Origin: a virus
Taxonomy: Duplodnaviria; Caudoviricetes
Reading direction: 5' to 3' (one strand)
DNA length: 64,000 nucleotides
IMG/VR virus record: IMGVR_UViG_3300030376_007323
Coordinates: 1 to 64,000 of that record
The notes under the pieces were generated by a model. The model was not told the DNA's origin, did not search any database, and saw nothing but the letters and a program-made list of their open reading frames with translations. Made by a program: the position numbers and the translations under genes. This document shows positions 1-64,000 of this stretch, in pieces (the stretch's first letter is position 1; the number at the start of each line of letters is the position of its first letter).

Positions 1-917
1 TAAATAGAAATATATTTAGACGCTGTGTCGTTAGGGTATCTTAATTGTACTTGTTTACCATAATCTTTACCCATAAACTTCGCAAACTTTTCTTTAAAGA
101 ATGGTTTAAGTTCAGGGTATGTAGCAAAGAACGGACCTAACTCAATACTTCTATCCTCTGCATTATAAAATGAATTACTTTCAAAGTGGAACTGATGACT
201 TCTACTTTCAGATGGAGATTTACCCGCATCTTCTTTATACATCATCATATATAATGGACCTTGTTTTGAATAATGGTCATAGTAATTAGATGTTTTTGAT
301 GCTGTACACCACCTAGTTTGTCCACCTCCGTAGTGACAAGAAGCTTCTTTAGATTTAGGTACTAAGATTAACCATTTATCATCTTCATAAACTTTATCAA
401 CATCATCTCTTAGTCTTTCTGCTTTAGTCTTAGTTATCTCATCCTTACTAACTTGGTAATCTTTTACATTATCATATAAATCTGCTACGGACTTTATTTG
501 TCCAATATCTTTTTCTCCTTTATATTTTTTTGTCTTTTTAAGGTAATGGAATTTTTCTAAATCTTCCGTAACCTTATAAAGGTCCTCCATAAATAAATTT
601 TGTAGTCTTTCCAAGGCTACACCCCATTCATTACTTCCATAAGCATATTCTTTGTCTGCTTCCTGTTGTAAACCTAACCATTGTTTAATTATCCAATTAG
701 TGTAAGCTCCAACTTTCTTAACATCTCTAACATCCCTATCTCCCTCAAAATCACCCTTAGTGGTTGGGTCTGCTTGCATAAGGTCTATTAGAAAGTCTTT
801 CTCCATTTGAGCTTTCTTACCCTTCTTTTTTGGTTCGGTGTACTTTTTCATGAGAACATCGTAACGACTATCCTCAATAATTAAATTAGTTAAGATTTCC
901 TTAAAGTTAAAGGCCAT
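1..917 (-). CDS. Phage hypothetical protein, 3'-truncated by window edge (MAFNFKEILTNLIIEDSRY...), with YEDDKWLILVP...SCHYG...RWCT domain
   Basis: Not in ORF track; manual translation from ATG at 917 stays open to position 1; ATATTTATA motif upstream. Confidence 0.85.
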   Translation of the reverse strand, partial: MAFNFKEILTNLIIEDSRYDVLMKKYTEPKKKGKKAQMEKDFLIDLMQADPTTKGDFEGDRDVRDVKKVGAYTNWIIKQWLGLQQEADKEYAYGSNEWGVALERLQNLFMEDLYKVTEDLEKFHYLKKTKKYKGEKDIGQIKSVADLYDNVKDYQVSKDEITKTKAERLRDDVDKVYEDDKWLILVPKSKEASCHYGGGQTRWCTASKTSNYYDHYSKQGPLYMMMYKEDAGKSPSESRSHQFHFESNSFYNAEDRSIELGPFFATYPELKPFFKEKFAKFMGKDYGKQVQLRYPNDTASKYISI

Positions 918-961
918 GTTTAAATCTGTTTTATTATAAATATATGTTAATTAGAAAGAAT

Positions 962-1663
962 TTATAGAGATTTTACGTGAGAAACTATATCCATCAATGC
1001 ATTCACATCTTTTTCACAATATTCTTTAATTTCTGAAATGTTATTATCCACATAATAACTTTTATGGATGTTAGAACCATCTACTTTTCCATCCTTTGGG
1101 GTGTCTAGACCCAAAACACTACACACTAGATGTAATGCGGATAAACCTTTATAAGAACCGAAGTTCCATAACTCTTTAGTGTCCAGAGCTTTTATCTCCC
1201 ATGGTTTTGTGTCATAGGACGGCATTATAGGGGAAGGTTTTATTTTATTTATTAACATTCTTTTACCTAGATATGGTAAATCAAATGTTTTTATATTGTG
1301 TCCACACAAAGAAAACCTTAGTTTATGTACTCTATTCAAAAGATTAACTGTTTCTTTTAAAATATCTTCCTCCCCTCCTTTGGTGAATGACTGTATTTTT
1401 CTTTCGTCTCCGGTTATGAATCCCGCACTTACACAAACAACCCTACCAAACTCCGGTAATAAACCTGAGTATTTTTTAAATAATTCACCGTCTGACATTC
1501 TTTCATCCTCTGGGTAATGTCTTCTAAAATAAGAGTCACCCATTTTATTCCATAGGTTATATAAAATACCATTTCTCTCTTCTAGTTCTTCTATTGTCGC
1601 ATAGGAACCACAAGTTTCAATATCTAAAAATAATAATTTACTCGGTTGTATCTGGTCTATCAT
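962..1663 (-). CDS. PolB-like 3'-5' exonuclease (DEDDy, DNA_pol_B_exo2-like)
   Basis: Motifs FLDIET, GHNIKTFD, YCEKDV. Confidence 0.88.
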   Translation of the reverse strand: MIDQIQPSKLLFLDIETCGSYATIEELEERNGILYNLWNKMGDSYFRRHYPEDERMSDGELFKKYSGLLPEFGRVVCVSAGFITGDERKIQSFTKGGEEDILKETVNLLNRVHKLRFSLCGHNIKTFDLPYLGKRMLINKIKPSPIMPSYDTKPWEIKALDTKELWNFGSYKGLSALHLVCSVLGLDTPKDGKVDGSNIHKSYYVDNNISEIKEYCEKDVNALMDIVSHVKSL

Positions 1664-1820
1664 CTGTTCTATTATCTTTTAATTTTTGGTACGTATCAAC
1701 ATCTACTGTAATTTGGATTGTGTTCTCAAAAATTCCTGGTTCTCTCACCCAATAATCCACAGTCTTACCTTTCATGAGGTCATCTAATTGGTCCTCTTCT
1801 ATCCATATTATCACTTTCAT
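1638..1820 (-). CDS. Small hypothetical protein
   Basis: 60-aa ORF coupled to neighbours by overlaps. Confidence 0.7.
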   Translation of the reverse strand: MKVIIWIEEDQLDDLMKGKTVDYWVREPGIFENTIQITVDVDTYQKLKDNRTDDRPDTTE

Positions 1821-1963
1821 TTTTCTTTTTTTTCAAATGGGTCATATAATTGGTGGCCGTATTTTTTATCTTTAAAATAAGTTATCATACCCCATGGTAT
1901 ACCAACTAAACAAATAACAATCCATATTGTTGTTAATATTATAGTTATATCTTCTAAAATCAT
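1817..1963 (-). CDS. Small single-TM protein, 48 aa (MILEDITIILTTIWIVICLVGIPWGMITYFKDKK...)
   Basis: Manual translation; ATGA overlaps at both ends; below ORF-track cutoff. Confidence 0.7.
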   Translation of the reverse strand: MILEDITIILTTIWIVICLVGIPWGMITYFKDKKYGHQLYDPFEKKEK

Positions 1964-2076
1964 ATTCTTGGTTTTTTAAATTTTAAGTGAATGTATTCTG
2001 CTATAGTCCAAGTTATACATCCAACACACAGTATAACCCAACCCATTCCTAATATTTGTACTATTTTTTCAATCAT
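1960..2076 (-). CDS. Small single-TM protein, 38 aa (MIEKIVQILGMGWVILCVGCITWTIAEYIHLKFKKPRI)
   Basis: Manual translation; consensus promoter 4 nt upstream; ATGA overlap with next gene. Confidence 0.7.
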   Translation of the reverse strand: MIEKIVQILGMGWVILCVGCITWTIAEYIHLKFKKPRI

Positions 2077-2080
2077 AGAA

Positions 2081-2111
2081 CAAAGATAAACAATTTTTTT
2101 AGAATAACAAA
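2081..2111 (-). promoter_or_regulatory. Bacteroidota sigmaA-type promoter TTTG-N19-TATCTTTG
   Basis: Exact match to the -33/-7 consensus TTTG / TAnnTTTG, ending 4 nt before ATG 2076. Confidence 0.8.
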
Positions 2112-2118
2112 ATATATA

Positions 2119-2334
2119 TTAGAATTTTTTCTTTTTTGTACCCCATTGGGATTTTACCCAGATTCTTTCATGGATATAATATAGTAAGAACTTGGTGCAT
2201 AGTTCTAACGCACCAATTTTTAAACCCATTACTGGGTTGCCAGTTATTATCCATCCTAGAGCCATTGTATCCAATGTCCCTACGATTCTCCAACTAACTG
2301 CTTTGAGAATACTTCTTGTTTTACTTACGTACAT
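2119..2334 (-). CDS. DUF2061-family small membrane protein
   Basis: RSILKAVSWRIVGTLDT...YYIHERIW signature. Confidence 0.85.
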   Translation of the reverse strand: MYVSKTRSILKAVSWRIVGTLDTMALGWIITGNPVMGLKIGALELCTKFLLYYIHERIWVKSQWGTKKKKF

Positions 2335-3955
2335 TTTCTGTGATTATATTATTAATAATATTATTAATAATTCTATTTGTGTAGTTTTCATTAACTTCTT
2401 TTTCTTCTTGATTAAATGGTAGTCTTGGGTTGGTTACGTACTCTAGGAAATCTTCTAATTTAACATTGTCCATTCTCCCCTTATTGGTTGAGTTTTCACT
2501 TTCGTCCTTAAAAGATACTGTTTCTTCTTTGGCGTCATAATTTCCGACTAGTATGTCTAAATATTTTTCTCCATTTTCAGGTCTACTACGTGTCCAACGG
2601 TGTACATCTGTTCTGTTTGAGAATCCTGGGTTCCATCCCGTTGCTCTTTTAAATCCTAGTTCATTAATTGTTTTAAGAAAACTTTCTCTTCTTTTAACTC
2701 TGTCCATAATCGTGTTTACCCCATCTTCTTCTATATTATCCAACATGTTTTTAAAAGCTGCATTCATATCATTACTTCCTTCATCATCTACATCCCACGC
2801 ATCATACCAACCATCATATAAATTAGGTAACCCATTTAACTCTATTTCACCCAAATCAGCAAAATTTTCAACACTCTTTGTACCAATAACTTGTAATAAT
2901 TGTTTCCATGTTATATACATTTCGGTGTTTCTCCCTCTTTCATCATAGTCAAATACTTTTGCTTCATCTATCTCGTCTTTAGTAGCTTGTGCTCTACTTC
3001 TCCAAACTGCACAACCTAAACTACTTAACCACTCATCAGCCATATCATCTGCTTCTACTGGAAAATACTTTTCCAGGAAATCATACACATTTCCTTCATC
3101 GTGTTGTAATTCCTGTTCTGTAAATTTTGGTTCTCCCACTAACTCTCTAAGATTTTGTAATCGTCCACGGTTTTCTGGGGTTAAATAACCGTTCATATAG
3201 TTTAATTCCTCGGTATCCATTTCCTCACAATCATCATAATAACCACGGTAACCCATAGCTGCGTTATATGCCCAGTCATCATCCTCACTTAAATCTAAAA
3301 ACTTATCTTTAAAAGTTTCGTCGTTGGCGATTATTAAGATTCCTTCTCCATCAGGCATGATTCCTATTTCATCGTTATTCATATTATCAAAAAACCAACT
3401 ATCAGTAGATACTGTAGTGTTGTCGTTACCTTCAAACTTTTCCCAGTCCAGATTTTGTCCTTTCTCACCTCTTATCTCATCATAAACTGCTTTTGCAAAA
3501 TCATTCTTTTCTGAAAATTGTTTCATTTCCTTTTCAGTAAAAGGCATTTCAAATTTTAATCTTTCTTTGAGGGAGTAAGGTATGTTTAGTTTTTCTATTA
3601 GTGCGGGTTTGTCACTAAAGAATTCTTTTGCTTCTTTTTTCTGGTACCAATTTATATTTAACGCTGAGTCTCTAAGTGGGTCAAAAAGAGCATATTCCCC
3701 ACCAAATCTTAAAGGTATTTTACTTTTGGTGTCGTGGACTATCCCTGCTTTGTTTTTATCCTTTTCTATGATTATATAGGTTACCCCACCACTTTTAAAC
3801 GCGTTTACGGTAGCTTCTTTAATTTTTTCATCCTTACACCATTGGGGTGCTATAGAACAAATAGATGCAATATTATAAGGTAATACGAGTTCATATTTAT
3901 CATCCTCGTATACAACTCTTTTATTTACCTGTTCGTTTAACATATTCATAGTCAT
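2321..3955 (-). CDS. Acidic phage hypothetical protein; N-terminus similar to ORF 1..917
   Basis: 544-aa ORF; VVYEDDKYELVLP...SIC...WC. Confidence 0.75.
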   Translation of the reverse strand: MTMNMLNEQVNKRVVYEDDKYELVLPYNIASICSIAPQWCKDEKIKEATVNAFKSGGVTYIIIEKDKNKAGIVHDTKSKIPLRFGGEYALFDPLRDSALNINWYQKKEAKEFFSDKPALIEKLNIPYSLKERLKFEMPFTEKEMKQFSEKNDFAKAVYDEIRGEKGQNLDWEKFEGNDNTTVSTDSWFFDNMNNDEIGIMPDGEGILIIANDETFKDKFLDLSEDDDWAYNAAMGYRGYYDDCEEMDTEELNYMNGYLTPENRGRLQNLRELVGEPKFTEQELQHDEGNVYDFLEKYFPVEADDMADEWLSSLGCAVWRSRAQATKDEIDEAKVFDYDERGRNTEMYITWKQLLQVIGTKSVENFADLGEIELNGLPNLYDGWYDAWDVDDEGSNDMNAAFKNMLDNIEEDGVNTIMDRVKRRESFLKTINELGFKRATGWNPGFSNRTDVHRWTRSRPENGEKYLDILVGNYDAKEETVSFKDESENSTNKGRMDNVKLEDFLEYVTNPRLPFNQEEKEVNENYTNRIINNIINNIITENVRK

Positions 3956-3975
3956 CTACTATAAATATAAAGTAA

Positions 3976-4215
3976 TTACAAGTTATATTTGGAGTAGTCG
4001 GAAAGTCTTCCTTGTTTTATTTTTTTGAGGGTTGAGCATTTTTCGTACTCTTCTGTTTTTTCAAAGAAGGTGATTAGTTTATCTATTGTTTTGTGGGGTA
4101 AGTCTTTATTGACAAATTCAAGATTTTCATATTCCTCACCTTCTTCCATAGAACTTACTATAAATTCATAAGCTAATCTAAATGCTGCGTTTTTTTCTAG
4201 AGGGTCTAATATCAT
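3976..4215 (-). CDS. Hypothetical protein with UVR-like EEYEKC motif
   Basis: FFEKTEEYEKCSTLKK. Confidence 0.65.
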   Translation of the reverse strand: MILDPLEKNAAFRLAYEFIVSSMEEGEEYENLEFVNKDLPHKTIDKLITFFEKTEEYEKCSTLKKIKQGRLSDYSKYNL

Positions 4216-4604
4216 TCTCCTTTATTTACATAACTATACCACCATATTGCTACCATCATTAGTACAAATATAGAGCCCATAGTGTAGACTAAGAACCAAG
4301 GGGTGTGGTGTTCAACAAAAAATGCTGGTGTTCCCATGGCTATCAACCATATTAGAAATATCAGTCCTGTGTTAGACTCCAGTTTTTTTTCTACCTTAAC
4401 TGTTCGTTCTTTATTTATTAATCTAGATAATGCGTCTTGCATATCTTTACCGTAGGCTGGTTGGGTGTGTTTGGTTCCGTCTTTTTCACCAATAGTTACC
4501 ATATATTTTAGATAACCAGGGTTATTTTTACTTTTTTCCACAAATTTACATTCCAGAGCTCTTCTCCTGTTAAACTTATATTTATGGGTATTTTTCTTCA
4601 ACAT
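4212..4604 (-). CDS. Hypothetical membrane protein (2 C-terminal TM helices)
   Basis: Hydrophobic stretches; ATGA coupling. Confidence 0.7.
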   Translation of the reverse strand: MLKKNTHKYKFNRRRALECKFVEKSKNNPGYLKYMVTIGEKDGTKHTQPAYGKDMQDALSRLINKERTVKVEKKLESNTGLIFLIWLIAMGTPAFFVEHHTPWFLVYTMGSIFVLMMVAIWWYSYVNKGE

Positions 4605-4606
4605 TT

Positions 4607-4801
4607 TTATTTAGGGTTACAAGTTTTTCTAATTTTATAAACCCAACCACTATCTGAATTTTCAGTCATCATCGTAGCTATTCTTTGAGCTTCTTTTTCG
4701 TTTTTCACGTCCCATATTTGGGATAGTCCGTCAGTTAATAATATGAAGGACTTTTTGCCTGTTTTAGGGTCCATCATTTCTTTTATTATATTATATGGCA
4801 T
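4607..4801 (-). CDS. Small hypothetical protein
   Basis: ORF packed in operon. Confidence 0.65.
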   Translation of the reverse strand: MPYNIIKEMMDPKTGKKSFILLTDGLSQIWDVKNEKEAQRIATMMTENSDSGWVYKIRKTCNPK

Positions 4802-4988
4802 TTTTGTATTTTTTAGTTAAAAGGTTAATATAAAAATCTGCTACTCCAGGTCCTAATAAATCATTCCATTTATTTTCAAAATTGTGAATTAACTTTTTTA
4901 AAGCTGGTCTATGAATTTCTTGGTTAAGTGGATTGTTTAGTACTTTTAGTACAAAATCAGCATCTTTTTTAATGTTAGGACTTTTCAT
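4791..4988 (-). CDS. Small hypothetical protein
   Basis: ORF with TATATTTG (4993-5000) 4 nt upstream. Confidence 0.7.
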   Translation of the reverse strand: MKSPNIKKDADFVLKVLNNPLNQEIHRPALKKLIHNFENKWNDLLGPGVADFYINLLTKKYKNAI

Positions 4989-5015
4989 ACCACAAATATA
5001 ATAATTATTTTTAAA

Positions 5016-6059
5016 CTATTCTACTAGTTGTGGTTTAAATTGTAAAGTTTCCAATAATCTTTTTATAATTTTATATGGGTCACCGTTACTCGCTGGTCTT
5101 CTATCCTCTATGTAACCTTTCCAATTATTTTTTACGGTAGATACTGGGATTCTAATACTAGCACCTCTATCAGATACACCATAACTAAATCTATCTATAG
5201 CTTGTGTTTCGTGTAAACCAGTTAATCTTTTTTCATTATCACTACCATAGTTGTTTATGTGGTCCTCGTGGTAAAATGATAATGTATCACAAATACCCTC
5301 TATTAAGTCTTTACCTCCAACTTCTCTCATTTCTCTAGATGAGAAATTTACATGCATACCTGAACCATTCCAATCACCAGTTACTGGTTTTGGGTGAAGG
5401 TCAACCGTCACTCCATGATTTTCTGTGATTCTATATAAAAGATACCTACTAACCCATAAATCGTCCGCTACTTTTAAAGCTCCTTTACCGAATAATTGAT
5501 ACTCCCATTGACCTAACATTACCTCTGCATTCACCCCGGTAATATCTAATCCAATATTCATACAAGCATCTAAATGTTGTTCCACAATTTCTCTACCTAT
5601 TACTCTATCGGTACCAACACCACAATAGTATTTTCCTTGGGGTTCTGGATACCCTTCCTTTGGGAATCCTAGTGGTTTACCATCTTTCATTAAGACATAC
5701 TCTTGCTCAAACCCAAACCACCAACCTTCTCTGTGTCTATGAGTGTCGTACTCTTCTAATTGTACTCTTTCATTACTATTATGGGAAACACCATTTTCAT
5801 TTAATACCTCACACAAAGCAAGATAAGACCCCACTCTTTGTGGGTCTGGGTAAACTCTTACTGGTCTTAGGATACAGTCCGAATTATTACCCACAGCTTG
5901 TTGGGTTGAACTGCCGTCGAATGACCATTCGGGTAAATCTTCTGGGTTAACTACCCTAATAGTACTTTCTAATTCTACAATTTTAGTTTTACTTCTTAGT
6001 GTTTGGTCTGGTTTATTTCCATCTAACCAGATATATTCTATTTTAGTCTTTATCGTCAT
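5016..6059 (-). CDS. glnII: Glutamine synthetase type II
   Basis: WSFDGSST, GFEQEY, HPKPxxGDWNGSGMH, KRLTGLHET, EDRRPASN; GSII-size (347 aa). Confidence 0.95.
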   Translation of the reverse strand: MTIKTKIEYIWLDGNKPDQTLRSKTKIVELESTIRVVNPEDLPEWSFDGSSTQQAVGNNSDCILRPVRVYPDPQRVGSYLALCEVLNENGVSHNSNERVQLEEYDTHRHREGWWFGFEQEYVLMKDGKPLGFPKEGYPEPQGKYYCGVGTDRVIGREIVEQHLDACMNIGLDITGVNAEVMLGQWEYQLFGKGALKVADDLWVSRYLLYRITENHGVTVDLHPKPVTGDWNGSGMHVNFSSREMREVGGKDLIEGICDTLSFYHEDHINNYGSDNEKRLTGLHETQAIDRFSYGVSDRGASIRIPVSTVKNNWKGYIEDRRPASNGDPYKIIKRLLETLQFKPQLVE

Positions 6060-6210
6060 CTTTATCTAATTTTGCTAATAATTTATCTAATTGTTGTTGT
6101 AAACGCCTGATTTGATTTGGTGTTACCTCAACCTCAACTTTTAAGTCCAAGATAGTTTCTTGCAACTCTTTTATTTGTTTTCTTGTTTCTTTGTTTATTT
6201 CTTTATTCAT
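6043..6210 (-). CDS. Small coiled-coil protein, 55 aa (MNKEINKETRKQIKELQETILDLK...)
   Basis: Manual translation; fills the gap upstream of glnII. Confidence 0.6.
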   Translation of the reverse strand: MNKEINKETRKQIKELQETILDLKVEVEVTPNQIRRLQQQLDKLLAKLDKDDDKD

Positions 6211-6228
6211 TTTGATATTTATAATAGT

Positions 6229-6564
6229 ATGAATGTTATTTTAGATAATAAAGAGCTTCCATTAGAAATTATGTCCAACCCTACAGCTATCAGTACTGGG
6301 ATGATGGGGCGTGAAAAAATAGATGGTGGGATGTTATTTCTTTTTCCAGAAATCGGGGAACGTTCTTTCTGGATGAAAGATTGTTTAATATCTTTAGATA
6401 TAGTTTTTATCATTAATAATAAAGTTACTAAAGTACATAGAAATTGTACACCCTGTAATAAAACTAAATGTACCTCTTACTATGGAATTGCTAATAAAGT
6501 TTTGGAGGTTCCTGCTGGAAAATATTCTGTGAGTGAGGGAGATATATTAGAGTTTACTTACTAG
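6229..6564 (+). CDS. DUF192-family protein (start revised to ATG 6229)
   Basis: GMMGRE..GGMLFLF..SFWMKDCLISLDIVFI..VLEVPAG; ATATTTATA just upstream. Confidence 0.88.
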   Translation: MNVILDNKELPLEIMSNPTAISTGMMGREKIDGGMLFLFPEIGERSFWMKDCLISLDIVFIINNKVTKVHRNCTPCNKTKCTSYYGIANKVLEVPAGKYSVSEGDILEFTY

Positions 6565-7999
6565 AGTCTATATTTTCTTTAATTTTCTTGACCATTTCTT
6601 TCTGTACCCATTTTACAAATTCAACGTATCTTGTTGGTTTAGCGTCCGTTTTTTTCTTATAAGGTCCTTCTGGTTGTCTAGTTGCTCTACTGAAGAAATT
6701 TAACCCACTAATATTTGTTATACACTTATGACCCCCACTATTAGCTTGTATTACGTCCCACGCTGGTACAGTTATTTTATCTAAGACTGCTTTTTGTTTT
6801 TCACTTAATTTATCCCAAGGAGTGTCGATTATACTAACTGCCATATCATAATACTTTGAATTCTCTGAAGGCATATTTTGTAAATGGTCTTTGTATAACG
6901 CAAATAGGTCAGAAGTTTTAAATCCAATACTTTCTCCTTCTGCTTTAGTTTCACCAATTCTTTTAATTACGGAAACTGGTACTTGGTGTTTTTTAAGTTG
7001 TGGTTCCACTTCTTTTAATACTTCTTGAGCTATATCACCTAAATTAACACCTTTAAGAGCTCTATCTTTCTTGAACGGATTACATGAGGCTTGTACAAGA
7101 CCCATTGGCCATGCAACCACAAAAAAGTCAGCGTCAGGATAAATTTTAAATGGTGTGTACCTATCATAGGAACCTGGTTTAAATAACCTACCACCACCAT
7201 ATTGTACTATTATATTATCATCTAAATTTAGATTATTACTTTCTTGTTGGGACTTTATATATTGTGCTTGATTTTGTGCCATTTCTTCTGGTGAAGCAAA
7301 ACCTTTTTCTTTTGCGTAGGAAGTTATATTTTGATAGATATTCATTAATGATGGTGATGAATTCATAACTAAGTGTTCTAGGAATCCTGGTTTGTTTTTA
7401 TACGCTAATAATAATTTATTAGTTAATAGACCTAACATCCATCTTTTTTCGTAAGTTTGGTCACCTGATTCAAAATCTCTAATTAAGTTCATCACTTGTT
7501 CTGGTTCTATATCGTGTTTTGCGTAATCAGCTGAATCAACTGTATTAATCATCATAATATCTTCATCCGTAAAAATATCACTAGGACTTATAGTTTGTGA
7601 AATAGTTTCTACATTTGACCTTGCTCCTCTAAATTGTGTTGCTGTATCATCTTCTACACCTGCTTGTGAATCGTGGTGGTCAGTATGTATTTTAAATATT
7701 GGTTTGCCGTGTGCAAAATCTACTAGTACTGGCATTACATCTTCACTAGCTTGTGGTTTTTTTACTGAAAATTCTTTATCACCATATTGTATTACATGGG
7801 TGTCGATAACATCTATACCATATTTTTCTAAGTAGTTCTTCATACCTAATGCTGATACCACACCGTCTAAATCTTGATGAAAGTATATTTCTGCTTTTGG
7901 GTATCTTTGGGCTAGCTTATTGATGTCTCTAATTCCCCCTTCATTTAAGAGTGATTCATTAATAAACTCTAATTGTTTTTCTGTTATCTCGATTTTCAT
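6554..7999 (-). CDS. DHH/DHHA1-family phosphoesterase with N-terminal MKIEITEKQ leader (start revised to ATG 7999)
   Basis: HQDLDG, VLVDF, TDHH, C-terminal SGGHK. Confidence 0.8.
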   Translation of the reverse strand: MKIEITEKQLEFINESLLNEGGIRDINKLAQRYPKAEIYFHQDLDGVVSALGMKNYLEKYGIDVIDTHVIQYGDKEFSVKKPQASEDVMPVLVDFAHGKPIFKIHTDHHDSQAGVEDDTATQFRGARSNVETISQTISPSDIFTDEDIMMINTVDSADYAKHDIEPEQVMNLIRDFESGDQTYEKRWMLGLLTNKLLLAYKNKPGFLEHLVMNSSPSLMNIYQNITSYAKEKGFASPEEMAQNQAQYIKSQQESNNLNLDDNIIVQYGGGRLFKPGSYDRYTPFKIYPDADFFVVAWPMGLVQASCNPFKKDRALKGVNLGDIAQEVLKEVEPQLKKHQVPVSVIKRIGETKAEGESIGFKTSDLFALYKDHLQNMPSENSKYYDMAVSIIDTPWDKLSEKQKAVLDKITVPAWDVIQANSGGHKCITNISGLNFFSRATRQPEGPYKKKTDAKPTRYVEFVKWVQKEMVKKIKENIDSSK

Positions 8000-8024
8000 A
8001 TTATATAAATATCTACTTATTTGA

Positions 8025-8810
8025 TTAACACGGATGTCTTTTATCCCACCAAAATATGTGGTCACCTATTTTCTTAGCTGACTTTTTATTGTTGTTGTAA
8101 GATTTTGCAATAGTTCTTGTACTACCACTACTTAAATCTACTATACTAGGATTAACATAGTGATTTACCTTTATAAGGTCGTTATCACCAAAATCCTCAA
8201 CCACCCCTAACATTTTATCAAAACCTTTTACTTTTTGGTTGGTTATTCTGTTGTGTAACTCTTTAAATTTACCTTCCTTATCTAATCTATTAAAGTAATT
8301 CCAGGTAGAGTATTGTTTTCCTTTTAATACGGAATCTTTCATACTGTACCCACATTTGTCCGCTCGGTTTTTTATTGTAGATAATATAGCTTTTAATTCT
8401 TTTTCACCCGCTCTTTGATTCTCACCAACTAAAGTAGAGGCTAAAATATAATCTTCATCATCTTTAGGGATGTCCACATAAAGACCTAATTTTTTTAAAC
8501 CGTTAGGTCCTAGTGGGATGTTATTATTTGTTTGTTTACATAAATCAATATCTAAATGGGTTGACAAGGCTTTCAACATGTCTTTACCATAGTATCCGTC
8601 TCTACCTATACCTAGTTTTTTTTGAATTACGTATACTGGATGTGTTTTATCTAAATCGTAATCCCCATAGTTTATCAAACTTCCATTTCTTAGCATATCA
8701 TAGAAAGAAACGTCTACTTCGTTAAATTCTGTTTCTCCAGTAGGTACACACTTAACTTCCTCTTGTTCGAAAAGTCTAGTATATTGGTTTTCTGTGATTA
8801 TTATACGCAT
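8025..8810 (-). CDS. Cell wall hydrolase (SleB/Hydrolase_2-like) with PG-binding-like segment
   Basis: LASTLVGE, TIKNRA, VLKGKQYSTWN, HYVNP, KIGDHIF; IQKKLGIGRDGYYG. Confidence 0.8.
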   Translation of the reverse strand: MRIIITENQYTRLFEQEEVKCVPTGETEFNEVDVSFYDMLRNGSLINYGDYDLDKTHPVYVIQKKLGIGRDGYYGKDMLKALSTHLDIDLCKQTNNNIPLGPNGLKKLGLYVDIPKDDEDYILASTLVGENQRAGEKELKAILSTIKNRADKCGYSMKDSVLKGKQYSTWNYFNRLDKEGKFKELHNRITNQKVKGFDKMLGVVEDFGDNDLIKVNHYVNPSIVDLSSGSTRTIAKSYNNNKKSAKKIGDHIFWWDKRHPC

Positions 8811-8849
8811 AAAAAAGTCGTTTACAATAAATATACCTATAAACGACTT
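8811..8849 (-). terminator. Intrinsic terminator-like hairpin (10-bp stem, 15-nt loop, U-tract)
   Basis: aagtcgttta (8815-8824) pairs with taaacgactt (8840-8849); T6 run on minus strand immediately before ATG 8810. Confidence 0.7.
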
Positions 8850-8861
8850 ACTTACTCAAAG

Positions 8862-9251
8862 TTATAACTTTTCCCACTTACCATTATTTAATAATTTAAA
8901 TGTACCTACATAAGTTTCTTTCCACTGACTAGGTTCAATTAGGCTTAAGAATAAATCCTTATTTTTATTTTCATATAAATGATACGGTTCACCTAAGATG
9001 GGTTGGAAGTTATAAGTGGATTTATACACTAAACTTGTCCAATTATATTCCTCTACTAGTTTTTTATATTCGTCCCTTAACTCGTCTAGTCTAGACTTAA
9101 AATATTTGTCTGCTTTTATAGAATCTGATTTATCTACATTAATCGGCTCAAATTTTTGGGAGCCCACTGTGGTAGGATATTGTTTTAAGTTAGCGTCAAA
9201 TTTATCTGACTCTTCATTATAAACTATATTATCTGGATATTTCTTTTTCAT
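8862..9251 (-). CDS. DUF2452-family protein
   Basis: YPTTVGSQKF...FQPILGEPYHLY...LSLIEPSQW. Confidence 0.8.
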   Translation of the reverse strand: MKKKYPDNIVYNEESDKFDANLKQYPTTVGSQKFEPINVDKSDSIKADKYFKSRLDELRDEYKKLVEEYNWTSLVYKSTYNFQPILGEPYHLYENKNKDLFLSLIEPSQWKETYVGTFKLLNNGKWEKL

Positions 9252-9257
9252 TTTTCA

Positions 9258-10154
9258 TTACATACAACTAAAATATCTCTCCCCCCTATCACATAATATC
9301 GTTATAGCATCTGTTTTATCATTGTCTCTCAACCACTGAAATGAAGCGAATACATTAGCCGCAGCACTTATACCCACAAATAACCCATAATTTTTAGCTA
9401 AATGTCTAGCACATGCTTTAGCACATTCTGTGGATACAATTCTTACCTCAGAAACTTTTTCTAAATCAACCAAAAACTTACTACCATCACCTATCCCCTG
9501 GATGCCGTGTAGTCCTGATTCAAAACCTGACATCACGGCACTTTCCGCTGGTTCAATAGCTACAGTTTTAATTTTAGGCCACATTTCTTTTAAAAATTTA
9601 TCGGTACCCATTAATGTCCCACCAGTTCCCGTACCAGCTACAAATACTGATGGGTATGATTTTTCACCTTTAGTTTCTTTATACTGGTTGTAAAATTCAG
9701 GTCCTGTAGTTTGATAATGGGCTTGTATATTTAAAGGGTTATCAAACTGATTACAATTAAACCATTCGTTAACGTAACACAATTCATCTCTCATTCGTAT
9801 AGCTTCATCAAAATCACCTTCTGGTGCTTCTATTAATTCTGCACCATAATACTCAAACATTTTTTTTCTTTCCTCAGACATGTTAGATGGCATTATAATA
9901 ACCATTTTATACCCTCTTTCAGCTGCTAACATCGCAAATGCTATCCCACTATTTCCACTAGTAGCTTCACACATAGTATCACCCTTACTTAAAAGACCGT
10001 TTTCTTCCGCGTTATTAATTATAAATGTTGCCATCCTATCTTTTACAGACCCTGATGGGTTCATAAATTCTGCTTTACCCCATACTGTGTATCTACCAAT
10101 CCTTATGGGAATAAGTGGTGTGTTACCTACGTGTTGGGATAGTCTATCCTTCAT
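9258..10154 (-). CDS. cysK: Cysteine synthase (O-acetylserine sulfhydrylase, PLP-dependent)
   Basis: KAEFMNPSGSVKDR, EATSGNSG, GTGTGGT, HGIQGIG. Confidence 0.92.
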   Translation of the reverse strand: MKDRLSQHVGNTPLIPIRIGRYTVWGKAEFMNPSGSVKDRMATFIINNAEENGLLSKGDTMCEATSGNSGIAFAMLAAERGYKMVIIMPSNMSEERKKMFEYYGAELIEAPEGDFDEAIRMRDELCYVNEWFNCNQFDNPLNIQAHYQTTGPEFYNQYKETKGEKSYPSVFVAGTGTGGTLMGTDKFLKEMWPKIKTVAIEPAESAVMSGFESGLHGIQGIGDGSKFLVDLEKVSEVRIVSTECAKACARHLAKNYGLFVGISAAANVFASFQWLRDNDKTDAITILCDRGERYFSCM

Positions 10155-10582
10155 TAGTCTTCTATTTCTACGTTAAACTTATCTCCTTGTTGTATTTTTT
10201 CGATGATGTCTATCCCATCCACTACTCTACCAAAGCAAGTGTGATTGCCGTCTAGATGTTGTGTGGCTTGACGTGTGTGAACTAGAAAAAATTGTGACCC
10301 ACCAGTATTCCTTCCTGCATGTGCCATTGATAGGACTCCTCTATCGTGAAATTGTTTACCTCCTGTTAATTCACAGTCTATCTTATATCCTGGTCCCCCA
10401 GCACCAGTTCCATTAGGGCAACCTCCTTGAGCTACAAACCCTGGAATTACCCTATGAAAGTTTAGGTCTTTATAAAATCCTTCTTTTGCTAATTTAACAA
10501 AATTATTTACTGTATTTGGTGCGTCTTTTTCATAGAACTCTACCACCATAGTCCCTTTATCTGTATTAATCTTACCTTTCAT
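10154..10582 (-). CDS. Cyclophilin-type peptidyl-prolyl isomerase
   Basis: FHRVIPGFVAQGG, SMAHAG, GSQFF, HLDGNHTCFG. Confidence 0.95.
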   Translation of the reverse strand: MKGKINTDKGTMVVEFYEKDAPNTVNNFVKLAKEGFYKDLNFHRVIPGFVAQGGCPNGTGAGGPGYKIDCELTGGKQFHDRGVLSMAHAGRNTGGSQFFLVHTRQATQHLDGNHTCFGRVVDGIDIIEKIQQGDKFNVEIED

Positions 10583-10603
10583 TTTAATTATTTTATTTAT
10601 TTA

Positions 10604-11035
10604 TTACATATATTCATTTACTGCTTCGTATATCAATTCTTGTTCTTCCCCATCAAAGTTTTCCTCACCCTCTAGAAATGTAGCATCACCACCATGTTCA
10701 TCACTATACTCTTCTACGATAAATTTATGGTCACCATAAGACCCATACGCCTCAAATTTAAAAGCAAACCATGTTTCATAATTATTTTCAACATACACTT
10801 TATCATCACCAGCCTCCTCTAGTGTGTCAACATAAGTCATATCATCCAATTGTTCAAAAATTACATCTTTATCATCATCCGTAAAATTTTCTTTACCTTC
10901 CATGTAGACAAGTTCTCGTTCATCATTCATATCTTGCATACTCACTTTAAAATCTTTTCCTTTATACTTCCCTATGTAAGTATGTTTGCCCTCTTCATGG
11001 GTCTTTACTTTATCATTAATTACTACTTCTGCCAT
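10604..11035 (-). CDS. Acidic hypothetical protein with internal duplication
   Basis: YMEGKENFTDDDKDVIFE vs FLEGEENFDGEEQELIYE. Confidence 0.7.
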   Translation of the reverse strand: MAEVVINDKVKTHEEGKHTYIGKYKGKDFKVSMQDMNDERELVYMEGKENFTDDDKDVIFEQLDDMTYVDTLEEAGDDKVYVENNYETWFAFKFEAYGSYGDHKFIVEEYSDEHGGDATFLEGEENFDGEEQELIYEAVNEYM

Positions 11036-11037
11036 TT

Positions 11038-11391
11038 TTATTTTTTTTTTAATTTATTAATTTCCCTGCTTATATACCAACTTGCTTTTTCCAAGTCTTC
11101 TAATGTATTCATTTTTTTGCCTACTCTTGAGATATATTTTATCGTATTGCCCAGATTAAATCCTAGGTCCCACGCTTCGATTACTTTAATTGCCTCATAA
11201 GGGTTATCCTCACCACCATAGTGGTTTGGGTGATTAACCATTTCTTTTTTTGAGATGTTTTGTGTTCTATTAAAAGCGATTATTTGTTCAGTCGTTGGAA
11301 AATCCGGATTATTCCTCCCTGTCAATTCTTTATAGTGTGGATTTGGTTCTCCAGTGTTAGGGTCGTACGTAGGTATTTTTTTTGTAGACAT
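11038..11391 (-). CDS. DUF3310 (SaV-like) protein
   Basis: MVNHPNHY, EAIKVI, GFNLGNTIKYISR, EDLEKASWY. Confidence 0.9.
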   Translation of the reverse strand: MSTKKIPTYDPNTGEPNPHYKELTGRNNPDFPTTEQIIAFNRTQNISKKEMVNHPNHYGGEDNPYEAIKVIEAWDLGFNLGNTIKYISRVGKKMNTLEDLEKASWYISREINKLKKK

Positions 11392-11455
11392 TTATTTTAT
11401 TTTATTTATAAAATTTTAAATAAAATTAAAAGTATTGTCAATATAATTTTTTATT

Positions 11456-11785
11456 TTAATTAAGACAAAATGGGGGAAACCCATCTTTAATATTAACAAA
11501 TAATTTTTCTATTTGTTTTTCTTCCTGTATGAATTTGTTGATGTCCAACTCTTGGTGTATTTCTTTAAATGCTAGGTCAGTTACAATACCTAAAAGTTCT
11601 GTGGATGATAACATGGGGTCCCCATTTTTTTTAAAGTTAATGGTCGCCTTATCAGCGACCATTTTGTAAAATTCATCCATATCAATTTCAGTAATACCAA
11701 ACATATCTCTCCTAGCTTCTTCATCAGTGTCAAAGAAATCTTTAAGTCTTCGAACATATATTTGTATATCTACTTCCATATACAT
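11456..11785 (-). CDS. Hypothetical protein (likely start 11779)
   Basis: ORF; ATATTTAT motif overlaps the first ATG. Confidence 0.7.
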   Translation of the reverse strand: MYMEVDIQIYVRRLKDFFDTDEEARRDMFGITEIDMDEFYKMVADKATINFKKNGDPMLSSTELLGIVTDLAFKEIHQELDINKFIQEEKQIEKLFVNIKDGFPPFCLN

Positions 11786-11790
11786 AAATA

Positions 11791-12075
11791 TTACACCAAG
11801 TTATATTTCTTAATCAATCTCTTATCTATAGTTGTTGTTTTACCTTCCTTTTTTAAAATATTATATATTTTTTGTGCGGCTAATTTGATATCTTTCATCC
11901 CGTCTTCTACCTTGGTTTTGTTTTTATAAATCATAACTTCCACGTTACCTGGAGTTTTTACTATTTTACCACCAATTCTTTTTGAGGTTTCTCTTGTTAT
12001 TTTTTGTCTTACCTCATAGTTCACCATTTTACAGATATGATGACCTCTTTTTTCCATTGTTGTACTTCCACCCAT
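11791..12075 (-). CDS. Basic hypothetical protein
   Basis: ORF in operon. Confidence 0.7.
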   Translation of the reverse strand: MGGSTTMEKRGHHICKMVNYEVRQKITRETSKRIGGKIVKTPGNVEVMIYKNKTKVEDGMKDIKLAAQKIYNILKKEGKTTTIDKRLIKKYNLV

Positions 12076-12088
12076 TTTATTTTATTTT

Positions 12089-12337
12089 TTAAAAATTAAT
12101 ACTCATCCATCGTAAATTACCACTATGGGTAATTGTCTTATCAAACATACTAGATTGGTACACACTTTTTAGATTTTCTGCATCTTCTATTTTACCAAAT
12201 AGTTTTAGGTCACTATACCCAAAATTATTTTTTAGAAATAAATCTAGTTCTTTCCCCCTTAAGATAAGGTGAACGTGTCTAACAACCCAGTCTTGGAAGT
12301 CGTATGTGTCCCAGTTTGATTTTTCTCTTGTTTCCAT
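12089..12337 (-). CDS. Hypothetical protein
   Basis: ORF with TATATTTG (12342-12349) 4 nt upstream. Confidence 0.7.
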   Translation of the reverse strand: METREKSNWDTYDFQDWVVRHVHLILRGKELDLFLKNNFGYSDLKLFGKIEDAENLKSVYQSSMFDKTITHSGNLRWMSINF

Positions 12338-12373
12338 AGTACAAATATACGAATTTTTTATTATTATAGTATG

Positions 12374-12934
12374 TTATTTAGGAAAAACTTTTATCTCTTT
12401 TGTCGCACTTACTAATTCCCCCCATACACTCTCTTCTTTATATCTAGTTGCCCTAACTTTGTGATTATCAATATAGTGATATGCAGTAACGTCTTCATGA
12501 ATTCTTGGTTTACCGAAGATTATATGATGCCATCTTACTTCGTTATCTCTTAACCATTGTTCAGTAATTTCTCTATGTTCTTCTTTTCTAGATGTAAAAA
12601 ACGTAATTATATTTCCTTCTTCGTACCACTTATTAATTGTTTCTATTGCATTATGATGTGGTTTCGCGTCAGACATTCTATCAAACTGTTCATTAGGTAT
12701 ATCCTCACATAATGTACCATCTATATCCAAAACATAATTAGTTTTATTAACTTGTTTTCTAATTTGTCTGTAACCAACCATTTTTTTCTCCAAATACTCT
12801 TCAATATCATATGTATATTCCCCACATGAAGAATAAAGACATTTTTTCTGAATAACTGTTTTATTGTCTTCGGTTAGGTAAACTTCAGTTATACTATTTG
12901 CGTAATGTTGTGTGTAAATTAATATTTCTTCCAT
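12374..12934 (-). CDS. HAD-superfamily phosphatase with N-terminal extension
   Basis: VLDIDGTL, FFTSR, FGKP, YIDN. Confidence 0.85.
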   Translation of the reverse strand: MEEILIYTQHYANSITEVYLTEDNKTVIQKKCLYSSCGEYTYDIEEYLEKKMVGYRQIRKQVNKTNYVLDIDGTLCEDIPNEQFDRMSDAKPHHNAIETINKWYEEGNIITFFTSRKEEHREITEQWLRDNEVRWHHIIFGKPRIHEDVTAYHYIDNHKVRATRYKEESVWGELVSATKEIKVFPK

Positions 12935-12935
12935 T

Positions 12936-13130
12936 TTATTTCTTTTTATCTATTTTTTTAATTATTGTTTTTTCCATTGATATAATCACCTTTTCTAGTT
13001 TTAGTATTTGTCTTTCTAGGTGAATTATTTGTTCTCTTTTTTTTCTTCCTAGTTTTGCTTCCCAGATTAACCATCCAAAAGCTACCACTTCTAAAATGAA
13101 TAATGCTATTAATAATGTGGTTTGTGTCAT
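12936..13130 (-). CDS. Small TM + coiled-coil protein
   Basis: N-terminal hydrophobic helix. Confidence 0.65.
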   Translation of the reverse strand: MTQTTLLIALFILEVVAFGWLIWEAKLGRKKREQIIHLERQILKLEKVIISMEKTIIKKIDKKK

Positions 13131-13131
13131 A

Positions 13132-14307
13132 TTATCTACCTACTTCTTTGATGTATTTCTTCTGTGTTTCTTCCCACGATAAATCAATCACATCCCAATA
13201 AAATAGTTGTTCTGGTTTAATTCTATCTTGTTCATACATATTCTTATATCTTCTTATTGCTTTTTTCTTCCACCACTTATCTGTGTATGGAATATCATCT
13301 TGGAATTTTTTCTTTATTTTTAACTCTTTTTCTTCTATCTCTCCTCGTAAGAACTCACAGCCATTATCGTACATCATTGCAAGATAGACCCCTCTCTTAA
13401 ACCCGTGGTCATAATCCGAACCCTTTATACCACAATGTTTAAAAACCTTGTTAAGGATGTTCTGTTTAGGTCCTGTAGCACTTATAGCCTTTTTATGTTC
13501 TTCTGGGTGGTTATCTTTTAACCATTTGTTCCAAGGTAGGTATGCACTGTCATCTGGTTTTAATCTAACCTTACCAGATGTTTCACCCATTGTTTTAAAA
13601 TGTGGCATCCCATTGTACATTGAATTTATTCCGTACAGAGACGTTGTTCCCACAGCGATTAGTTTATCACCGTATTTTTCTTCCCACGCATCTCTAATTG
13701 TTTTACAGGTTGTTAATGCGGCTACTAATTTACCCATTAACATATTATACCCACCTGGTTGGGTCGAGCATATTGTAGTAGCTATCGCGGTATTGTTTAG
13801 TTTGTGTTGGTCAAATTTGTTTGTTTTATCCCACCCTATGTAGGCATCTCTAACCTTAATGCTAGTAACATCAGACCCTAAACAAATCAAACCAAGGACT
13901 TTGTTAGTTTTCCTATCTCTTACCCAGAATTTCATATTACGTCCAGGATTTGCAACCCATTCCATTGTATGGATAAGTTTACGATAGTTTACCCATTCGG
14001 TAACACCTTTTCCTGGTGTTGCCATTTCAACGTAAGGTTCTAAATCTTCAATTTGTTTTATAGTGTGGTTTAAGTCATCTAAATCTGATGGTACCCATAG
14101 ATTTGTTCGGTAATTATATAATTTATTTTTTACCTTGGCCATTTTACCACCTTTATTCATTTCTTGCCACTTTTTATAAAGTGTTTGTTCTTCTACCGAC
14201 ATTTCTTTAAGCATGTCTAGATTGTCTATTAGATTTTGTTTTTGGCCTTCAAAATCAAAAATTTCTTCATTTTCTATAATATCAAATATTGTTGTTTGTT
14301 CTCCCAT
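13132..14307 (-). CDS. DUF4338 (Druantia DruA-like) domain protein
   Basis: PGRNMKFWV...LGLICLGS...RDAYIGW...GYNMLMGKL...TTSLYG. Confidence 0.75.
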   Translation of the reverse strand: MGEQTTIFDIIENEEIFDFEGQKQNLIDNLDMLKEMSVEEQTLYKKWQEMNKGGKMAKVKNKLYNYRTNLWVPSDLDDLNHTIKQIEDLEPYVEMATPGKGVTEWVNYRKLIHTMEWVANPGRNMKFWVRDRKTNKVLGLICLGSDVTSIKVRDAYIGWDKTNKFDQHKLNNTAIATTICSTQPGGYNMLMGKLVAALTTCKTIRDAWEEKYGDKLIAVGTTSLYGINSMYNGMPHFKTMGETSGKVRLKPDDSAYLPWNKWLKDNHPEEHKKAISATGPKQNILNKVFKHCGIKGSDYDHGFKRGVYLAMMYDNGCEFLRGEIEEKELKIKKKFQDDIPYTDKWWKKKAIRRYKNMYEQDRIKPEQLFYWDVIDLSWEETQKKYIKEVGR

Positions 14308-14391
14308 AGTATAATAATAAGATATTTTAATAGTGTTTTCAAGTTTTATTTACTTGTTAAATCTTAATATTTATTATTAAATAAAAAATTT

Positions 14392-14625
14392 ATGGCTTGT
14401 AAAAATTGTAAACCTAATAGATATAATAATTACCTAGGAGATAAGGTTAGTAAACTCCAAAACTACGCTAGGGAAGCACAGGAAAAAAACTGGATGGAAA
14501 AGAACTGGGATGATTCTATGGGGAGAATGACTAAACCTGAAAAATTAATTGTTTTCTTTTTTGCATGGATACCCCTAATTATTGGGTATGTCACTATAGT
14601 AAGATTTTTTATCTCCCTATTTTAA
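14392..14625 (+). CDS. Small membrane protein with N-terminal CxxC
   Basis: MACKNCK; C-terminal TM helix; ATATTTAT upstream. Confidence 0.7.
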   Translation: MACKNCKPNRYNNYLGDKVSKLQNYAREAQEKNWMEKNWDDSMGRMTKPEKLIVFFFAWIPLIIGYVTIVRFFISLF

Positions 14626-15618
14626 TCACTTATTTATACTTTCTAAAACCTCCCTATCTTTAGTTGTTAAGGTTTTAGGCATTACAATTTCCGGTATTAT
14701 AGTGACGTTACCTGGACCCATATCCCCCTTTAAACCCTTTCCTTTTAATGTAAATTTTCTTCCTATTTCACTTAATTCAGGAATCTTTGCCTTTATTGGA
14801 CCTTCGAAATGAGGTACTAATATTTCACACCCTAAAATCATATCTATAATTGATACCTTAGGTGTGTAGAGTAAATCCATGTTATAGACTTTGAAGTCAG
14901 GGTGTCGTTCTATAACCACTTGAATCTGTAGGTCTCCATTATCACCCCCACTTATTTCATCACCTAAATTTTTCATAGTAAAAACTTGACCTGTCATTAA
15001 GTTTCTAGGTACAGGAAAATCTACTTTCTGTTCTCTTTCATTCCTTTCACTACCATTACATGAATCACAAGCTCTTAAAATATTTTTACCCTTTCCTTGA
15101 CATAGAGGACATATTGTTTGTTGCATTTGTCTAAAAAATGCATTACCCACAGCATGATTTATAACCCCTTTACCACCACAATGTCTACAGTACTGGACTT
15201 GTCCTCCAGTACCACCACATCCCTGACAATTAATTTGTCTTTTATATGACATAACTTTGTTTCTCCCAAAATAAACATCCTCTAAACTTACTTTTAGTGA
15301 AATTTTAAGAGACCGACCTTTGGGTCTTTGTGGTTGACGTGCTCTTTGGTTAAAGAAATTGTTGACTATGTCTTCCATGTTGGGACCACCACTATCTCTC
15401 CCAAATCCAGCATAGGGGTTTTCTCCTCCTCTATCATACTTTGCCCTTTTATCACTATCACTTAATGTGTCATAAGCTTCTGATAACTCTTTAAAAGTAC
15501 TTTCATCACCCCCCTTATCTGGGTGGTGAGTCTTAGATAATTTTCTAAATGCCTTTTTTATCTCATCTTGAGTGGCATTTCTATTGATATTTAGTGTTTT
15601 ATAGTAATCTTTATGCAT
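14626..15618 (-). CDS. dnaJ: DnaJ chaperone
   Basis: J-domain with HPD; four CxxCxGx(G) zinc repeats; C-terminal substrate-binding domain. Confidence 0.95.
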   Translation of the reverse strand: MHKDYYKTLNINRNATQDEIKKAFRKLSKTHHPDKGGDESTFKELSEAYDTLSDSDKRAKYDRGGENPYAGFGRDSGGPNMEDIVNNFFNQRARQPQRPKGRSLKISLKVSLEDVYFGRNKVMSYKRQINCQGCGGTGGQVQYCRHCGGKGVINHAVGNAFFRQMQQTICPLCQGKGKNILRACDSCNGSERNEREQKVDFPVPRNLMTGQVFTMKNLGDEISGGDNGDLQIQVVIERHPDFKVYNMDLLYTPKVSIIDMILGCEILVPHFEGPIKAKIPELSEIGRKFTLKGKGLKGDMGPGNVTIIPEIVMPKTLTTKDREVLESINK

Positions 15619-16254
15619 ATGTCTTATAACAGAAATAAATATAAAATTGTTTTATTTAAAAATGGTGATAGAACTAAAGTGTTCTTTTCTTCCAATAGTA
15701 AAAAAAGTATTTTAAAGAAATATAATAAACTTATTGAAGAAAAGAAGCCTAAATTCATAACAGAATACATATCACGTAAAAAAGTTATGTTTGAGCTTGC
15801 TATTATAACCACGGAACAGTCTGACAAGTCCATCTTCGTTAAAGATTCTGTTGGTCGTACCAAAAAAGTTTCTTTGGGGGACTCTAGTTATCACATAATA
15901 AAATTACTTCCTTACTGGAAGGAGGAGAGAATTTATGACCATCAGAATAAAACTAAAATATCTTTTAGTTGTCTCTTAGAAAATTACTTAACTGGAAAAG
16001 AGTTTAAACAGATTTTTAGTCTAAATAATAAACTTATAATACAACAAGATGAAATATTTAATTTATTTAGTTTAAAAACTGTCACAGACGCTCAACGTCT
16101 TTTGGGTATTATTGAACTTGATTTTATTGATAATGGAAGATATGATTGTTTGTTTGTGAGGGACACCAATACGGTACAAAGAAAACAACTTTATAATATT
16201 TTAACTGAGGTTGGGTATGATAGAGATTTTTTACGAAAACAGTTTACTTACTAA
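15619..16254 (+). CDS. Phage hypothetical protein (start 15619 or 15613)
   Basis: Long + strand ORF, divergent from dnaJ. Confidence 0.75.
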   Translation: MSYNRNKYKIVLFKNGDRTKVFFSSNSKKSILKKYNKLIEEKKPKFITEYISRKKVMFELAIITTEQSDKSIFVKDSVGRTKKVSLGDSSYHIIKLLPYWKEERIYDHQNKTKISFSCLLENYLTGKEFKQIFSLNNKLIIQQDEIFNLFSLKTVTDAQRLLGIIELDFIDNGRYDCLFVRDTNTVQRKQLYNILTEVGYDRDFLRKQFTY

Positions 16255-16484
16255 ATTCTCTGAAATATAAATTCTGTACCACTTATATTAATGGATACTT
16301 GGTTTTGGTTCCTATCTACCCCCACCCTAACAAATTCTTCAACCTCATTTAAAGTGGTCATAAAATCTTTTTGGTTTAATTTAAAGTTAACACTTGTATT
16401 TTTTAGGGCATTTTCTTGATTGATGATTTCAGCAATTTCTGCACATTTACTTAAAATTTTAAAGTTTTTTTGATTTTCTTCCAT
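16251..16484 (-). CDS. Hypothetical protein
   Basis: ORF in operon. Confidence 0.65.
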   Translation of the reverse strand: MEENQKNFKILSKCAEIAEIINQENALKNTSVNFKLNQKDFMTTLNEVEEFVRVGVDRNQNQVSINISGTEFIFQRI

Positions 16485-16675
16485 ATGCTTTTTTTAGTAG
16501 GTCCTTCGTCTTTTTTTGGAGACTCTGGTTCTACTTCCGTTTTTTGTTTTTGGAGATATTCATTTAGACCGGATTTTTTTATTTCCGTTATTACGTTTTT
16601 TTTATGTTGTAATATTTCCTGGTGGTCCTTCAATATTTCCTTCTTCAACCAATCTTTCGTTTTCTTTGTTTTCAT
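16451..16675 (-). CDS. Basic hypothetical protein
   Basis: ORF ending SIWKKIKKTLKF; overlaps both neighbours. Confidence 0.6.
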   Translation of the reverse strand: MKTKKTKDWLKKEILKDHQEILQHKKNVITEIKKSGLNEYLQKQKTEVEPESPKKDEGPTKKSIWKKIKKTLKF

Positions 16676-17060
16676 CTAATTCTAGGTTTGGTGCAAAATT
16701 AAATTCTAAACTACGTAAAGAATCTATATTATTTTCAGTAAATGTCTTTTTTAGTTCCGCCATCTTTCTACTTAATAGGTCATCTTTTTCAGCTATATCC
16801 TTGTTGAATTTAATAATCGCTTTTATTTCTTCTAATAATATGTTAGTTTGCTCCCTATCGAAAAGTGTATAAAATGAAACTATTTTAGTATTTTTATTTT
16901 TACTACCTACCTTTATTTGGACCTTGTTTCCTCTATTGTCTAATACGTACTTGTCTTGCCAATTTAGAGGTAATCTTAAATCTATAACTATAAAATCTTC
17001 ATGTCTTCTAATACTATTAAAAAACTCATCTAGTTCTAATATATCGTCGTATATGTTCAT
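16602..17060 (-). CDS. Hypothetical protein
   Basis: 152-aa ORF. Confidence 0.7.
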   Translation of the reverse strand: MNIYDDILELDEFFNSIRRHEDFIVIDLRLPLNWQDKYVLDNRGNKVQIKVGSKNKNTKIVSFYTLFDREQTNILLEEIKAIIKFNKDIAEKDDLLSRKMAELKKTFTENNIDSLRSLEFNFAPNLELDENKENERLVEEGNIEGPPGNITT

Positions 17061-17236
17061 CTAATTAAATATGTTAAAAAGTAAGATACTGATATCCCTA
17101 AAAGTAATAACTCTGGGTAGTTAAGTTTATATTTTGTTGGGTTGGCAGAAAATAAACTAGTAGTTAGTAAAAAAATATTTCTTACTATTACTAGTGCACT
17201 AAAAATGAAACCCATAGTATGTACCCAATTCTCCAT
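17057..17236 (-). CDS. Small 2-TM protein, 59 aa (MENWVHTMGFIFSALVIVRNIF...)
   Basis: Manual translation; ATGA overlap with 17060. Confidence 0.65.
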   Translation of the reverse strand: MENWVHTMGFIFSALVIVRNIFLLTTSLFSANPTKYKLNYPELLLLGISVSYFLTYLIR

Positions 17237-17410
17237 TTATTTTTTACTTTCTTCTAAAATCTCTTTTCTTAATTGTTGTAGTATCGATTTGAGTTCTTGT
17301 GCTGATTTTCTTGCTCTAATTCCAGCACTTTTATTTTGTTTATCAAAAAATTTTTCAGCATCCACCTTTATAGATGTCACTAAAGTTTCCATTTGTTGTA
17401 TTGTCTCCAT
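17237..17410 (-). CDS. Histone H1-like nucleoid protein (Hc1 family, Bacteroidota type), 57 aa
   Basis: Manual translation METIQQMETLVTSIKVDAEKFFDKQNKSAGIRARKSAQELKSILQQLRKEILEESKK; DAEKFxxKxNKxAGxRxRK signature. Confidence 0.85.
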   Translation of the reverse strand: METIQQMETLVTSIKVDAEKFFDKQNKSAGIRARKSAQELKSILQQLRKEILEESKK

Positions 17411-17411
17411 C

Positions 17412-17615
17412 TTATTTTTCTGTTTTTTGTTTTGTGTATAACTCCCAGGTTTTAATACTAGAATCAGTTATACTTAATTTATCCACCATTTCTATAGATT
17501 TTTCAACTTTTTCGTCTGTAGATATAGTAGGCTCATTTAAAAGTCTTTCTAACTCACTTTCAAGTTTTTGTTTACGAAGTATTAATTCGTTATTTATGAT
17601 ATTTAATATTCTCAT
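17412..17615 (-). CDS. Small hypothetical protein
   Basis: ORF with TTG-N20-TAATATTA promoter 3 nt upstream. Confidence 0.7.
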   Translation of the reverse strand: MRILNIINNELILRKQKLESELERLLNEPTISTDEKVEKSIEMVDKLSITDSSIKTWELYTKQKTEK

Positions 17616-17631
17616 ATCTAATATTAATAAA

Positions 17632-18105
17632 TTATTTATCTACTGTCAAGTTCTGTTCTAAAATAAAATATATCTCTTTCAACATATCTAATTCAGAATT
17701 AGTTTTTTCTATGTGTATTCTAAAAAGTCTATTTAAAAAATCACATATTTTTTCTGTGTTTTCTTCTTTTTTATTAACATAGTAAGACTCATAAAAAAAA
17801 TTCCAAAAATACTCATAGTGACCACCCACTTGATTAAAGTAGATGTTTTCTTCACCAAAATTATTAAGTAGATTATTCCAACACCAGTTAAAATGTTCTT
17901 TTCTTTCCTTATCACCCACAATTACATCATCACCTAGATAAGTTTCACGTATAGTGGTATATAATCCGTTAATAAAATCAAAAAAGAGTTCTAGTTTTTG
18001 GGTGTTGACATTATTCATCCTCACCCATGTATCAATGTCTTCTTTATTGACCACTTCGGTTATATATTTAAAAAATTGTTCAGGTAATAAGCTTTTTCTA
18101 TTCAT
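17632..18105 (-). CDS. Hypothetical protein
   Basis: 157-aa aromatic-rich ORF. Confidence 0.7.
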   Translation of the reverse strand: MNRKSLLPEQFFKYITEVVNKEDIDTWVRMNNVNTQKLELFFDFINGLYTTIRETYLGDDVIVGDKERKEHFNWCWNNLLNNFGEENIYFNQVGGHYEYFWNFFYESYYVNKKEENTEKICDFLNRLFRIHIEKTNSELDMLKEIYFILEQNLTVDK

Positions 18106-18152
18106 ATCTTTTATATTATAAAGATAAGAAGTAAAAGTAGTATATAAAGGGA

Positions 18153-19082
18153 TTATTGTGTGTTTTTATGATAGTTCCACAATTTTTTCATATTGTCCAT
18201 ATCTTCTATTACCCCCTCTTTAACTTGTTTAACTTTTTGTACATCGGGTGTGTACCCCTTTAAATTAGTCATTGAAGATTTGTTAGCTTCTATTTTTTCT
18301 TTCCTACGTTTTGCGGATTTTGCTAATTTTTCACCTAGTTCACTTTTGTACCCTACATTCCCCAATAATTCACCATCTTTGTCTACTTGAGCATTACCAG
18401 TTTCTTGTGAACCTTCTAAGTATTTACTTAATCTATCCATGTTGGTATTATGAATATCAAAATCTTGTAGTCCTGGGTAAGCAAAGTCATCTATAAATTC
18501 TTGGTCCTCACTATCATTCCTATAGTACTGGTGTTGTCCATCAGCCCCTTCATTGCTAGTTTTAGAACCTTCTTGGTGTGGAAAAGACGGGTCAGTGTCT
18601 CCGTTAAAATCAGAATACTCTTCAAATTTCTTTTTTGTGTCTTTTTGGTATTCATTAGTTTCTGCTTTAGATTTCTTAGCTGCTTTTTCATAAGCGTCTA
18701 GCCCCGGGTGTTTCTTTTCAGCTTCTAAAATTTTATCTCTTAACTTTTTGTTAACTAGTTTTTTAATGGCTTCTGTGGTAGTTTCATTTACCGTGGACTT
18801 TGGGTTGTTGTCTTTTGGTTGTCCATCTATAACATCTTTTACCATACTGTCTATTGTGTTTTCTAGTACCATTTTTTCTGCCATCTCATTCGCAACCGCC
18901 TTCAAAGCCTCCTCAATCACTTCAGTTTCTTTTCTAAACTCTTTTCTATCTTCTTCGATTTCACTTGTTTTCATGGTTACTCCATTATTATCTCTCGCTA
19001 AAGCATGGTTTTCACCAATACGTTTAACTGACTTTTCTATAATTTTTTTTAAATCTGGACTTGTTGCTAATATATCTGACAT
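18153..19082 (-). CDS. Charged hypothetical protein, probable head/core component
   Basis: 309-aa ORF; ATATTTATA upstream. Confidence 0.65.
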   Translation of the reverse strand: MSDILATSPDLKKIIEKSVKRIGENHALARDNNGVTMKTSEIEEDRKEFRKETEVIEEALKAVANEMAEKMVLENTIDSMVKDVIDGQPKDNNPKSTVNETTTEAIKKLVNKKLRDKILEAEKKHPGLDAYEKAAKKSKAETNEYQKDTKKKFEEYSDFNGDTDPSFPHQEGSKTSNEGADGQHQYYRNDSEDQEFIDDFAYPGLQDFDIHNTNMDRLSKYLEGSQETGNAQVDKDGELLGNVGYKSELGEKLAKSAKRRKEKIEANKSSMTNLKGYTPDVQKVKQVKEGVIEDMDNMKKLWNYHKNTQ

Positions 19083-19106
19083 AATCTTTTTATTATAAAT
19101 ATCTAT

Positions 19107-19757
19107 TTATTCGTATTTTCCACCAACATTCGACCCCATAGTGAATATTTTACCTACTGGTTTGTCCATTTTCATTCCTGGACCTAGTATTGACGTGATG
19201 GGAGACTTGTAGAACCCTCTTCTTATAATCTCTTCTATTTCTTTTTTTACTAATTCTTTAATGTACTTCTTATCTTTACCTGTTTTTTTTGCAACTTCAT
19301 TAATTGCATGTTTTATTTTTTTATTTTCTGTTAACTCCAACGCATTGATGTCTCCTTGGTTGCAGTATGGAAATTTCATACATTTCTTTTTTACTTTCAC
19401 AAACTTACCACCTGGCCAAGTTGTTTTACTTTTACCCCTCCAATTTTTACTGTCTTTGGCTAAAAAGAATGGTGTAGCGTATTGTCCAGAACTAGCTGCA
19501 GTAGTAGCTTCTTCCATTTCTTTTTCTACCATCTTCTTTTTCTTTCTAAACCTAGGGTCATAACCTAAAGGTGCAACAAAAGCTCCTGAACTTGCAGCGG
19601 TAGTAGCTTCCTCCATTTCTTTTTCAGATTTCTTTTTTTTCATTTTTTTTTCTTCTAAGTTTAAGTCAGCTTTTTTTAACATTTTCTGATACATAGTTTT
19701 ATTAGGTCCTTCTATAGCACTTTTTAATGTTTTGTTAAAATTATCTTTTATACTCAT
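19107..19757 (-). CDS. Basic hypothetical protein with duplicated EKEMEEATTAASSG motif
   Basis: Repeat visible in protein and DNA. Confidence 0.7.
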   Translation of the reverse strand: MSIKDNFNKTLKSAIEGPNKTMYQKMLKKADLNLEEKKMKKKKSEKEMEEATTAASSGAFVAPLGYDPRFRKKKKMVEKEMEEATTAASSGQYATPFFLAKDSKNWRGKSKTTWPGGKFVKVKKKCMKFPYCNQGDINALELTENKKIKHAINEVAKKTGKDKKYIKELVKKEIEEIIRRGFYKSPITSILGPGMKMDKPVGKIFTMGSNVGGKYE

Positions 19758-19999
19758 TATCTCACCCTTTTAATTTCTGATTGCCACATACTACGTCTAA
19801 ACCAAAATGTTTTGTACAGTTCTAACATAACTTTACTTACAATATCTACAATTTCTGACCTAGTATTTCTCCCTTTCTTAATTTCATTTGCAACCACTTT
19901 TTGTACCTCATTTTTAAATTGGGGTTTAGACATGAAATCTTTCATCTCTTTTCTCGCGATTCTTGCAATTTCGTCTTTATCTGTTTTTGTTAATGCCAT
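19757..19999 (-). CDS. Hypothetical protein
   Basis: ORF; GTATTTATA upstream. Confidence 0.7.
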   Translation of the reverse strand: MALTKTDKDEIARIARKEMKDFMSKPQFKNEVQKVVANEIKKGRNTRSEIVDIVSKVMLELYKTFWFRRSMWQSEIKRVR

Positions 20000-20011
20000 T
20001 ACTTATAAATA

Positions 20012-20386
20012 CTACTTAACGTTAGATACGACCCAAGAAGCCGTAACAATTGTTGCTGCACCTAAAAAGAAGTGAACTACAGGTTTATTGTACCACTTAG
20101 GCCTCAATTCTTTTGTCAAATCTATATACAAATCTATTCTTTGGTTTAATAGGTCTGTCTTTTCATTCATAAAAGCTATATGTAGACTATCTTGAGTATG
20201 TAGTGTTCTATAATTTGTTATCTGGGCCCTAAGTAAATTAATCTCTAATTTTTGTAAACTGTCGGTGTGTTCGTATACTTGAAATAATGAGTCCATTTCA
20301 ACCACCTCTTTTTCAGTAAAAGTGTGTGTTTGAGATATCGCCCATACTGGGGTAAGCAATAATAATATTAATATTAGTTTTTTCAT
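20012..20386 (-). CDS. Exported coiled-coil protein with C-terminal TM helix (spanin-like candidate; start revised to 20386)
   Basis: MKKLILILLLLTPVWAIS|Q signal peptide; C-terminal hydrophobic helix. Confidence 0.6.
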   Translation of the reverse strand: MKKLILILLLLTPVWAISQTHTFTEKEVVEMDSLFQVYEHTDSLQKLEINLLRAQITNYRTLHTQDSLHIAFMNEKTDLLNQRIDLYIDLTKELRPKWYNKPVVHFFLGAATIVTASWVVSNVK

Positions 20387-20387
20387 T

Positions 20388-20741
20388 TTATCCACGTGAG
20401 AATTTAAAATCTTGTGGATTTGCTGACAAGTCCAAGAAGAGTTCTTCAAAGCCCCCTAGTAATGTATATGCTCTGTCATAGGGTCCTAAATTAATAGGGG
20501 TCATCCCGTCTTCCCATTTTAAAAGTACATCACATTTACCATCTGTTCTTTGTCTCATCTTTACATAGAATTGTGTTCCTTGTATCCTATTCTCCCTCAT
20601 AAACCAACCACTACTAGTCTCCTTATATCCATCAGGTCCGTCACAGTAACCCCCGCTACTCTCCTCTTTAATAACCTTAATGTTGTGTAGTCCTCTAATT
20701 CGGGTTTTCTCCGATTCGTTAATGTTAAATCTATTTTCCAT
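20388..20741 (-). CDS. Hypothetical protein with leader MENRFNINESEKTRIRGLH...IKE
   Basis: ORF. Confidence 0.65.
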   Translation of the reverse strand: MENRFNINESEKTRIRGLHNIKVIKEESSGGYCDGPDGYKETSSGWFMRENRIQGTQFYVKMRQRTDGKCDVLLKWEDGMTPINLGPYDRAYTLLGGFEELFLDLSANPQDFKFSRG

Positions 20742-20743
20742 AA

Positions 20744-21061
20744 TTAATTACTTTTTTTAAGTCTATCTTTTAATGCCTTTGCTGACTGTTTACCTGTTCT
20801 CTTTTTTACTTTAGGTTTTTTTGTTTTAAGTTCTTTTAATTCCTTATCTGTATCAGCAATTTTTTTCTTCGTAACTTTCTTTTTCTTTTTTACGTTTTCT
20901 ATTTTCTTATCAACTTCTTTTGTTTTCTTTTTGTTAGATTTAATATTCTTTTTAATCTTTTTAACTTTTTTACTACTGTGTGTGTTCATCATCCATACTA
21001 GACCTATAAAGAACCCTATAACACCTAATACCCATTTCCATGATTTTCTTAAAAATTCCAT
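20744..21061 (-). CDS. N-terminal TM + Lys-rich coiled-coil protein (i-spanin-like candidate; start revised to 21061)
   Basis: MEFLRKSWKWVLGVIGFFIGLVWMM then coiled coil. Confidence 0.55.
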   Translation of the reverse strand: MEFLRKSWKWVLGVIGFFIGLVWMMNTHSSKKVKKIKKNIKSNKKKTKEVDKKIENVKKKKKVTKKKIADTDKELKELKTKKPKVKKRTGKQSAKALKDRLKKSN

Positions 21062-21062
21062 A

Positions 21063-21596
21063 TTATTCGTTTTCTTCTTCCATTGTGTTAGTGGACTTCC
21101 TATCTGCAAGTACTTTTGCCCATTTAGTTGAGAATATTTGATAGTAGCTTTTAAGATTCTTGAGTGTGTCTAAAGCTTCGTCGTCTAGCTTTATCATACT
21201 ACCAGTAATGTAGACACCGTTTCTTTCACCTACACTGTAAAAAAATTCAGTATCAAATTTTACTAAATTTCCTGACCACTCAACATTATTTTCATAAATA
21301 TTTAAACTACCGTAATCTACTAGGTCGGAAACTTGTTCTACAAAATCATCCATTGTTTCTTGATAGGTGTTCTTTTCTTCGTCAGTTAGTGTTATATCTG
21401 AGACGGTGTAACCATGTACTACAATTTTACCACTAGAAACGTCATACTCTTTTGTCTTCTCTTTTTCTCTTTCTAATTCAACATCCATTTCTACCTGTTC
21501 AAATAACTTTCGTGATTTGTTAAGTAATGATTTCATTTCATCATATTGTTGATTATTGTAATCTACATAATTTTTTATTTTATTTATTTTTTTCAT
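21063..21596 (-). CDS. Hypothetical protein
   Basis: 177-aa ORF. Confidence 0.7.
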   Translation of the reverse strand: MKKINKIKNYVDYNNQQYDEMKSLLNKSRKLFEQVEMDVELEREKEKTKEYDVSSGKIVVHGYTVSDITLTDEEKNTYQETMDDFVEQVSDLVDYGSLNIYENNVEWSGNLVKFDTEFFYSVGERNGVYITGSMIKLDDEALDTLKNLKSYYQIFSTKWAKVLADRKSTNTMEEENE

Positions 21597-22156
21597 AGTA
21601 TTTCAAAATTAAATGAGGGGTTTAAATCTGTCCAATATTCATTATAGTTACTCCTACAAACGATACCTTTAAAATTTTCTACTCCGTCAACTAACACATT
21701 ATGTCCCAAGACATGGTTTGGTATTTTATTTTGTTTACAGATTTTATCTAATAACTCAATAGTAGATGATAATTGTATCTCTGTATAATTATCCCAGAAT
21801 AACTTACCTCTCCATTTTTTCTCATGGACTTTATTATTATAAATATTACCTAACCAGTCAATAAACTTACCATCTTCTTTTCTTCTTTTTAACCAACCTA
21901 TATTTTCTAAAGCTACCACTACCACCCCGGATGAAGAATATCCCGATAAATACTCTTGGGTTATATCCTCTTTATTAAGGTGGTGAATTTTACCGCTCTT
22001 TTCAATAAAGTAATTAGGTTTTCTTCTATTTTTACCATTATTTCTTAGTGATAGTCCTGTTAAAAAGTCTTTTGCTGGTCTTTGGCTATTACATAGTAAT
22101 ATTTGTTTACTTTCTTCCCTTGTATTTAAGTTTTGTTTTTTCATCTTTGTTCTCAT
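21593..22156 (-). CDS. N-acetylmuramoyl-L-alanine amidase-like (Amidase_2 fold), degenerate Zn ligands
   Basis: PNYFIEKSGKI, VALEN.GWL, YTEIQLSS..ELL, GIVCRSN, TDLNPSF. Confidence 0.7.
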   Translation of the reverse strand: MRTKMKKQNLNTREESKQILLCNSQRPAKDFLTGLSLRNNGKNRRKPNYFIEKSGKIHHLNKEDITQEYLSGYSSSGVVVVALENIGWLKRRKEDGKFIDWLGNIYNNKVHEKKWRGKLFWDNYTEIQLSSTIELLDKICKQNKIPNHVLGHNVLVDGVENFKGIVCRSNYNEYWTDLNPSFNFEIL

Positions 22157-23537
22157 CTACAGTTTTAGTTATCAATGTCTGAGTGGTATCTGTTAACCTT
22201 TCTAAAGGAACATTGTCATCATCATACTTAATATTAAGAACTTTAGATAATTTCTCAAGGTCTTTTTTGGTTGGGTTTATTGGTTCTACTTTTTCTGGTT
22301 CTTCGACCTTTCCTATTTCTTTACTTAATTCTATGATTTCTTTTTCTGTTAAATTATCAGTTGTTGTTACCACATTTTTTGGTGATGGTAACGGTGACAT
22401 TCCATTTTTTAAATCCTTAAATAACGGGGTTACTTTATCACCCACATTCTCATAATGTAGACCATCATTTCCATTTTGTCCTATAATGTTCATTCTATTT
22501 TCATCTATATCTAGATTATCTCTTGTATAATTAATATATGATTCTAGGTCTTGGAAGTATTCATCGGTTATTTTCTCTTGTTCTAACACATCTTCATCAT
22601 AGTTAAGTTTTTCCTTTTTATCTTGTCTAGCGAAAGCCTCTGACACCTCCTCCATAGTATATGGTGTGTCAAATTCTAAACCTTCTGGTTTCGACATTTT
22701 GACTTCTTTAGGGTCTATATTCTCTTCATCATCTCGTCTTTTTATTTGACCAAACGCAAAATTCGCTGCTACCACCAGTGCTATAGCAAGTGGGTCAAAA
22801 ACAAATATAATAAGTAATAAAAACCAATTTACTACCTGGTTCATAGGTTTTCCTGTCACTTCTGCTAGATATTTTAATGGTCCTAATTCACTCTCTGCTT
22901 CATTAGATGTTTCTTTATTTAATAATGCAATATCTGTTTTATTAATTGAGTCTAACACTGCTTCAATTTTTATATTAACAGCATCTCTATCTGCAATTGT
23001 ATTTTTTAATTCAGTCTGGAGTGCTCTTCGTGTAGAACTAGATGTTGTTGTAATTACTTGTTCAGCTTCTTTATCATAATATGATACTGAGCCAGGATTT
23101 GATAACGACACCCTTAATTCAGATATTGATTTATTAAGTTGTGTTTTTTCAATATTCAAATCGTCTTTCGTCTCTTGGAATCTTATATTTTTTTGATTTA
23201 GTATTACTAATGATTTATCTAGTAATTCAGATTGGTTGGCAGTTGATTGATATGCTCCTGATAGAAATCCGTATATACCCCCACTAGTAATAACCATTAA
23301 TACTAATGTTGCTATTGCTAGGTAAGTCCTTAATACTTTATTAATGGTATCCCAGTATTGATACAGTAGTGATGCAACAACGAGTTTTGCAAATTCTAGG
23401 GACCCCGCCATTATAATTACTTGTAAACTTGCACCCGCAAATAATTTACTTAACCCAAACACAGAATAGAAAGCAGCACTCCCAGAAACTGCGAGTGCTG
23501 ATAAAGCTATTAATAGTGGAAATAATCTTTTTTTCAT
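22107..23537 (-). CDS. Multi-TM coiled-coil membrane protein
   Basis: SAAFYSVFGL, SLEFAKLV, ITSGGIYGFLS, ELGPLKYL, IIFVFDPLAI. Confidence 0.75.
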   Translation of the reverse strand: MKKRLFPLLIALSALAVSGSAAFYSVFGLSKLFAGASLQVIIMAGSLEFAKLVVASLLYQYWDTINKVLRTYLAIATLVLMVITSGGIYGFLSGAYQSTANQSELLDKSLVILNQKNIRFQETKDDLNIEKTQLNKSISELRVSLSNPGSVSYYDKEAEQVITTTSSSTRRALQTELKNTIADRDAVNIKIEAVLDSINKTDIALLNKETSNEAESELGPLKYLAEVTGKPMNQVVNWFLLLIIFVFDPLAIALVVAANFAFGQIKRRDDEENIDPKEVKMSKPEGLEFDTPYTMEEVSEAFARQDKKEKLNYDEDVLEQEKITDEYFQDLESYINYTRDNLDIDENRMNIIGQNGNDGLHYENVGDKVTPLFKDLKNGMSPLPSPKNVVTTTDNLTEKEIIELSKEIGKVEEPEKVEPINPTKKDLEKLSKVLNIKYDDDNVPLERLTDTTQTLITKTVDENKDEKTKLKYKGRK

Positions 23538-23558
23538 TTATCCTTTTATTGATAAATA

Positions 23559-24356
23559 TTAATCCGTTAGGTATTCTAACAACTGGTAGCTATCATTTCT
23601 TAACTTTCGTAGAGCTTTTTCTTTTATCTGTCTAACTCTTTCCTTCGTTAACCCTAGTCCATCACCTATTTCTTGTAAAGTCATGGGTGTTTCTAGTAAC
23701 CCATAGTAATCTTTTATAATATTCTTTTCTCTTTCATCTAATCCGGACATTAATTTAAATAACTCTGTTTTAAGATTAAATTCATCTTTAAAAATATCTT
23801 CTGGGTTTTCTGCGTCTCTATTTTCAATCAAGTCAATTAATGTATCACCCTCTTCATTTATAGGTCTATCATAATTAATAGTAGATGGTAGTAACGCTAG
23901 TTTTGTATTTATATTCTCAATTTCATTACTCACTTTTTTCTTTTCTCTTTGTATTTCTTGGATTATATTTACCGGTAGACGAATAGTTCGAGCATTTTCA
24001 TTTAAACATTGTAAGATAGATTGTCTAACCCACCATACAGCGTAAGAGATAAATCTGAACCCTTTATTCCAGTCAAAGTTATTTATCGCTTTTAGTAAGC
24101 CTAGGTTACCTTCTGCTATTAAGTCACTTAACTCAATACCTTGATTTTGGTAGTCTTTAGCAACACTTATAACGAATCTAAGGTTACCCTCCAATAGTTC
24201 TAGATGTATTTTTTCTCTTTCTGTCTGGGTTGTTTTTGGGTTAAGCATTTTTTTAGCTAGTTCTTTTTCCCTATCTGGTGTTAGTACTTTTCTCTTCCTA
24301 ACATCTTTTAAGTAATAAGAAATTTCTGATTGATTTATGAATGTGTTTTTTGCCAT
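23559..24356 (-). CDS. RNA polymerase sigma-70 factor, RpoD/SigA family (Bacteroidota type, no region 1.1)
   Basis: NLRFVISVAK, DLIAEGNLGL, RFISYAVWWVRQSI, RTIRLP, TLQEIG..GLTKERVRQI. Confidence 0.95.
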   Translation of the reverse strand: MAKNTFINQSEISYYLKDVRKRKVLTPDREKELAKKMLNPKTTQTEREKIHLELLEGNLRFVISVAKDYQNQGIELSDLIAEGNLGLLKAINNFDWNKGFRFISYAVWWVRQSILQCLNENARTIRLPVNIIQEIQREKKKVSNEIENINTKLALLPSTINYDRPINEEGDTLIDLIENRDAENPEDIFKDEFNLKTELFKLMSGLDEREKNIIKDYYGLLETPMTLQEIGDGLGLTKERVRQIKEKALRKLRNDSYQLLEYLTD

Positions 24357-24382
24357 TTATTTATTGTTTTATATATTAATAC

Positions 24383-24425
24383 TACAATTAGTGTACCATA
24401 CTATAATAACTGACTTTTTGTCAGT
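24383..24425 (-). promoter_or_regulatory. Sigma54-like -24/-12 element (TGGTAC-N5-TTGT) with adjacent inverted repeat ACTGAC-N5-GTCAGT
   Basis: GG-N10-GT at 24383-24398; palindrome at 24409-24425. Confidence 0.5.
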
Positions 24426-24442
24426 ATATTATATTTAGAACA

Positions 24443-24474
24443 CAAAATTAATAAATAAATTTGAATTACCCAAA
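24443..24474 (-). promoter_or_regulatory. Bacteroidota sigmaA-type promoter TTTG-N20-TAATTTTG upstream of the sigma gene
   Basis: Exact consensus match in an intergenic region. Confidence 0.75.
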
Positions 24475-24484
24475 TAATTTATAG

Positions 24485-24835
24485 TTAAATTAAATAAGGT
24501 TTTAAGACATTTAGTGTGTCTTCTGGGCCATCCATTGCTTGACCTAAGGGTGCTTCTGTTTTATCTTTGACAGTTGGTATGTGTGTTGTTTCACCTTTAT
24601 CGTCTTCTATAATTAGAACTGGAGTATACCACGATAGATGATGTTCTCTTTCTGCATCGATATAGTCCCATCTAGTATTACCGTTTTGTTTTTTTTGTTC
24701 TTCTGTAGATACTGATATACATCTATCCATGAATGGTATATTCTTTTCTTTTAATATTTTTTTTGTTTCTAGACAATCTTCACACGAATCTTCAGTAAAG
24801 ATAGATAATTTATACTTTTTAGTGTCTAATTTCAT
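24485..24835 (-). CDS. Glutaredoxin/thioredoxin-fold protein
   Basis: IFTEDSCEDC..TKKIL; YTPVLII cis-Pro motif. Confidence 0.75.
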   Translation of the reverse strand: MKLDTKKYKLSIFTEDSCEDCLETKKILKEKNIPFMDRCISVSTEEQKKQNGNTRWDYIDAEREHHLSWYTPVLIIEDDKGETTHIPTVKDKTEAPLGQAMDGPEDTLNVLKPYLI

Positions 24836-24843
24836 CTTTTAAG

Positions 24844-25401
24844 TTATTTTTTATAGTTATTTAAAAATTCTAATTCTTCTTTGGTTAGGCTTTCTAGTCC
24901 CTCATCTATTATCTTATCCAATAAAATATCAATATTTAAAGGTCTTAGATTTTTTATAATTTTATTAATTCTTACTGGTTTGTCAAGGTCTGTTATAAGA
25001 TTTTTAAATTTACTATCTATTATATGTTTTAATTGTTCGGATAATACCTTTGCTACTTCAGGACTTATTTGTTTAGTATTTTTTTGTATGTTCCTCCCAA
25101 AAAGATGTTCTTTTAATTTATCATCTAACCTAAAGCCTAACTTTCTAGGTTTTGGCATTAAGAAATAAGTACTCACCTCCTCTACTAAAAATTCTTTCAG
25201 GATATCATCTATCTCCTCAAAACTCATTCTAGATTTTACTTGCATAATTATAACCCTATCACCAGTGACAAAACTAAACTCGTGATGACTTACTATAGTA
25301 TCCATCACATCTTTTATGTTCATCATTATTTTAGAATTTTTTTCAACGGTCCCCCATTGTCCAAACATAAATAAAAGGTATTTTTTAACTCTATCCTGCA
25401 T
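24844..25401 (-). CDS. Hypothetical protein with C-terminal DUF6576-like motif
   Basis: IDILLDKIIDEGLESLTKEELEFL. Confidence 0.65.
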   Translation of the reverse strand: MQDRVKKYLLFMFGQWGTVEKNSKIMMNIKDVMDTIVSHHEFSFVTGDRVIIMQVKSRMSFEEIDDILKEFLVEEVSTYFLMPKPRKLGFRLDDKLKEHLFGRNIQKNTKQISPEVAKVLSEQLKHIIDSKFKNLITDLDKPVRINKIIKNLRPLNIDILLDKIIDEGLESLTKEELEFLNNYKK

Positions 25402-25413
25402 ATCTATAAATAT

Positions 25414-27741
25414 TTAATTTAGCTTAGAAATATTCTTTTCTTTATTAATTGTTATGGTATTATCCGCCCACTCCCTCACTAAAGGATTGTGGGTTATTAA
25501 AAATACATTTTCAAAGTACTCTTTAACCCTACTAAAAAATATACCTACTTGTTCTAAATTTTCATTACTTACTTTACCTAAAACTTCATCAAATACTGTT
25601 ACGTTGGGTCGGGGTAGACAAGATACTTTGGTTAATACAGTTCTAATAGCTAAAGAGGCTAGCGTTTTCTCAAACCCACTACCACTAGATACTAATTTTT
25701 CAATATCTGTATTATTATCTACCATCCAGAACTCTACTTCGTTTTTATCATTAACTCTTATTTCCACCATAAAATTAGTAACATCTGATAATAACCTCAT
25801 TAATTCATTATTAAGTTTTGGGACCACACTTTTCACAATAGTTTTAATTATACCATTTTTACCATATACAGTCAGGTAAGCTCTGAAAATTTTATCTACG
25901 TCACTTTCCTTATTAATTTTACCAATTTTAGTTTCTCTATCCTTTATATTACTTTCACCATTTTTTATGGTATTTTTATTATATTCTATTTCTCTAACTA
26001 AAGTATCTTTAGTATTATTTAATATATCTAAAGTAGAATTTAAAGTTAGTAATTTTTTGTCTATTTTAGTGTTGTTTTCTAATTTTTCTTTGTTATCCAC
26101 CCACTTTTCTAATTTTCTATTTAACTCTTTTATATCTAGATTTTTCTTATCTACCTCTAACATCAACCTTTCTTTCTTGAGTATTTCTTTTTCGTATTCA
26201 TCAAAAATAGTCTTTTTTGTTGTTAGACTCTCCACCTCATTTTGTAAATTTTGTAATATTTTATCTTCACTTTCTATAGTAGTTATTAAAACTTTTATCT
26301 CTTTTTCTAAGTTTTTTATTTCGTTAGTGTGGTCTACATCTTTAAGTGTTTGTTTACATGTAGGACATATTTCTGACTCTACTAAATTTTTTAAACTATT
26401 TTTTTTATTTTTTAAGTTAGTGTTATGTTTTATTTTTGTATGTAGAGTTTTATCTCTTTCTTTAATCTTTTCACCTAAACTTTCTAAATTAATTTCTTCT
26501 GGTATTTCTTTATCCCCGTACGCTTTCAATTTAACCCTTAAAGATTCTAATATTAAACCTTCTTCATCTATTTTTTCTTCTACTAGTCTTGGGTTAACGT
26601 TCACTATTTCGGTGTCTATGTCTATTATTTTTTGACTTATTAAATTATCTCTTTCTTCATTATTACTTTTTATTGTATTTAATGTTTTCTGGAGATTTTT
26701 TTCATTCTCTTTATTAGTTAGATTTAATTCTTCTTTTTCTTTATTTATATTTTTAATCTCTTGTTTTAAATCTTCAATGTTATAGACATTAGATATTAAT
26801 TTTTTTGACCAGTCCGAATACATTTTTTTACATGTTACTTCCTTATCCTTTAGTATCTCTAACCCTATAAATCTACTTAATACATTCCCCCTTTCAGTAG
26901 GTTTGGACTCTATTAGTGATTCTAGGTTACCTGCTGTGGATAATACAGTGAGTAAAAAGTCATTCATTGTACCTATGGACTCTTTTATAAATTTTTCTGT
27001 TTCTCTTCGTTGTTCCCCTGTAAAGTTTTGTACCGAACCGTCTTTTTTTCTTTCTAGAAATTCTAGACTTGTGCTAACAGACCACTCACCTCTTTTAGTT
27101 TTTCTTCTTTTTATTTTACGTAATATAATATAATCACTACCATCTATTTCAACTTCTCCTTGTACAAAAACTTCATTAACTTTCCTAAATCTATTAAAAA
27201 TATCTATAGCCTTACTTGTTTTAGTAGTAGTATTAAAAAATAAAAAGAGTATTAGGTCTACAGCTAGTACGGATTTCCCACCGAAGTTAGGGGGGTTAGA
27301 ATCAATCACAGTTATCCCACCTAAATCTTTAAAATCTAAAGTATTGTTATCTCCGAATGATAAAAAATTAGAAAATTTTATATTTTTAATATACACTCTT
27401 TTGTATTTAGTGTCTACATCAGCTTCTTCACTAATTTTAATATTAACCTTATCATCCAATCTTTTTAAAAGGTCTATATCTATTTTCATATCATTAGCCA
27501 TAACAAATTGTGACATCAAACTTCTTTGGTAATTAGTGTCCATTACATTTTGTTCTAAATCTATATCTAACTCATCTCCGGATGTTTTATCAATAGCTTT
27601 AGTAAGTACGGTTACGTTCTTAGATTTATACTTATTTTGAAAGTAGCTTCTTACTCTCTTAATCTTTTCTTGGGTAAAGTTTTCTGGTATGTCTTCCCAT
27701 GTTACTTTAATAAAAGGATTCTCTAATGTGTCTATATTCAT
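25414..27741 (-). CDS. SbcC/Rad50/gp46-like recombination ATPase
   Basis: KFSNFLSFG, Walker A NFGGKS, CPTC zinc hook, SGSGFE signature, VFDE Walker B, ITH. Confidence 0.92.
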   Translation of the reverse strand: MNIDTLENPFIKVTWEDIPENFTQEKIKRVRSYFQNKYKSKNVTVLTKAIDKTSGDELDIDLEQNVMDTNYQRSLMSQFVMANDMKIDIDLLKRLDDKVNIKISEEADVDTKYKRVYIKNIKFSNFLSFGDNNTLDFKDLGGITVIDSNPPNFGGKSVLAVDLILFLFFNTTTKTSKAIDIFNRFRKVNEVFVQGEVEIDGSDYIILRKIKRRKTKRGEWSVSTSLEFLERKKDGSVQNFTGEQRRETEKFIKESIGTMNDFLLTVLSTAGNLESLIESKPTERGNVLSRFIGLEILKDKEVTCKKMYSDWSKKLISNVYNIEDLKQEIKNINKEKEELNLTNKENEKNLQKTLNTIKSNNEERDNLISQKIIDIDTEIVNVNPRLVEEKIDEEGLILESLRVKLKAYGDKEIPEEINLESLGEKIKERDKTLHTKIKHNTNLKNKKNSLKNLVESEICPTCKQTLKDVDHTNEIKNLEKEIKVLITTIESEDKILQNLQNEVESLTTKKTIFDEYEKEILKKERLMLEVDKKNLDIKELNRKLEKWVDNKEKLENNTKIDKKLLTLNSTLDILNNTKDTLVREIEYNKNTIKNGESNIKDRETKIGKINKESDVDKIFRAYLTVYGKNGIIKTIVKSVVPKLNNELMRLLSDVTNFMVEIRVNDKNEVEFWMVDNNTDIEKLVSSGSGFEKTLASLAIRTVLTKVSCLPRPNVTVFDEVLGKVSNENLEQVGIFFSRVKEYFENVFLITHNPLVREWADNTITINKEKNISKLN

Positions 27742-27772
27742 GTTTTAAATATAACACAATAAAGTATATTAA

Positions 27773-28798
27773 TCAATTATAGAAGTAGTCTCTAAAAACT
27801 TTTCCTTTATATTTTTCTAATTTAGAATATATTTCACCTCTTTTATCTAGTTGGATATCCTTAATTAATAAATCCATCTCTTCTTTGGTTTTGGGGGACA
27901 TCTCAAAAGCTAAATTTTTTGGTATGGAAGCTTTGTTGAATAGTTTAACTACGTTTATTTTATTACTCCAATATTCTAATGCCTGTATGTACCCTAAATT
28001 TAGTCCTATGTTTTTTGTGGTTTTTATCTTAGTAGACTTGTTCAATGTCATTATTAGTGATTTTAGTGTAAAGGGGATTTTAAGTTGGGAAATGCTAATA
28101 TTTATTTTTTCTTGAGGATAATTTTTAAACTCTTCTTTGTTTTTCATAAGTGAGAAGTCCATTTTAATTTTATCGTATTCTTTTGTTGTGATATTACTAT
28201 CGTATTTGGTTTGGAGTAATCGTGTTGACATCCCGTTAAAATGAAGGTATTCTATGGGTATTTCTTTTATATTTTTATTATGTTTTTTTAATATTTTTTG
28301 TGATAGTTCTAAATTTTCAAACCCCCAATAGTACTTTTCATCATAACCACCTATTTCTATAAACTTTTTTCTTTCCATTACTAATGGAACTTCTTTTAAA
28401 TAATAAAATCTCTTATCTTTACTAAAGTAATGCATTTCACTACCTGTAGCATAAACATCATCATCAAGAGGTTGGGTCATTAATCCAACCCAATTTTTTT
28501 CTATAATTTCACAATCATCATGAAATATAGCTATGTACTTATGAATAGATTGTTTTACACCATTATTAAGTGCTTTTGGTAAATGGTATGGTGTGGATTT
28601 GATAACACTTATGTTGGTGTGTTCTGATGATTCCCATTTCTTTTCAATGTCTTTATCACCACTGTTATCAACAATAATAATTTCAATATTCCAATCTTTT
28701 AGGTGTTTAGTTGTTTTGATGATACTTGGTAATGTTCTTTTTTTAACAAAAAAATCACAAAATGTGTTTATAATGATACATGATAGAGTTTTATCCAT
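27773..28798 (-). CDS. Glycosyltransferase family 2
   Basis: IIIVDNS, ALNNG, FHDD, GGYDE, GFEN. Confidence 0.85.
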   Translation of the reverse strand: MDKTLSCIIINTFCDFFVKKRTLPSIIKTTKHLKDWNIEIIIVDNSGDKDIEKKWESSEHTNISVIKSTPYHLPKALNNGVKQSIHKYIAIFHDDCEIIEKNWVGLMTQPLDDDVYATGSEMHYFSKDKRFYYLKEVPLVMERKKFIEIGGYDEKYYWGFENLELSQKILKKHNKNIKEIPIEYLHFNGMSTRLLQTKYDSNITTKEYDKIKMDFSLMKNKEEFKNYPQEKINISISQLKIPFTLKSLIMTLNKSTKIKTTKNIGLNLGYIQALEYWSNKINVVKLFNKASIPKNLAFEMSPKTKEEMDLLIKDIQLDKRGEIYSKLEKYKGKVFRDYFYN

Positions 28799-28839
28799 AT
28801 GTTAAATATGTGATATTTATTACTATAAATCAATTAGTA

Positions 28840-29607
28840 ATGAAAATTCAAATAACAGAATCTCAGTATAGGGCCATTGTTGAACAAAGTAATAGATGGT
28901 TGGACATCATTAAAAGTGAGGTGTTTGATATACAGAATTATATTAAGGATATAAACTGGGATGTTATGGATACCGCTGTATTAAATGGTATTAGTAGAGA
29001 AGATATGACGTTACTAATAATGGCTTATAAAAAGTTTAAGGGTGGTGTGGGTAATGGTGCACCAAACATAAATCCTTTACTAACACAAGATGGGGATAAA
29101 ATTGGCACTGTAAATGGTAGTAATTGGTATAAGTGTGGCAGGTTTGGTAATCCTCAACGTCAACATAATGGGGTAGATTTAGATACTCAGGATATAGCAA
29201 AAAATCAACCCGCGGTTGCTGCTTGTAATGGTACAATTACAGCAAGTGAGTATGGTGTTGGGAATTGTGGTGGGATGATTAAATTAAAGTGTAAAAATGG
29301 TTACACAGCTCAATATTGTCATATGGATTTTGTGTTCCCAGCAGAAATTATAGTGGGACAACAAGTACCTCAAGGTTTCCCTATTGGTGTGACTGGGGGT
29401 GACAATCCTAATCATGATAAAGAAGGTGGTAGTAGTGGAGCTCACTTACATTACGCAATATTTAAAGATGGGTATTCTTGGAATCCTTATTATTTACCTT
29501 TTACCAAATCTTTAGAGTTTGCTCAAGGTAGTGGTGACGAACCTATAAAAATGAAATTGTGTAGGTGTTCTAAAAGTAAACCTGAGTGTTGTTGTAAGAA
29601 AAAATAA
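28840..29607 (+). CDS. M23-family peptidase with MKIQITESQ leader (start revised to 28840)
   Basis: HNGVD (HxxxD), YCHM, SSGAHLHY. Confidence 0.88.
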   Translation: MKIQITESQYRAIVEQSNRWLDIIKSEVFDIQNYIKDINWDVMDTAVLNGISREDMTLLIMAYKKFKGGVGNGAPNINPLLTQDGDKIGTVNGSNWYKCGRFGNPQRQHNGVDLDTQDIAKNQPAVAACNGTITASEYGVGNCGGMIKLKCKNGYTAQYCHMDFVFPAEIIVGQQVPQGFPIGVTGGDNPNHDKEGGSSGAHLHYAIFKDGYSWNPYYLPFTKSLEFAQGSGDEPIKMKLCRCSKSKPECCCKKK

Positions 29608-29609
29608 TT

Positions 29610-29927
29610 TTAGTACTCTTCTTTTGGTGGCTTATTCTCTTCAAACCATTCTATAATCGCGTTTAACCCCCACACAGAACCACTGGCTAACATACCATCA
29701 AAAAATATATTAGTATATTCAAAAGTACACATTGATAGGGTTGGGGAGTAGAATGTAAGTGAGAAGAAAAATCCTACCCACGTTGATGTACACATCATAC
29801 ATGCTAATAGGTCCCCAAAAAAGGTTGATTTTTTAGTTATCCAATTTCTTGGTTTTTCGAATATACTTCCAAATACTAGTATCTGGGACATTCCGTAAGC
29901 GGCTAAAATCCATATAAGTGTTTCCAT
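29610..29927 (-). CDS. DUF1360-like membrane protein
   Basis: DLLACMMCTSTWVG. Confidence 0.7.
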   Translation of the reverse strand: METLIWILAAYGMSQILVFGSIFEKPRNWITKKSTFFGDLLACMMCTSTWVGFFFSLTFYSPTLSMCTFEYTNIFFDGMLASGSVWGLNAIIEWFEENKPPKEEY

Positions 29928-29930
29928 AAT

Positions 29931-30371
29931 TTAATCTAAATAAGTGTCGTTTAGGTTAGAGGATGTTAAATAATTTGCTCTTCTGTTTACTGTAACATTT
30001 TTAAAATGTTCTAACACATCCTCTTGTTCTTTTAGTTTATTGTTTTGTTGGTTTATTTTATTTTTTGCTTCTAGTAACTCTTTTTTTAGTTTTTCTAATT
30101 CTTCAATAAGGTGGGTGTCTTTTACTTCTTTGGTTACTATTTTTTCAATTATCACCTCTTTCTCTACAGGTATTTCTTTTATTATTTCTTTTATTATTTC
30201 TTTTTCTACTGGTACTTCTTGTATTTGAGACTTGGGTAAAAATGGTGCTACTCCATATTTATCCAAAGTTAATCCGTCTTTAGCACATTTAATGATAAAA
30301 CCATCAACGTCTTCTACTTCATTTAGTTGACAGTAATCTTTAAACTCTTTGTATTGTTGTTTACTAAGCAT
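29931..30371 (-). CDS. Coiled-coil protein with EVPVEK/EIIK low-complexity repeats
   Basis: EVPVEKEIIKEIIKEIPVEKEVIIEK. Confidence 0.7.
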   Translation of the reverse strand: MLSKQQYKEFKDYCQLNEVEDVDGFIIKCAKDGLTLDKYGVAPFLPKSQIQEVPVEKEIIKEIIKEIPVEKEVIIEKIVTKEVKDTHLIEELEKLKKELLEAKNKINQQNNKLKEQEDVLEHFKNVTVNRRANYLTSSNLNDTYLD

Positions 30372-31146
30372 TTATTAAAATTTCTTTTTGTTTTTCAATA
30401 TCTTCGATATCTTTTATTATAAAATTAAGATATGGTTGGGGATTATCAAGATTAAAAGATTTATATTTTTCTTTTTTAACATCGTAGACACCGTATCCGT
30501 GATTTTTAATACTTTCACCGAAATTTTGGATTATCGTAGAACCTACCATATAAGCTTTTTTATTACCTGGTATTTTGAATTGTTGTCTTTTATGTATGTC
30601 ACCTGCAAGGACTACATCACAACCTTCAAATCTATCTACACTATAACCATCATCAAAAACAAACCCAAAGTCGTTAGATGACCCTTCTATAGGTCCGTGG
30701 AATAACCCTATTTTATATTTATCCGTATTCTCAGGAATATCTGGTCTTGTGTTATGTTCTCGTAAAGAATATACACACCACAAAATATTTTCATCTTCAT
30801 AACAACCCCTATCTTTATAATAAATTATATTATTATTATTCAAACTATCAACAATAGGTGATAAAGCATCTACCCTATCTATATTATTTTCTAAAAAATC
30901 ATGATTACCAATTAAATAAATACATTTACAAATTTTAGCTGTTTCTGTCATAATCCAAGACATTAGATTTATTAGTTCTGGTGTCATTTGGTTTTTGGAG
31001 TGGACAAAATCACCAGTAAAAACTATCCTGTCTGGTTTTTCTTTTTCCCAAAGTTTAAATGCTTGTTCTAACACTCGTTTGTCTCTTTTATGTTGTTTAT
31101 AGAGTTTTAAATGTAAATCCGAGTAATGTATTATTTTATTTATCAT
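30364..31146 (-). CDS. SbcD/Mre11/gp47-like metallophosphoesterase nuclease
   Basis: HYSDLH, TGDFVH, GNHD, FHG, GDIH. Confidence 0.9.
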   Translation of the reverse strand: MINKIIHYSDLHLKLYKQHKRDKRVLEQAFKLWEKEKPDRIVFTGDFVHSKNQMTPELINLMSWIMTETAKICKCIYLIGNHDFLENNIDRVDALSPIVDSLNNNNIIYYKDRGCYEDENILWCVYSLREHNTRPDIPENTDKYKIGLFHGPIEGSSNDFGFVFDDGYSVDRFEGCDVVLAGDIHKRQQFKIPGNKKAYMVGSTIIQNFGESIKNHGYGVYDVKKEKYKSFNLDNPQPYLNFIIKDIEDIEKQKEILINA

Positions 31147-32038
31147 TTTTTTTAAGTAGTTGTATTGAGTCTTTTAGGGTAAGAGTTTCCGGTGTTTTAT
31201 CTAATTTTAATTTATCAATCACCACCCTAATAATCGTACTAAGGATTAATGTAATCCCTAACATTATAAAAAATTGTGCCCAGTAGTTAGAAAATATGTT
31301 GTACACAAAAAATAATAGTATAATACCAGCAATTACGTAACCTAAGTTATAGTAAATCGTAATGATAAGCTCGTAAAGTTTGGGCATCTTTTTATATATG
31401 TACCCCAAACCTTTAAGTGGGTGAATGTCTGTTAGATAATGTTTACTATCATTTTTATCTTTAAAAATAGACAATGTCAGAAATATTGTAAAACCTGTTA
31501 ATAAGAGGGACCCTAGTAAATACACCACAAAAAATATTAGAGCTGGAAAAAACATAAGAGGTAGTTCTAAAAATTGATTTTTAAAGTCTGGAACTTCTGT
31601 CTTGAATGTTCTTCTGACATTTATTACGTGTTCATCCCCATATAACTCTTTTAGTACTTTTAACCTATGATTACCATTTATTATTACCCACTTTTTTTTT
31701 CTATTATCTTTTTTTTCACGTACTAGTATATACCCATATTTTTCTGGTAGGTACCCATTTCTTTCTATACTACTTTTTAATCTTTCCCAAGGATAGACAC
31801 CCCCACCAGGTAAAAAGAATAAAAATTTTGACCTTTTAATTCTAGCCCATGTATTAGTGTCTTCTTTCCACTCTTTTTTTTCTTTTTCAATATCTTCTAC
31901 TGATTTCTTACCGACACTAACAATTCCTTTGTTGTTATATCTTCCTGAGTGAATTAGGTCTTTTATTTTAACTTTTATTATATCTTGTGATTGTGGTTCA
32001 CCAAACCAACTTTCTTGTGTTTCTTTTTTGTCTACCAT
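31136..32038 (-). CDS. ParB/Srx-like domain fused to a multi-TM domain
   Basis: LKSSIERNGY...ILV...IINGNHRLKVL; hydrophobic C-half. Confidence 0.7.
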   Translation of the reverse strand: MVDKKETQESWFGEPQSQDIIKVKIKDLIHSGRYNNKGIVSVGKKSVEDIEKEKKEWKEDTNTWARIKRSKFLFFLPGGGVYPWERLKSSIERNGYLPEKYGYILVREKKDNRKKKWVIINGNHRLKVLKELYGDEHVINVRRTFKTEVPDFKNQFLELPLMFFPALIFFVVYLLGSLLLTGFTIFLTLSIFKDKNDSKHYLTDIHPLKGLGYIYKKMPKLYELIITIYYNLGYVIAGIILLFFVYNIFSNYWAQFFIMLGITLILSTIIRVVIDKLKLDKTPETLTLKDSIQLLKKNDK

Positions 32039-32042
32039 AACC

Positions 32043-32813
32043 CTATTTTTTTTCCATTATTTTTAGTATTTCACTTCTAAAATCATAACACTTCATAATT
32101 TTATAGGTTTCATTATTTTCGTTAAACCACACTATGTAGTTATCACCTAACTCTAATTCTGTATTTCTTTCTACTATTAATTTATAAAACGATAATTGTA
32201 ACGAGTAAGTGTTTAATTCACAAACATCTAAATGAGAAAGTGGTTGTTTGAACTGTTGCCATTTATTTTCTTTTTTTATGGCCTTATTAGTTTTCCAGTC
32301 CCATATTTCTAATTTCTTAGATTTCTCATTATAGAATAGTTGGTCAATCATACCTGTAACACCCCATTCTTTGTCCCCCACCACTACCTCTGCTCTTACG
32401 GGGATAAGTTTACCAAAAGACTTGTCGTAGAATTCCTTAAACATCTCTGTTAGTTTATCTACAGCTCCTTTACATTCTAACATGTGTTCTACACTACCTA
32501 AAGCTTCAGTAATTTTGTGTTCCGGAAAAGGGAACAATTTATTAGTTAAAAAGTTTTCAGCGTATTCATGAAAAGCTGAACCTTTTTCACATGAAAAATC
32601 TGCCTTATATTTCCACTCTTTTAAAATTTCTTCTTTAGTTATGCCCCTCTCATCAGCTTTTTTTTGTGACCAATAATCCTTATCAAATGGGTGTTTATAT
32701 TTACCTATTATTGAGGTTACTGATTTTGTTTTTACCCCATCTAAATAATAGATGTGTTCCTTATCGTGAAACTTTATATTATTAAACTTTGCTAATTCTC
32801 TAGTAATTTTCAT
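32043..32813 (-). CDS. PD-(D/E)XK family exonuclease
   Basis: SVTSII, GSAFHEY, GMIDQL, WDWKT, YSLQLSFY. Confidence 0.85.
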   Translation of the reverse strand: MKITRELAKFNNIKFHDKEHIYYLDGVKTKSVTSIIGKYKHPFDKDYWSQKKADERGITKEEILKEWKYKADFSCEKGSAFHEYAENFLTNKLFPFPEHKITEALGSVEHMLECKGAVDKLTEMFKEFYDKSFGKLIPVRAEVVVGDKEWGVTGMIDQLFYNEKSKKLEIWDWKTNKAIKKENKWQQFKQPLSHLDVCELNTYSLQLSFYKLIVERNTELELGDNYIVWFNENNETYKIMKCYDFRSEILKIMEKK

Positions 32814-32814
32814 T

Positions 32815-33729
32815 TTATAGTAATGTTATTTCTTTTAGTCCTTCTACGCCACCTAATTCACCAACATCCTTATCTTTAGGTACTTTTAAAAGTCTTATTT
32901 TACCATTTAGTTTACCACCCTCAAGTTTTCTATATAATTTTTGTGCATCCTCCCAAGCATCACCATCTAAACATATAACTATATTCTTTTTAGCGTTATC
33001 ATATAATTTTGACCATAATTTATCACTCACACTCTTACCTAGAAGTGGTACAGAATTTTCAATAAAAAACATATCGAAAACACCTTCTACTAAATATATA
33101 TCTTTTTCCCAATTTATTAAATGTTCATTAAATATTATTTTATCTTTTTCAGCTTCAGGATTTTTATACTTATTTTTGTGACCCACATATGACCTAGAAA
33201 CAAAATAATTAATTTCATTATTTTCATCAAAAGAGGGAACTATAATTCTTCCTCTATACTTACCTTCAGTAGTGTACCCTAGACAATATTGATTTATTAA
33301 CTTATCACTTATATTTCTTTTTCTTAAATAATTGTAAGCCTCTTTATAGGGTATAGTAAGTTTATTCGCTTTACTAAAAGATATGTAGTCTTTAGGTAGT
33401 GTTACATCCTCGTATTTTCTTTCTACTTTTTTAATGAAATCTCCACCTATGAGCCTCCAAGTACTTTTATTTCTTTTAGTACCCCATTTTAGGAATAATT
33501 TATTTAAAGAACCGTGAGTCCCATAAGTTTCTGAACAGGCCCAACATTTAAAAACCCCCTGATGATAATTTACTTCAAAGTTACCTTTACCATCTCCCTT
33601 ATCTAATCCTTTAATATCATAAGAACAAACTGGACAATCGAATGATATTTGTCCTTTACTAGGGTAGTGAGCATTTATATCCCCTAACACATCTTGTAGT
33701 AGTTCTAATAGTAGTGGTGAATCTTCCAT
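32815..33729 (-). CDS. DNA primase (zinc finger + TOPRIM)
   Basis: CPVC..CWAC, YLRKR, RIIVP, KYKNP, VEGVFD, LDGDA, KDVGE. Confidence 0.9.
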   Translation of the reverse strand: MEDSPLLLELLQDVLGDINAHYPSKGQISFDCPVCSYDIKGLDKGDGKGNFEVNYHQGVFKCWACSETYGTHGSLNKLFLKWGTKRNKSTWRLIGGDFIKKVERKYEDVTLPKDYISFSKANKLTIPYKEAYNYLRKRNISDKLINQYCLGYTTEGKYRGRIIVPSFDENNEINYFVSRSYVGHKNKYKNPEAEKDKIIFNEHLINWEKDIYLVEGVFDMFFIENSVPLLGKSVSDKLWSKLYDNAKKNIVICLDGDAWEDAQKLYRKLEGGKLNGKIRLLKVPKDKDVGELGGVEGLKEITLL

Positions 33730-33764
33730 AAGATAAATGTATGGAATTTTTTATAGGGAATCAA

Positions 33765-34361
33765 TTACCAAATTTGATTTTGTTTCATGTAACCTAAAAC
33801 ACATGTATAAGCATCACACATATCAAAATTTTCTTTTTTTAGTGTATTGTTACGTGTATACGACCAACTTAGTTCTGGTAGTATATTGGAAACTTGTTGC
33901 CAAATAATATGTTTTTTATCACACCCGATTTCATAACCACCGAATAAAACTTTTCTACCCTTATTATTTTCCTGTACGAGATTTGGAAAAGCGAATTTTC
34001 TGGAGTTATAAGTTGATATAAAATTAGGTACTATACCCAATACGTCGTAGATACATCTAGTTATAAAGGAATTGTATCTCATCAAAGTAGCTACCGTACG
34101 AATATTATTTGAGTTTATAAGTGGTTCTTCTATTATGACTTTGGTAATTCCGACATTTTTATAATCTATTAGTTTATTTTTAAAGTGGTCAGCTTTAACC
34201 AACATTTCATCAATCTTATCCTCTTTTTTTGGTTTAACTTTAGGTGAAAAGTGCGTAAGTTCTAATAAGTCTTGACTTTGAATATCAAAAAGTGCCCAAC
34301 CTATTGTTTTAGTTGATATATCTAACCCTAATACTTTAGGGGTTTTTCCTATTTTTTCCAT
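33765..34361 (-). CDS. RuvC-like Holliday junction resolvase
   Basis: VLGLDISTKTIG, IIEEP, DMCDA. Confidence 0.8.
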   Translation of the reverse strand: MEKIGKTPKVLGLDISTKTIGWALFDIQSQDLLELTHFSPKVKPKKEDKIDEMLVKADHFKNKLIDYKNVGITKVIIEEPLINSNNIRTVATLMRYNSFITRCIYDVLGIVPNFISTYNSRKFAFPNLVQENNKGRKVLFGGYEIGCDKKHIIWQQVSNILPELSWSYTRNNTLKKENFDMCDAYTCVLGYMKQNQIW

Positions 34362-34370
34362 ACAGTAAAT

Positions 34371-35537
34371 TTAGAAAGTAAGAATCAATTGTAAAGTGGT
34401 TGGGGTGTTCTTCTTTTTTTCTATCGGTCTATCTGGTTTTGCTATCGCTAGTAATTTATTTTGTGCATCATATAACCCTATTTCAGTTATATATGTTGAA
34501 CTCACATCGGAAAGGTTCCAGACACTTTGGATGTCCCCAAATGGTGTTTTGAATTGTATTCCGGTATCTAATCCACCAGCACCATAATACGGTGCATCTG
34601 CACTTGCCGCTGTTTGATTTTCCGTGATATAAAATTCATCAGAACCCGCAACTAAATCTAATTGTATCTGTATTTCTTTTTCAAATGAATAATAACTACA
34701 TAAACCTGAAGTTCCTGCTGTATACCAGATTTGGGTAAATCCGGAAGAAGGTCCATCATAAAGTTTAGTGGATGCGGATGAAGCTCCTGAAAAATCAAAA
34801 TGTTGTCTTAATGTTGGGTCGGTGATTACAGCAAATCCTTTATCTAGATAAACTACACCCACTGGTAAGTCTTGTGATTGAGCATAAGCCTTAGGAGTAT
34901 TTGAGCTGGAAACAACGTCTGTAAATCTAAAATTGTCAGTACCCCCGTTTGGGTATCCGTTAGGTATTACATTTATTTGCCATCCATCTGACCAGTTATT
35001 TATAGCAGTTACTGAACTAGCTAAAGAAGGTTTTCTAATATCATCACAGAATAAAAATGCCACATTCGATGTTGCCATACCAGGACTGCCTTGTATGTTA
35101 CCTGGTATAGTTGGGTTTCCAAAATACTCTGCGGCGTCTGAATTATCTGATGAGGTTGGTAGTGGGTCATAATAGGAACTATATAATGTATATGTACCTC
35201 CAGTATCATTAGCGAACATTAGTTTAACAGTTCTCCCATCTATTAAGGTCCCGTATTCTGTACTTGGTATATCAAAAACAATTATATCGTCTTGACTAAG
35301 TGCACTTACCCCATTTCTTGCCCATGTTGATTCAAAAGATGTTACATCACCAGAAATTGCTGGTAAAGAAAATGAAGAATATAGATTAGAAAATGCTCTT
35401 CCATTATTAGGGTCTCTTTGAGCGGCTGTAAATTTTAAAGTACTACCACTAATTGTATTCCAACCATTCCCACTAAAAGGAACCACTAATGTTTTTATAC
35501 TTTTTTGATTATTTTGTATTTTTTTAAGTTTTCCCAT
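34371..35537 (-). CDS. Virion structural protein (baseplate/tail-fibre attachment type)
   Basis: C-terminal YITEIGLYDAQNKLLAIAKPDRPI. Confidence 0.7.
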   Translation of the reverse strand: MGKLKKIQNNQKSIKTLVVPFSGNGWNTISGSTLKFTAAQRDPNNGRAFSNLYSSFSLPAISGDVTSFESTWARNGVSALSQDDIIVFDIPSTEYGTLIDGRTVKLMFANDTGGTYTLYSSYYDPLPTSSDNSDAAEYFGNPTIPGNIQGSPGMATSNVAFLFCDDIRKPSLASSVTAINNWSDGWQINVIPNGYPNGGTDNFRFTDVVSSSNTPKAYAQSQDLPVGVVYLDKGFAVITDPTLRQHFDFSGASSASTKLYDGPSSGFTQIWYTAGTSGLCSYYSFEKEIQIQLDLVAGSDEFYITENQTAASADAPYYGAGGLDTGIQFKTPFGDIQSVWNLSDVSSTYITEIGLYDAQNKLLAIAKPDRPIEKKKNTPTTLQLILTF

Positions 35538-35538
35538 T

Positions 35539-35970
35539 TTAAATCCAGTTTTTATAGTTATTTGAGTTAGGGTTTGTATCCAAAGTTAATGAACTTTTAC
35601 CAGCAAAGTAAAGCATAACCATATGAAAAGGACTTCCGTCTGAACGTCCATTATCATTCTCCTGTATACCAGGAAAAGGTTCTTTTTTAGAAATTGTGTT
35701 ACTATTAGGATAATTAACAAACATAACTTTACCTTTATTAGGTGGTGTTAAAGCGGTAATATACTTAGAGGCTTTATAATTTGCACTGTACTCTCCTGGT
35801 GTCCCATAAAATTTTAATCCATTATTTGCCCTAATAGAATCTACAAATCTACTTCCACCCCCAGGAATTGACTGGGTGTCGAAATACATAAGTTGTTGCG
35901 TACCGGCTTTTATACTATTTTCCGTATAATTACTATTTTTTCTATAAAATTCTAATGCTCTTGTATTCAT
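35539..35970 (-). CDS. Hypothetical protein in structural cluster
   Basis: 143-aa ORF. Confidence 0.65.
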   Translation of the reverse strand: MNTRALEFYRKNSNYTENSIKAGTQQLMYFDTQSIPGGGSRFVDSIRANNGLKFYGTPGEYSANYKASKYITALTPPNKGKVMFVNYPNSNTISKKEPFPGIQENDNGRSDGSPFHMVMLYFAGKSSLTLDTNPNSNNYKNWI

Positions 35971-35972
35971 AA

Positions 35973-37859
35973 TTATATTTGTATTTTTTGTCCACTTATT
36001 AATTTTCTGTACAATGATTTACCCCCTTCTGTTTGCCAAGCATAAGTACTACCTGTGGTATACCCATGACCTCTTGGGTCATCAGAATAAGAAGTCTGGT
36101 CAGCTCCCGCTTCTCCATACCATTTAAATGTAGCGTTATCATATATTCTATAATAATTTTGTGAATCCACATTATTATATGAAATAGAATTAGTTACTGC
36201 CTTTTTGTTAAACTTAAACCTAACAGTAACTGTACAAGGTGCGGCACTTGGGTCTGCTACAGAAAATATTTGCCATCTTATAGGTATTGATATATTATAG
36301 TCGGTAAGACTGGCACCACTAACTCCACTCTTAAAACCACCAGAATAAGTATCAGTTTGCCAGAAATTATTATTTTGCCCACCAACATTAACAAAAATAC
36401 CATCAGCCATTTTCATCATTCTAGTGGCTAAAGTATAATATGGTTGTTGTTGTGAGGTTACTCTTGCTGCTACTGAGACTTCCCCATTATCTTTTGATGG
36501 GTATAAGTTAAAGTATGGTGAAGAACTAAGTAGTCCTTGTTGAGACCTGTTCCAACTAGAACTATACTCTAGTGAACCTAACATCAATCCGAATGTATCT
36601 ACTGGATTAGTTGTTTCTGTTATTTGTATACCCTTATTTTCACGACCATTTACGTTTATATACCCACCTACTTGAGTTGTTAATCTCTCTATCTTAATTG
36701 GGTAATATGTTGGGCTTAAATCACTAGTAGCTACATTAAGTACTAATCTTGCACTTGGGATAGTCGTAGTAATGTTATCGTATCCTTTATCACCAAAACC
36801 TCCAGTATTGGTTGTAACTACACTTTCCATATCTATACTTGTTACAAACCCAACAAAAACTGACTTAATGTCGTATTGTTCACTAGACCAACCATTTAAT
36901 GTATTATTCATATTAAACATAGGATAAGCGTTTGTATTACTGTCCCATGCACTTAATCCTCCTGCGTTTACGTAACCAGTATCATAAGCTCCAAATCCTA
37001 TACCTGCACTCCCTGTCCCTCTTATATAACGTGAAGAAGATTCATTTAAACCTGGTGTGAATACCATAGAGAATGGTGATGCAATTTTTGTACCTTTTAT
37101 ATTGGTACCTGCATAATCTATACCATTATGTTCCCCTCTATTCATAAACGCACCTCCCGCTAACGCTAATGAGTTGTAGTAGGAATAGTCTTTATCCGCC
37201 ACTAACTTTATCGTCCCCCCTCTTAGAGAAGTTCCATCATATATTTTTATAGAGTCCCAAAAGTTTAAATATTGTGTTACACCATATTGAGACAAAGTAT
37301 TTAGAAGTTGGTCATAGTCAGTAGTATTTTTTACATCTAAAGTATCACTAAAGTAAGTGTTAAAGGCTTGTGTAATCCCAGTTGGGTTACTAGATAATAC
37401 TTGTTTGTGGTCATTTATATATCTAGAAGCTAATAATTTACATAAAACAAAATAATCATGTAAGTAAACATCTATCTCTATATTATCCCTATAGTAATCT
37501 ACTTGATTATTTTTATTTAAAAATCCTAATGCGACATATTTTTTAGGACTTGTTATCACATTACTACTAGCTGGTGTTACATGAACAAAATCTTTTTGTT
37601 TATATCCACTACTTACCGCATTTCTAAAAGTTGTGTCATTACCCGTTACATCTGGTAAAAAACCTAATTGTGCAGAGTTATTACTAGTTGTTGTGGTATC
37701 TGCATGTTTTTGTGTATTTCTATAATCAATATCACTATCAGAAATACCAAACTTATCAAATAAACCCATAAAGTTTGAGGATGTTAGCATTCTTTCCCTA
37801 GCATCTTCAGTGAGTTGTATTCGTATTGTTGTCGTTGTTGCACTTTTAATATATCCCAT
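35973..37859 (-). CDS. Virion structural protein
   Basis: MGYI..IQLTEDAR..FGISDSDIDY N-terminus shared with neighbours; S/T/N/G-rich. Confidence 0.7.
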   Translation of the reverse strand: MGYIKSATTTTIRIQLTEDARERMLTSSNFMGLFDKFGISDSDIDYRNTQKHADTTTTSNNSAQLGFLPDVTGNDTTFRNAVSSGYKQKDFVHVTPASSNVITSPKKYVALGFLNKNNQVDYYRDNIEIDVYLHDYFVLCKLLASRYINDHKQVLSSNPTGITQAFNTYFSDTLDVKNTTDYDQLLNTLSQYGVTQYLNFWDSIKIYDGTSLRGGTIKLVADKDYSYYNSLALAGGAFMNRGEHNGIDYAGTNIKGTKIASPFSMVFTPGLNESSSRYIRGTGSAGIGFGAYDTGYVNAGGLSAWDSNTNAYPMFNMNNTLNGWSSEQYDIKSVFVGFVTSIDMESVVTTNTGGFGDKGYDNITTTIPSARLVLNVATSDLSPTYYPIKIERLTTQVGGYINVNGRENKGIQITETTNPVDTFGLMLGSLEYSSSWNRSQQGLLSSSPYFNLYPSKDNGEVSVAARVTSQQQPYYTLATRMMKMADGIFVNVGGQNNNFWQTDTYSGGFKSGVSGASLTDYNISIPIRWQIFSVADPSAAPCTVTVRFKFNKKAVTNSISYNNVDSQNYYRIYDNATFKWYGEAGADQTSYSDDPRGHGYTTGSTYAWQTEGGKSLYRKLISGQKIQI

Positions 37860-37910
37860 ATTAGTATTCTCTTATTATATAATTATCTACTTATCCAATT
37901 TATTTTATTA

Positions 37911-38690
37911 TTATATACACCCTATACAATCTCCATTACATGGTGAATCTTTACCTAAATGTTCACAAAGTAAACAAAAAACTTCTTTATCATTACAAAA
38001 ATTCATTATATCCTTTCCTGCATGTTTCATACAATTAATGAATATATTAAAATCTTCCATGTCAACCAAACCATCACCATTAAAATCCCCTACCAACTCC
38101 TGTGTACCATCTTGTTTATTACCCATTAAATTTAAAAATATTTTTAAATCATCCACATCAATCTCTTCATTCTTGTTAAAATCTGCACACACCCAACAAA
38201 ATGATGGGAAAAAAGGGACTACAGAATAACTAAGTTTCCAACAAGTATTAAATATTCCACTATCAGGATTTTCTATATCAGTTGATTCGTTTGGTGCATT
38301 GTATTTTAACCAAATATTAGAAGGTTGTGGTGCTATTCCTAGGTTAGTGGTTAATAACTTAGATAGTCCTGTTTGGACTTCATATCTTGGTCCCACCATT
38401 ACACTAGCGTAAGTCACTATACCACCTGACATGGTTGTTAGTTCCCCTCCTCTTGCGTCTGGTAAGTCATAAAAACATGAACTACTTAAGGCACTTAACC
38501 CACTCTCACTCTGACATGTACCCCCAGTAGTAAATCTTCTATAATCTATATCTTTATCACTTAAACCAAATTTTTCAATAGAATTATATAAACTACCTGT
38601 AGAAGCTAAAGTAAATTTACCATAGTCTGATAGGTATAATCTAAATGTATTGCCGGACAGTGCATTATTATGTATATTTAAGTATGCCAT
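37911..38690 (-). CDS. Virion protein with C-terminal dockerin/EF-hand-like repeats
   Basis: FGLSDKDIDY; DFNKNEEIDVDDL and GDFNGDGLVDMEDF. Confidence 0.72.
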   Translation of the reverse strand: MAYLNIHNNALSGNTFRLYLSDYGKFTLASTGSLYNSIEKFGLSDKDIDYRRFTTGGTCQSESGLSALSSSCFYDLPDARGGELTTMSGGIVTYASVMVGPRYEVQTGLSKLLTTNLGIAPQPSNIWLKYNAPNESTDIENPDSGIFNTCWKLSYSVVPFFPSFCWVCADFNKNEEIDVDDLKIFLNLMGNKQDGTQELVGDFNGDGLVDMEDFNIFINCMKHAGKDIMNFCNDKEVFCLLCEHLGKDSPCNGDCIGCI

Positions 38691-41116
38691 TAAAAATCAA
38701 TAGATATTGTAAATTGCTGTGTACCCGTTCTATCTACTGGTGACTGCAATTTAGCAATAGCCATTAAATCTGGGAACCCATTTTCGTTATCATATAGACC
38801 AATTTCCGTAATTTTTGGTGTTACTGATGGATTAGATGGTACAGCCGTATAATCTAACCACGTTGGGTTGGTTGGTGTTAGGTATTGTGTGGACCCAAGT
38901 TGTACTACGTGTCTCATTTCATATATTGTCGCCATGATATCGGTTTCTACCGTACCATAAAAAAAGTATTCGTCCCCAAAATTTAATTTGGTTTCGTCTG
39001 TTTGTGGTATTGTTATAAAGTCGTTTAAATTGTAGGCGGTCATAGCCGAAACAGTATTATAGATACACCCACTATCTGTGTCATTACCAGTTAAATAAAA
39101 AGTATGATTAATTAAATTGGTTGCTAATATTTTATTACCTACTGTGTGATTAGGTATTTCCGATGTAACATCTTTATACTTCCAAGCAGAAGGAGAAGGT
39201 TCTGACCCACTTGCAACTACTTGTGTTAATATGTAAAGTCTGTCAGCTTCAAAACCAGTACCACTAAATGCATTTGGTAGTCCTGAGGCGTTCCCTAAAT
39301 CTCTTAAATATGGGAACTCGGAACCAAATGTTATCCCAACATCAAATAGGTTTTCACCCACCTCTAAAGTTTCGTAGACATAATAATTACAGTGAATACC
39401 TGTTGAGGTCCCTGCACTATTGTAGAACATGTATGTTAGATATATGGAATCCGTTGCTGCTTGTACCACCCCTGTTGTACATCCAGTAGCACATGTAGTA
39501 CCTGCTGGTATTTTTTCTGTCTTTGGTGCTGGTAAAGTAAAACTTCTATTAGATTTATAAGACATTGCTGTTAGTAACTCTTCGTCATCTATAACCATCA
39601 TCTTATAATCTGGAAATACTTTACCCACTCTATTAGGTGTGTCTCCACTACCTGAGTTATCATCCCATATATGATAATACCTTAAACCATCATCATTCAT
39701 ATTACTATTAGGTGTAGATAACATTATATGTGGATTACCGTCTGCTGGAAACGCTCCTGGGTATCCTGGTGGGTCTACATAAAATGTTTGACCTAAAATT
39801 GTCTCGTTACCGGCTCCACTACCTGTACCAGAACCTATAGCATTTTTCTTGTGCCACATTAACCAAGGTAGGTGTAATTTAAAATTTCTTGCCTCACCAA
39901 TACACCTCTGTGCCCCACAAAAAGCTTGTTGTTTTAAAGCAAATTTTTCACCATAAAAATCAGTTGTAGTGTTGTTGGTGTAGTGAATCATTCCAGCACA
40001 TTTTTGTTCTGATGGTAAAACAATACGTAAGTTGTCCCAAGAATCGTAATAAAAAGTACCACCTATAACATTAGGGTGGTAACTATCAATATACTGGTCA
40101 CTAAATGATTGTCCATTATTACTATTTAACCCAAAATACTCTTTAGAACCACAATAACCACTAGAACCATAATAGGTATCCCCTAAATATACTGTGGTAT
40201 CTACCCCAGCTACTGTATGGGTCCAATTTATATTCATATTCCATATCTTAGTGTCAGTAGTGTTTAAACTCGCACAATTATTAAAAGATAAGGTATCATT
40301 ACACCAATACGTACTAGTTGCCGCGGTACTATAAATACTAGAAGTAGTCATTGGATTTGCGGATAAAGGTGGGTAGACTCTAACATGTGCACATACCCCA
40401 GTAATACCCGAATATTGTGCAGCAGTATAGTTGGGTAAATTTCTATCTACCGTAATATTTAATTCTATGGCGGTTTGTGCTGAATTAGTATTCCCTGCTT
40501 GAACTTGGTAAAATAGAGTTTGAGATGCTGCCGTGTAGTTTAATTGAGCACAATCATTACCAAAAAATTCATATGTAACAGAGATTAAATCTCCGTTTAC
40601 TGGTGTGTAACTTTGTGTGCCACAATTTGCACTTGTTATCTGCATACTACTGGTTCCTGTCATTGCTGACACACAGAATAACCAATTAGAAGATAGTGTA
40701 TAATTTGAATTTGTTTGAGCTGTAAAATAAGTATATACCCCAGGAGTAGTTGTACTAGGTACTTGAAAAAACCCTCTAGGTGTAGCAGTATTAAACACTT
40801 CTTCATGTACATGTTGTGGTATTGTTGGTCCAAATGTATCACCACTAGTTATACCTCCACTAATCGGGTATTTTACATGTCCTTTATTTTTTTCAGGTAG
40901 GGGTAGTATATTTTGTGCGTTGTGTTCTGCTTGTAAAATATTTAATCCCGCATATTCCGATGGTAAAGTTGTGTTATAACAATTGTAACACATTTCACTA
41001 TCCCCCAACTGGAATAATCCTATATTTAATTTACCTTCTGATAATTTTTTTCTACCGGCGTCTGTTAACCGTGCAACAATCGCTCCTTGTGTGTTGTTTT
41101 TAATTATATAACTCAT
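38690..41116 (-). CDS. Virion structural protein (baseplate/tail-fibre attachment type)
   Basis: N-terminal LTDAGRKKL..FQLGDSE; C-terminal ITEIGLYD..LMAIAKLQSP. Confidence 0.72.
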   Translation of the reverse strand: MSYIIKNNTQGAIVARLTDAGRKKLSEGKLNIGLFQLGDSEMCYNCYNTTLPSEYAGLNILQAEHNAQNILPLPEKNKGHVKYPISGGITSGDTFGPTIPQHVHEEVFNTATPRGFFQVPSTTTPGVYTYFTAQTNSNYTLSSNWLFCVSAMTGTSSMQITSANCGTQSYTPVNGDLISVTYEFFGNDCAQLNYTAASQTLFYQVQAGNTNSAQTAIELNITVDRNLPNYTAAQYSGITGVCAHVRVYPPLSANPMTTSSIYSTAATSTYWCNDTLSFNNCASLNTTDTKIWNMNINWTHTVAGVDTTVYLGDTYYGSSGYCGSKEYFGLNSNNGQSFSDQYIDSYHPNVIGGTFYYDSWDNLRIVLPSEQKCAGMIHYTNNTTTDFYGEKFALKQQAFCGAQRCIGEARNFKLHLPWLMWHKKNAIGSGTGSGAGNETILGQTFYVDPPGYPGAFPADGNPHIMLSTPNSNMNDDGLRYYHIWDDNSGSGDTPNRVGKVFPDYKMMVIDDEELLTAMSYKSNRSFTLPAPKTEKIPAGTTCATGCTTGVVQAATDSIYLTYMFYNSAGTSTGIHCNYYVYETLEVGENLFDVGITFGSEFPYLRDLGNASGLPNAFSGTGFEADRLYILTQVVASGSEPSPSAWKYKDVTSEIPNHTVGNKILATNLINHTFYLTGNDTDSGCIYNTVSAMTAYNLNDFITIPQTDETKLNFGDEYFFYGTVETDIMATIYEMRHVVQLGSTQYLTPTNPTWLDYTAVPSNPSVTPKITEIGLYDNENGFPDLMAIAKLQSPVDRTGTQQFTISIDF

Positions 41117-41186
41117 AGTTTTTTTCCTTTAATCATAAATACATTTTATTTTGTTTTATACCCCCTTGTAATTCAAAGTCATCATA

Positions 41187-44100
41187 TTAATATAAATTAT
41201 TAAATGTCTGTGTACCCCCTTGTCTAAACGAGTTGTCTGTATAAAAAACACTTCTACTTATTTCAAATGGTACCCTTTCACTCTGAGACTCCGTATATAT
41301 GGTGTCTCTATTAATTAATGGGTACGCTCTTTTTACCAAAACCTCATAACTATATTTACCTGGTTGAGGTGGATTTAATTGGCATGTTTTCTTTATTGGG
41401 CCTCTTTCCTCCACACCTATATTGTAGGTTTCTTGTTGGGTTAGGTCACCATTTTCATCATACATTTTTACTATAATAGTCTCTTCTAAATTATTATCTT
41501 TAGTATAGTTTATTGGAATTTCTGGTGTTTTAGTTAATGTGCTTGAAATAGTTTGGTAAATGGTTCTATAGAATAGTGCTAGAGTATCTCCACTTACATA
41601 ATCACTAGTATTTCTTAATAACTGCACTCTTCTAGAACTAACTTGTTGGTAGTCTTTGTTTAGTGTCTGTGTAACGCCGTTTAGTGCGATAGAGATACCA
41701 CCAGAGGATTGTTTATTTAGGTTGATATAGTAATATCCATTTTCTTCATATATTGTTTCTGTACTAGATGTTGGTATACTTGCTGGGATAGTGACTGTTT
41801 GTATGTAGGAGTCTGCCACAGCATCATAAACTAACTGTACAACATCTAAATTTCTCACTGTTTCTTTAAAAAACATAACACTTCTGGTCGAAGCATTAAA
41901 AGTGTAATCACCTGTTTGGGGTGCACCACTTGTAGCACCACTAAACCCATCTGTTAATAATAAACCATTTACATAAACTAATGGTCCACTATTAGATATT
42001 TTATTACTTAGAGTCATTACATACGTATAAGAAGAATAAGCTGCCGTAGTTACTTCTGGTAAACCTTGTAATTGTCTTTGTTCTGTGTACAGTAAAGACA
42101 TTTCTGTTGGTACCTTAAAGTCACCAAAATGTAGTTTTGGTGTTGGGGGGTTATTTACCAATACTAGGTAAAAATCTTGTTTTATGTCTACATTGGGTGA
42201 TGGTGGGTAAACAGCTGTATCTATCCAATATTCACTTAATGATTTTTTATCTTTAAATATATAACTAGGTTTTATTATAAATTGCCATGCACTAGAGGTA
42301 AAACTAGACAGGGGTAAAGTAGTACTTGCACTTACTATCGTACTTTGTAAATCTTCATGAAAATAACTAGGTAGTGAATCAAATATAACTTCATATTCGG
42401 GTATGGTCGCTACTTCATTAGTCTCGAATAAATAAGGATATACCCTAAATTTAGGGTATGCGTTACCAAAAAGTATTTCATCATTTTCCCCACCAAAATA
42501 TAGTTGGATGTCACAACTACCAGACTGACTAGAGTTATAGACGTTTAACTCTGGAATCCCACCTACAGTATCGGTAGATGTAACATATGGCCTGTTTATC
42601 CCATTAATTGTTAGGGTTGGGTTTGGCATCGTTTGCATTGTCACCTTAACGGATGGTTTAATTGTAGGCACTCCAGGTTCGGTACTAGTAACTGGAAGTG
42701 TGGGTTGAGTTTGTGTGATATTAAGAGTACTAGCAGTTGTCGCGGTAATAGTAACGGAGTTGCTTGGTCCTTGGGAACTCCCACAAGATGGTACCTCCAC
42801 ATAACTTTCAAACGGTGTCCCTGTGAATTGCATATGGTAAAAATTAACAGATTCTTGGGAGGAGTAAGAAAATCCAATCCTAGTAGACCCTAGATATTTA
42901 CATAAAGCATCTTCACTTAACCATTCTGGTGAACTAATAGTATTTCCAGTCCATGTTGATTTATCCAATAAATTTAAATTAATTGTATAGTCTGAATTAT
43001 ATGGATTTGCCGCTCCTGCTGCTTTTGTAGCGGATGCTGCAACACCCATTGTATCTGTAAACTCTATTTTAAATTGTTCACCATACACACCTCTTCTAGT
43101 TATTCTAGTTCTTAGTGAACCTTCTGCGTTCCAGTTAATGGACCCTGTTATAGGGACTTTTGAACCCGTATTTGCTAGTATAGTATTGACATAATATGGA
43201 TTAGTAGCACAGTTACCACTTACACGACAATCCCTAAATCTATTTCCACTATAATAACTGTTAGCGTAGGCACTATTGGCTATATTGTCTATTAGACTAA
43301 ATCTTCCACTTCCTGCCTTCATATTTAAGTGAAGACTATGAGTCACACCTGTTGGTCCATGCACCCCATCTTCATCTCTAAAAGACGCTAAAAGTATACT
43401 AATGGTATCATCATCACTATCAGTAGAGTTAAATGCTGTAGACCATGTATAATTTAAGTAAGAACATCTACTTACCTTTCCATTATATAAACCAAAATTT
43501 CCAGTTGTTGAACTCTTAAATTTTCTGAGAGCACCTGGAGCGGTATTAACCACAGCACTAGCCAAGGCTACATTACCAGCAGAATTTACAGTATAGTCAT
43601 TTGCATCCACGTCAACATTAGAAATACCGTTGGTTGTACCGGTTAGTGACCTCATAGAGACAGGATTACCATTTATACCATAATTAACCCTAGGGTCAAC
43701 CGTTACCCAACCGTAACTTCCCGGAACACCGAACCACCAAACTAAAAATTTATTTATAAACGTATTATAATAAAAATACCCTACATCCCCAGCACTCGCT
43801 GTAGGTCCGGAAGGTCCTATATTATCTCCTTCACTAATCGTATATGCACTTGCACCCATATACCAGTTTTTAGTGTTATCACTCCTTCTACTCTCTGAAG
43901 TACCAGTATATAACCACACATATGGGTTATTAGCGTAAACATAACCATTAGTACCCAAACCTAAATCAATATTCCAAGATTCTGAAGAATGGGTATTTGG
44001 TCCATAAGTAGGTGGGAAATTCATAACTCTGGGAGCTCGTGGTGCCCAAGAATTCCAAGTATTAAATAAAGTGGTTATATTCCACCCACTATAAGCTCCC

Positions 44101-44690
44101 CCATCATTATACATATCATATCTACAACCAGTTAAATTTGGTTTTTCCGTTATGTTTAAAGGTCTTTCTTCAATAACACTAACACTATACATACCATTTT
44201 CTACATCTGTAAAAGTATGTGTCGTGTCTGCTGTCGAACCGTAATGAATATCCACCACCCTACTATCTTTTACTAATTCGTATCTATATGTAGGTGTGGT
44301 TGTCGTTGCGGTTGAGACAGTTATTGTGCATTTTTTATTTGGGTCAAGAATACAACCGTCTTCCCCTAAACTCGCACTTAGACTTGGTTTGGTTTGACCT
44401 GTTAATAAAATATTAGTTGTACCCGTACCACCTGTTGTATCTGTAATTACCGCTTGGTATTCACCAGCACATAAATTATAGAGATTGAAGGAGGTGGCGG
44501 AATAACTACTTATTCCCGACCACACCACACTATAAGGGGACGTAGTACTATTTCCAGAAATTTCTAAATTATATATTGCACCCCCACATTGACCACTTAA
44601 TGTGTCTTCTATAGTCAAACTTATTATATTTATCTTCCCGTCTTGGGAGACTATTCCACTTGTTCCTTCTATCATGTCAGATATTGCCAT
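41187..44690 (-). CDS. Large virion/fibre protein with SprB-like repeat
   Basis: CGGAI...PYSVVWS...LYNLCAGEYQAVITD; beta-rich; VYVNGLLL..GDY repeats. Confidence 0.7.
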   Translation of the reverse strand: MAISDMIEGTSGIVSQDGKINIISLTIEDTLSGQCGGAIYNLEISGNSTTSPYSVVWSGISSYSATSFNLYNLCAGEYQAVITDTTGGTGTTNILLTGQTKPSLSASLGEDGCILDPNKKCTITVSTATTTTPTYRYELVKDSRVVDIHYGSTADTTHTFTDVENGMYSVSVIEERPLNITEKPNLTGCRYDMYNDGGAYSGWNITTLFNTWNSWAPRAPRVMNFPPTYGPNTHSSESWNIDLGLGTNGYVYANNPYVWLYTGTSESRRSDNTKNWYMGASAYTISEGDNIGPSGPTASAGDVGYFYYNTFINKFLVWWFGVPGSYGWVTVDPRVNYGINGNPVSMRSLTGTTNGISNVDVDANDYTVNSAGNVALASAVVNTAPGALRKFKSSTTGNFGLYNGKVSRCSYLNYTWSTAFNSTDSDDDTISILLASFRDEDGVHGPTGVTHSLHLNMKAGSGRFSLIDNIANSAYANSYYSGNRFRDCRVSGNCATNPYYVNTILANTGSKVPITGSINWNAEGSLRTRITRRGVYGEQFKIEFTDTMGVAASATKAAGAANPYNSDYTINLNLLDKSTWTGNTISSPEWLSEDALCKYLGSTRIGFSYSSQESVNFYHMQFTGTPFESYVEVPSCGSSQGPSNSVTITATTASTLNITQTQPTLPVTSTEPGVPTIKPSVKVTMQTMPNPTLTINGINRPYVTSTDTVGGIPELNVYNSSQSGSCDIQLYFGGENDEILFGNAYPKFRVYPYLFETNEVATIPEYEVIFDSLPSYFHEDLQSTIVSASTTLPLSSFTSSAWQFIIKPSYIFKDKKSLSEYWIDTAVYPPSPNVDIKQDFYLVLVNNPPTPKLHFGDFKVPTEMSLLYTEQRQLQGLPEVTTAAYSSYTYVMTLSNKISNSGPLVYVNGLLLTDGFSGATSGAPQTGDYTFNASTRSVMFFKETVRNLDVVQLVYDAVADSYIQTVTIPASIPTSSTETIYEENGYYYINLNKQSSGGISIALNGVTQTLNKDYQQVSSRRVQLLRNTSDYVSGDTLALFYRTIYQTISSTLTKTPEIPINYTKDNNLEETIIVKMYDENGDLTQQETYNIGVEERGPIKKTCQLNPPQPGKYSYEVLVKRAYPLINRDTIYTESQSERVPFEISRSVFYTDNSFRQGGTQTFNNLY

Positions 44691-44698
44691 ATTATTAC

Positions 44699-47600
44699 TT
44701 ATTTACAAGGTTCTTTTAAACTTATACACTTACCTAAAGAATCACACCAGTAATAACCTGCTTTACAGATTCCTTCTTTATCAGCGTCAAAAGCAGACAT
44801 ACTATATATGTCTTTACCTACTGGTGCATCTTTTTCATCCTTAGTCTTAGTAGGCTCCTCTCTTTCCTCTCTTTCATCTATTATGTCTGCTGCACCCCCC
44901 TTCTCTTTTTCTTCACCAGAAGGTGTATCTGGTGGTGGGGGTGGGGTTGCCTGACATTTCGCCACACAACTATCCAAACTAGAGTATATAGGTCCATCAT
45001 GGGCACCACCATCATAGGCGAAACAAACGCCATCAACACAAACATAACTCACACCACCCCTAGTTTCAGTAGGTGGTTCGTAAGTTGGTCTTCCTCTAGG
45101 TCCACCTCTACCTTCACCCTCTAATCCTCTATCCTCTTCATCAAGTACTGGGTCTGGTTTACCTCCAGGTTCACCAACAGGTGGTCTTGTACCACCATCA
45201 CTTTCACTACCCATTACACCTGTCATACCGTTAGTTAAAGTTGTACCAACTGGAGCTTTCTTAACTATAGTACCATCTGCTTCTAGAATAAAGTCATTAC
45301 TATCACAATTACCTACCATTACTGGTTTACACGTATTGTATAAACTTTTACAGTGAATTTCTGCTTCTTTATAACATTCTTCACAATTCAATAGTTCTAA
45401 GTTAGTGTATACGTCACTTACACCGTAAATTGGGTCTATCCCAATATCTTCTGCTATATCTTGTCCACATTTACAATAATATTGACATTTGAAGTCACCC
45501 GCTAACGTTAGAGGTGCTGGATTGTAATGAGAGTGACTAGATATTATTTTAATTTCCTTACCATTTATTCTTATTTTTTTATTTACGTTTACTAATCTCC
45601 AATTTTCTGGGGTATTTTTATGTAAAATATTATAAGCGGTATTGACTTTTGCGGGTGAACATGGTTTATAAAAATTACAGTCGGGTGTTACCACAATATA
45701 GTGTTTAAGTTTATCACCAAACATATTTTTAAATGTGTTTTCTATCACATAGGATTGATTAATTTGTGGAAACGTAAAATCACACTTCCCCCCATAATCC
45801 ATATTATAGGTAGGTAAGTAGAAACAAAACTTACCATCTTCTTTCATAAAGGTCATATTTTGTTTATTACCTTGTGTTAGAGTATAATCTTTAATTTTAT
45901 TAGTTTCTATTAGATATTGCCACGTATTGGTTGGTGTGTTTGTTTTTTTGTCCCAAACCAACATATCGTTAGGTCCTGTACTATCAATAAAACTTAGGGT
46001 GTTGAAGGTGGTTGTATCAACTATAGGTCTCACTATATTTCCACATTCTTTATCACTAAGGTATAGGGCTCCGTCTAAATGTACTTTTCTAGTTTCTCCA
46101 CCATTAACCATATTAAAAGCTTTGGATTTACGGGTAGAATCAAAAAATAATATTTTATTAGTAAAATAATTACCTACTTTCACACCTCTAAACCAAGGTG
46201 CTTCCGTAGTATTTCCAGAAAAATCTAGTTTATGACCTAAATTAATTGTTAGGTTACTAGTACCACCTGTCTCACCAAAATAATTAGATTTAGAAGTTGC
46301 TGTCCAGTTAGTATTATAGTTTAATGTTATTGATTGTCCACTTAATAAGTTTATAAACCCAGTATCCAATGTTATTGGTATTTGTCTGTGGAAAATAGTG
46401 GATGACGATACCCCACTTAACACACATACATTGTCACCACTAAAAGATTTGTCATTCTGACTAACTGGTAAAGTTAGGTAGTCATTAGCTCCACCAAATA
46501 TTTTACTCCTTAATATATTAAATTTCTTTAATGTTGTACTAGCTGTACTTCCAGAATTATATTTATCTAAACTTACTGTAAAGTTAAAATTAAGTAACCC
46601 ACTATTTAGGGGTATATTTGTTACAATTTCTTCATTATCTCTCTTAAATTTGTAACCTGGATGAAATTTAAAATTAGTATCTTGTATAACAGTTCTAGTT
46701 TCATCTTCACCAGCTTGTATAATAGAAGTATTAATTAGTCTTTTTATTTCATAATCACTACTAGGGTAAGTACCTGTCATCCCTGATGGATACGCTCTTG
46801 TTATATAATCACACCATTTTGTATCCGTATATTTTACATCCAAATACGCTTTATAGGTAAACCTATAGATACCATTAGTGTTAGCTGTGTATGTAAAATA
46901 ATCTCCAGTCACTGCATTATTTAATATAACACTTCCTCCGTTTGAGTTGTATACCTCATTAAAGGAGTAAGGTCTGTAATTATGTGTTAAGTCATCTATA
47001 AGTGGTAATGGTTTTTGTGGTGTTATATTAGATATGGGAATACTGGTTCCTGCTGAAAAGGTATCTCCAGTCATAAATAAATCATAAGTGTCATTAACCT
47101 TATATCTATTGGTTGTTGTCGTACTAAACCCCGAATATATAGCATCGGTTTTATTAGTGTAGGTTGTAAATAAAAAATCTGTTTTACTATTTGCACTAAT
47201 CGGTGAGTAGTTAAAAAACTCTGTTAAGGTAGCATGTGGTTCATTACTGTGTTTTTTTCCCACCATTGGTATTCCGTCATGACGATGATAGTAACCAACA
47301 TAGTCACTACCGTCTAATAAAAATTCACCACCCTTGGTGTGTAGATTATTCTGACTTCCTTTATCTCCATTAACCCATGTTTTCTTTCTTGGGCAACAAA
47401 GTATAGTTTTGATTAGTCCATCACTAAAATAAGAAAATGTGACATCAGAAAATTGGTCTAGGAGGGTTCTTTCTACCCATTGTGAAACTTTACTATACGT
47501 TCTCTTAATGTAACTTGTTCTACCATTATCATTTACTGTTGGGTAGGTTTCTATATTACCAATTTGTTGTGATTTTAATTTTTCAGAGAATGCTACTAAT

Positions 47601-48631
47601 TGTTCTTTATTAGCGAATCTTAATGAATAACATCTACTAGAATCGGTTACTCTATCATTATTAAATAATTCTTGTGCCCAATCTAACTGATATATTTCTT
47701 TACCATATTTAAAATATTTTTTACTCTCTTTAATTTCGTTATCAAAAACAACTCTAGAAACATTATAAGGTATCTGAACTACATTATCTGGGGTTAAATT
47801 AAGGTTACTTAAATTAACATCTGGATTAAGTCTATTTTCTACCGCATATACTTTACTCTCCACTAAATTTATAGAATCTGGTTCCGCATTAAACGGAAAT
47901 AATTGTTTTTTGTAATCATGAATAACCTCTCGAGAAGCTAAATCTTTATTTTTTAAATTAATATATGTTGTTTCAAGTCTTATGTTTGGTGTTTGATTTA
48001 TAATTTGTCTTGGTGGAATTATATCCATAATCGCTCCCTTGACGGTAATCGTGTCATTCTTACTAACTTTTAAACCTAGAGAATTTATGTATTGGTTTTC
48101 ACTTTCTATCAAAATATCTAAGTCGAATGATAGGTTTTGTAGGGTTTTTCTATTCAGTCTCACTCCAGGAAGGACCATTTGTAAAGCGTGTAATTTACCA
48201 CCTATCCTTCTACCAAAACTTTTTAACGCTCCACTACCACTACGATTACCATAAGAAGGGTTAGCGTCAAAATAATTAGGGTGAGAAAGAAAAGCTCCCC
48301 ATTTTTTACCTTTAACACTTTCAAACCCATACACCCCTTGTTTATTATTAAAAACCTCTAATACCATATCTGATTTTGCGAGAGTAAGTAACTCACTAGT
48401 ATTGTGGATTTTCATATGGCTACTAGGAAATTTTAGAAATAATCTTTCAGTCCCATTAGTTTCTGTTTTCATTACCGCTTCTATAGGACGTGTAGTATCA
48501 TATGTTAGTGTAAAAGTCTTTTTTTTATTAAACCCAACACCATTTAATGTACCTGACGCATAAAAAATGAAATCTAACTTATCAGCTAGAACTCTTAAAT
48601 CTATTTTATTTTTATATACTTTAATTGCCAT
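44699..48631 (-). CDS. Large virion-associated protein with Pro/acidic and Cys-rich C-terminus
   Basis: 1310-aa ORF in structural block. Confidence 0.65.
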   Translation of the reverse strand: MAIKVYKNKIDLRVLADKLDFIFYASGTLNGVGFNKKKTFTLTYDTTRPIEAVMKTETNGTERLFLKFPSSHMKIHNTSELLTLAKSDMVLEVFNNKQGVYGFESVKGKKWGAFLSHPNYFDANPSYGNRSGSGALKSFGRRIGGKLHALQMVLPGVRLNRKTLQNLSFDLDILIESENQYINSLGLKVSKNDTITVKGAIMDIIPPRQIINQTPNIRLETTYINLKNKDLASREVIHDYKKQLFPFNAEPDSINLVESKVYAVENRLNPDVNLSNLNLTPDNVVQIPYNVSRVVFDNEIKESKKYFKYGKEIYQLDWAQELFNNDRVTDSSRCYSLRFANKEQLVAFSEKLKSQQIGNIETYPTVNDNGRTSYIKRTYSKVSQWVERTLLDQFSDVTFSYFSDGLIKTILCCPRKKTWVNGDKGSQNNLHTKGGEFLLDGSDYVGYYHRHDGIPMVGKKHSNEPHATLTEFFNYSPISANSKTDFLFTTYTNKTDAIYSGFSTTTTNRYKVNDTYDLFMTGDTFSAGTSIPISNITPQKPLPLIDDLTHNYRPYSFNEVYNSNGGSVILNNAVTGDYFTYTANTNGIYRFTYKAYLDVKYTDTKWCDYITRAYPSGMTGTYPSSDYEIKRLINTSIIQAGEDETRTVIQDTNFKFHPGYKFKRDNEEIVTNIPLNSGLLNFNFTVSLDKYNSGSTASTTLKKFNILRSKIFGGANDYLTLPVSQNDKSFSGDNVCVLSGVSSSTIFHRQIPITLDTGFINLLSGQSITLNYNTNWTATSKSNYFGETGGTSNLTINLGHKLDFSGNTTEAPWFRGVKVGNYFTNKILFFDSTRKSKAFNMVNGGETRKVHLDGALYLSDKECGNIVRPIVDTTTFNTLSFIDSTGPNDMLVWDKKTNTPTNTWQYLIETNKIKDYTLTQGNKQNMTFMKEDGKFCFYLPTYNMDYGGKCDFTFPQINQSYVIENTFKNMFGDKLKHYIVVTPDCNFYKPCSPAKVNTAYNILHKNTPENWRLVNVNKKIRINGKEIKIISSHSHYNPAPLTLAGDFKCQYYCKCGQDIAEDIGIDPIYGVSDVYTNLELLNCEECYKEAEIHCKSLYNTCKPVMVGNCDSNDFILEADGTIVKKAPVGTTLTNGMTGVMGSESDGGTRPPVGEPGGKPDPVLDEEDRGLEGEGRGGPRGRPTYEPPTETRGGVSYVCVDGVCFAYDGGAHDGPIYSSLDSCVAKCQATPPPPPDTPSGEEKEKGGAADIIDEREEREEPTKTKDEKDAPVGKDIYSMSAFDADKEGICKAGYYWCDSLGKCISLKEPCK

Positions 48632-48643
48632 AATACATTTTAA

Positions 48644-51600
48644 TTAATAACCACCACCACTAGACATACCACCACCACCTGTTGTGGTGTTTGACCCACC
48701 TAATCTAGGTGATGCGTTACCTGTTGTTGGTGTATTAGGTCTTCCACCACCACTTTGCGTTGGTGTTATGGGGTTGTCTCCTTTTATGTTTAAATCATAG
48801 TTTATTACCCAACTATCTATATCTTCGTAATTCCTGAGACTATCTACACATAAAAGATTATTTACACTTCCTTGTTTTGTAAATAAAGACTTGGTTCTAT
48901 ATTTTCTTTTATTACCTATAAACCCATCACTTAATAAATTAGTAACTTCACTTACTATTTCACTACCAAATAATTGCCCTCTATTATCTATATTATATGA
49001 GTTAGCATAACTAGATATTGGATTGGGTGTTTCTCCTGTTAATATATTATTATAATATTTAGTCCCGGGAGTAGGTGGTGTAGGTGGTGTTGTTTCCCCA
49101 ATTCTAAGTTGGTATTGTGGAGCTGGATAAGACGTATATCCTGTTGGTGATACCGTAAAGCTTCCTGTTAATGCACTCACTATTGTAGTACCAGTTACAT
49201 TATAACACCTATACACAAATTTATCTCTATGAAATACTGAGTTTTGTATTTTAACCCCACTTAACCATAGGGTAGTAGAAGGAACTAATTGTTCAATAAT
49301 CTTAACCCAATAATCACCCATAGACTGGGCGTAATCCAACATTTTTGTATATGTATATTTATTATTATCACCACAATTATTTCTTAAATAATCTAAATAC
49401 ATTTGTTGTAATGTAGGGTAACCACCTGTTTTACCATCACTTATAGTCATTCTATTCTTTGCGTCTATAAAATTTTTCCAGAAGTGTTGGTTAAATGTTT
49501 TAAAGTCGTGTAATTTTGCGTTCCATTGTGGATTTGTAGAGTCCCAGGTACCTCCTGAGTTTGGGTAGAGTGATGGTAGTGACCCCCCACTAAAGAAACA
49601 ATTACTTTGGGCGGATTGTCTCCAAACATCATAACTTAAACCTTGTCCTATATTTAAACTTAATTCAACATTTTTAACATTTAAAACTAGTTTTTCATTG
49701 TTGGTTTGATAGTAGGCATCTCTATTTTTAAATGTATAATCTCTGGTTTGTGGTCCGGGTGACTCATATGACCATGATTTTTTATCATCTATAACTCTAG
49801 TCAACCCAAAACCAAAAGACATGTGGGGAAATCTTCTAAATCTATCTAAATATGGAGATTTTAAATTATCAGAATATTGCCCTCTAGTCCAAAAACCACC
49901 CCATGTAAATGGAGCAAATTTATTGTTAATGACAGGGGTACAACCCGATAATATAGAATTATCTTCATCTAATATTAACTCAGATTTATGTTCTTCATTT
50001 CTTTCATACCATCCAGCTCCTCTTTGGAAGAAGTAGTTATTCGTAACTCTTGGTTTAGTTGGGTACCCATCTTTGTCTACTGGGTAGTCACCTTGACCCC
50101 CACTGGCTGTGTATCTAATGAATGGGTGGGTTGTGGTACCAGTAGACACATAAAACGCGGGGGATACCCCCATACTAAATAATACGGGACTAAATTTAAT
50201 AGTCTCATTAACATATGACCCTCCTGATATTTGTGCCCATCTTTTTGTAAACCTATTTTCTGGTCTAAAATGATTAGGTGATATCCAACCAGTATTAGTA
50301 TTGTCAGCTAACACCCCAAAACCTGAAGTACCGGTAAATGCACTATATTCTTCAGGCCCTCCAAATCTATACTGTAAGGGTTGTGTTAACCTAATTTTGG
50401 AGTCCGCTAAAACCACATATTCATTAAATTCTATTAGTGCCTGAGGTGCTCCTAATAATCCTAACATAAACTCAATTGACTTTCTTGTACCTTTAGAATT
50501 AAATAAATAAGCTGTATTCATTAAAATTCTTCTATATAATTCTACATCAAGTTGACTTGGTGTTTTCCCTATACTAGTACCTGAATATGTTGGGTTTGAT
50601 ACCCCTAATACACTATCTAAAAATTTTGTATTGTCTAGTGTTGATGGCGTAGACCACCCTAATGTTTTTGCAAAGTTTTTAATTAATTTATTAGGTATAT
50701 TGTTCTTACCATCATAGGTTACATTAGTCATATACGCAATACCATCCACAAAAGTTTTGATATCATCAAAACTCCTTCCATAGATTTGTAGTGTTTTTTC
50801 TACTTTCTGACCACTAGTATCAAATTCTTTCAATACTGGTGCGGTTAAAAATCTAGAGATTAAATTGGTTTTTTGTGCATCTAGTTCATCCCCCAAATTC
50901 GCTAAACTTGTTAGGTATTGGGTATAAGAACTGGTACTAATATCAAGATTGACAGCGTCCTCTAAAGGCCAAGTAATTTCTTCATTATTAAAGTAGGTAA
51001 CTCCTTGGTCGGTTTCTTTTAATAATTTAAATTTTGCGGTATATATAGGATTACATTCTCTGTTTATCAAAAAAGATTCTACATCACCAAACTCTTGGAA
51101 TTGTTTTTCACTTTCTTGTTTATTAGGTTTTAAGTAATATTGTTTAGTTGTAGTTGTGGCTGTACCCAAAGGTGCCCCTTTAACTGTTACTTCAATATAG
51201 TTTATTGATGTTGTTTGTGGTTTTAACTCTAAAATTTTATATTCTTTGTCGGTTACACTACCACTAAACGTTAAAACATATTTACTATACTCACGAGTTA
51301 AATTTCTGATTGCCGCGACACTACCATCAGCAATTTTTACTATAGTATTACTAACATGCCCAAACTGTTCTAGGTTATTGATTATTTGTTCTTTACTTAA
51401 ATGGTGTGTGATAAGATTTCCATTAGTGGTAAACTCTATATCAAATGGGTTGGATAGGTAGTTTACATTAACTCTGAAAGTTGTTTGGTTTCTTCCCGCA
51501 TCATATACGATATTGGTTGCGGTCGTATTTCCAGTATTTAAATTAATGTCGACACCATCAACAAATAAAGCAGCCGGAAAAAAATTAATTATATTTTCGG

Positions 51601-51934
51601 TAGCTACTTTTAATCTTTTATTTAAGGAACCATATAAAACAAAATTAGTTAAATCAGAAGTATCGTGATTAATGTAAACTTCTAAATTATTACTAGCTAA
51701 AGATTTTGCTAATTCTAAATCAGTAATATTTAAGGACTCTAACGTGATTGGTGCTGAAAACCCACCTAAATTATAATTTGCGTTATTTCTTCTGTTATAA
51801 TTTTGTGGTGTAGAAAAATTACCTAGGGTCATCTGAGATGAACCATCCGTAAACTGATTACCCACTAGATTATCACTAAAGGTACCCAGACCGTTTGGTG
51901 GTGCCGGGGGATATCTAAATCTATTACTAGCCAT
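48644..51934 (-). CDS. Baseplate wedge/tail protein
   Basis: LIKNFAKTLGW...YLFNSKGTRKSIEFMLGLLG resembles baseplate KGT motif. Confidence 0.65.
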   Translation of the reverse strand: MASNRFRYPPAPPNGLGTFSDNLVGNQFTDGSSQMTLGNFSTPQNYNRRNNANYNLGGFSAPITLESLNITDLELAKSLASNNLEVYINHDTSDLTNFVLYGSLNKRLKVATENIINFFPAALFVDGVDINLNTGNTTATNIVYDAGRNQTTFRVNVNYLSNPFDIEFTTNGNLITHHLSKEQIINNLEQFGHVSNTIVKIADGSVAAIRNLTREYSKYVLTFSGSVTDKEYKILELKPQTTSINYIEVTVKGAPLGTATTTTKQYYLKPNKQESEKQFQEFGDVESFLINRECNPIYTAKFKLLKETDQGVTYFNNEEITWPLEDAVNLDISTSSYTQYLTSLANLGDELDAQKTNLISRFLTAPVLKEFDTSGQKVEKTLQIYGRSFDDIKTFVDGIAYMTNVTYDGKNNIPNKLIKNFAKTLGWSTPSTLDNTKFLDSVLGVSNPTYSGTSIGKTPSQLDVELYRRILMNTAYLFNSKGTRKSIEFMLGLLGAPQALIEFNEYVVLADSKIRLTQPLQYRFGGPEEYSAFTGTSGFGVLADNTNTGWISPNHFRPENRFTKRWAQISGGSYVNETIKFSPVLFSMGVSPAFYVSTGTTTHPFIRYTASGGQGDYPVDKDGYPTKPRVTNNYFFQRGAGWYERNEEHKSELILDEDNSILSGCTPVINNKFAPFTWGGFWTRGQYSDNLKSPYLDRFRRFPHMSFGFGLTRVIDDKKSWSYESPGPQTRDYTFKNRDAYYQTNNEKLVLNVKNVELSLNIGQGLSYDVWRQSAQSNCFFSGGSLPSLYPNSGGTWDSTNPQWNAKLHDFKTFNQHFWKNFIDAKNRMTISDGKTGGYPTLQQMYLDYLRNNCGDNNKYTYTKMLDYAQSMGDYWVKIIEQLVPSTTLWLSGVKIQNSVFHRDKFVYRCYNVTGTTIVSALTGSFTVSPTGYTSYPAPQYQLRIGETTPPTPPTPGTKYYNNILTGETPNPISSYANSYNIDNRGQLFGSEIVSEVTNLLSDGFIGNKRKYRTKSLFTKQGSVNNLLCVDSLRNYEDIDSWVINYDLNIKGDNPITPTQSGGGRPNTPTTGNASPRLGGSNTTTGGGGMSSGGGY

Positions 51935-51939
51935 CCTTA

Positions 51940-52857
51940 TTATTGATTAACTATTATATTATTAAATGCTTGACTGAAGTCTATGTTGTTACCTCTATTT
52001 TGTCTTACTTCATATAATTGGTCATTAAATGCATCTCTTACTTCATATAAATCATATTGTTGGTAAATGTTGTTTAGTCCACTTAAATCATATAGTGTGT
52101 ATATACCAGTATCTATAGACTTAGCTTGATTACCGTATAATGCTATAGCTAATGTGTCGAAATCATGGTCTACCATCTCAACATCTAAAGCTAGAGGATT
52201 AAAAAATGTATTAGTAATTATAACTGATTGTCCTGGTTGCCCTATAAAAGGTATCGCGTTAGGGTTATTAGATGGTGCACTAGTAGGTGTTAAGGTACAA
52301 AAAACTAAATTTGTTCTGTTATTAGTGTATACATATCTTGGTGATATTTGATTTGGGTTTGTTAATTTTGCTGCTACTGGTTCACAATAGAAATTAGAGG
52401 TTACAATTCGGAAAAAATTACTTTTTTTGGACCCATCTAGTTCTAGATACTCTATTCTATACCCTACCAATTCTGATGGTCTAAACCTATCCCTAAATTG
52501 TACTGGAATAGCATTTAAATCAAAAACTAAACCTTTTACATTAGGAAGAGATGATAATATACCACAATCTATTATACTTGTTCTTATTTCTATAGGTCTT
52601 ATATATACAGTATATATACCTTTTTGAGCAAACACTGAGGAAGGTAATTTTAAATCATACAAACCACCTAATATTTCATTAGGGTTACCCCCAGTATTAG
52701 TATTGTGAGAGTGGGGTGCGAGTACTTGAGTAGCTGGTAATTGAGTTATTACAAAGTTACTAGTTGCACTTCTGTCTGGTTGGAAGTGCACAATGACTTG
52801 TGCGTCTTCTGGTCGTACGTCTGCTGGTCTTTTTATTCCGTATGCTCCTAATGCCAT
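51940..52857 (-). CDS. Virion structural protein
   Basis: 305-aa ORF in structural block. Confidence 0.65.
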   Translation of the reverse strand: MALGAYGIKRPADVRPEDAQVIVHFQPDRSATSNFVITQLPATQVLAPHSHNTNTGGNPNEILGGLYDLKLPSSVFAQKGIYTVYIRPIEIRTSIIDCGILSSLPNVKGLVFDLNAIPVQFRDRFRPSELVGYRIEYLELDGSKKSNFFRIVTSNFYCEPVAAKLTNPNQISPRYVYTNNRTNLVFCTLTPTSAPSNNPNAIPFIGQPGQSVIITNTFFNPLALDVEMVDHDFDTLAIALYGNQAKSIDTGIYTLYDLSGLNNIYQQYDLYEVRDAFNDQLYEVRQNRGNNIDFSQAFNNIIVNQ

Positions 52858-52860
52858 TTA

Positions 52861-53082
52861 CTATGCTTCTTTTTCTATTTTATAAAACCCATAACCATGT
52901 AACATTAATTCTCCCATATTTGGGGTTAAGTCTAGTCTTTGGGGTCTTTCAAAGACAGTTATTTTACCTCTCTCGATAAATATGTTTGAGCGGGTTTCTG
53001 GCCTTTCACATACATTCATTAATACCTCTTCTTTTGTTAAAGGAGGGATACAACCACCATATTTTACAATACCTAAACCCAT
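52861..53082 (-). CDS. Small structural-block protein (LTKEEVL..IFIERG..GYGFY)
   Basis: 73-aa ORF with its own ATATTTATA motif at 53093-53101. Confidence 0.7.
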   Translation of the reverse strand: MGLGIVKYGGCIPPLTKEEVLMNVCERPETRSNIFIERGKITVFERPQRLDLTPNMGELMLHGYGFYKIEKEA

Positions 53083-53141
53083 ATTCTTTTATTATAAATA
53101 TCTAACATCTAATTTATCTTTATTAATTGTCTAAATCCATT

Positions 53142-56100
53142 TTACATGTGTGTTTGTTGGTGTATCCCACAAATAGGTGGTACGGTAGACCATCCTTGAG
53201 GACATGGTAACGAAGATACTGATGTTGTTTGAATTGCCCATCCAGTTGGTGTGTTCACACATTTATAACATGTAATATTACTTATTACTGGTGGGCATTG
53301 GTCACCTGATTCATCACAACCACAATTCATCCAAGTCGCTGAATTACTAATTAATGAACCATTAATTATTTGACATGGTATATTAGATACATTAGATTGA
53401 CTATCCGAACCATTATTCACGACAGCACCGCTATCATTTGCACAACACCAACAACATCCGTCTTTTGCATTGGTAACACAGTCATTTAATGAATAATTAT
53501 ATACACCAACACTACCAGGGTATGGTGTCCAATTTATAGGCCACCCACCTAAGTTGGGTGCTAAATGTAATGAACAACATTCACATTCTCCATCAGGAAA
53601 ACAAGGTGCACCATCAACATCAACACCACAAGTTTGCCAACCCCCATAAGTTGCTGATGTAGTAGTGCCCACATTTTGACTTGGTATGTCACCACCTTTA
53701 CATCTTATAGCGTTAGGGTTACCCCCAGTATTAGCCATCCAACCTACCTCATCTAATAAAACACAACAATAACAACAATCATCAGTAGGGTCTACTACAC
53801 AATTATTCGCATAAAACCCACCCATATTAATACTCCAAAGACCCAAATGTAGTGGGGGATATTGTGGTACTAGACTAAAGTAACTACTTAAACTATTTAA
53901 ACATTCATCACAACCACCCCAACAATACTGTTGACAATCTTGTAGTGAGGAATATTGTCCTCCTACTTGAATCACACAATTACCATTCACACATTCGAAC
54001 TCCTTACCTGGTGCATCAGCACAGGTTTCGTCACAAGGCCACCAAATAGAAAAGTCTCCCGCGTTACTTTGAGCGGTAGTTACTGGGGTTGGGGCGAATA
54101 TGGTGCTTCCATCACAAGCTAATCCATTTACAAAATTATGATAACATACAGAAGGGTCATAAAAACTAGTAGGGTCCACAACTGTTCCTGAGTCAGTCAC
54201 AGAAATATAACAACACCCATCCAATGGACTAAGTGTGACTTCATTATAACCCCAAGTTAATCCTGGTGCCCAATTAGTTACTCCACCTGAACCATTCCCT
54301 TGTACAGGAGTTGCCATTCCTGCTGCATTATATGGTGCCCACACACCTGTAAATTCGTTTTGAATTATCGCGTGTCCTATCGTACCAATACAAGGTTTAC
54401 ATATAGGTGAAGTTGTGGCTGTCCAACAACAATCATCGGGGTCATTTAAACAATCAGCTAAGCTCGCGTATTGTCCCAGTGGTCCCGTTGGTACGCAATC
54501 ACATTTTTGTGTCGAGAGTGTTTGACCTGGTAAACCTAGATTTGCTACAACTGTTTTTTTACAATCATATCTTGTGGTAGAAGTTATACCTGTATTACAA
54601 CAAGTGTGACTTTGTTGACATTCTGATAAAGTAAGATAAGGACCAAATGGAGCTGGTACACACTTACATAAACCGTTAAGGTTGGAGACACAATCATACT
54701 TAGTCTCTGCTGTCATTCCAGTCCAACAACAATTTAATGTGTCATTTTCACAATCTGCAATACTAGTGTATTGACCCGTTGGGTCTAGTACACACTTACA
54801 TAAACCATTATTACCTACTTTACATTCGTATTTGGTGGGTGTTACACCGGTCCAACAACATTTTGCTGGGTCATTTTCACAATCGTATTGACTAGCATAT
54901 GCACCCCATACATCTGGTATACAATTACAATCAACTTGGTCACACGACCATCTAGTCATTGTTTGTGCTGAACAACAAGTAGTTGGGTCATTTTCACAAT
55001 CACTTTGGTTATAATAATGAATAAGGGGATTGTAACTAGTAATTGTACTATCAAACACACAGGTACATTGTTGTGTGGTTTGAGGGGATATAACATTTTC
55101 ACAAACCCAAAATCCACAACATGGGTCACTTAATAATGTTTGATTACATTCTCCAATAGTTGCGTACTGACCACCTGTACCCACTACCGATGTACAGGTA
55201 CATAGTGTGGATGGACATTGACAGTAATTACCTCCAAAAATTGACCCAAATGCACCACACACACCACTTATTAACGCTTTTAGTTGGTACCAGTCCATCC
55301 CATTTGTTGCGGCTAAACCAGCAGCAATTAATTGATTAACCAAGTCTTGTTTGGACTGGTAGTAGAATGGCATGTGTGCTGCTTGAAAAGCTGCGTCACC
55401 AGGACACTGAGTAAAGTTACCATAATTAGGTATTTCTAATAGATTTCCGTTATCATAACACGGGTCTGTTGTTGCATTTGCTCCTAAAGTACCTTCAAAG
55501 TAAAAACTATCAAAGGTGGTTGCTGGTGGTACTCCGTTTGCTGGGTCACATATCCATATAATCGCAGTAGATGAACCTAACGGACTTACGGGTATTTTAA
55601 TTTTATTTTGACATGTACCAGGAGATGGTGTTGTTGTGCCTGGGATACAATCATAAGTAAGTTGTTGTACTGGATTATTACAACTTGAGTTACATGGTAC
55701 CCACACTAAAGTACCACTATTACTCGCGTTGACTCCTGGACCTGCTGGTCCTGGCCATACTGGGGTATTATTCACTAAATCATTAATATAGTATTGGTAG
55801 TATGCCCCTGGATTAAATATCCAAAGATTTGCTGGGTCATCATCTACACAAACATAACAACATGAGTTACCATCCCAACTAGCACTTACAACATCTCCTA
55901 TAGAGTAGTTTGTACCACCAACCCATGCTGGTGCACTACCAACAAATGGTGTTACAGTAACTGAACCAACCATCCAACTATTCATTGGGTCATCAAAGTA
56001 GGTATAACTAATAGAACCTATTACAGAACATTCATAACAATCACAACAACCACTGTAAGAAGCAAAAAACGCTGTAGATGTTACTCCAATAATACAGTCA

Positions 56101-59100
56101 TCTAAATTATAATATATAGGATTACATGTGCCTGGAGGTTGTGGACCTGCACAGAAACAATCACTTATACAATCACCACAACCCCAAGTACAAACTGATT
56201 GACATGTCAATAAATCAATGTGTGGGCCAGAAACAAAAGTACTAGGTGGACTTGTACTAGTAAAAGCAGAACACCCTACAATATCTAAACAATAAAAATC
56301 AGTTGTAGCTAAAGTACAAGGATATCCTATTGCGGAACCAGCAGTTGCTATTTCACAAGCGTATGGTGTTAATTCACTAGGTACATTCGTACATGGACAC
56401 ATATTTACACCCCAATCTACACCATTACAATTAGATGTACCTGGAGGAGCACAATCACAACAATATCTACAAAATTGTTCACAGTCAGCTTGATTGGCAA
56501 ATCCTATTCCCGCGAAATTATTGGTTACTTGTGCATCAAAATATGTGTTCGTTGGGTCTGTTGGTCCACCAACTAGTTGTCCAATAGCCCCTTGTTGATA
56601 TAGTGCTGTTTGTCCCGCGAAATACGTACTGTTTCTACAAGCTGATATTGGTACTGCTGCACTATAGTCACCGTTTAGTGCTCCATATGTATCACACCAC
56701 CATTCTTCTGGAGGTAAACAACAATCACAACTACTAAATGCTGCCCAACAATCAAAAGCACTATCATATGTAATTACTGCAGGTGATAAAGCGTTAAATA
56801 TACAATTACCTATACCATTAGGTGGACAACCACATTCCCACGTACAATAATCTTGACAATCTTGTAAACTAGTAAAAGGTCCAGGATAACCTGGAGTATT
56901 AGGTGGTACGATAACACACCCTAATCCAGCTACACCCGCTGTAGATTCACAATTAGAAGTATAGTCACAATACCAAGTATCAGCTGACGTACTACCCGAA
57001 CAACAATCTATTATGCCTAAAGAAGAGATACAAGCATCTAAAGATAGGAAAGGGTATACTGGGTGTGTAGCACCTTGTGGCACAGGTGGGAACGTTGGGT
57101 ACCCACCAAAAAATATACCAGTATTGCTGTTATTTATAAAATCTTGTAAAACCACACAATTAGTTGTGTCTGTTACTGGGTCCTCACAATAACAAGATGC
57201 TCTACAATGTTCTTCACATGTATTACCTGTATAACAGTTTTGAGAGGCTGGTGTAAACAGGGGATTAAATACACATGAGGAAGGGGTACATCCAGTTGGT
57301 GTACATTCATAAGTTTGACTTGGTCCACCCCCACAAGGTTGACACCCTGCTGGTGGTAATCCTGGAGTTCCACCACAAGTTTCCCAAGGGTTTGGTGTAC
57401 CGTTAGTTGCTGGTCCATCATCTGGTATAAAACAACTACAATCGAATGTTGTTATACAATCGGGTGCAGTTCCTACACCACCTGCCCCCCATAGGGACGG
57501 TAACATACAAACATAACAACATAAAGGAGAATCTGCATCAGAATGATAAACTATATCATGTAATCCGTAGACAACACCTAACTGATACATTCCTTGTGGT
57601 GTTAAAACAGTCCCACCCATCCCTATACTATTCATATAATCATCACATGGACAAACACAATCATCTACCGCACTTACTGAACAAACGTAGTCCCCGAAAG
57701 AATTTAAAGCTAAATTACTGGTACATTCCACCATAGTACAATAAGGTAATAAAGGGTTGGTACCTGTAGGGTCACATGCCGATGCAGCCGCAGCATTTAC
57801 ATATTGTACGTAATAACAAGGCCAGTTACCGGGTGGAAAAAGTTGTTGGTTACCTGGTAGGGTAGCTAAAGCTTCGGTATCATCACATTCTGCGTGACAA
57901 CATTCGGTTGCTTCACAGCACGCAGAGAAACTACTATAGCCAGTAAAACCGGGAGCTGGATTAGAAAATCCTAATAAATTTTGTGCCATATAATAGCCAC
58001 TAACCCCATCTTGACAAAATGTGGGTCCTTGGTAATTGGTGCTACTAGGGTCTATATCTATAAAACAATCCCAACCTGCGTTACACGCACATAAAGTTTG
58101 GCAATCTATGTTTCCTTGAGCTGTACCTGAAAACCAAGTTACATTATCTATAATTCCAGCACATGGACTTTGTAATGTACATGGTGTCATAGAAGTACAA
58201 TCACAAACATAACATTGTTCTATTTGTGTACAATCCGCTGTACATGCAGAATAACCATATCCTGGGTAAGTAGCGTTGCTAGGTGAAACCCAAGGACCCC
58301 AACCACAACCACAGTCATAACATTCCACACAAGGTTGATTTATGGTCTCACAAGACCAACCACAAGGTACTATACCACCCCCCATAGTTGCTGGGTCTTG
58401 TTGACATTCTTGTAGGTTTGCGTAGGTACCACCAATGGTTACCTCATAACATCCCTCACAACAACTCCATTCATAACCAGTATAATCACAACATGCTGAC
58501 GTACTGTATTGGTAACCTAAATCAGTTGTAAATGCTGTACCAGCGTTACATGCTGATAATCCAAAATCTGGTGTAAAATAAAATTGTTCATAAACAGCTA
58601 ACCACTCGTTGGGTGTTAGACCGTTAGGTAAGACTCCAGGTACTAAGCCCATCACACTAGTTACTGTGTTAGTGTATAATCCTGGAGTTGCATTTGCATC
58701 GTCTTCCGCACATGAGAATAATGTACAACATTCACTAGCGTTTGATGCTGTCGGTGTTGTACAAGAAAATGCTGGTGGATTACACCACCCTTCACAATCC
58801 ATTTGTGAATTAAATACAGGTCCTGCTAGTGGGTTGAGTGGGTCAAAACTTGTATACGCGGAATGACTAGAATCAATTTCTATACACCCTACACAATCAT
58901 ATTGATTTTCACACACCCATTTATCTGGAAAACATTCACCATCATCAAAATCATCTTTACAATCTTCATAGTATTGGTACCCCTGTAGAATATTAGTAGT
59001 TGTTGTTATTCCCGTACCTGGTACTAATTCACAACCATATAATGGTATATTATTTAAATCTTGGGGACAAATCCATGTTGAACACCCAACATACTCCCAA

Positions 59101-61001
59101 TATGTTGTTGAAGTAAAAGCGGTTGGTGGGTAGTTTGCACTATTTGCTGATAAAGCTTGGTAACAGTTACCTTCGGGTCCCGTCACAAAACAACCTGGTA
59201 GTATCCATGCTGCTCCATTCACATACTGACCTGCTGGCTCTCCTGGGTTCTGTCCACAATGATTTATTGTAACATCATCACATGGTGTTGACGTTCCTGG
59301 GGGACAATTAACACAGTCCGAAGAACATGCCTCCCAAATATGTTCCATTGGAATATTATTTTGGTACCATACACCTTGTAGTGTCATAGAAGGTGGCACA
59401 CCTGCCCAATCCGATGTGGTTGCTCCTGTTTGGAAAATATCTTTAACAGCCATAAAACAACAACAAGTATTGTATGTGGTGTCAAATACTATATCACCTA
59501 CTTGATAGTCTGTATATGGTGACCAGACACCTCTTTGTGCATTAAAACTAATAGAGTTCCAAATTCCAGTCATTCTATCTATATACTCATCTTTTGTTTC
59601 ACAAAAATCACAATCTTCTATTGTACATTCAAAACAATCATAAGCACCAAAAGCCAACGCGTTAAGACCACAACTTTCTGCTATGTATAAAGTTATACCA
59701 TTACTAAAGTCATAAAAATCGATTGGTGTTTGATTATTTGCTGATGATATTGTATAAGCTGTGTATATAGCATTTGCTACATTGATATACCCATACATCC
59801 CTGTTTCTATATTATTTGTATTAGGGTTAATTACGTCACCCCCTATAGGTACTATAGTACCATAGGTATATCCTGGTGGAAGAAATGCTGAGTTAGCTGT
59901 GGTGTATGTTTGAAATGCTCCTAGAAGACTTTCTGTTACACCCGTTACTTCAAAACAATTTGGAAATTGTGTCATACCAGTATATTCATTAATATCAGTA
60001 CCACTATCCCACGCTATATAATCCCCTTGACCTAAAACACCAGATGGGGCAGATGTATATCCAGTACCTATAGTTTGACCTGACGCATTAATAGTTAAAG
60101 CACTATTAGGTGGTATTCCACCTATAGCAGCTAATTGATTATAAGTGTAGTTAGGTGCTGTGATAACTTGAGATGTGGAGGTTTGTCCCCATGGTGTCTC
60201 TTGAGTTATGGTAATTCTATACTGCATAGGTGGTCCACCCATATATTGATGTGAACTAGAAACCACACCACTATTATAACTTAATGTTGTCGGTGGTGTC
60301 AAATCCCCCCAGTCTATTGTAAAAGGCAAATCTTGCAATTCTTTATAGTAACTAAAATCAGTTGTGTTAGTAATTTTTATAGTATCACCAGGCATTACAG
60401 TAGTACTTGCTGTGAAAACAAAATTAGAAAAGGTATCTTTTTGACTTATGTTACCATCCCAAAGTGAGTAGTGTCCAATATCGTTAAAGTCTTGGGATAA
60501 AAATAGTGTTACATTATTAAGATAGGGGTCTAAACCATTTTCACAATTACAAGGTCCAATATTATAGTTAATATTATATTCAGACGTTATGTTAATTGGT
60601 TTATTAAAGTTTACCCGTAAAGATTCGAATAAAGTGATAACATTATTATAACTTTCTCCTGTTACTACAGTGGTAGCTAAACTATCCACCACATTTATCC
60701 CATAGAATGCTTTGTAAGCATAATTACCTATATTTTTACAGTGCCCACTAGTTGCAGAAGTATATAAATCCCATAGTATAACACAGGGATTGGTGAACGA
60801 ACAATCTCTTAATTCTATAGGAAATGTTCTTATGTCCCCACTTAAAGCGTTTAAAATTTGTGAACCTGTTGAGTTATACATACTCATTCCTGAACAATCC
60901 ATACTATTGCTAATCGGCCAGTAGTTTGTCCCCCCACTACATGGTAAAGAAGTATAAACATCTGGATTAGTTCTTTTTATTCTAAAATTTAATCTTTCCA
61001 T
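53142..61001 (-). CDS. Giant Cys-rich repeat virion/fibre protein (2619 aa) with PKD-like and CBM5/12-like modules
   Basis: FTIDWGD PKD-like motif; W-x5-Y-x2-GD-x-V modules; about 20 G-x-Y-x-S/T-x3-C modules. Confidence 0.75.
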   Translation of the reverse strand: MERLNFRIKRTNPDVYTSLPCSGGTNYWPISNSMDCSGMSMYNSTGSQILNALSGDIRTFPIELRDCSFTNPCVILWDLYTSATSGHCKNIGNYAYKAFYGINVVDSLATTVVTGESYNNVITLFESLRVNFNKPINITSEYNINYNIGPCNCENGLDPYLNNVTLFLSQDFNDIGHYSLWDGNISQKDTFSNFVFTASTTVMPGDTIKITNTTDFSYYKELQDLPFTIDWGDLTPPTTLSYNSGVVSSSHQYMGGPPMQYRITITQETPWGQTSTSQVITAPNYTYNQLAAIGGIPPNSALTINASGQTIGTGYTSAPSGVLGQGDYIAWDSGTDINEYTGMTQFPNCFEVTGVTESLLGAFQTYTTANSAFLPPGYTYGTIVPIGGDVINPNTNNIETGMYGYINVANAIYTAYTISSANNQTPIDFYDFSNGITLYIAESCGLNALAFGAYDCFECTIEDCDFCETKDEYIDRMTGIWNSISFNAQRGVWSPYTDYQVGDIVFDTTYNTCCCFMAVKDIFQTGATTSDWAGVPPSMTLQGVWYQNNIPMEHIWEACSSDCVNCPPGTSTPCDDVTINHCGQNPGEPAGQYVNGAAWILPGCFVTGPEGNCYQALSANSANYPPTAFTSTTYWEYVGCSTWICPQDLNNIPLYGCELVPGTGITTTTNILQGYQYYEDCKDDFDDGECFPDKWVCENQYDCVGCIEIDSSHSAYTSFDPLNPLAGPVFNSQMDCEGWCNPPAFSCTTPTASNASECCTLFSCAEDDANATPGLYTNTVTSVMGLVPGVLPNGLTPNEWLAVYEQFYFTPDFGLSACNAGTAFTTDLGYQYSTSACCDYTGYEWSCCEGCYEVTIGGTYANLQECQQDPATMGGGIVPCGWSCETINQPCVECYDCGCGWGPWVSPSNATYPGYGYSACTADCTQIEQCYVCDCTSMTPCTLQSPCAGIIDNVTWFSGTAQGNIDCQTLCACNAGWDCFIDIDPSSTNYQGPTFCQDGVSGYYMAQNLLGFSNPAPGFTGYSSFSACCEATECCHAECDDTEALATLPGNQQLFPPGNWPCYYVQYVNAAAASACDPTGTNPLLPYCTMVECTSNLALNSFGDYVCSVSAVDDCVCPCDDYMNSIGMGGTVLTPQGMYQLGVVYGLHDIVYHSDADSPLCCYVCMLPSLWGAGGVGTAPDCITTFDCSCFIPDDGPATNGTPNPWETCGGTPGLPPAGCQPCGGGPSQTYECTPTGCTPSSCVFNPLFTPASQNCYTGNTCEEHCRASCYCEDPVTDTTNCVVLQDFINNSNTGIFFGGYPTFPPVPQGATHPVYPFLSLDACISSLGIIDCCSGSTSADTWYCDYTSNCESTAGVAGLGCVIVPPNTPGYPGPFTSLQDCQDYCTWECGCPPNGIGNCIFNALSPAVITYDSAFDCWAAFSSCDCCLPPEEWWCDTYGALNGDYSAAVPISACRNSTYFAGQTALYQQGAIGQLVGGPTDPTNTYFDAQVTNNFAGIGFANQADCEQFCRYCCDCAPPGTSNCNGVDWGVNMCPCTNVPSELTPYACEIATAGSAIGYPCTLATTDFYCLDIVGCSAFTSTSPPSTFVSGPHIDLLTCQSVCTWGCGDCISDCFCAGPQPPGTCNPIYYNLDDCIIGVTSTAFFASYSGCCDCYECSVIGSISYTYFDDPMNSWMVGSVTVTPFVGSAPAWVGGTNYSIGDVVSASWDGNSCCYVCVDDDPANLWIFNPGAYYQYYINDLVNNTPVWPGPAGPGVNASNSGTLVWVPCNSSCNNPVQQLTYDCIPGTTTPSPGTCQNKIKIPVSPLGSSTAIIWICDPANGVPPATTFDSFYFEGTLGANATTDPCYDNGNLLEIPNYGNFTQCPGDAAFQAAHMPFYYQSKQDLVNQLIAAGLAATNGMDWYQLKALISGVCGAFGSIFGGNYCQCPSTLCTCTSVVGTGGQYATIGECNQTLLSDPCCGFWVCENVISPQTTQQCTCVFDSTITSYNPLIHYYNQSDCENDPTTCCSAQTMTRWSCDQVDCNCIPDVWGAYASQYDCENDPAKCCWTGVTPTKYECKVGNNGLCKCVLDPTGQYTSIADCENDTLNCCWTGMTAETKYDCVSNLNGLCKCVPAPFGPYLTLSECQQSHTCCNTGITSTTRYDCKKTVVANLGLPGQTLSTQKCDCVPTGPLGQYASLADCLNDPDDCCWTATTSPICKPCIGTIGHAIIQNEFTGVWAPYNAAGMATPVQGNGSGGVTNWAPGLTWGYNEVTLSPLDGCCYISVTDSGTVVDPTSFYDPSVCYHNFVNGLACDGSTIFAPTPVTTAQSNAGDFSIWWPCDETCADAPGKEFECVNGNCVIQVGGQYSSLQDCQQYCWGGCDECLNSLSSYFSLVPQYPPLHLGLWSINMGGFYANNCVVDPTDDCCYCCVLLDEVGWMANTGGNPNAIRCKGGDIPSQNVGTTTSATYGGWQTCGVDVDGAPCFPDGECECCSLHLAPNLGGWPINWTPYPGSVGVYNYSLNDCVTNAKDGCCWCCANDSGAVVNNGSDSQSNVSNIPCQIINGSLISNSATWMNCGCDESGDQCPPVISNITCYKCVNTPTGWAIQTTSVSSLPCPQGWSTVPPICGIHQQTHM
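54420..55200 (-). repeat. Tandem Cys-module coding repeats within the giant gene
   Basis: gtcattttcacaatc recurs at about 54741, 54870, 54987; gtccaacaac at 54421, 54721, 54850. Confidence 0.8.
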
Positions 61002-61004
61002 AAA

Positions 61005-61910
61005 TTAAGGTGTTTGTGGGTTAATGTATTCATAAAACTTTATTGGTTGTTGTCCTGGTGGGAATCCGGTACCCACTTCACTACCCATACCAACTTGTCC
61101 AGCATTATAGTTATTTAAATTATATTTTCGTACTTTATAACTAAATTTAGGAGCAGCTGTTGGGTTTGGGTTTATTTTTAAAATCACTTCGTAATAGAAA
61201 TAATCAGTAAAATCGTATGTTACCGAACCAGAGTATGTGGGTGCTGGTGGACTTTCATTTATCATTCTTGTAACCTTACCTGTTTTGGCGTTAAAAAATT
61301 GACAGGACATATAAAATACATTTCCTTCAAATAAATCTCTCTTTTTATACCAATGTATATAATAATTTTCATTTAATCCTGGACGGGGTCTTAGTCTTAC
61401 TTTTGGTTCATAAAGTACCCAAGAAGGACTCACTATTCCTTGACTAATTTGTGTGAAGTATTCCAAAGCGTCGGTTGTTGAGTTTACTGGTACATTACCA
61501 CCTTTTAAACAATTATTTAAAGGCATAATGTTAGAAAACATTATTTTTTGTTGTTTTCTATCTGGTGAATCATAAAAATTAAATTTAAAAAAGCTTTTAA
61601 CAACAGAATTTGCATCAGTAGCTAATTCGTTGTCTGTAAAACCTACTAACTGAAAACTGTCTTGGTAAGACTGGGTGGTTTGATTAAAAAATTCAAACTG
61701 GTAGTAGATGTCGTTACCACTTACCGAATTATTAAAGGAGTATCTAGTAGTTTCAAAGTCTTGTATTATATTAATATTGTCTTGTATTTCTACTTCTTCA
61801 TAAGTTGTTATAAGTTGTTCTCTCCCTACCTCATCAAATGTATCCCCAATAGGTATAGTAATCTTTCTATCTTCACTAGAAACTTTTAGTTGTATTCTAT
61901 TGGCAGCCAT
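61005..61910 (-). CDS. Virion structural protein
   Basis: 301-aa ORF in structural block. Confidence 0.65.
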   Translation of the reverse strand: MAANRIQLKVSSEDRKITIPIGDTFDEVGREQLITTYEEVEIQDNINIIQDFETTRYSFNNSVSGNDIYYQFEFFNQTTQSYQDSFQLVGFTDNELATDANSVVKSFFKFNFYDSPDRKQQKIMFSNIMPLNNCLKGGNVPVNSTTDALEYFTQISQGIVSPSWVLYEPKVRLRPRPGLNENYYIHWYKKRDLFEGNVFYMSCQFFNAKTGKVTRMINESPPAPTYSGSVTYDFTDYFYYEVILKINPNPTAAPKFSYKVRKYNLNNYNAGQVGMGSEVGTGFPPGQQPIKFYEYINPQTP

Positions 61911-63702
61911 CTGTATACATATTTAAAATATTTATGGTACTTGCACTATACTCTGGTAATGTTAGTATCGGTCCTATGGGTTCAATCGTAAATTCCAATG
62001 TATGACTAGGGTAATGTGCATCATTAAGATATGGGTAAGTTACCCCGTTTGTTTCTTCCTCAAAGTACCCAACAGGTAATAATGGACGCCACCTAAATGT
62101 ACCTTCAACTAAAGAATAAGTAGAGTATTGTGGTGATGTAAAGAGTGAATCATTAAAATTAATCCCATTAGATAACTTTCTTATTGGTATACGGTGGTGT
62201 GGTTGGTATTTGTATATAGATTGGATGTATGGGTTACTCTGACTACCTGTCCCTAAAGCTGTGGGATTAAATTTAAGGGAGTGTCCTAACTCCGATATTA
62301 TCCTTTCTTTTATTTCATATGGGTTATACTCCACAAAAGCACCTCTATATGTTGTACCACTAACAGGTAATGGGTCTACACCATTTGTATTTGTTTGGAT
62401 TATGTTTGTTGGGTTGGTCCCATTATCCACGAACGGGTCTATAGAACCATCTTTTCTAAAGTTCCAACCCCAACCATATCCACAAGGTGAATTTCCACTT
62501 GTATAATCCCAAATTAAATTTCTATTGCTAGCAAGAATAGTTAGATATAAATCAATTACTGGACGATTTAGATTATCGTAATACATACTTCTATCTATAT
62601 CTTCAGTTATAGTCCACAAAAAAGATTTAAACTCCTCCTTAATTACTGTTTTTCCTAGATATCCCGGAGGGGTTTTACGGCCTTTAAATACTCTTCCTTT
62701 TTTATTGTATATTCCATTTTCAAACCCTGTCCTGCCCAAGGTATAATCTCGTGGGTTAGTTATTAGTTTATGTTCGTGAGTGTAATATTCACTTCTAGTT
62801 TCTGGATTATCCGGGTTTACGAATCTTTTTAATAAACCCACACCATTTGGTGGCATTGCTGTACCCCCACCCGCATTAATAGTTGTATTAATTAATCCTC
62901 TTGTGTTTATGTTTATTATATACCTATCGGAACCTGCTAGTTCATTACCAAGTGAATCCACTTCAAATAAAGTTTGTACTGTAGTGTTTAGTGTCCCGTT
63001 AATATTTAATTGTAAAACAATACTCCCAATAAAATCTACACCCCCAAAAGAAAATGTCTGACCACCTACTTCAGGTTGTAATTCTATGTACTCCCCAGGT
63101 ATTAAACCATGGGGCACTGGAGTTGTTATTCTTAAAATTTCTTTTCCTTGGTCATATGTGACTTCTAGTTCAAAAGGAATCCCATCACTAGATATAAAGT
63201 TTAAACCTTGATTTAAATCATAATCACTATAATAAGTCATATGTTGACTTGTATTACCAGAATGTACATAAGAAATATATAATAACCAATTGTCTTGGAA
63301 ACATACTAAATCATCATAATTAAATGTTTTAGTAGACGGCCCAAAAGGACCTGGAGGCATAAAATCAAAAACTCTCGCTGGTGGTAATCCTAGACATGGT
63401 GTGTTATTACATCCAATATAATCCGGTAAAAAGTACATACTTTCTAGAAAATCTACATCAGAAGTTACACCAGTTATTATATTTTCAAATAAAACATCTA
63501 TTTTACCATACATTCTATAAAACTGAGAGTAGTCACGTTCAAAATTAAATTGTTCTACAACATTTAACACCCTATTTCTATCTCCTTGAATTAGGGTTCG
63601 TTTTTCGGAAGTAAGTAATGGTTGTAATGATACATCAAAATCTTTAGCTCCTTTGTACTTGGAGCTTCCTTTTACTATCCTTATGTTTTTTCTATTACTC
63701 AT
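61897..63702 (-). CDS. Virion structural protein
   Basis: 601-aa ORF in structural block. Confidence 0.65.
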   Translation of the reverse strand: MSNRKNIRIVKGSSKYKGAKDFDVSLQPLLTSEKRTLIQGDRNRVLNVVEQFNFERDYSQFYRMYGKIDVLFENIITGVTSDVDFLESMYFLPDYIGCNNTPCLGLPPARVFDFMPPGPFGPSTKTFNYDDLVCFQDNWLLYISYVHSGNTSQHMTYYSDYDLNQGLNFISSDGIPFELEVTYDQGKEILRITTPVPHGLIPGEYIELQPEVGGQTFSFGGVDFIGSIVLQLNINGTLNTTVQTLFEVDSLGNELAGSDRYIININTRGLINTTINAGGGTAMPPNGVGLLKRFVNPDNPETRSEYYTHEHKLITNPRDYTLGRTGFENGIYNKKGRVFKGRKTPPGYLGKTVIKEEFKSFLWTITEDIDRSMYYDNLNRPVIDLYLTILASNRNLIWDYTSGNSPCGYGWGWNFRKDGSIDPFVDNGTNPTNIIQTNTNGVDPLPVSGTTYRGAFVEYNPYEIKERIISELGHSLKFNPTALGTGSQSNPYIQSIYKYQPHHRIPIRKLSNGINFNDSLFTSPQYSTYSLVEGTFRWRPLLPVGYFEEETNGVTYPYLNDAHYPSHTLEFTIEPIGPILTLPEYSASTINILNMYTDGCQ

Positions 63703-64000
63703 TACACTACTGTATCTGCTAAGTCATCATCAACATACAATCTAATAAAAGTATTGTATGAAGTTGCTCCTGGTCTCAAACCAAAGTAATAAAATACTGG
63801 TTGTGAGAAATTTATTTGAGGAGCACTATTAGGGGTTAGTGGAGGGAACTGGGTTGAGCCAGTGAATCCTATATCAAATCCCATATTATTTTGGAATGAT
63901 GATGAGGGTGGTAAATTATTATAAACATATTGTACTGGTAAAGTCAAACTTAGTCCTGGTATAATACTCATTCCTTGAGCTGGTACTATAGCTACCCTAT
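63702..64000 (-). CDS. 3' end of a virion protein gene starting beyond the window
   Basis: Frame stays open upstream of ATG 63971 (...RVAIVPAQGM); ends FYYFGLRPGATSY. Confidence 0.7.
   Translation of the reverse strand, partial: RVAIVPAQGMSIIPGLSLTLPVQYVYNNLPPSSSFQNNMGFDIGFTGSTQFPPLTPNSAPQINFSQPVFYYFGLRPGATSYNTFIRLYVDDDLADTVV

Follow-up and report, generated by a model that had tools for sequence, protein, structure and literature searches.

Three unrelated enzyme genes in the window, which is the whole 64-kb stretch of viral DNA that was analysed, were found to begin with the same N-terminal pattern, M[KR]IxITExQ[YL]..[LI].E. The DNA stems from a T4-like jumbo phage of an uncultured marine lineage. 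Comparative analysis showed that this class-1 tag (consensus MKIIITESQYKKLLEE) is N-terminal, virus-specific, selected at the protein level, portable, swappable and carried by phages whose head and protease are of the T4 type; no published description of it was found in the literature. By analogy with the capsid-targeting sequence (CTS) of T4, the tag may serve for head targeting and cleavage, with its cargo loaded for injection, and the probability of this reading was judged to be slightly above even. Core binding, encapsidation, cleavage and ejection are what we infer from that analogy.

Tagged genes in the window and their products

The gene of a DHH/DHHA1-type phosphoesterase (481 aa; 6554..7999, minus strand), assigned from translation, homologues and an AF2 model, carries the tag MKIEITEKQLEFINESLLNE in its first 15 codons (7955..7999, minus strand), with ITE at residues 5–7, INE at 13–15 and LNE at 18–20. 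On the same strand, the gene of a CwlJ/SleB-like cell-wall hydrolase (261 aa; 8025..8810), assigned from translation and alignment to PF07486 proteins, carries MRIIITENQYTRLFE (15 codons, 8766..8810; ITE at 5–7, LFE at 13–15). The third gene lies on the plus strand and encodes an M23 peptidase with a Cys-rich C-terminal tail (255 aa; 28840..29607; Pfam PF01551), headed by MKIQITESQYRAIVE (15 codons, 28840..28884; ITE at 5–7, IVE at 13–15). Both protease-type sites, ITE and a second [LI]xE, were present in all three proteins. The translations read exactly as the earlier note had stated in claiming a near-identical leader on the DHH, SleB-like and M23 proteins. The promoter-like motif ATATTTAT, which it had placed upstream of all three genes, was located at 5, 16 and 19 nt 5' of ATG 7999 (8005..8012, minus strand), ATG 8810 (8827..8834, minus strand) and ATG 28840 (28813..28820, plus strand), respectively.

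The ORF tables give longer versions of two of these genes, starting at GTG 8065 and ATG 28780. Homologues begin at the tag, which makes 7999 and 28840 the probable starts. A six-frame search of the 94-kb contig with the expression M[KR][ILVF].[ILVF][TSN][EDQ] gave exactly three sites, which were the three tagged starts. Scanning the phage's own genome with a profile of the tag, as had been suggested earlier, yielded one further tagged gene, outside the window, at contig position 93902 on the minus strand (MSTNIIITEKQLKK).

The M23 identity of the 28840 product is considered firm from its match to PF01551 (E 1e-14; 54.8 bits against a Pfam cut-off of 28.7), and its homologue P0006 begins MEMKIRITESQ. 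The DHH product matched Pfam below the cut-off (E 0.0015; 19.2 against 28.1), and its translation contains the motifs DxD (HQDLDG) and DHH (HTDHHDS). Its homologues retained the tag immediately N-terminal to (S/G)GIRDI. A Foldseek search with the AF2 model of this product (pLDDT 62) returned, at E ≤ 1e-3, DHH/DHHA1 enzymes including PggH, RecJ, NrnA and GdpP, together with uncharacterised or replication-protein entries, at TM values of 0.3–0.4. In the case of the 8810 product, no direct Pfam match was obtained, PF07486 included. It aligned over its full length, at 27–30% identity, with 14 tag-bearing PF07486 proteins, and judging from this alignment, the SleB-like label probably holds through these homologues; a weak match to the endolysin phrog_938 was also recorded. 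The AF2 model of this product (pLDDT 50) was too poor for use. Because the tag region itself reached a pLDDT of only 38–50, the AF2 models give the tag no structural support.

Distribution, selection and interchange of the tag

In IMG/VR, at least 145 tag matches were found, and among the matches listed, 140 (97%) lay at an ORF start, with a stop codon no more than 25 codons upstream. The matches listed comprised 125 unique tagged proteins, which fell into at least 65 unrelated cargo clusters. Some of these proteins matched the Pfam families lysozyme, LysM, Hydrolase_2, DHH, Pterin_4a and M78, while approximately 100 of the 125 (about 80%) were without a Pfam match. The tagged Pterin_4a dehydratase and an HD-domain protein look more like cytoplasmic metabolism, and a tagged lysozyme with LysM could be an endolysin; both observations count against injection. 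Among 1.84 billion representatives searched, 156 clusters matched at E ≤ 1e-3, almost always from residue 1. In GTDB genomes, the pattern had 119 matches, of which just 3 were true tags; position 13 was L/I in 17% of the 119, as opposed to 90% in viral contigs. The bacterial-genome matches thus look like chance, and the tag appears to be virus-specific.

Within the tag codons, every synonymous codon was in use, and Ser8 was encoded by both TCN and AGY. Because synonymous codons vary, the peptide is regarded as the target of selection. Moreover, conservation tracked amino-acid properties, with L/I at position 13 and Y/F/L at position 10. The tag opens with a few beta-prone residues (MKIII), continues with an invariant I-T-E and closes with an amphipathic helix (S-Q-Y/F-k-k-L-h-E); such a helix alone also yields [LI]xxE-type spacing. 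A Sec, Tat or lipoprotein signal was rejected, as only 4–5 hydrophobic residues (IIII) are present before T-E-S-Q and charged residues, and an h-region needs about 10–15.

Looser leaders had also been suggested at 917, 20741 and 21596. The one at 20741 proved to belong to a second widespread tag class; the N-terminus at 917 was kept only in its orthologue, and neither 917 nor 21596 gained support. The gene starting at 20741 (20388..20741, minus strand) encodes a 117-aa protein with the class-3 tag MENRFNINESEKTRIRGLHNIKVIKEE, which resembles N-termini of the 281-kb relative G002 (MGKFIITESEKNNIRLQYGIIKE) and IMG/VR matches. This class, M.K[FL]IITE[ES]EK..I, had 52 N-terminal matches in IMG/VR. 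CwlJ-like cargo was found with either the class-1 or the class-3 tag, and a DHH homologue of 635–642-kb phages bears those phages' own N-terminal tag, M..KY..FI.E. With a given cargo family carrying differing lineage-specific tags, the tag classes are interchangeable and the tags appear to be modular. The earlier proposal of a portable tag on diverse enzymes was therefore strongly supported, as the peptide is virus-only, N-terminal, conserved at the protein level and attached to unrelated clusters, with tags interchangeable on cargo.

Proposed head loading and alternative explanations

The cleavage site of T4 Alt is ITE-6 (PMC5694885), and the ITE at residues 5–7 is the same tripeptide in all pattern matches, an invariance that is partly circular because the search pattern fixed ITE; matches to the tag profile mostly kept T-E. 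A second site, [LI]xE ending at residues 13–18, was found in 70 of 122 tags (57%), the other 43% being without it, compared with 2–10 of approximately 115 in interior windows and 31 of 264 at other N-termini, for control frequencies of 5–12%. The MCP propeptide contained five [LI]xE sites in 60 residues, of which IKE-44 aligns with the maturation point of T4 gp23.

The contig of the window was collinear with G002; of its 90 genes, 48 had a match there, with a median identity of 41%. This relative has at least 18 tagged genes and a head module of TerL, Portal_T4, S77, a scaffold-like protein and Gp23. Peptidase_S77 was encoded in both near-complete tagged genomes (G001 and G002), and Gp23 in three of five further partial contigs. 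The window's own 94-kb contig carries gp32, UvsX-like, gp41-like and baseplate genes and no head genes. The tag was found in no cultured phage; Flavobacterium phage immuto, the closest cultured relative as judged from the MCP, contains IITESQ just once, at an internal position.

The motif TATTTAT was found 5' of the prohead protease gene, of one head gene and of baseplate genes. It was over-represented at tagged genes (10/18 versus 62/297; p=0.002), although many of them are without it. A gp41-like helicase gene also has it upstream, and the motif therefore cannot be counted as a signal for late or head genes alone. The analysis gave no support to a leader of the RiPP or radical-SAM type with a linked maturase; the commonest non-tagged neighbour family occurred in 15 of 120 tagged loci.

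Capsid loading followed by gp21-type removal after (I/L)-x-E, as put forward in the earlier note, fits every computational test that was run: relatives possess an S77 head module, the tag contains a protease motif with site enrichment at residues 15–16, the promoter is shared with head genes, and no modifying enzyme is linked. By analogy with T4, the tag would bind, late in infection, to the scaffolding core of a prohead under assembly, and any tag-bearing protein would be enclosed in the head. The S77, gp21-like prohead protease would cut after Glu at I-T-E(7) and/or [LI]-x-E(15/16), freeing the mature cargo, which would leave the head together with the DNA when the next cell is infected. Among the cargo of the window, the two peptidoglycan hydrolases could serve in wall passage, and the DHH phosphoesterase might degrade (oligo)nucleotides or nucleotide signals.

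Any docking role would suit a portable, conserved N-terminal peptide, and the invariance of Q9 and L13 has no cleavage-linked reason. The tag could accordingly be an uncleaved docking or assembly peptide for a target other than the head interior, which might be a membrane site, an oligomerisation partner or a different part of the virion. This was considered fairly unlikely, as the cargo consists of enzymes and very small soluble proteins (57–200 aa) rather than fibres or adhesins, no tail or baseplate Pfam family was present among the 125 listed tagged proteins, and the protease-type sites in the tag, together with the T4-type head context, indicate the head. Any Glu-specific processing would likewise be compatible with a conserved leader that contains a Glu-specific site, in which case the tag would be recognised by a cytoplasmic processing, modifying or degrading enzyme (as a RiPP-like leader, chaperone signal or degron) without packaging. 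However, no non-tagged neighbour family recurred in more than 15 of 120 loci, and the only matching specificity found encoded in tagged genomes was that of the S77 prohead protease; T4 gp21 works inside proheads (PMC9026906). Such recognition was thus considered unlikely.

The conservation could also arise as a gene-start effect, either from a 5' coding element that aids translation of near-leaderless late mRNAs or from a promoter-plus-leader cassette that is spread by recombination and shuffles genes. Because TATTTAT ends only 4–19 nt 5' of the ATG, some mRNAs would indeed be nearly leaderless. Moreover, codons in the tags are shifted towards A-ending ones (AAA.92 vs.81, GAA.90 vs.72 and ATA.54–.60 vs.36), and tandem arrays of tagged genes are frequent. 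However, this effect was judged quite unlikely given the free use of synonymous codons, the two codon sets at Ser8, the conservation by amino-acid property and the many tagged genes at which the promoter motif is missing; a cassette mechanism might account for how the tag spread, but it leaves the purifying selection acting on the peptide unexplained. Finally, just three to four copies in 94 kb might suggest that the three N-termini are alike through chance or recent within-genome duplication. This was rejected as exceedingly improbable, since the peptide heads hundreds of unrelated proteins on other viral contigs, a reversed control pattern gave 0 matches in four genomes, and the cargo portions are mutually unrelated and fall into separate clusters.

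Significance and comparison with known systems

If the tag does load the head, a simple sequence rule would list the injected proteins of uncultured ocean phages directly from metagenomes, and the three-protein CTS device of T4 would have expanded to at least 5% of genes in jumbo relatives. Since injected proteins act before any phage gene expression, they would be prime anti-defence candidates. Phages infecting marine Bacteroidota-type hosts could also be made to package foreign proteins by means of the tag. A broader reading, to which somewhat less than an even chance was given, is that this marine T4-like jumbo lineage possesses a sequence-predictable "injectome", in which dozens of proteins per genome, from hundreds of families or more, would be directed to the head by a small set of interchangeable (I/L)-T-E tags and co-injected. 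In such an injectome, the tags would join an Alt-type cleavage site to an IP-type CTS helix, and the first-minute arsenal would comprise wall hydrolases, a DHH enzyme that degrades nucleotide signals and many small candidate anti-defence proteins.

Encapsulin cargo-loading peptides show that a short terminal peptide suffices to send diverse enzymes into an HK97-fold shell. Unlike the tag, they are usually C-terminal and uncleaved, and they belong to a bacterial compartment from which nothing is ejected. In phiKZ-like giant phages, many proteins are packaged and ejected, among them SPN3US gp53/gp54 and phiKZ gp93, and paralogous head proteins share an identical 15-residue N-terminus containing an AXE/SXE site (PMC5694885). 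However, phiKZ-like propeptides depend on an S80 protease and an A/S-x-E motif, are mostly longer than 100 residues and are common to paralogues only. T4 Alt is likewise an ejected enzyme, and I-T-E closes its very short N-terminal propeptide (PMC5694885), but this propeptide has 6 residues and is not known on other proteins, whereas the I-T-E of the tag precedes a further conserved helix.

The T-even internal proteins are diverse defence proteins, and the CTS is their only common feature (PMC3012670, PMC9026906); in T4, it reads MKTYQEFIAE (PMC8442874). Like the tag, the CTS is a short N-terminal peptide on otherwise unrelated, fast-evolving proteins and ends in hydrophobic-x-Glu (PMC3012670, PMC9026906, PMC8442874), and tagged relatives likewise encode a gp21-type (S77) protease, a scaffold-like protein and gp23. 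The class-1 tag differs in being longer (15–16 aa), with an additional invariant MKIIITE.Q head, and in being known here from sequence alone. Moreover, it occurs on at least 18 genes of a single genome (281 kb) and overall on at least 65 cargo clusters, compared with three IPs in T4, and several tag classes coexist in tagged phages. No significant sequence similarity of the class-1 tag to MKTYQEFIAE was found; the resemblance is one of pattern, as the second half of the tag reads aromatic-x-x-hydrophobic-hydrophobic-(x)-E (Y/F-x-x-h-h-(x)-E). The T4 CTS is resembled far more closely by M..KY..FI.E, the tag of the 640-kb phages.

Tagged genes of the window

Three genes of the window were found to begin with a shared MKIIITE-type peptide, the class-1 tag: those of a DHH phosphoesterase (ATG 7999, minus strand; MKIEITEKQLEFINESLLNEGGIRD, 481 aa), a CwlJ/SleB-like hydrolase (ATG 8810, minus strand; MRIIITENQYTRLFEQEE, 261 aa), and an M23 peptidase (ATG 28840, plus strand; MKIQITESQYRAIVEQSN, 255 aa). 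One ATATTTAT motif lies ahead of each, at 8005-8012(-), 8827-8834(-), and 28813-28820(+), respectively. The ORF table gave upstream-extended starts for the DHH (GTG 8065) and M23 (ATG 28780) genes. As homologues begin at the tag with in-frame stops a few codons upstream, and ATATTTAT lies within the 28780 extension, translation probably begins at 7999 and 28840.

Judged by sequence, the cargo parts behind the tag are unrelated. The M23 cargo matched PF01551 (E 1e-14). The DHH/DHHA1 cargo scored under the Pfam cut-off and contained the DxD and DHH motifs, and its AF2 model matched PggH, RecJ, NrnA, and GdpP. The CwlJ/SleB-like cargo, without a direct Pfam match, shared 27-30% identity over its full length with PF07486 proteins. 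Accordingly, the earlier note's observations that three unrelated enzymes share an N-terminal peptide and that ATATTTAT precedes all three agreed with the translations, domains, and motif positions. In the DHH model (pLDDT 62), the tag was a low-confidence, detached helix (residues 7-20); therefore, the model gives no structural conclusion on the tag. The model of the CwlJ-like protein (pLDDT 49.7) was too poor for use. A PHROGs search with the window's large proteins gave almost no matches, and a word-index homologue search with M23 residues 1-40 returned two candidates only. The M23 protein ends in a Cys-rich basic tail (CRCSKSKPECCCKKK; 29560-29604, plus strand), which is kept in its homologue P0006.

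The tagged genes are adjoined by auxiliary genes (5016-6059, 9258-10582, 23559-24356, and 27773-28798) for a glutamine-synthetase-like protein, a PLP-dependent enzyme, a cyclophilin, a sigma-70-family factor, and a GT2 glycosyltransferase, and an SbcC gene is also among these surroundings. Regions 1.2, 2, and 4 of the sigma factor were matched, with region 3 matched below the cut-off only. The internal protein genes of T4 also sit outside the head module.

Spread and conservation of the tag

A loose regular expression for the tag found exactly three sites in six frames of the 94-kb contig containing the window, namely these genes. As the earlier note had proposed, the genome and its relatives were scanned with a tag profile for the range of cargo. 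A fourth tagged gene was located outside the window, at contig 93902(-) (MSTNIIITEKQLKK), and at least 18 of the 315 genes of G002, a 281-kb, 96% complete IMG/VR relative, were tagged. At least 270 matches were obtained from 5.8 billion clusters. When 1.84 billion representatives were searched exhaustively, 156 reached E<=1e-3, nearly all of them aligned from residue 1, and this figure is limited by the statistical power of the search. The top representative matches P0150, P0152, P0154, and P0186 were rejected as false positives caused by unrelated internal tandem repeats; in P0154 and P0186, a tail-fibre-like repeat of ~31 residues (WDK.TGI.ITESQI.DLQ.YL) mimics the tag in profile searches. 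In the 272-aa public protein P0153, the tag occurs at residue 1 and again at 111, and this protein is probably a fusion of two neighbouring tagged genes.

Scanning IMG/VR with the back-translated pattern M-K-I-x-I-T-E-x-Q gave at least 120 loci, many of which hold 2-4 tag matches within a few kb. Among the IMG/VR matches listed, an in-frame stop lay within 25 codons upstream in 140 of 145, and positions left free in the pattern were still conserved (L/I at 13 in 90%, I/L/V at 4 in 88%, and Y/F/L at 10 in 72%). The class-1 consensus was MKIIITESQYKKLLEE. When the same pattern was run against bacterial and archaeal genomes (596 Gb), position 13 was L/I in 17%, and only 3 matches, each on a small MAG contig, resembled true tags. 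The cellular matches thus appear to behave as chance, and the tag is, on this comparison, virus-specific. The reversed pattern gave 0 matches in four tagged genomes. Chance or recent duplication was ruled out by this control, the contig search, and the cellular-genome comparison. A secretion signal was also ruled out because the tag has no hydrophobic core.

Conservation of the tag could also reflect a gene-start element or a recombination cassette, and the tag does show a modest excess of A-ending codons, which is common at gene starts. However, every synonymous codon is used, with Ser8 encoded by both TCN and AGY, which speaks against the gene-start reading; therefore, selection acts mainly on the peptide. 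A full-text literature search with the tag peptide strings found no paper describing the tag.

Cargo diversity and tag classes

The 125 unique tagged proteins among the matches listed formed at least 65 clusters with no detectable similarity past residue 18, which upholds the earlier proposal of a portable tag carried by diverse enzymes. About one-fifth of these 125 had a Pfam match, namely, Phage_lysozyme (10), LysM (7), Phage_L5_gp82 (7), Pterin_4a (2), and single cases including Hydrolase_2, DHH, M78, and DUF5661.

Two further classes are represented among the tagged genes of G002: class 2 (MK[KR][IV]I[RK]LTESDL.RIV.RVIKE) and class 3 (M.K[FL]IITE[ES]EK..I). Of the 122 IMG/VR matches to the class-3 pattern, at least 52 lay at an N-terminus. 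Three looser leaders had been listed in the earlier note; the one at 20741 proved to be a third-class tag, whereas those at 917 and 21596 had no tag-profile match. The CwlJ-like cargo (..PCPEGK.ED..) was found with either a class-1 or a class-3 tag. In the 635-642-kb uncultured phages LR745206.1 and LR756502.1, the DHH homologue lacks MKIIITE and begins with M(I/L)(S/R)KY.QFINEE. K-Y-x-x-F-I-x-E occurred 12 and 7 times in these genomes, respectively (0 and 1 in the controls), and 14 of the 19 sites lay 3-5 residues from an N-terminal Met. This tag is close to the T4 capsid targeting sequence (CTS) pattern Y-x-x-F-I-x-E. That orthologous cargo carries each lineage's local tag argues, at the sequence level, for a tag that serves machinery of the phage itself. 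In the same two phages (loci L266-L284), an N-terminal M..[KR]KY..FI.E is present on at least 14 genes, the DHH homologue included. At 134026-135077 of G002 (L131), a tag-like mini-ORF (...QNIVITEAQLEKLLEKLKK, stop) immediately precedes an ORF orthologous to the contig tagged gene 93045-93902; a decayed tag, a split gene, or an error in sequencing could each account for it.

Relation to T4 head targeting

In T4, a CTS of 10-19 residues on internal proteins binds the prohead core, and gp21 cuts after (L/I)-x-E (PMC3012670, PMC9026906, PMC5694885; CTS sequence, PMC8442874); six residues are removed from Alt at ITE-6 (PMC5694885). The internal proteins of T-even phages are varied defence proteins with only the CTS in common (PMC3012670, PMC9026906). 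Residues 5-7 of the tag are I-T-E, the tripeptide of the Alt cleavage site; I-T-E was fixed by the search pattern, and profile matches in G002 mostly retain it. Among the matches listed, a second [LI]-x-E ended at residues 13-18 in 70 of 122 tags, with peaks at 15 (n=41) and 16 (n=20), compared with 2-10 of ~115 in interior windows and 31/264 in other N-termini. In the DHH family, the tag stops directly before the conserved (S/G)GIRDI at the beginning of the domain.

The window contig carries genes for gp32, UvsX-like RecA, gp41-like helicase, Baseplate_J, T4_baseplate, and RNR, and no head genes were found on its 94 kb. It is collinear with 134-228 kb of G002 (48 of 90 genes matched, median identity 41%), which has a T4-type head module of TerL, an intein-containing Portal_T4, Peptidase_S77, a 495-aa acidic protein resembling a scaffold, and Gp23. 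The 925-aa portal gene (64957-67734; L128:4957-7734) contains an intein splicing domain and an HNH endonuclease. S77, the gp21-like prohead protease family, was also found in another near-complete genome with tagged genes (295 kb), and Gp23 in 3 of 5 additional partial tagged contigs. In the G002 major capsid protein, five [LI]xE sites fall within residues 1-60, compared with three over the 540 that follow, and its IKE-44 aligns with the maturation point of T4 gp23; this distribution and alignment suggest that the prohead protease has plausibly retained the T4-type specificity.

The best explanation, to which we give a little better than an even chance, is that the tag is CTS-like: it would target cargo to the phage head and would be cleaved there by the prohead protease. 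Alternatively, the tag could be a docking peptide for a destination elsewhere than the head, or a recognition sequence for another enzyme. The commonest non-tagged gene family beside tagged genes occurred at no more than 15 of 120 loci among those listed, and none was recurrent, which argues against a linked maturase.

TATTTAT lies upstream of 72 of the 315 G002 genes, among them those of the prohead protease and several baseplate/tail proteins and the one that follows the portal gene; a helicase gene is preceded by it as well. The motif is enriched ahead of tagged genes, preceding 10/18 of them versus 62/297 others (p=0.002). DNA near-identical to the window occurs in marine metagenomes from several studies, and no RNA datasets were listed among the sequencing runs with this DNA. 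The nearest cultured capsids (43-44%) are those of Microcystis phage Mel-JY01 and Flavobacterium phage immuto. Immuto gp083 (NC_055915.1, 111675-112139; L145:2676-3140), the sole IITE.Q match in that genome, begins with MKKQILSEQFRRMQKLAGIITESQFNEEL, which from its sequence resembles a tandem pair of tag-like units.
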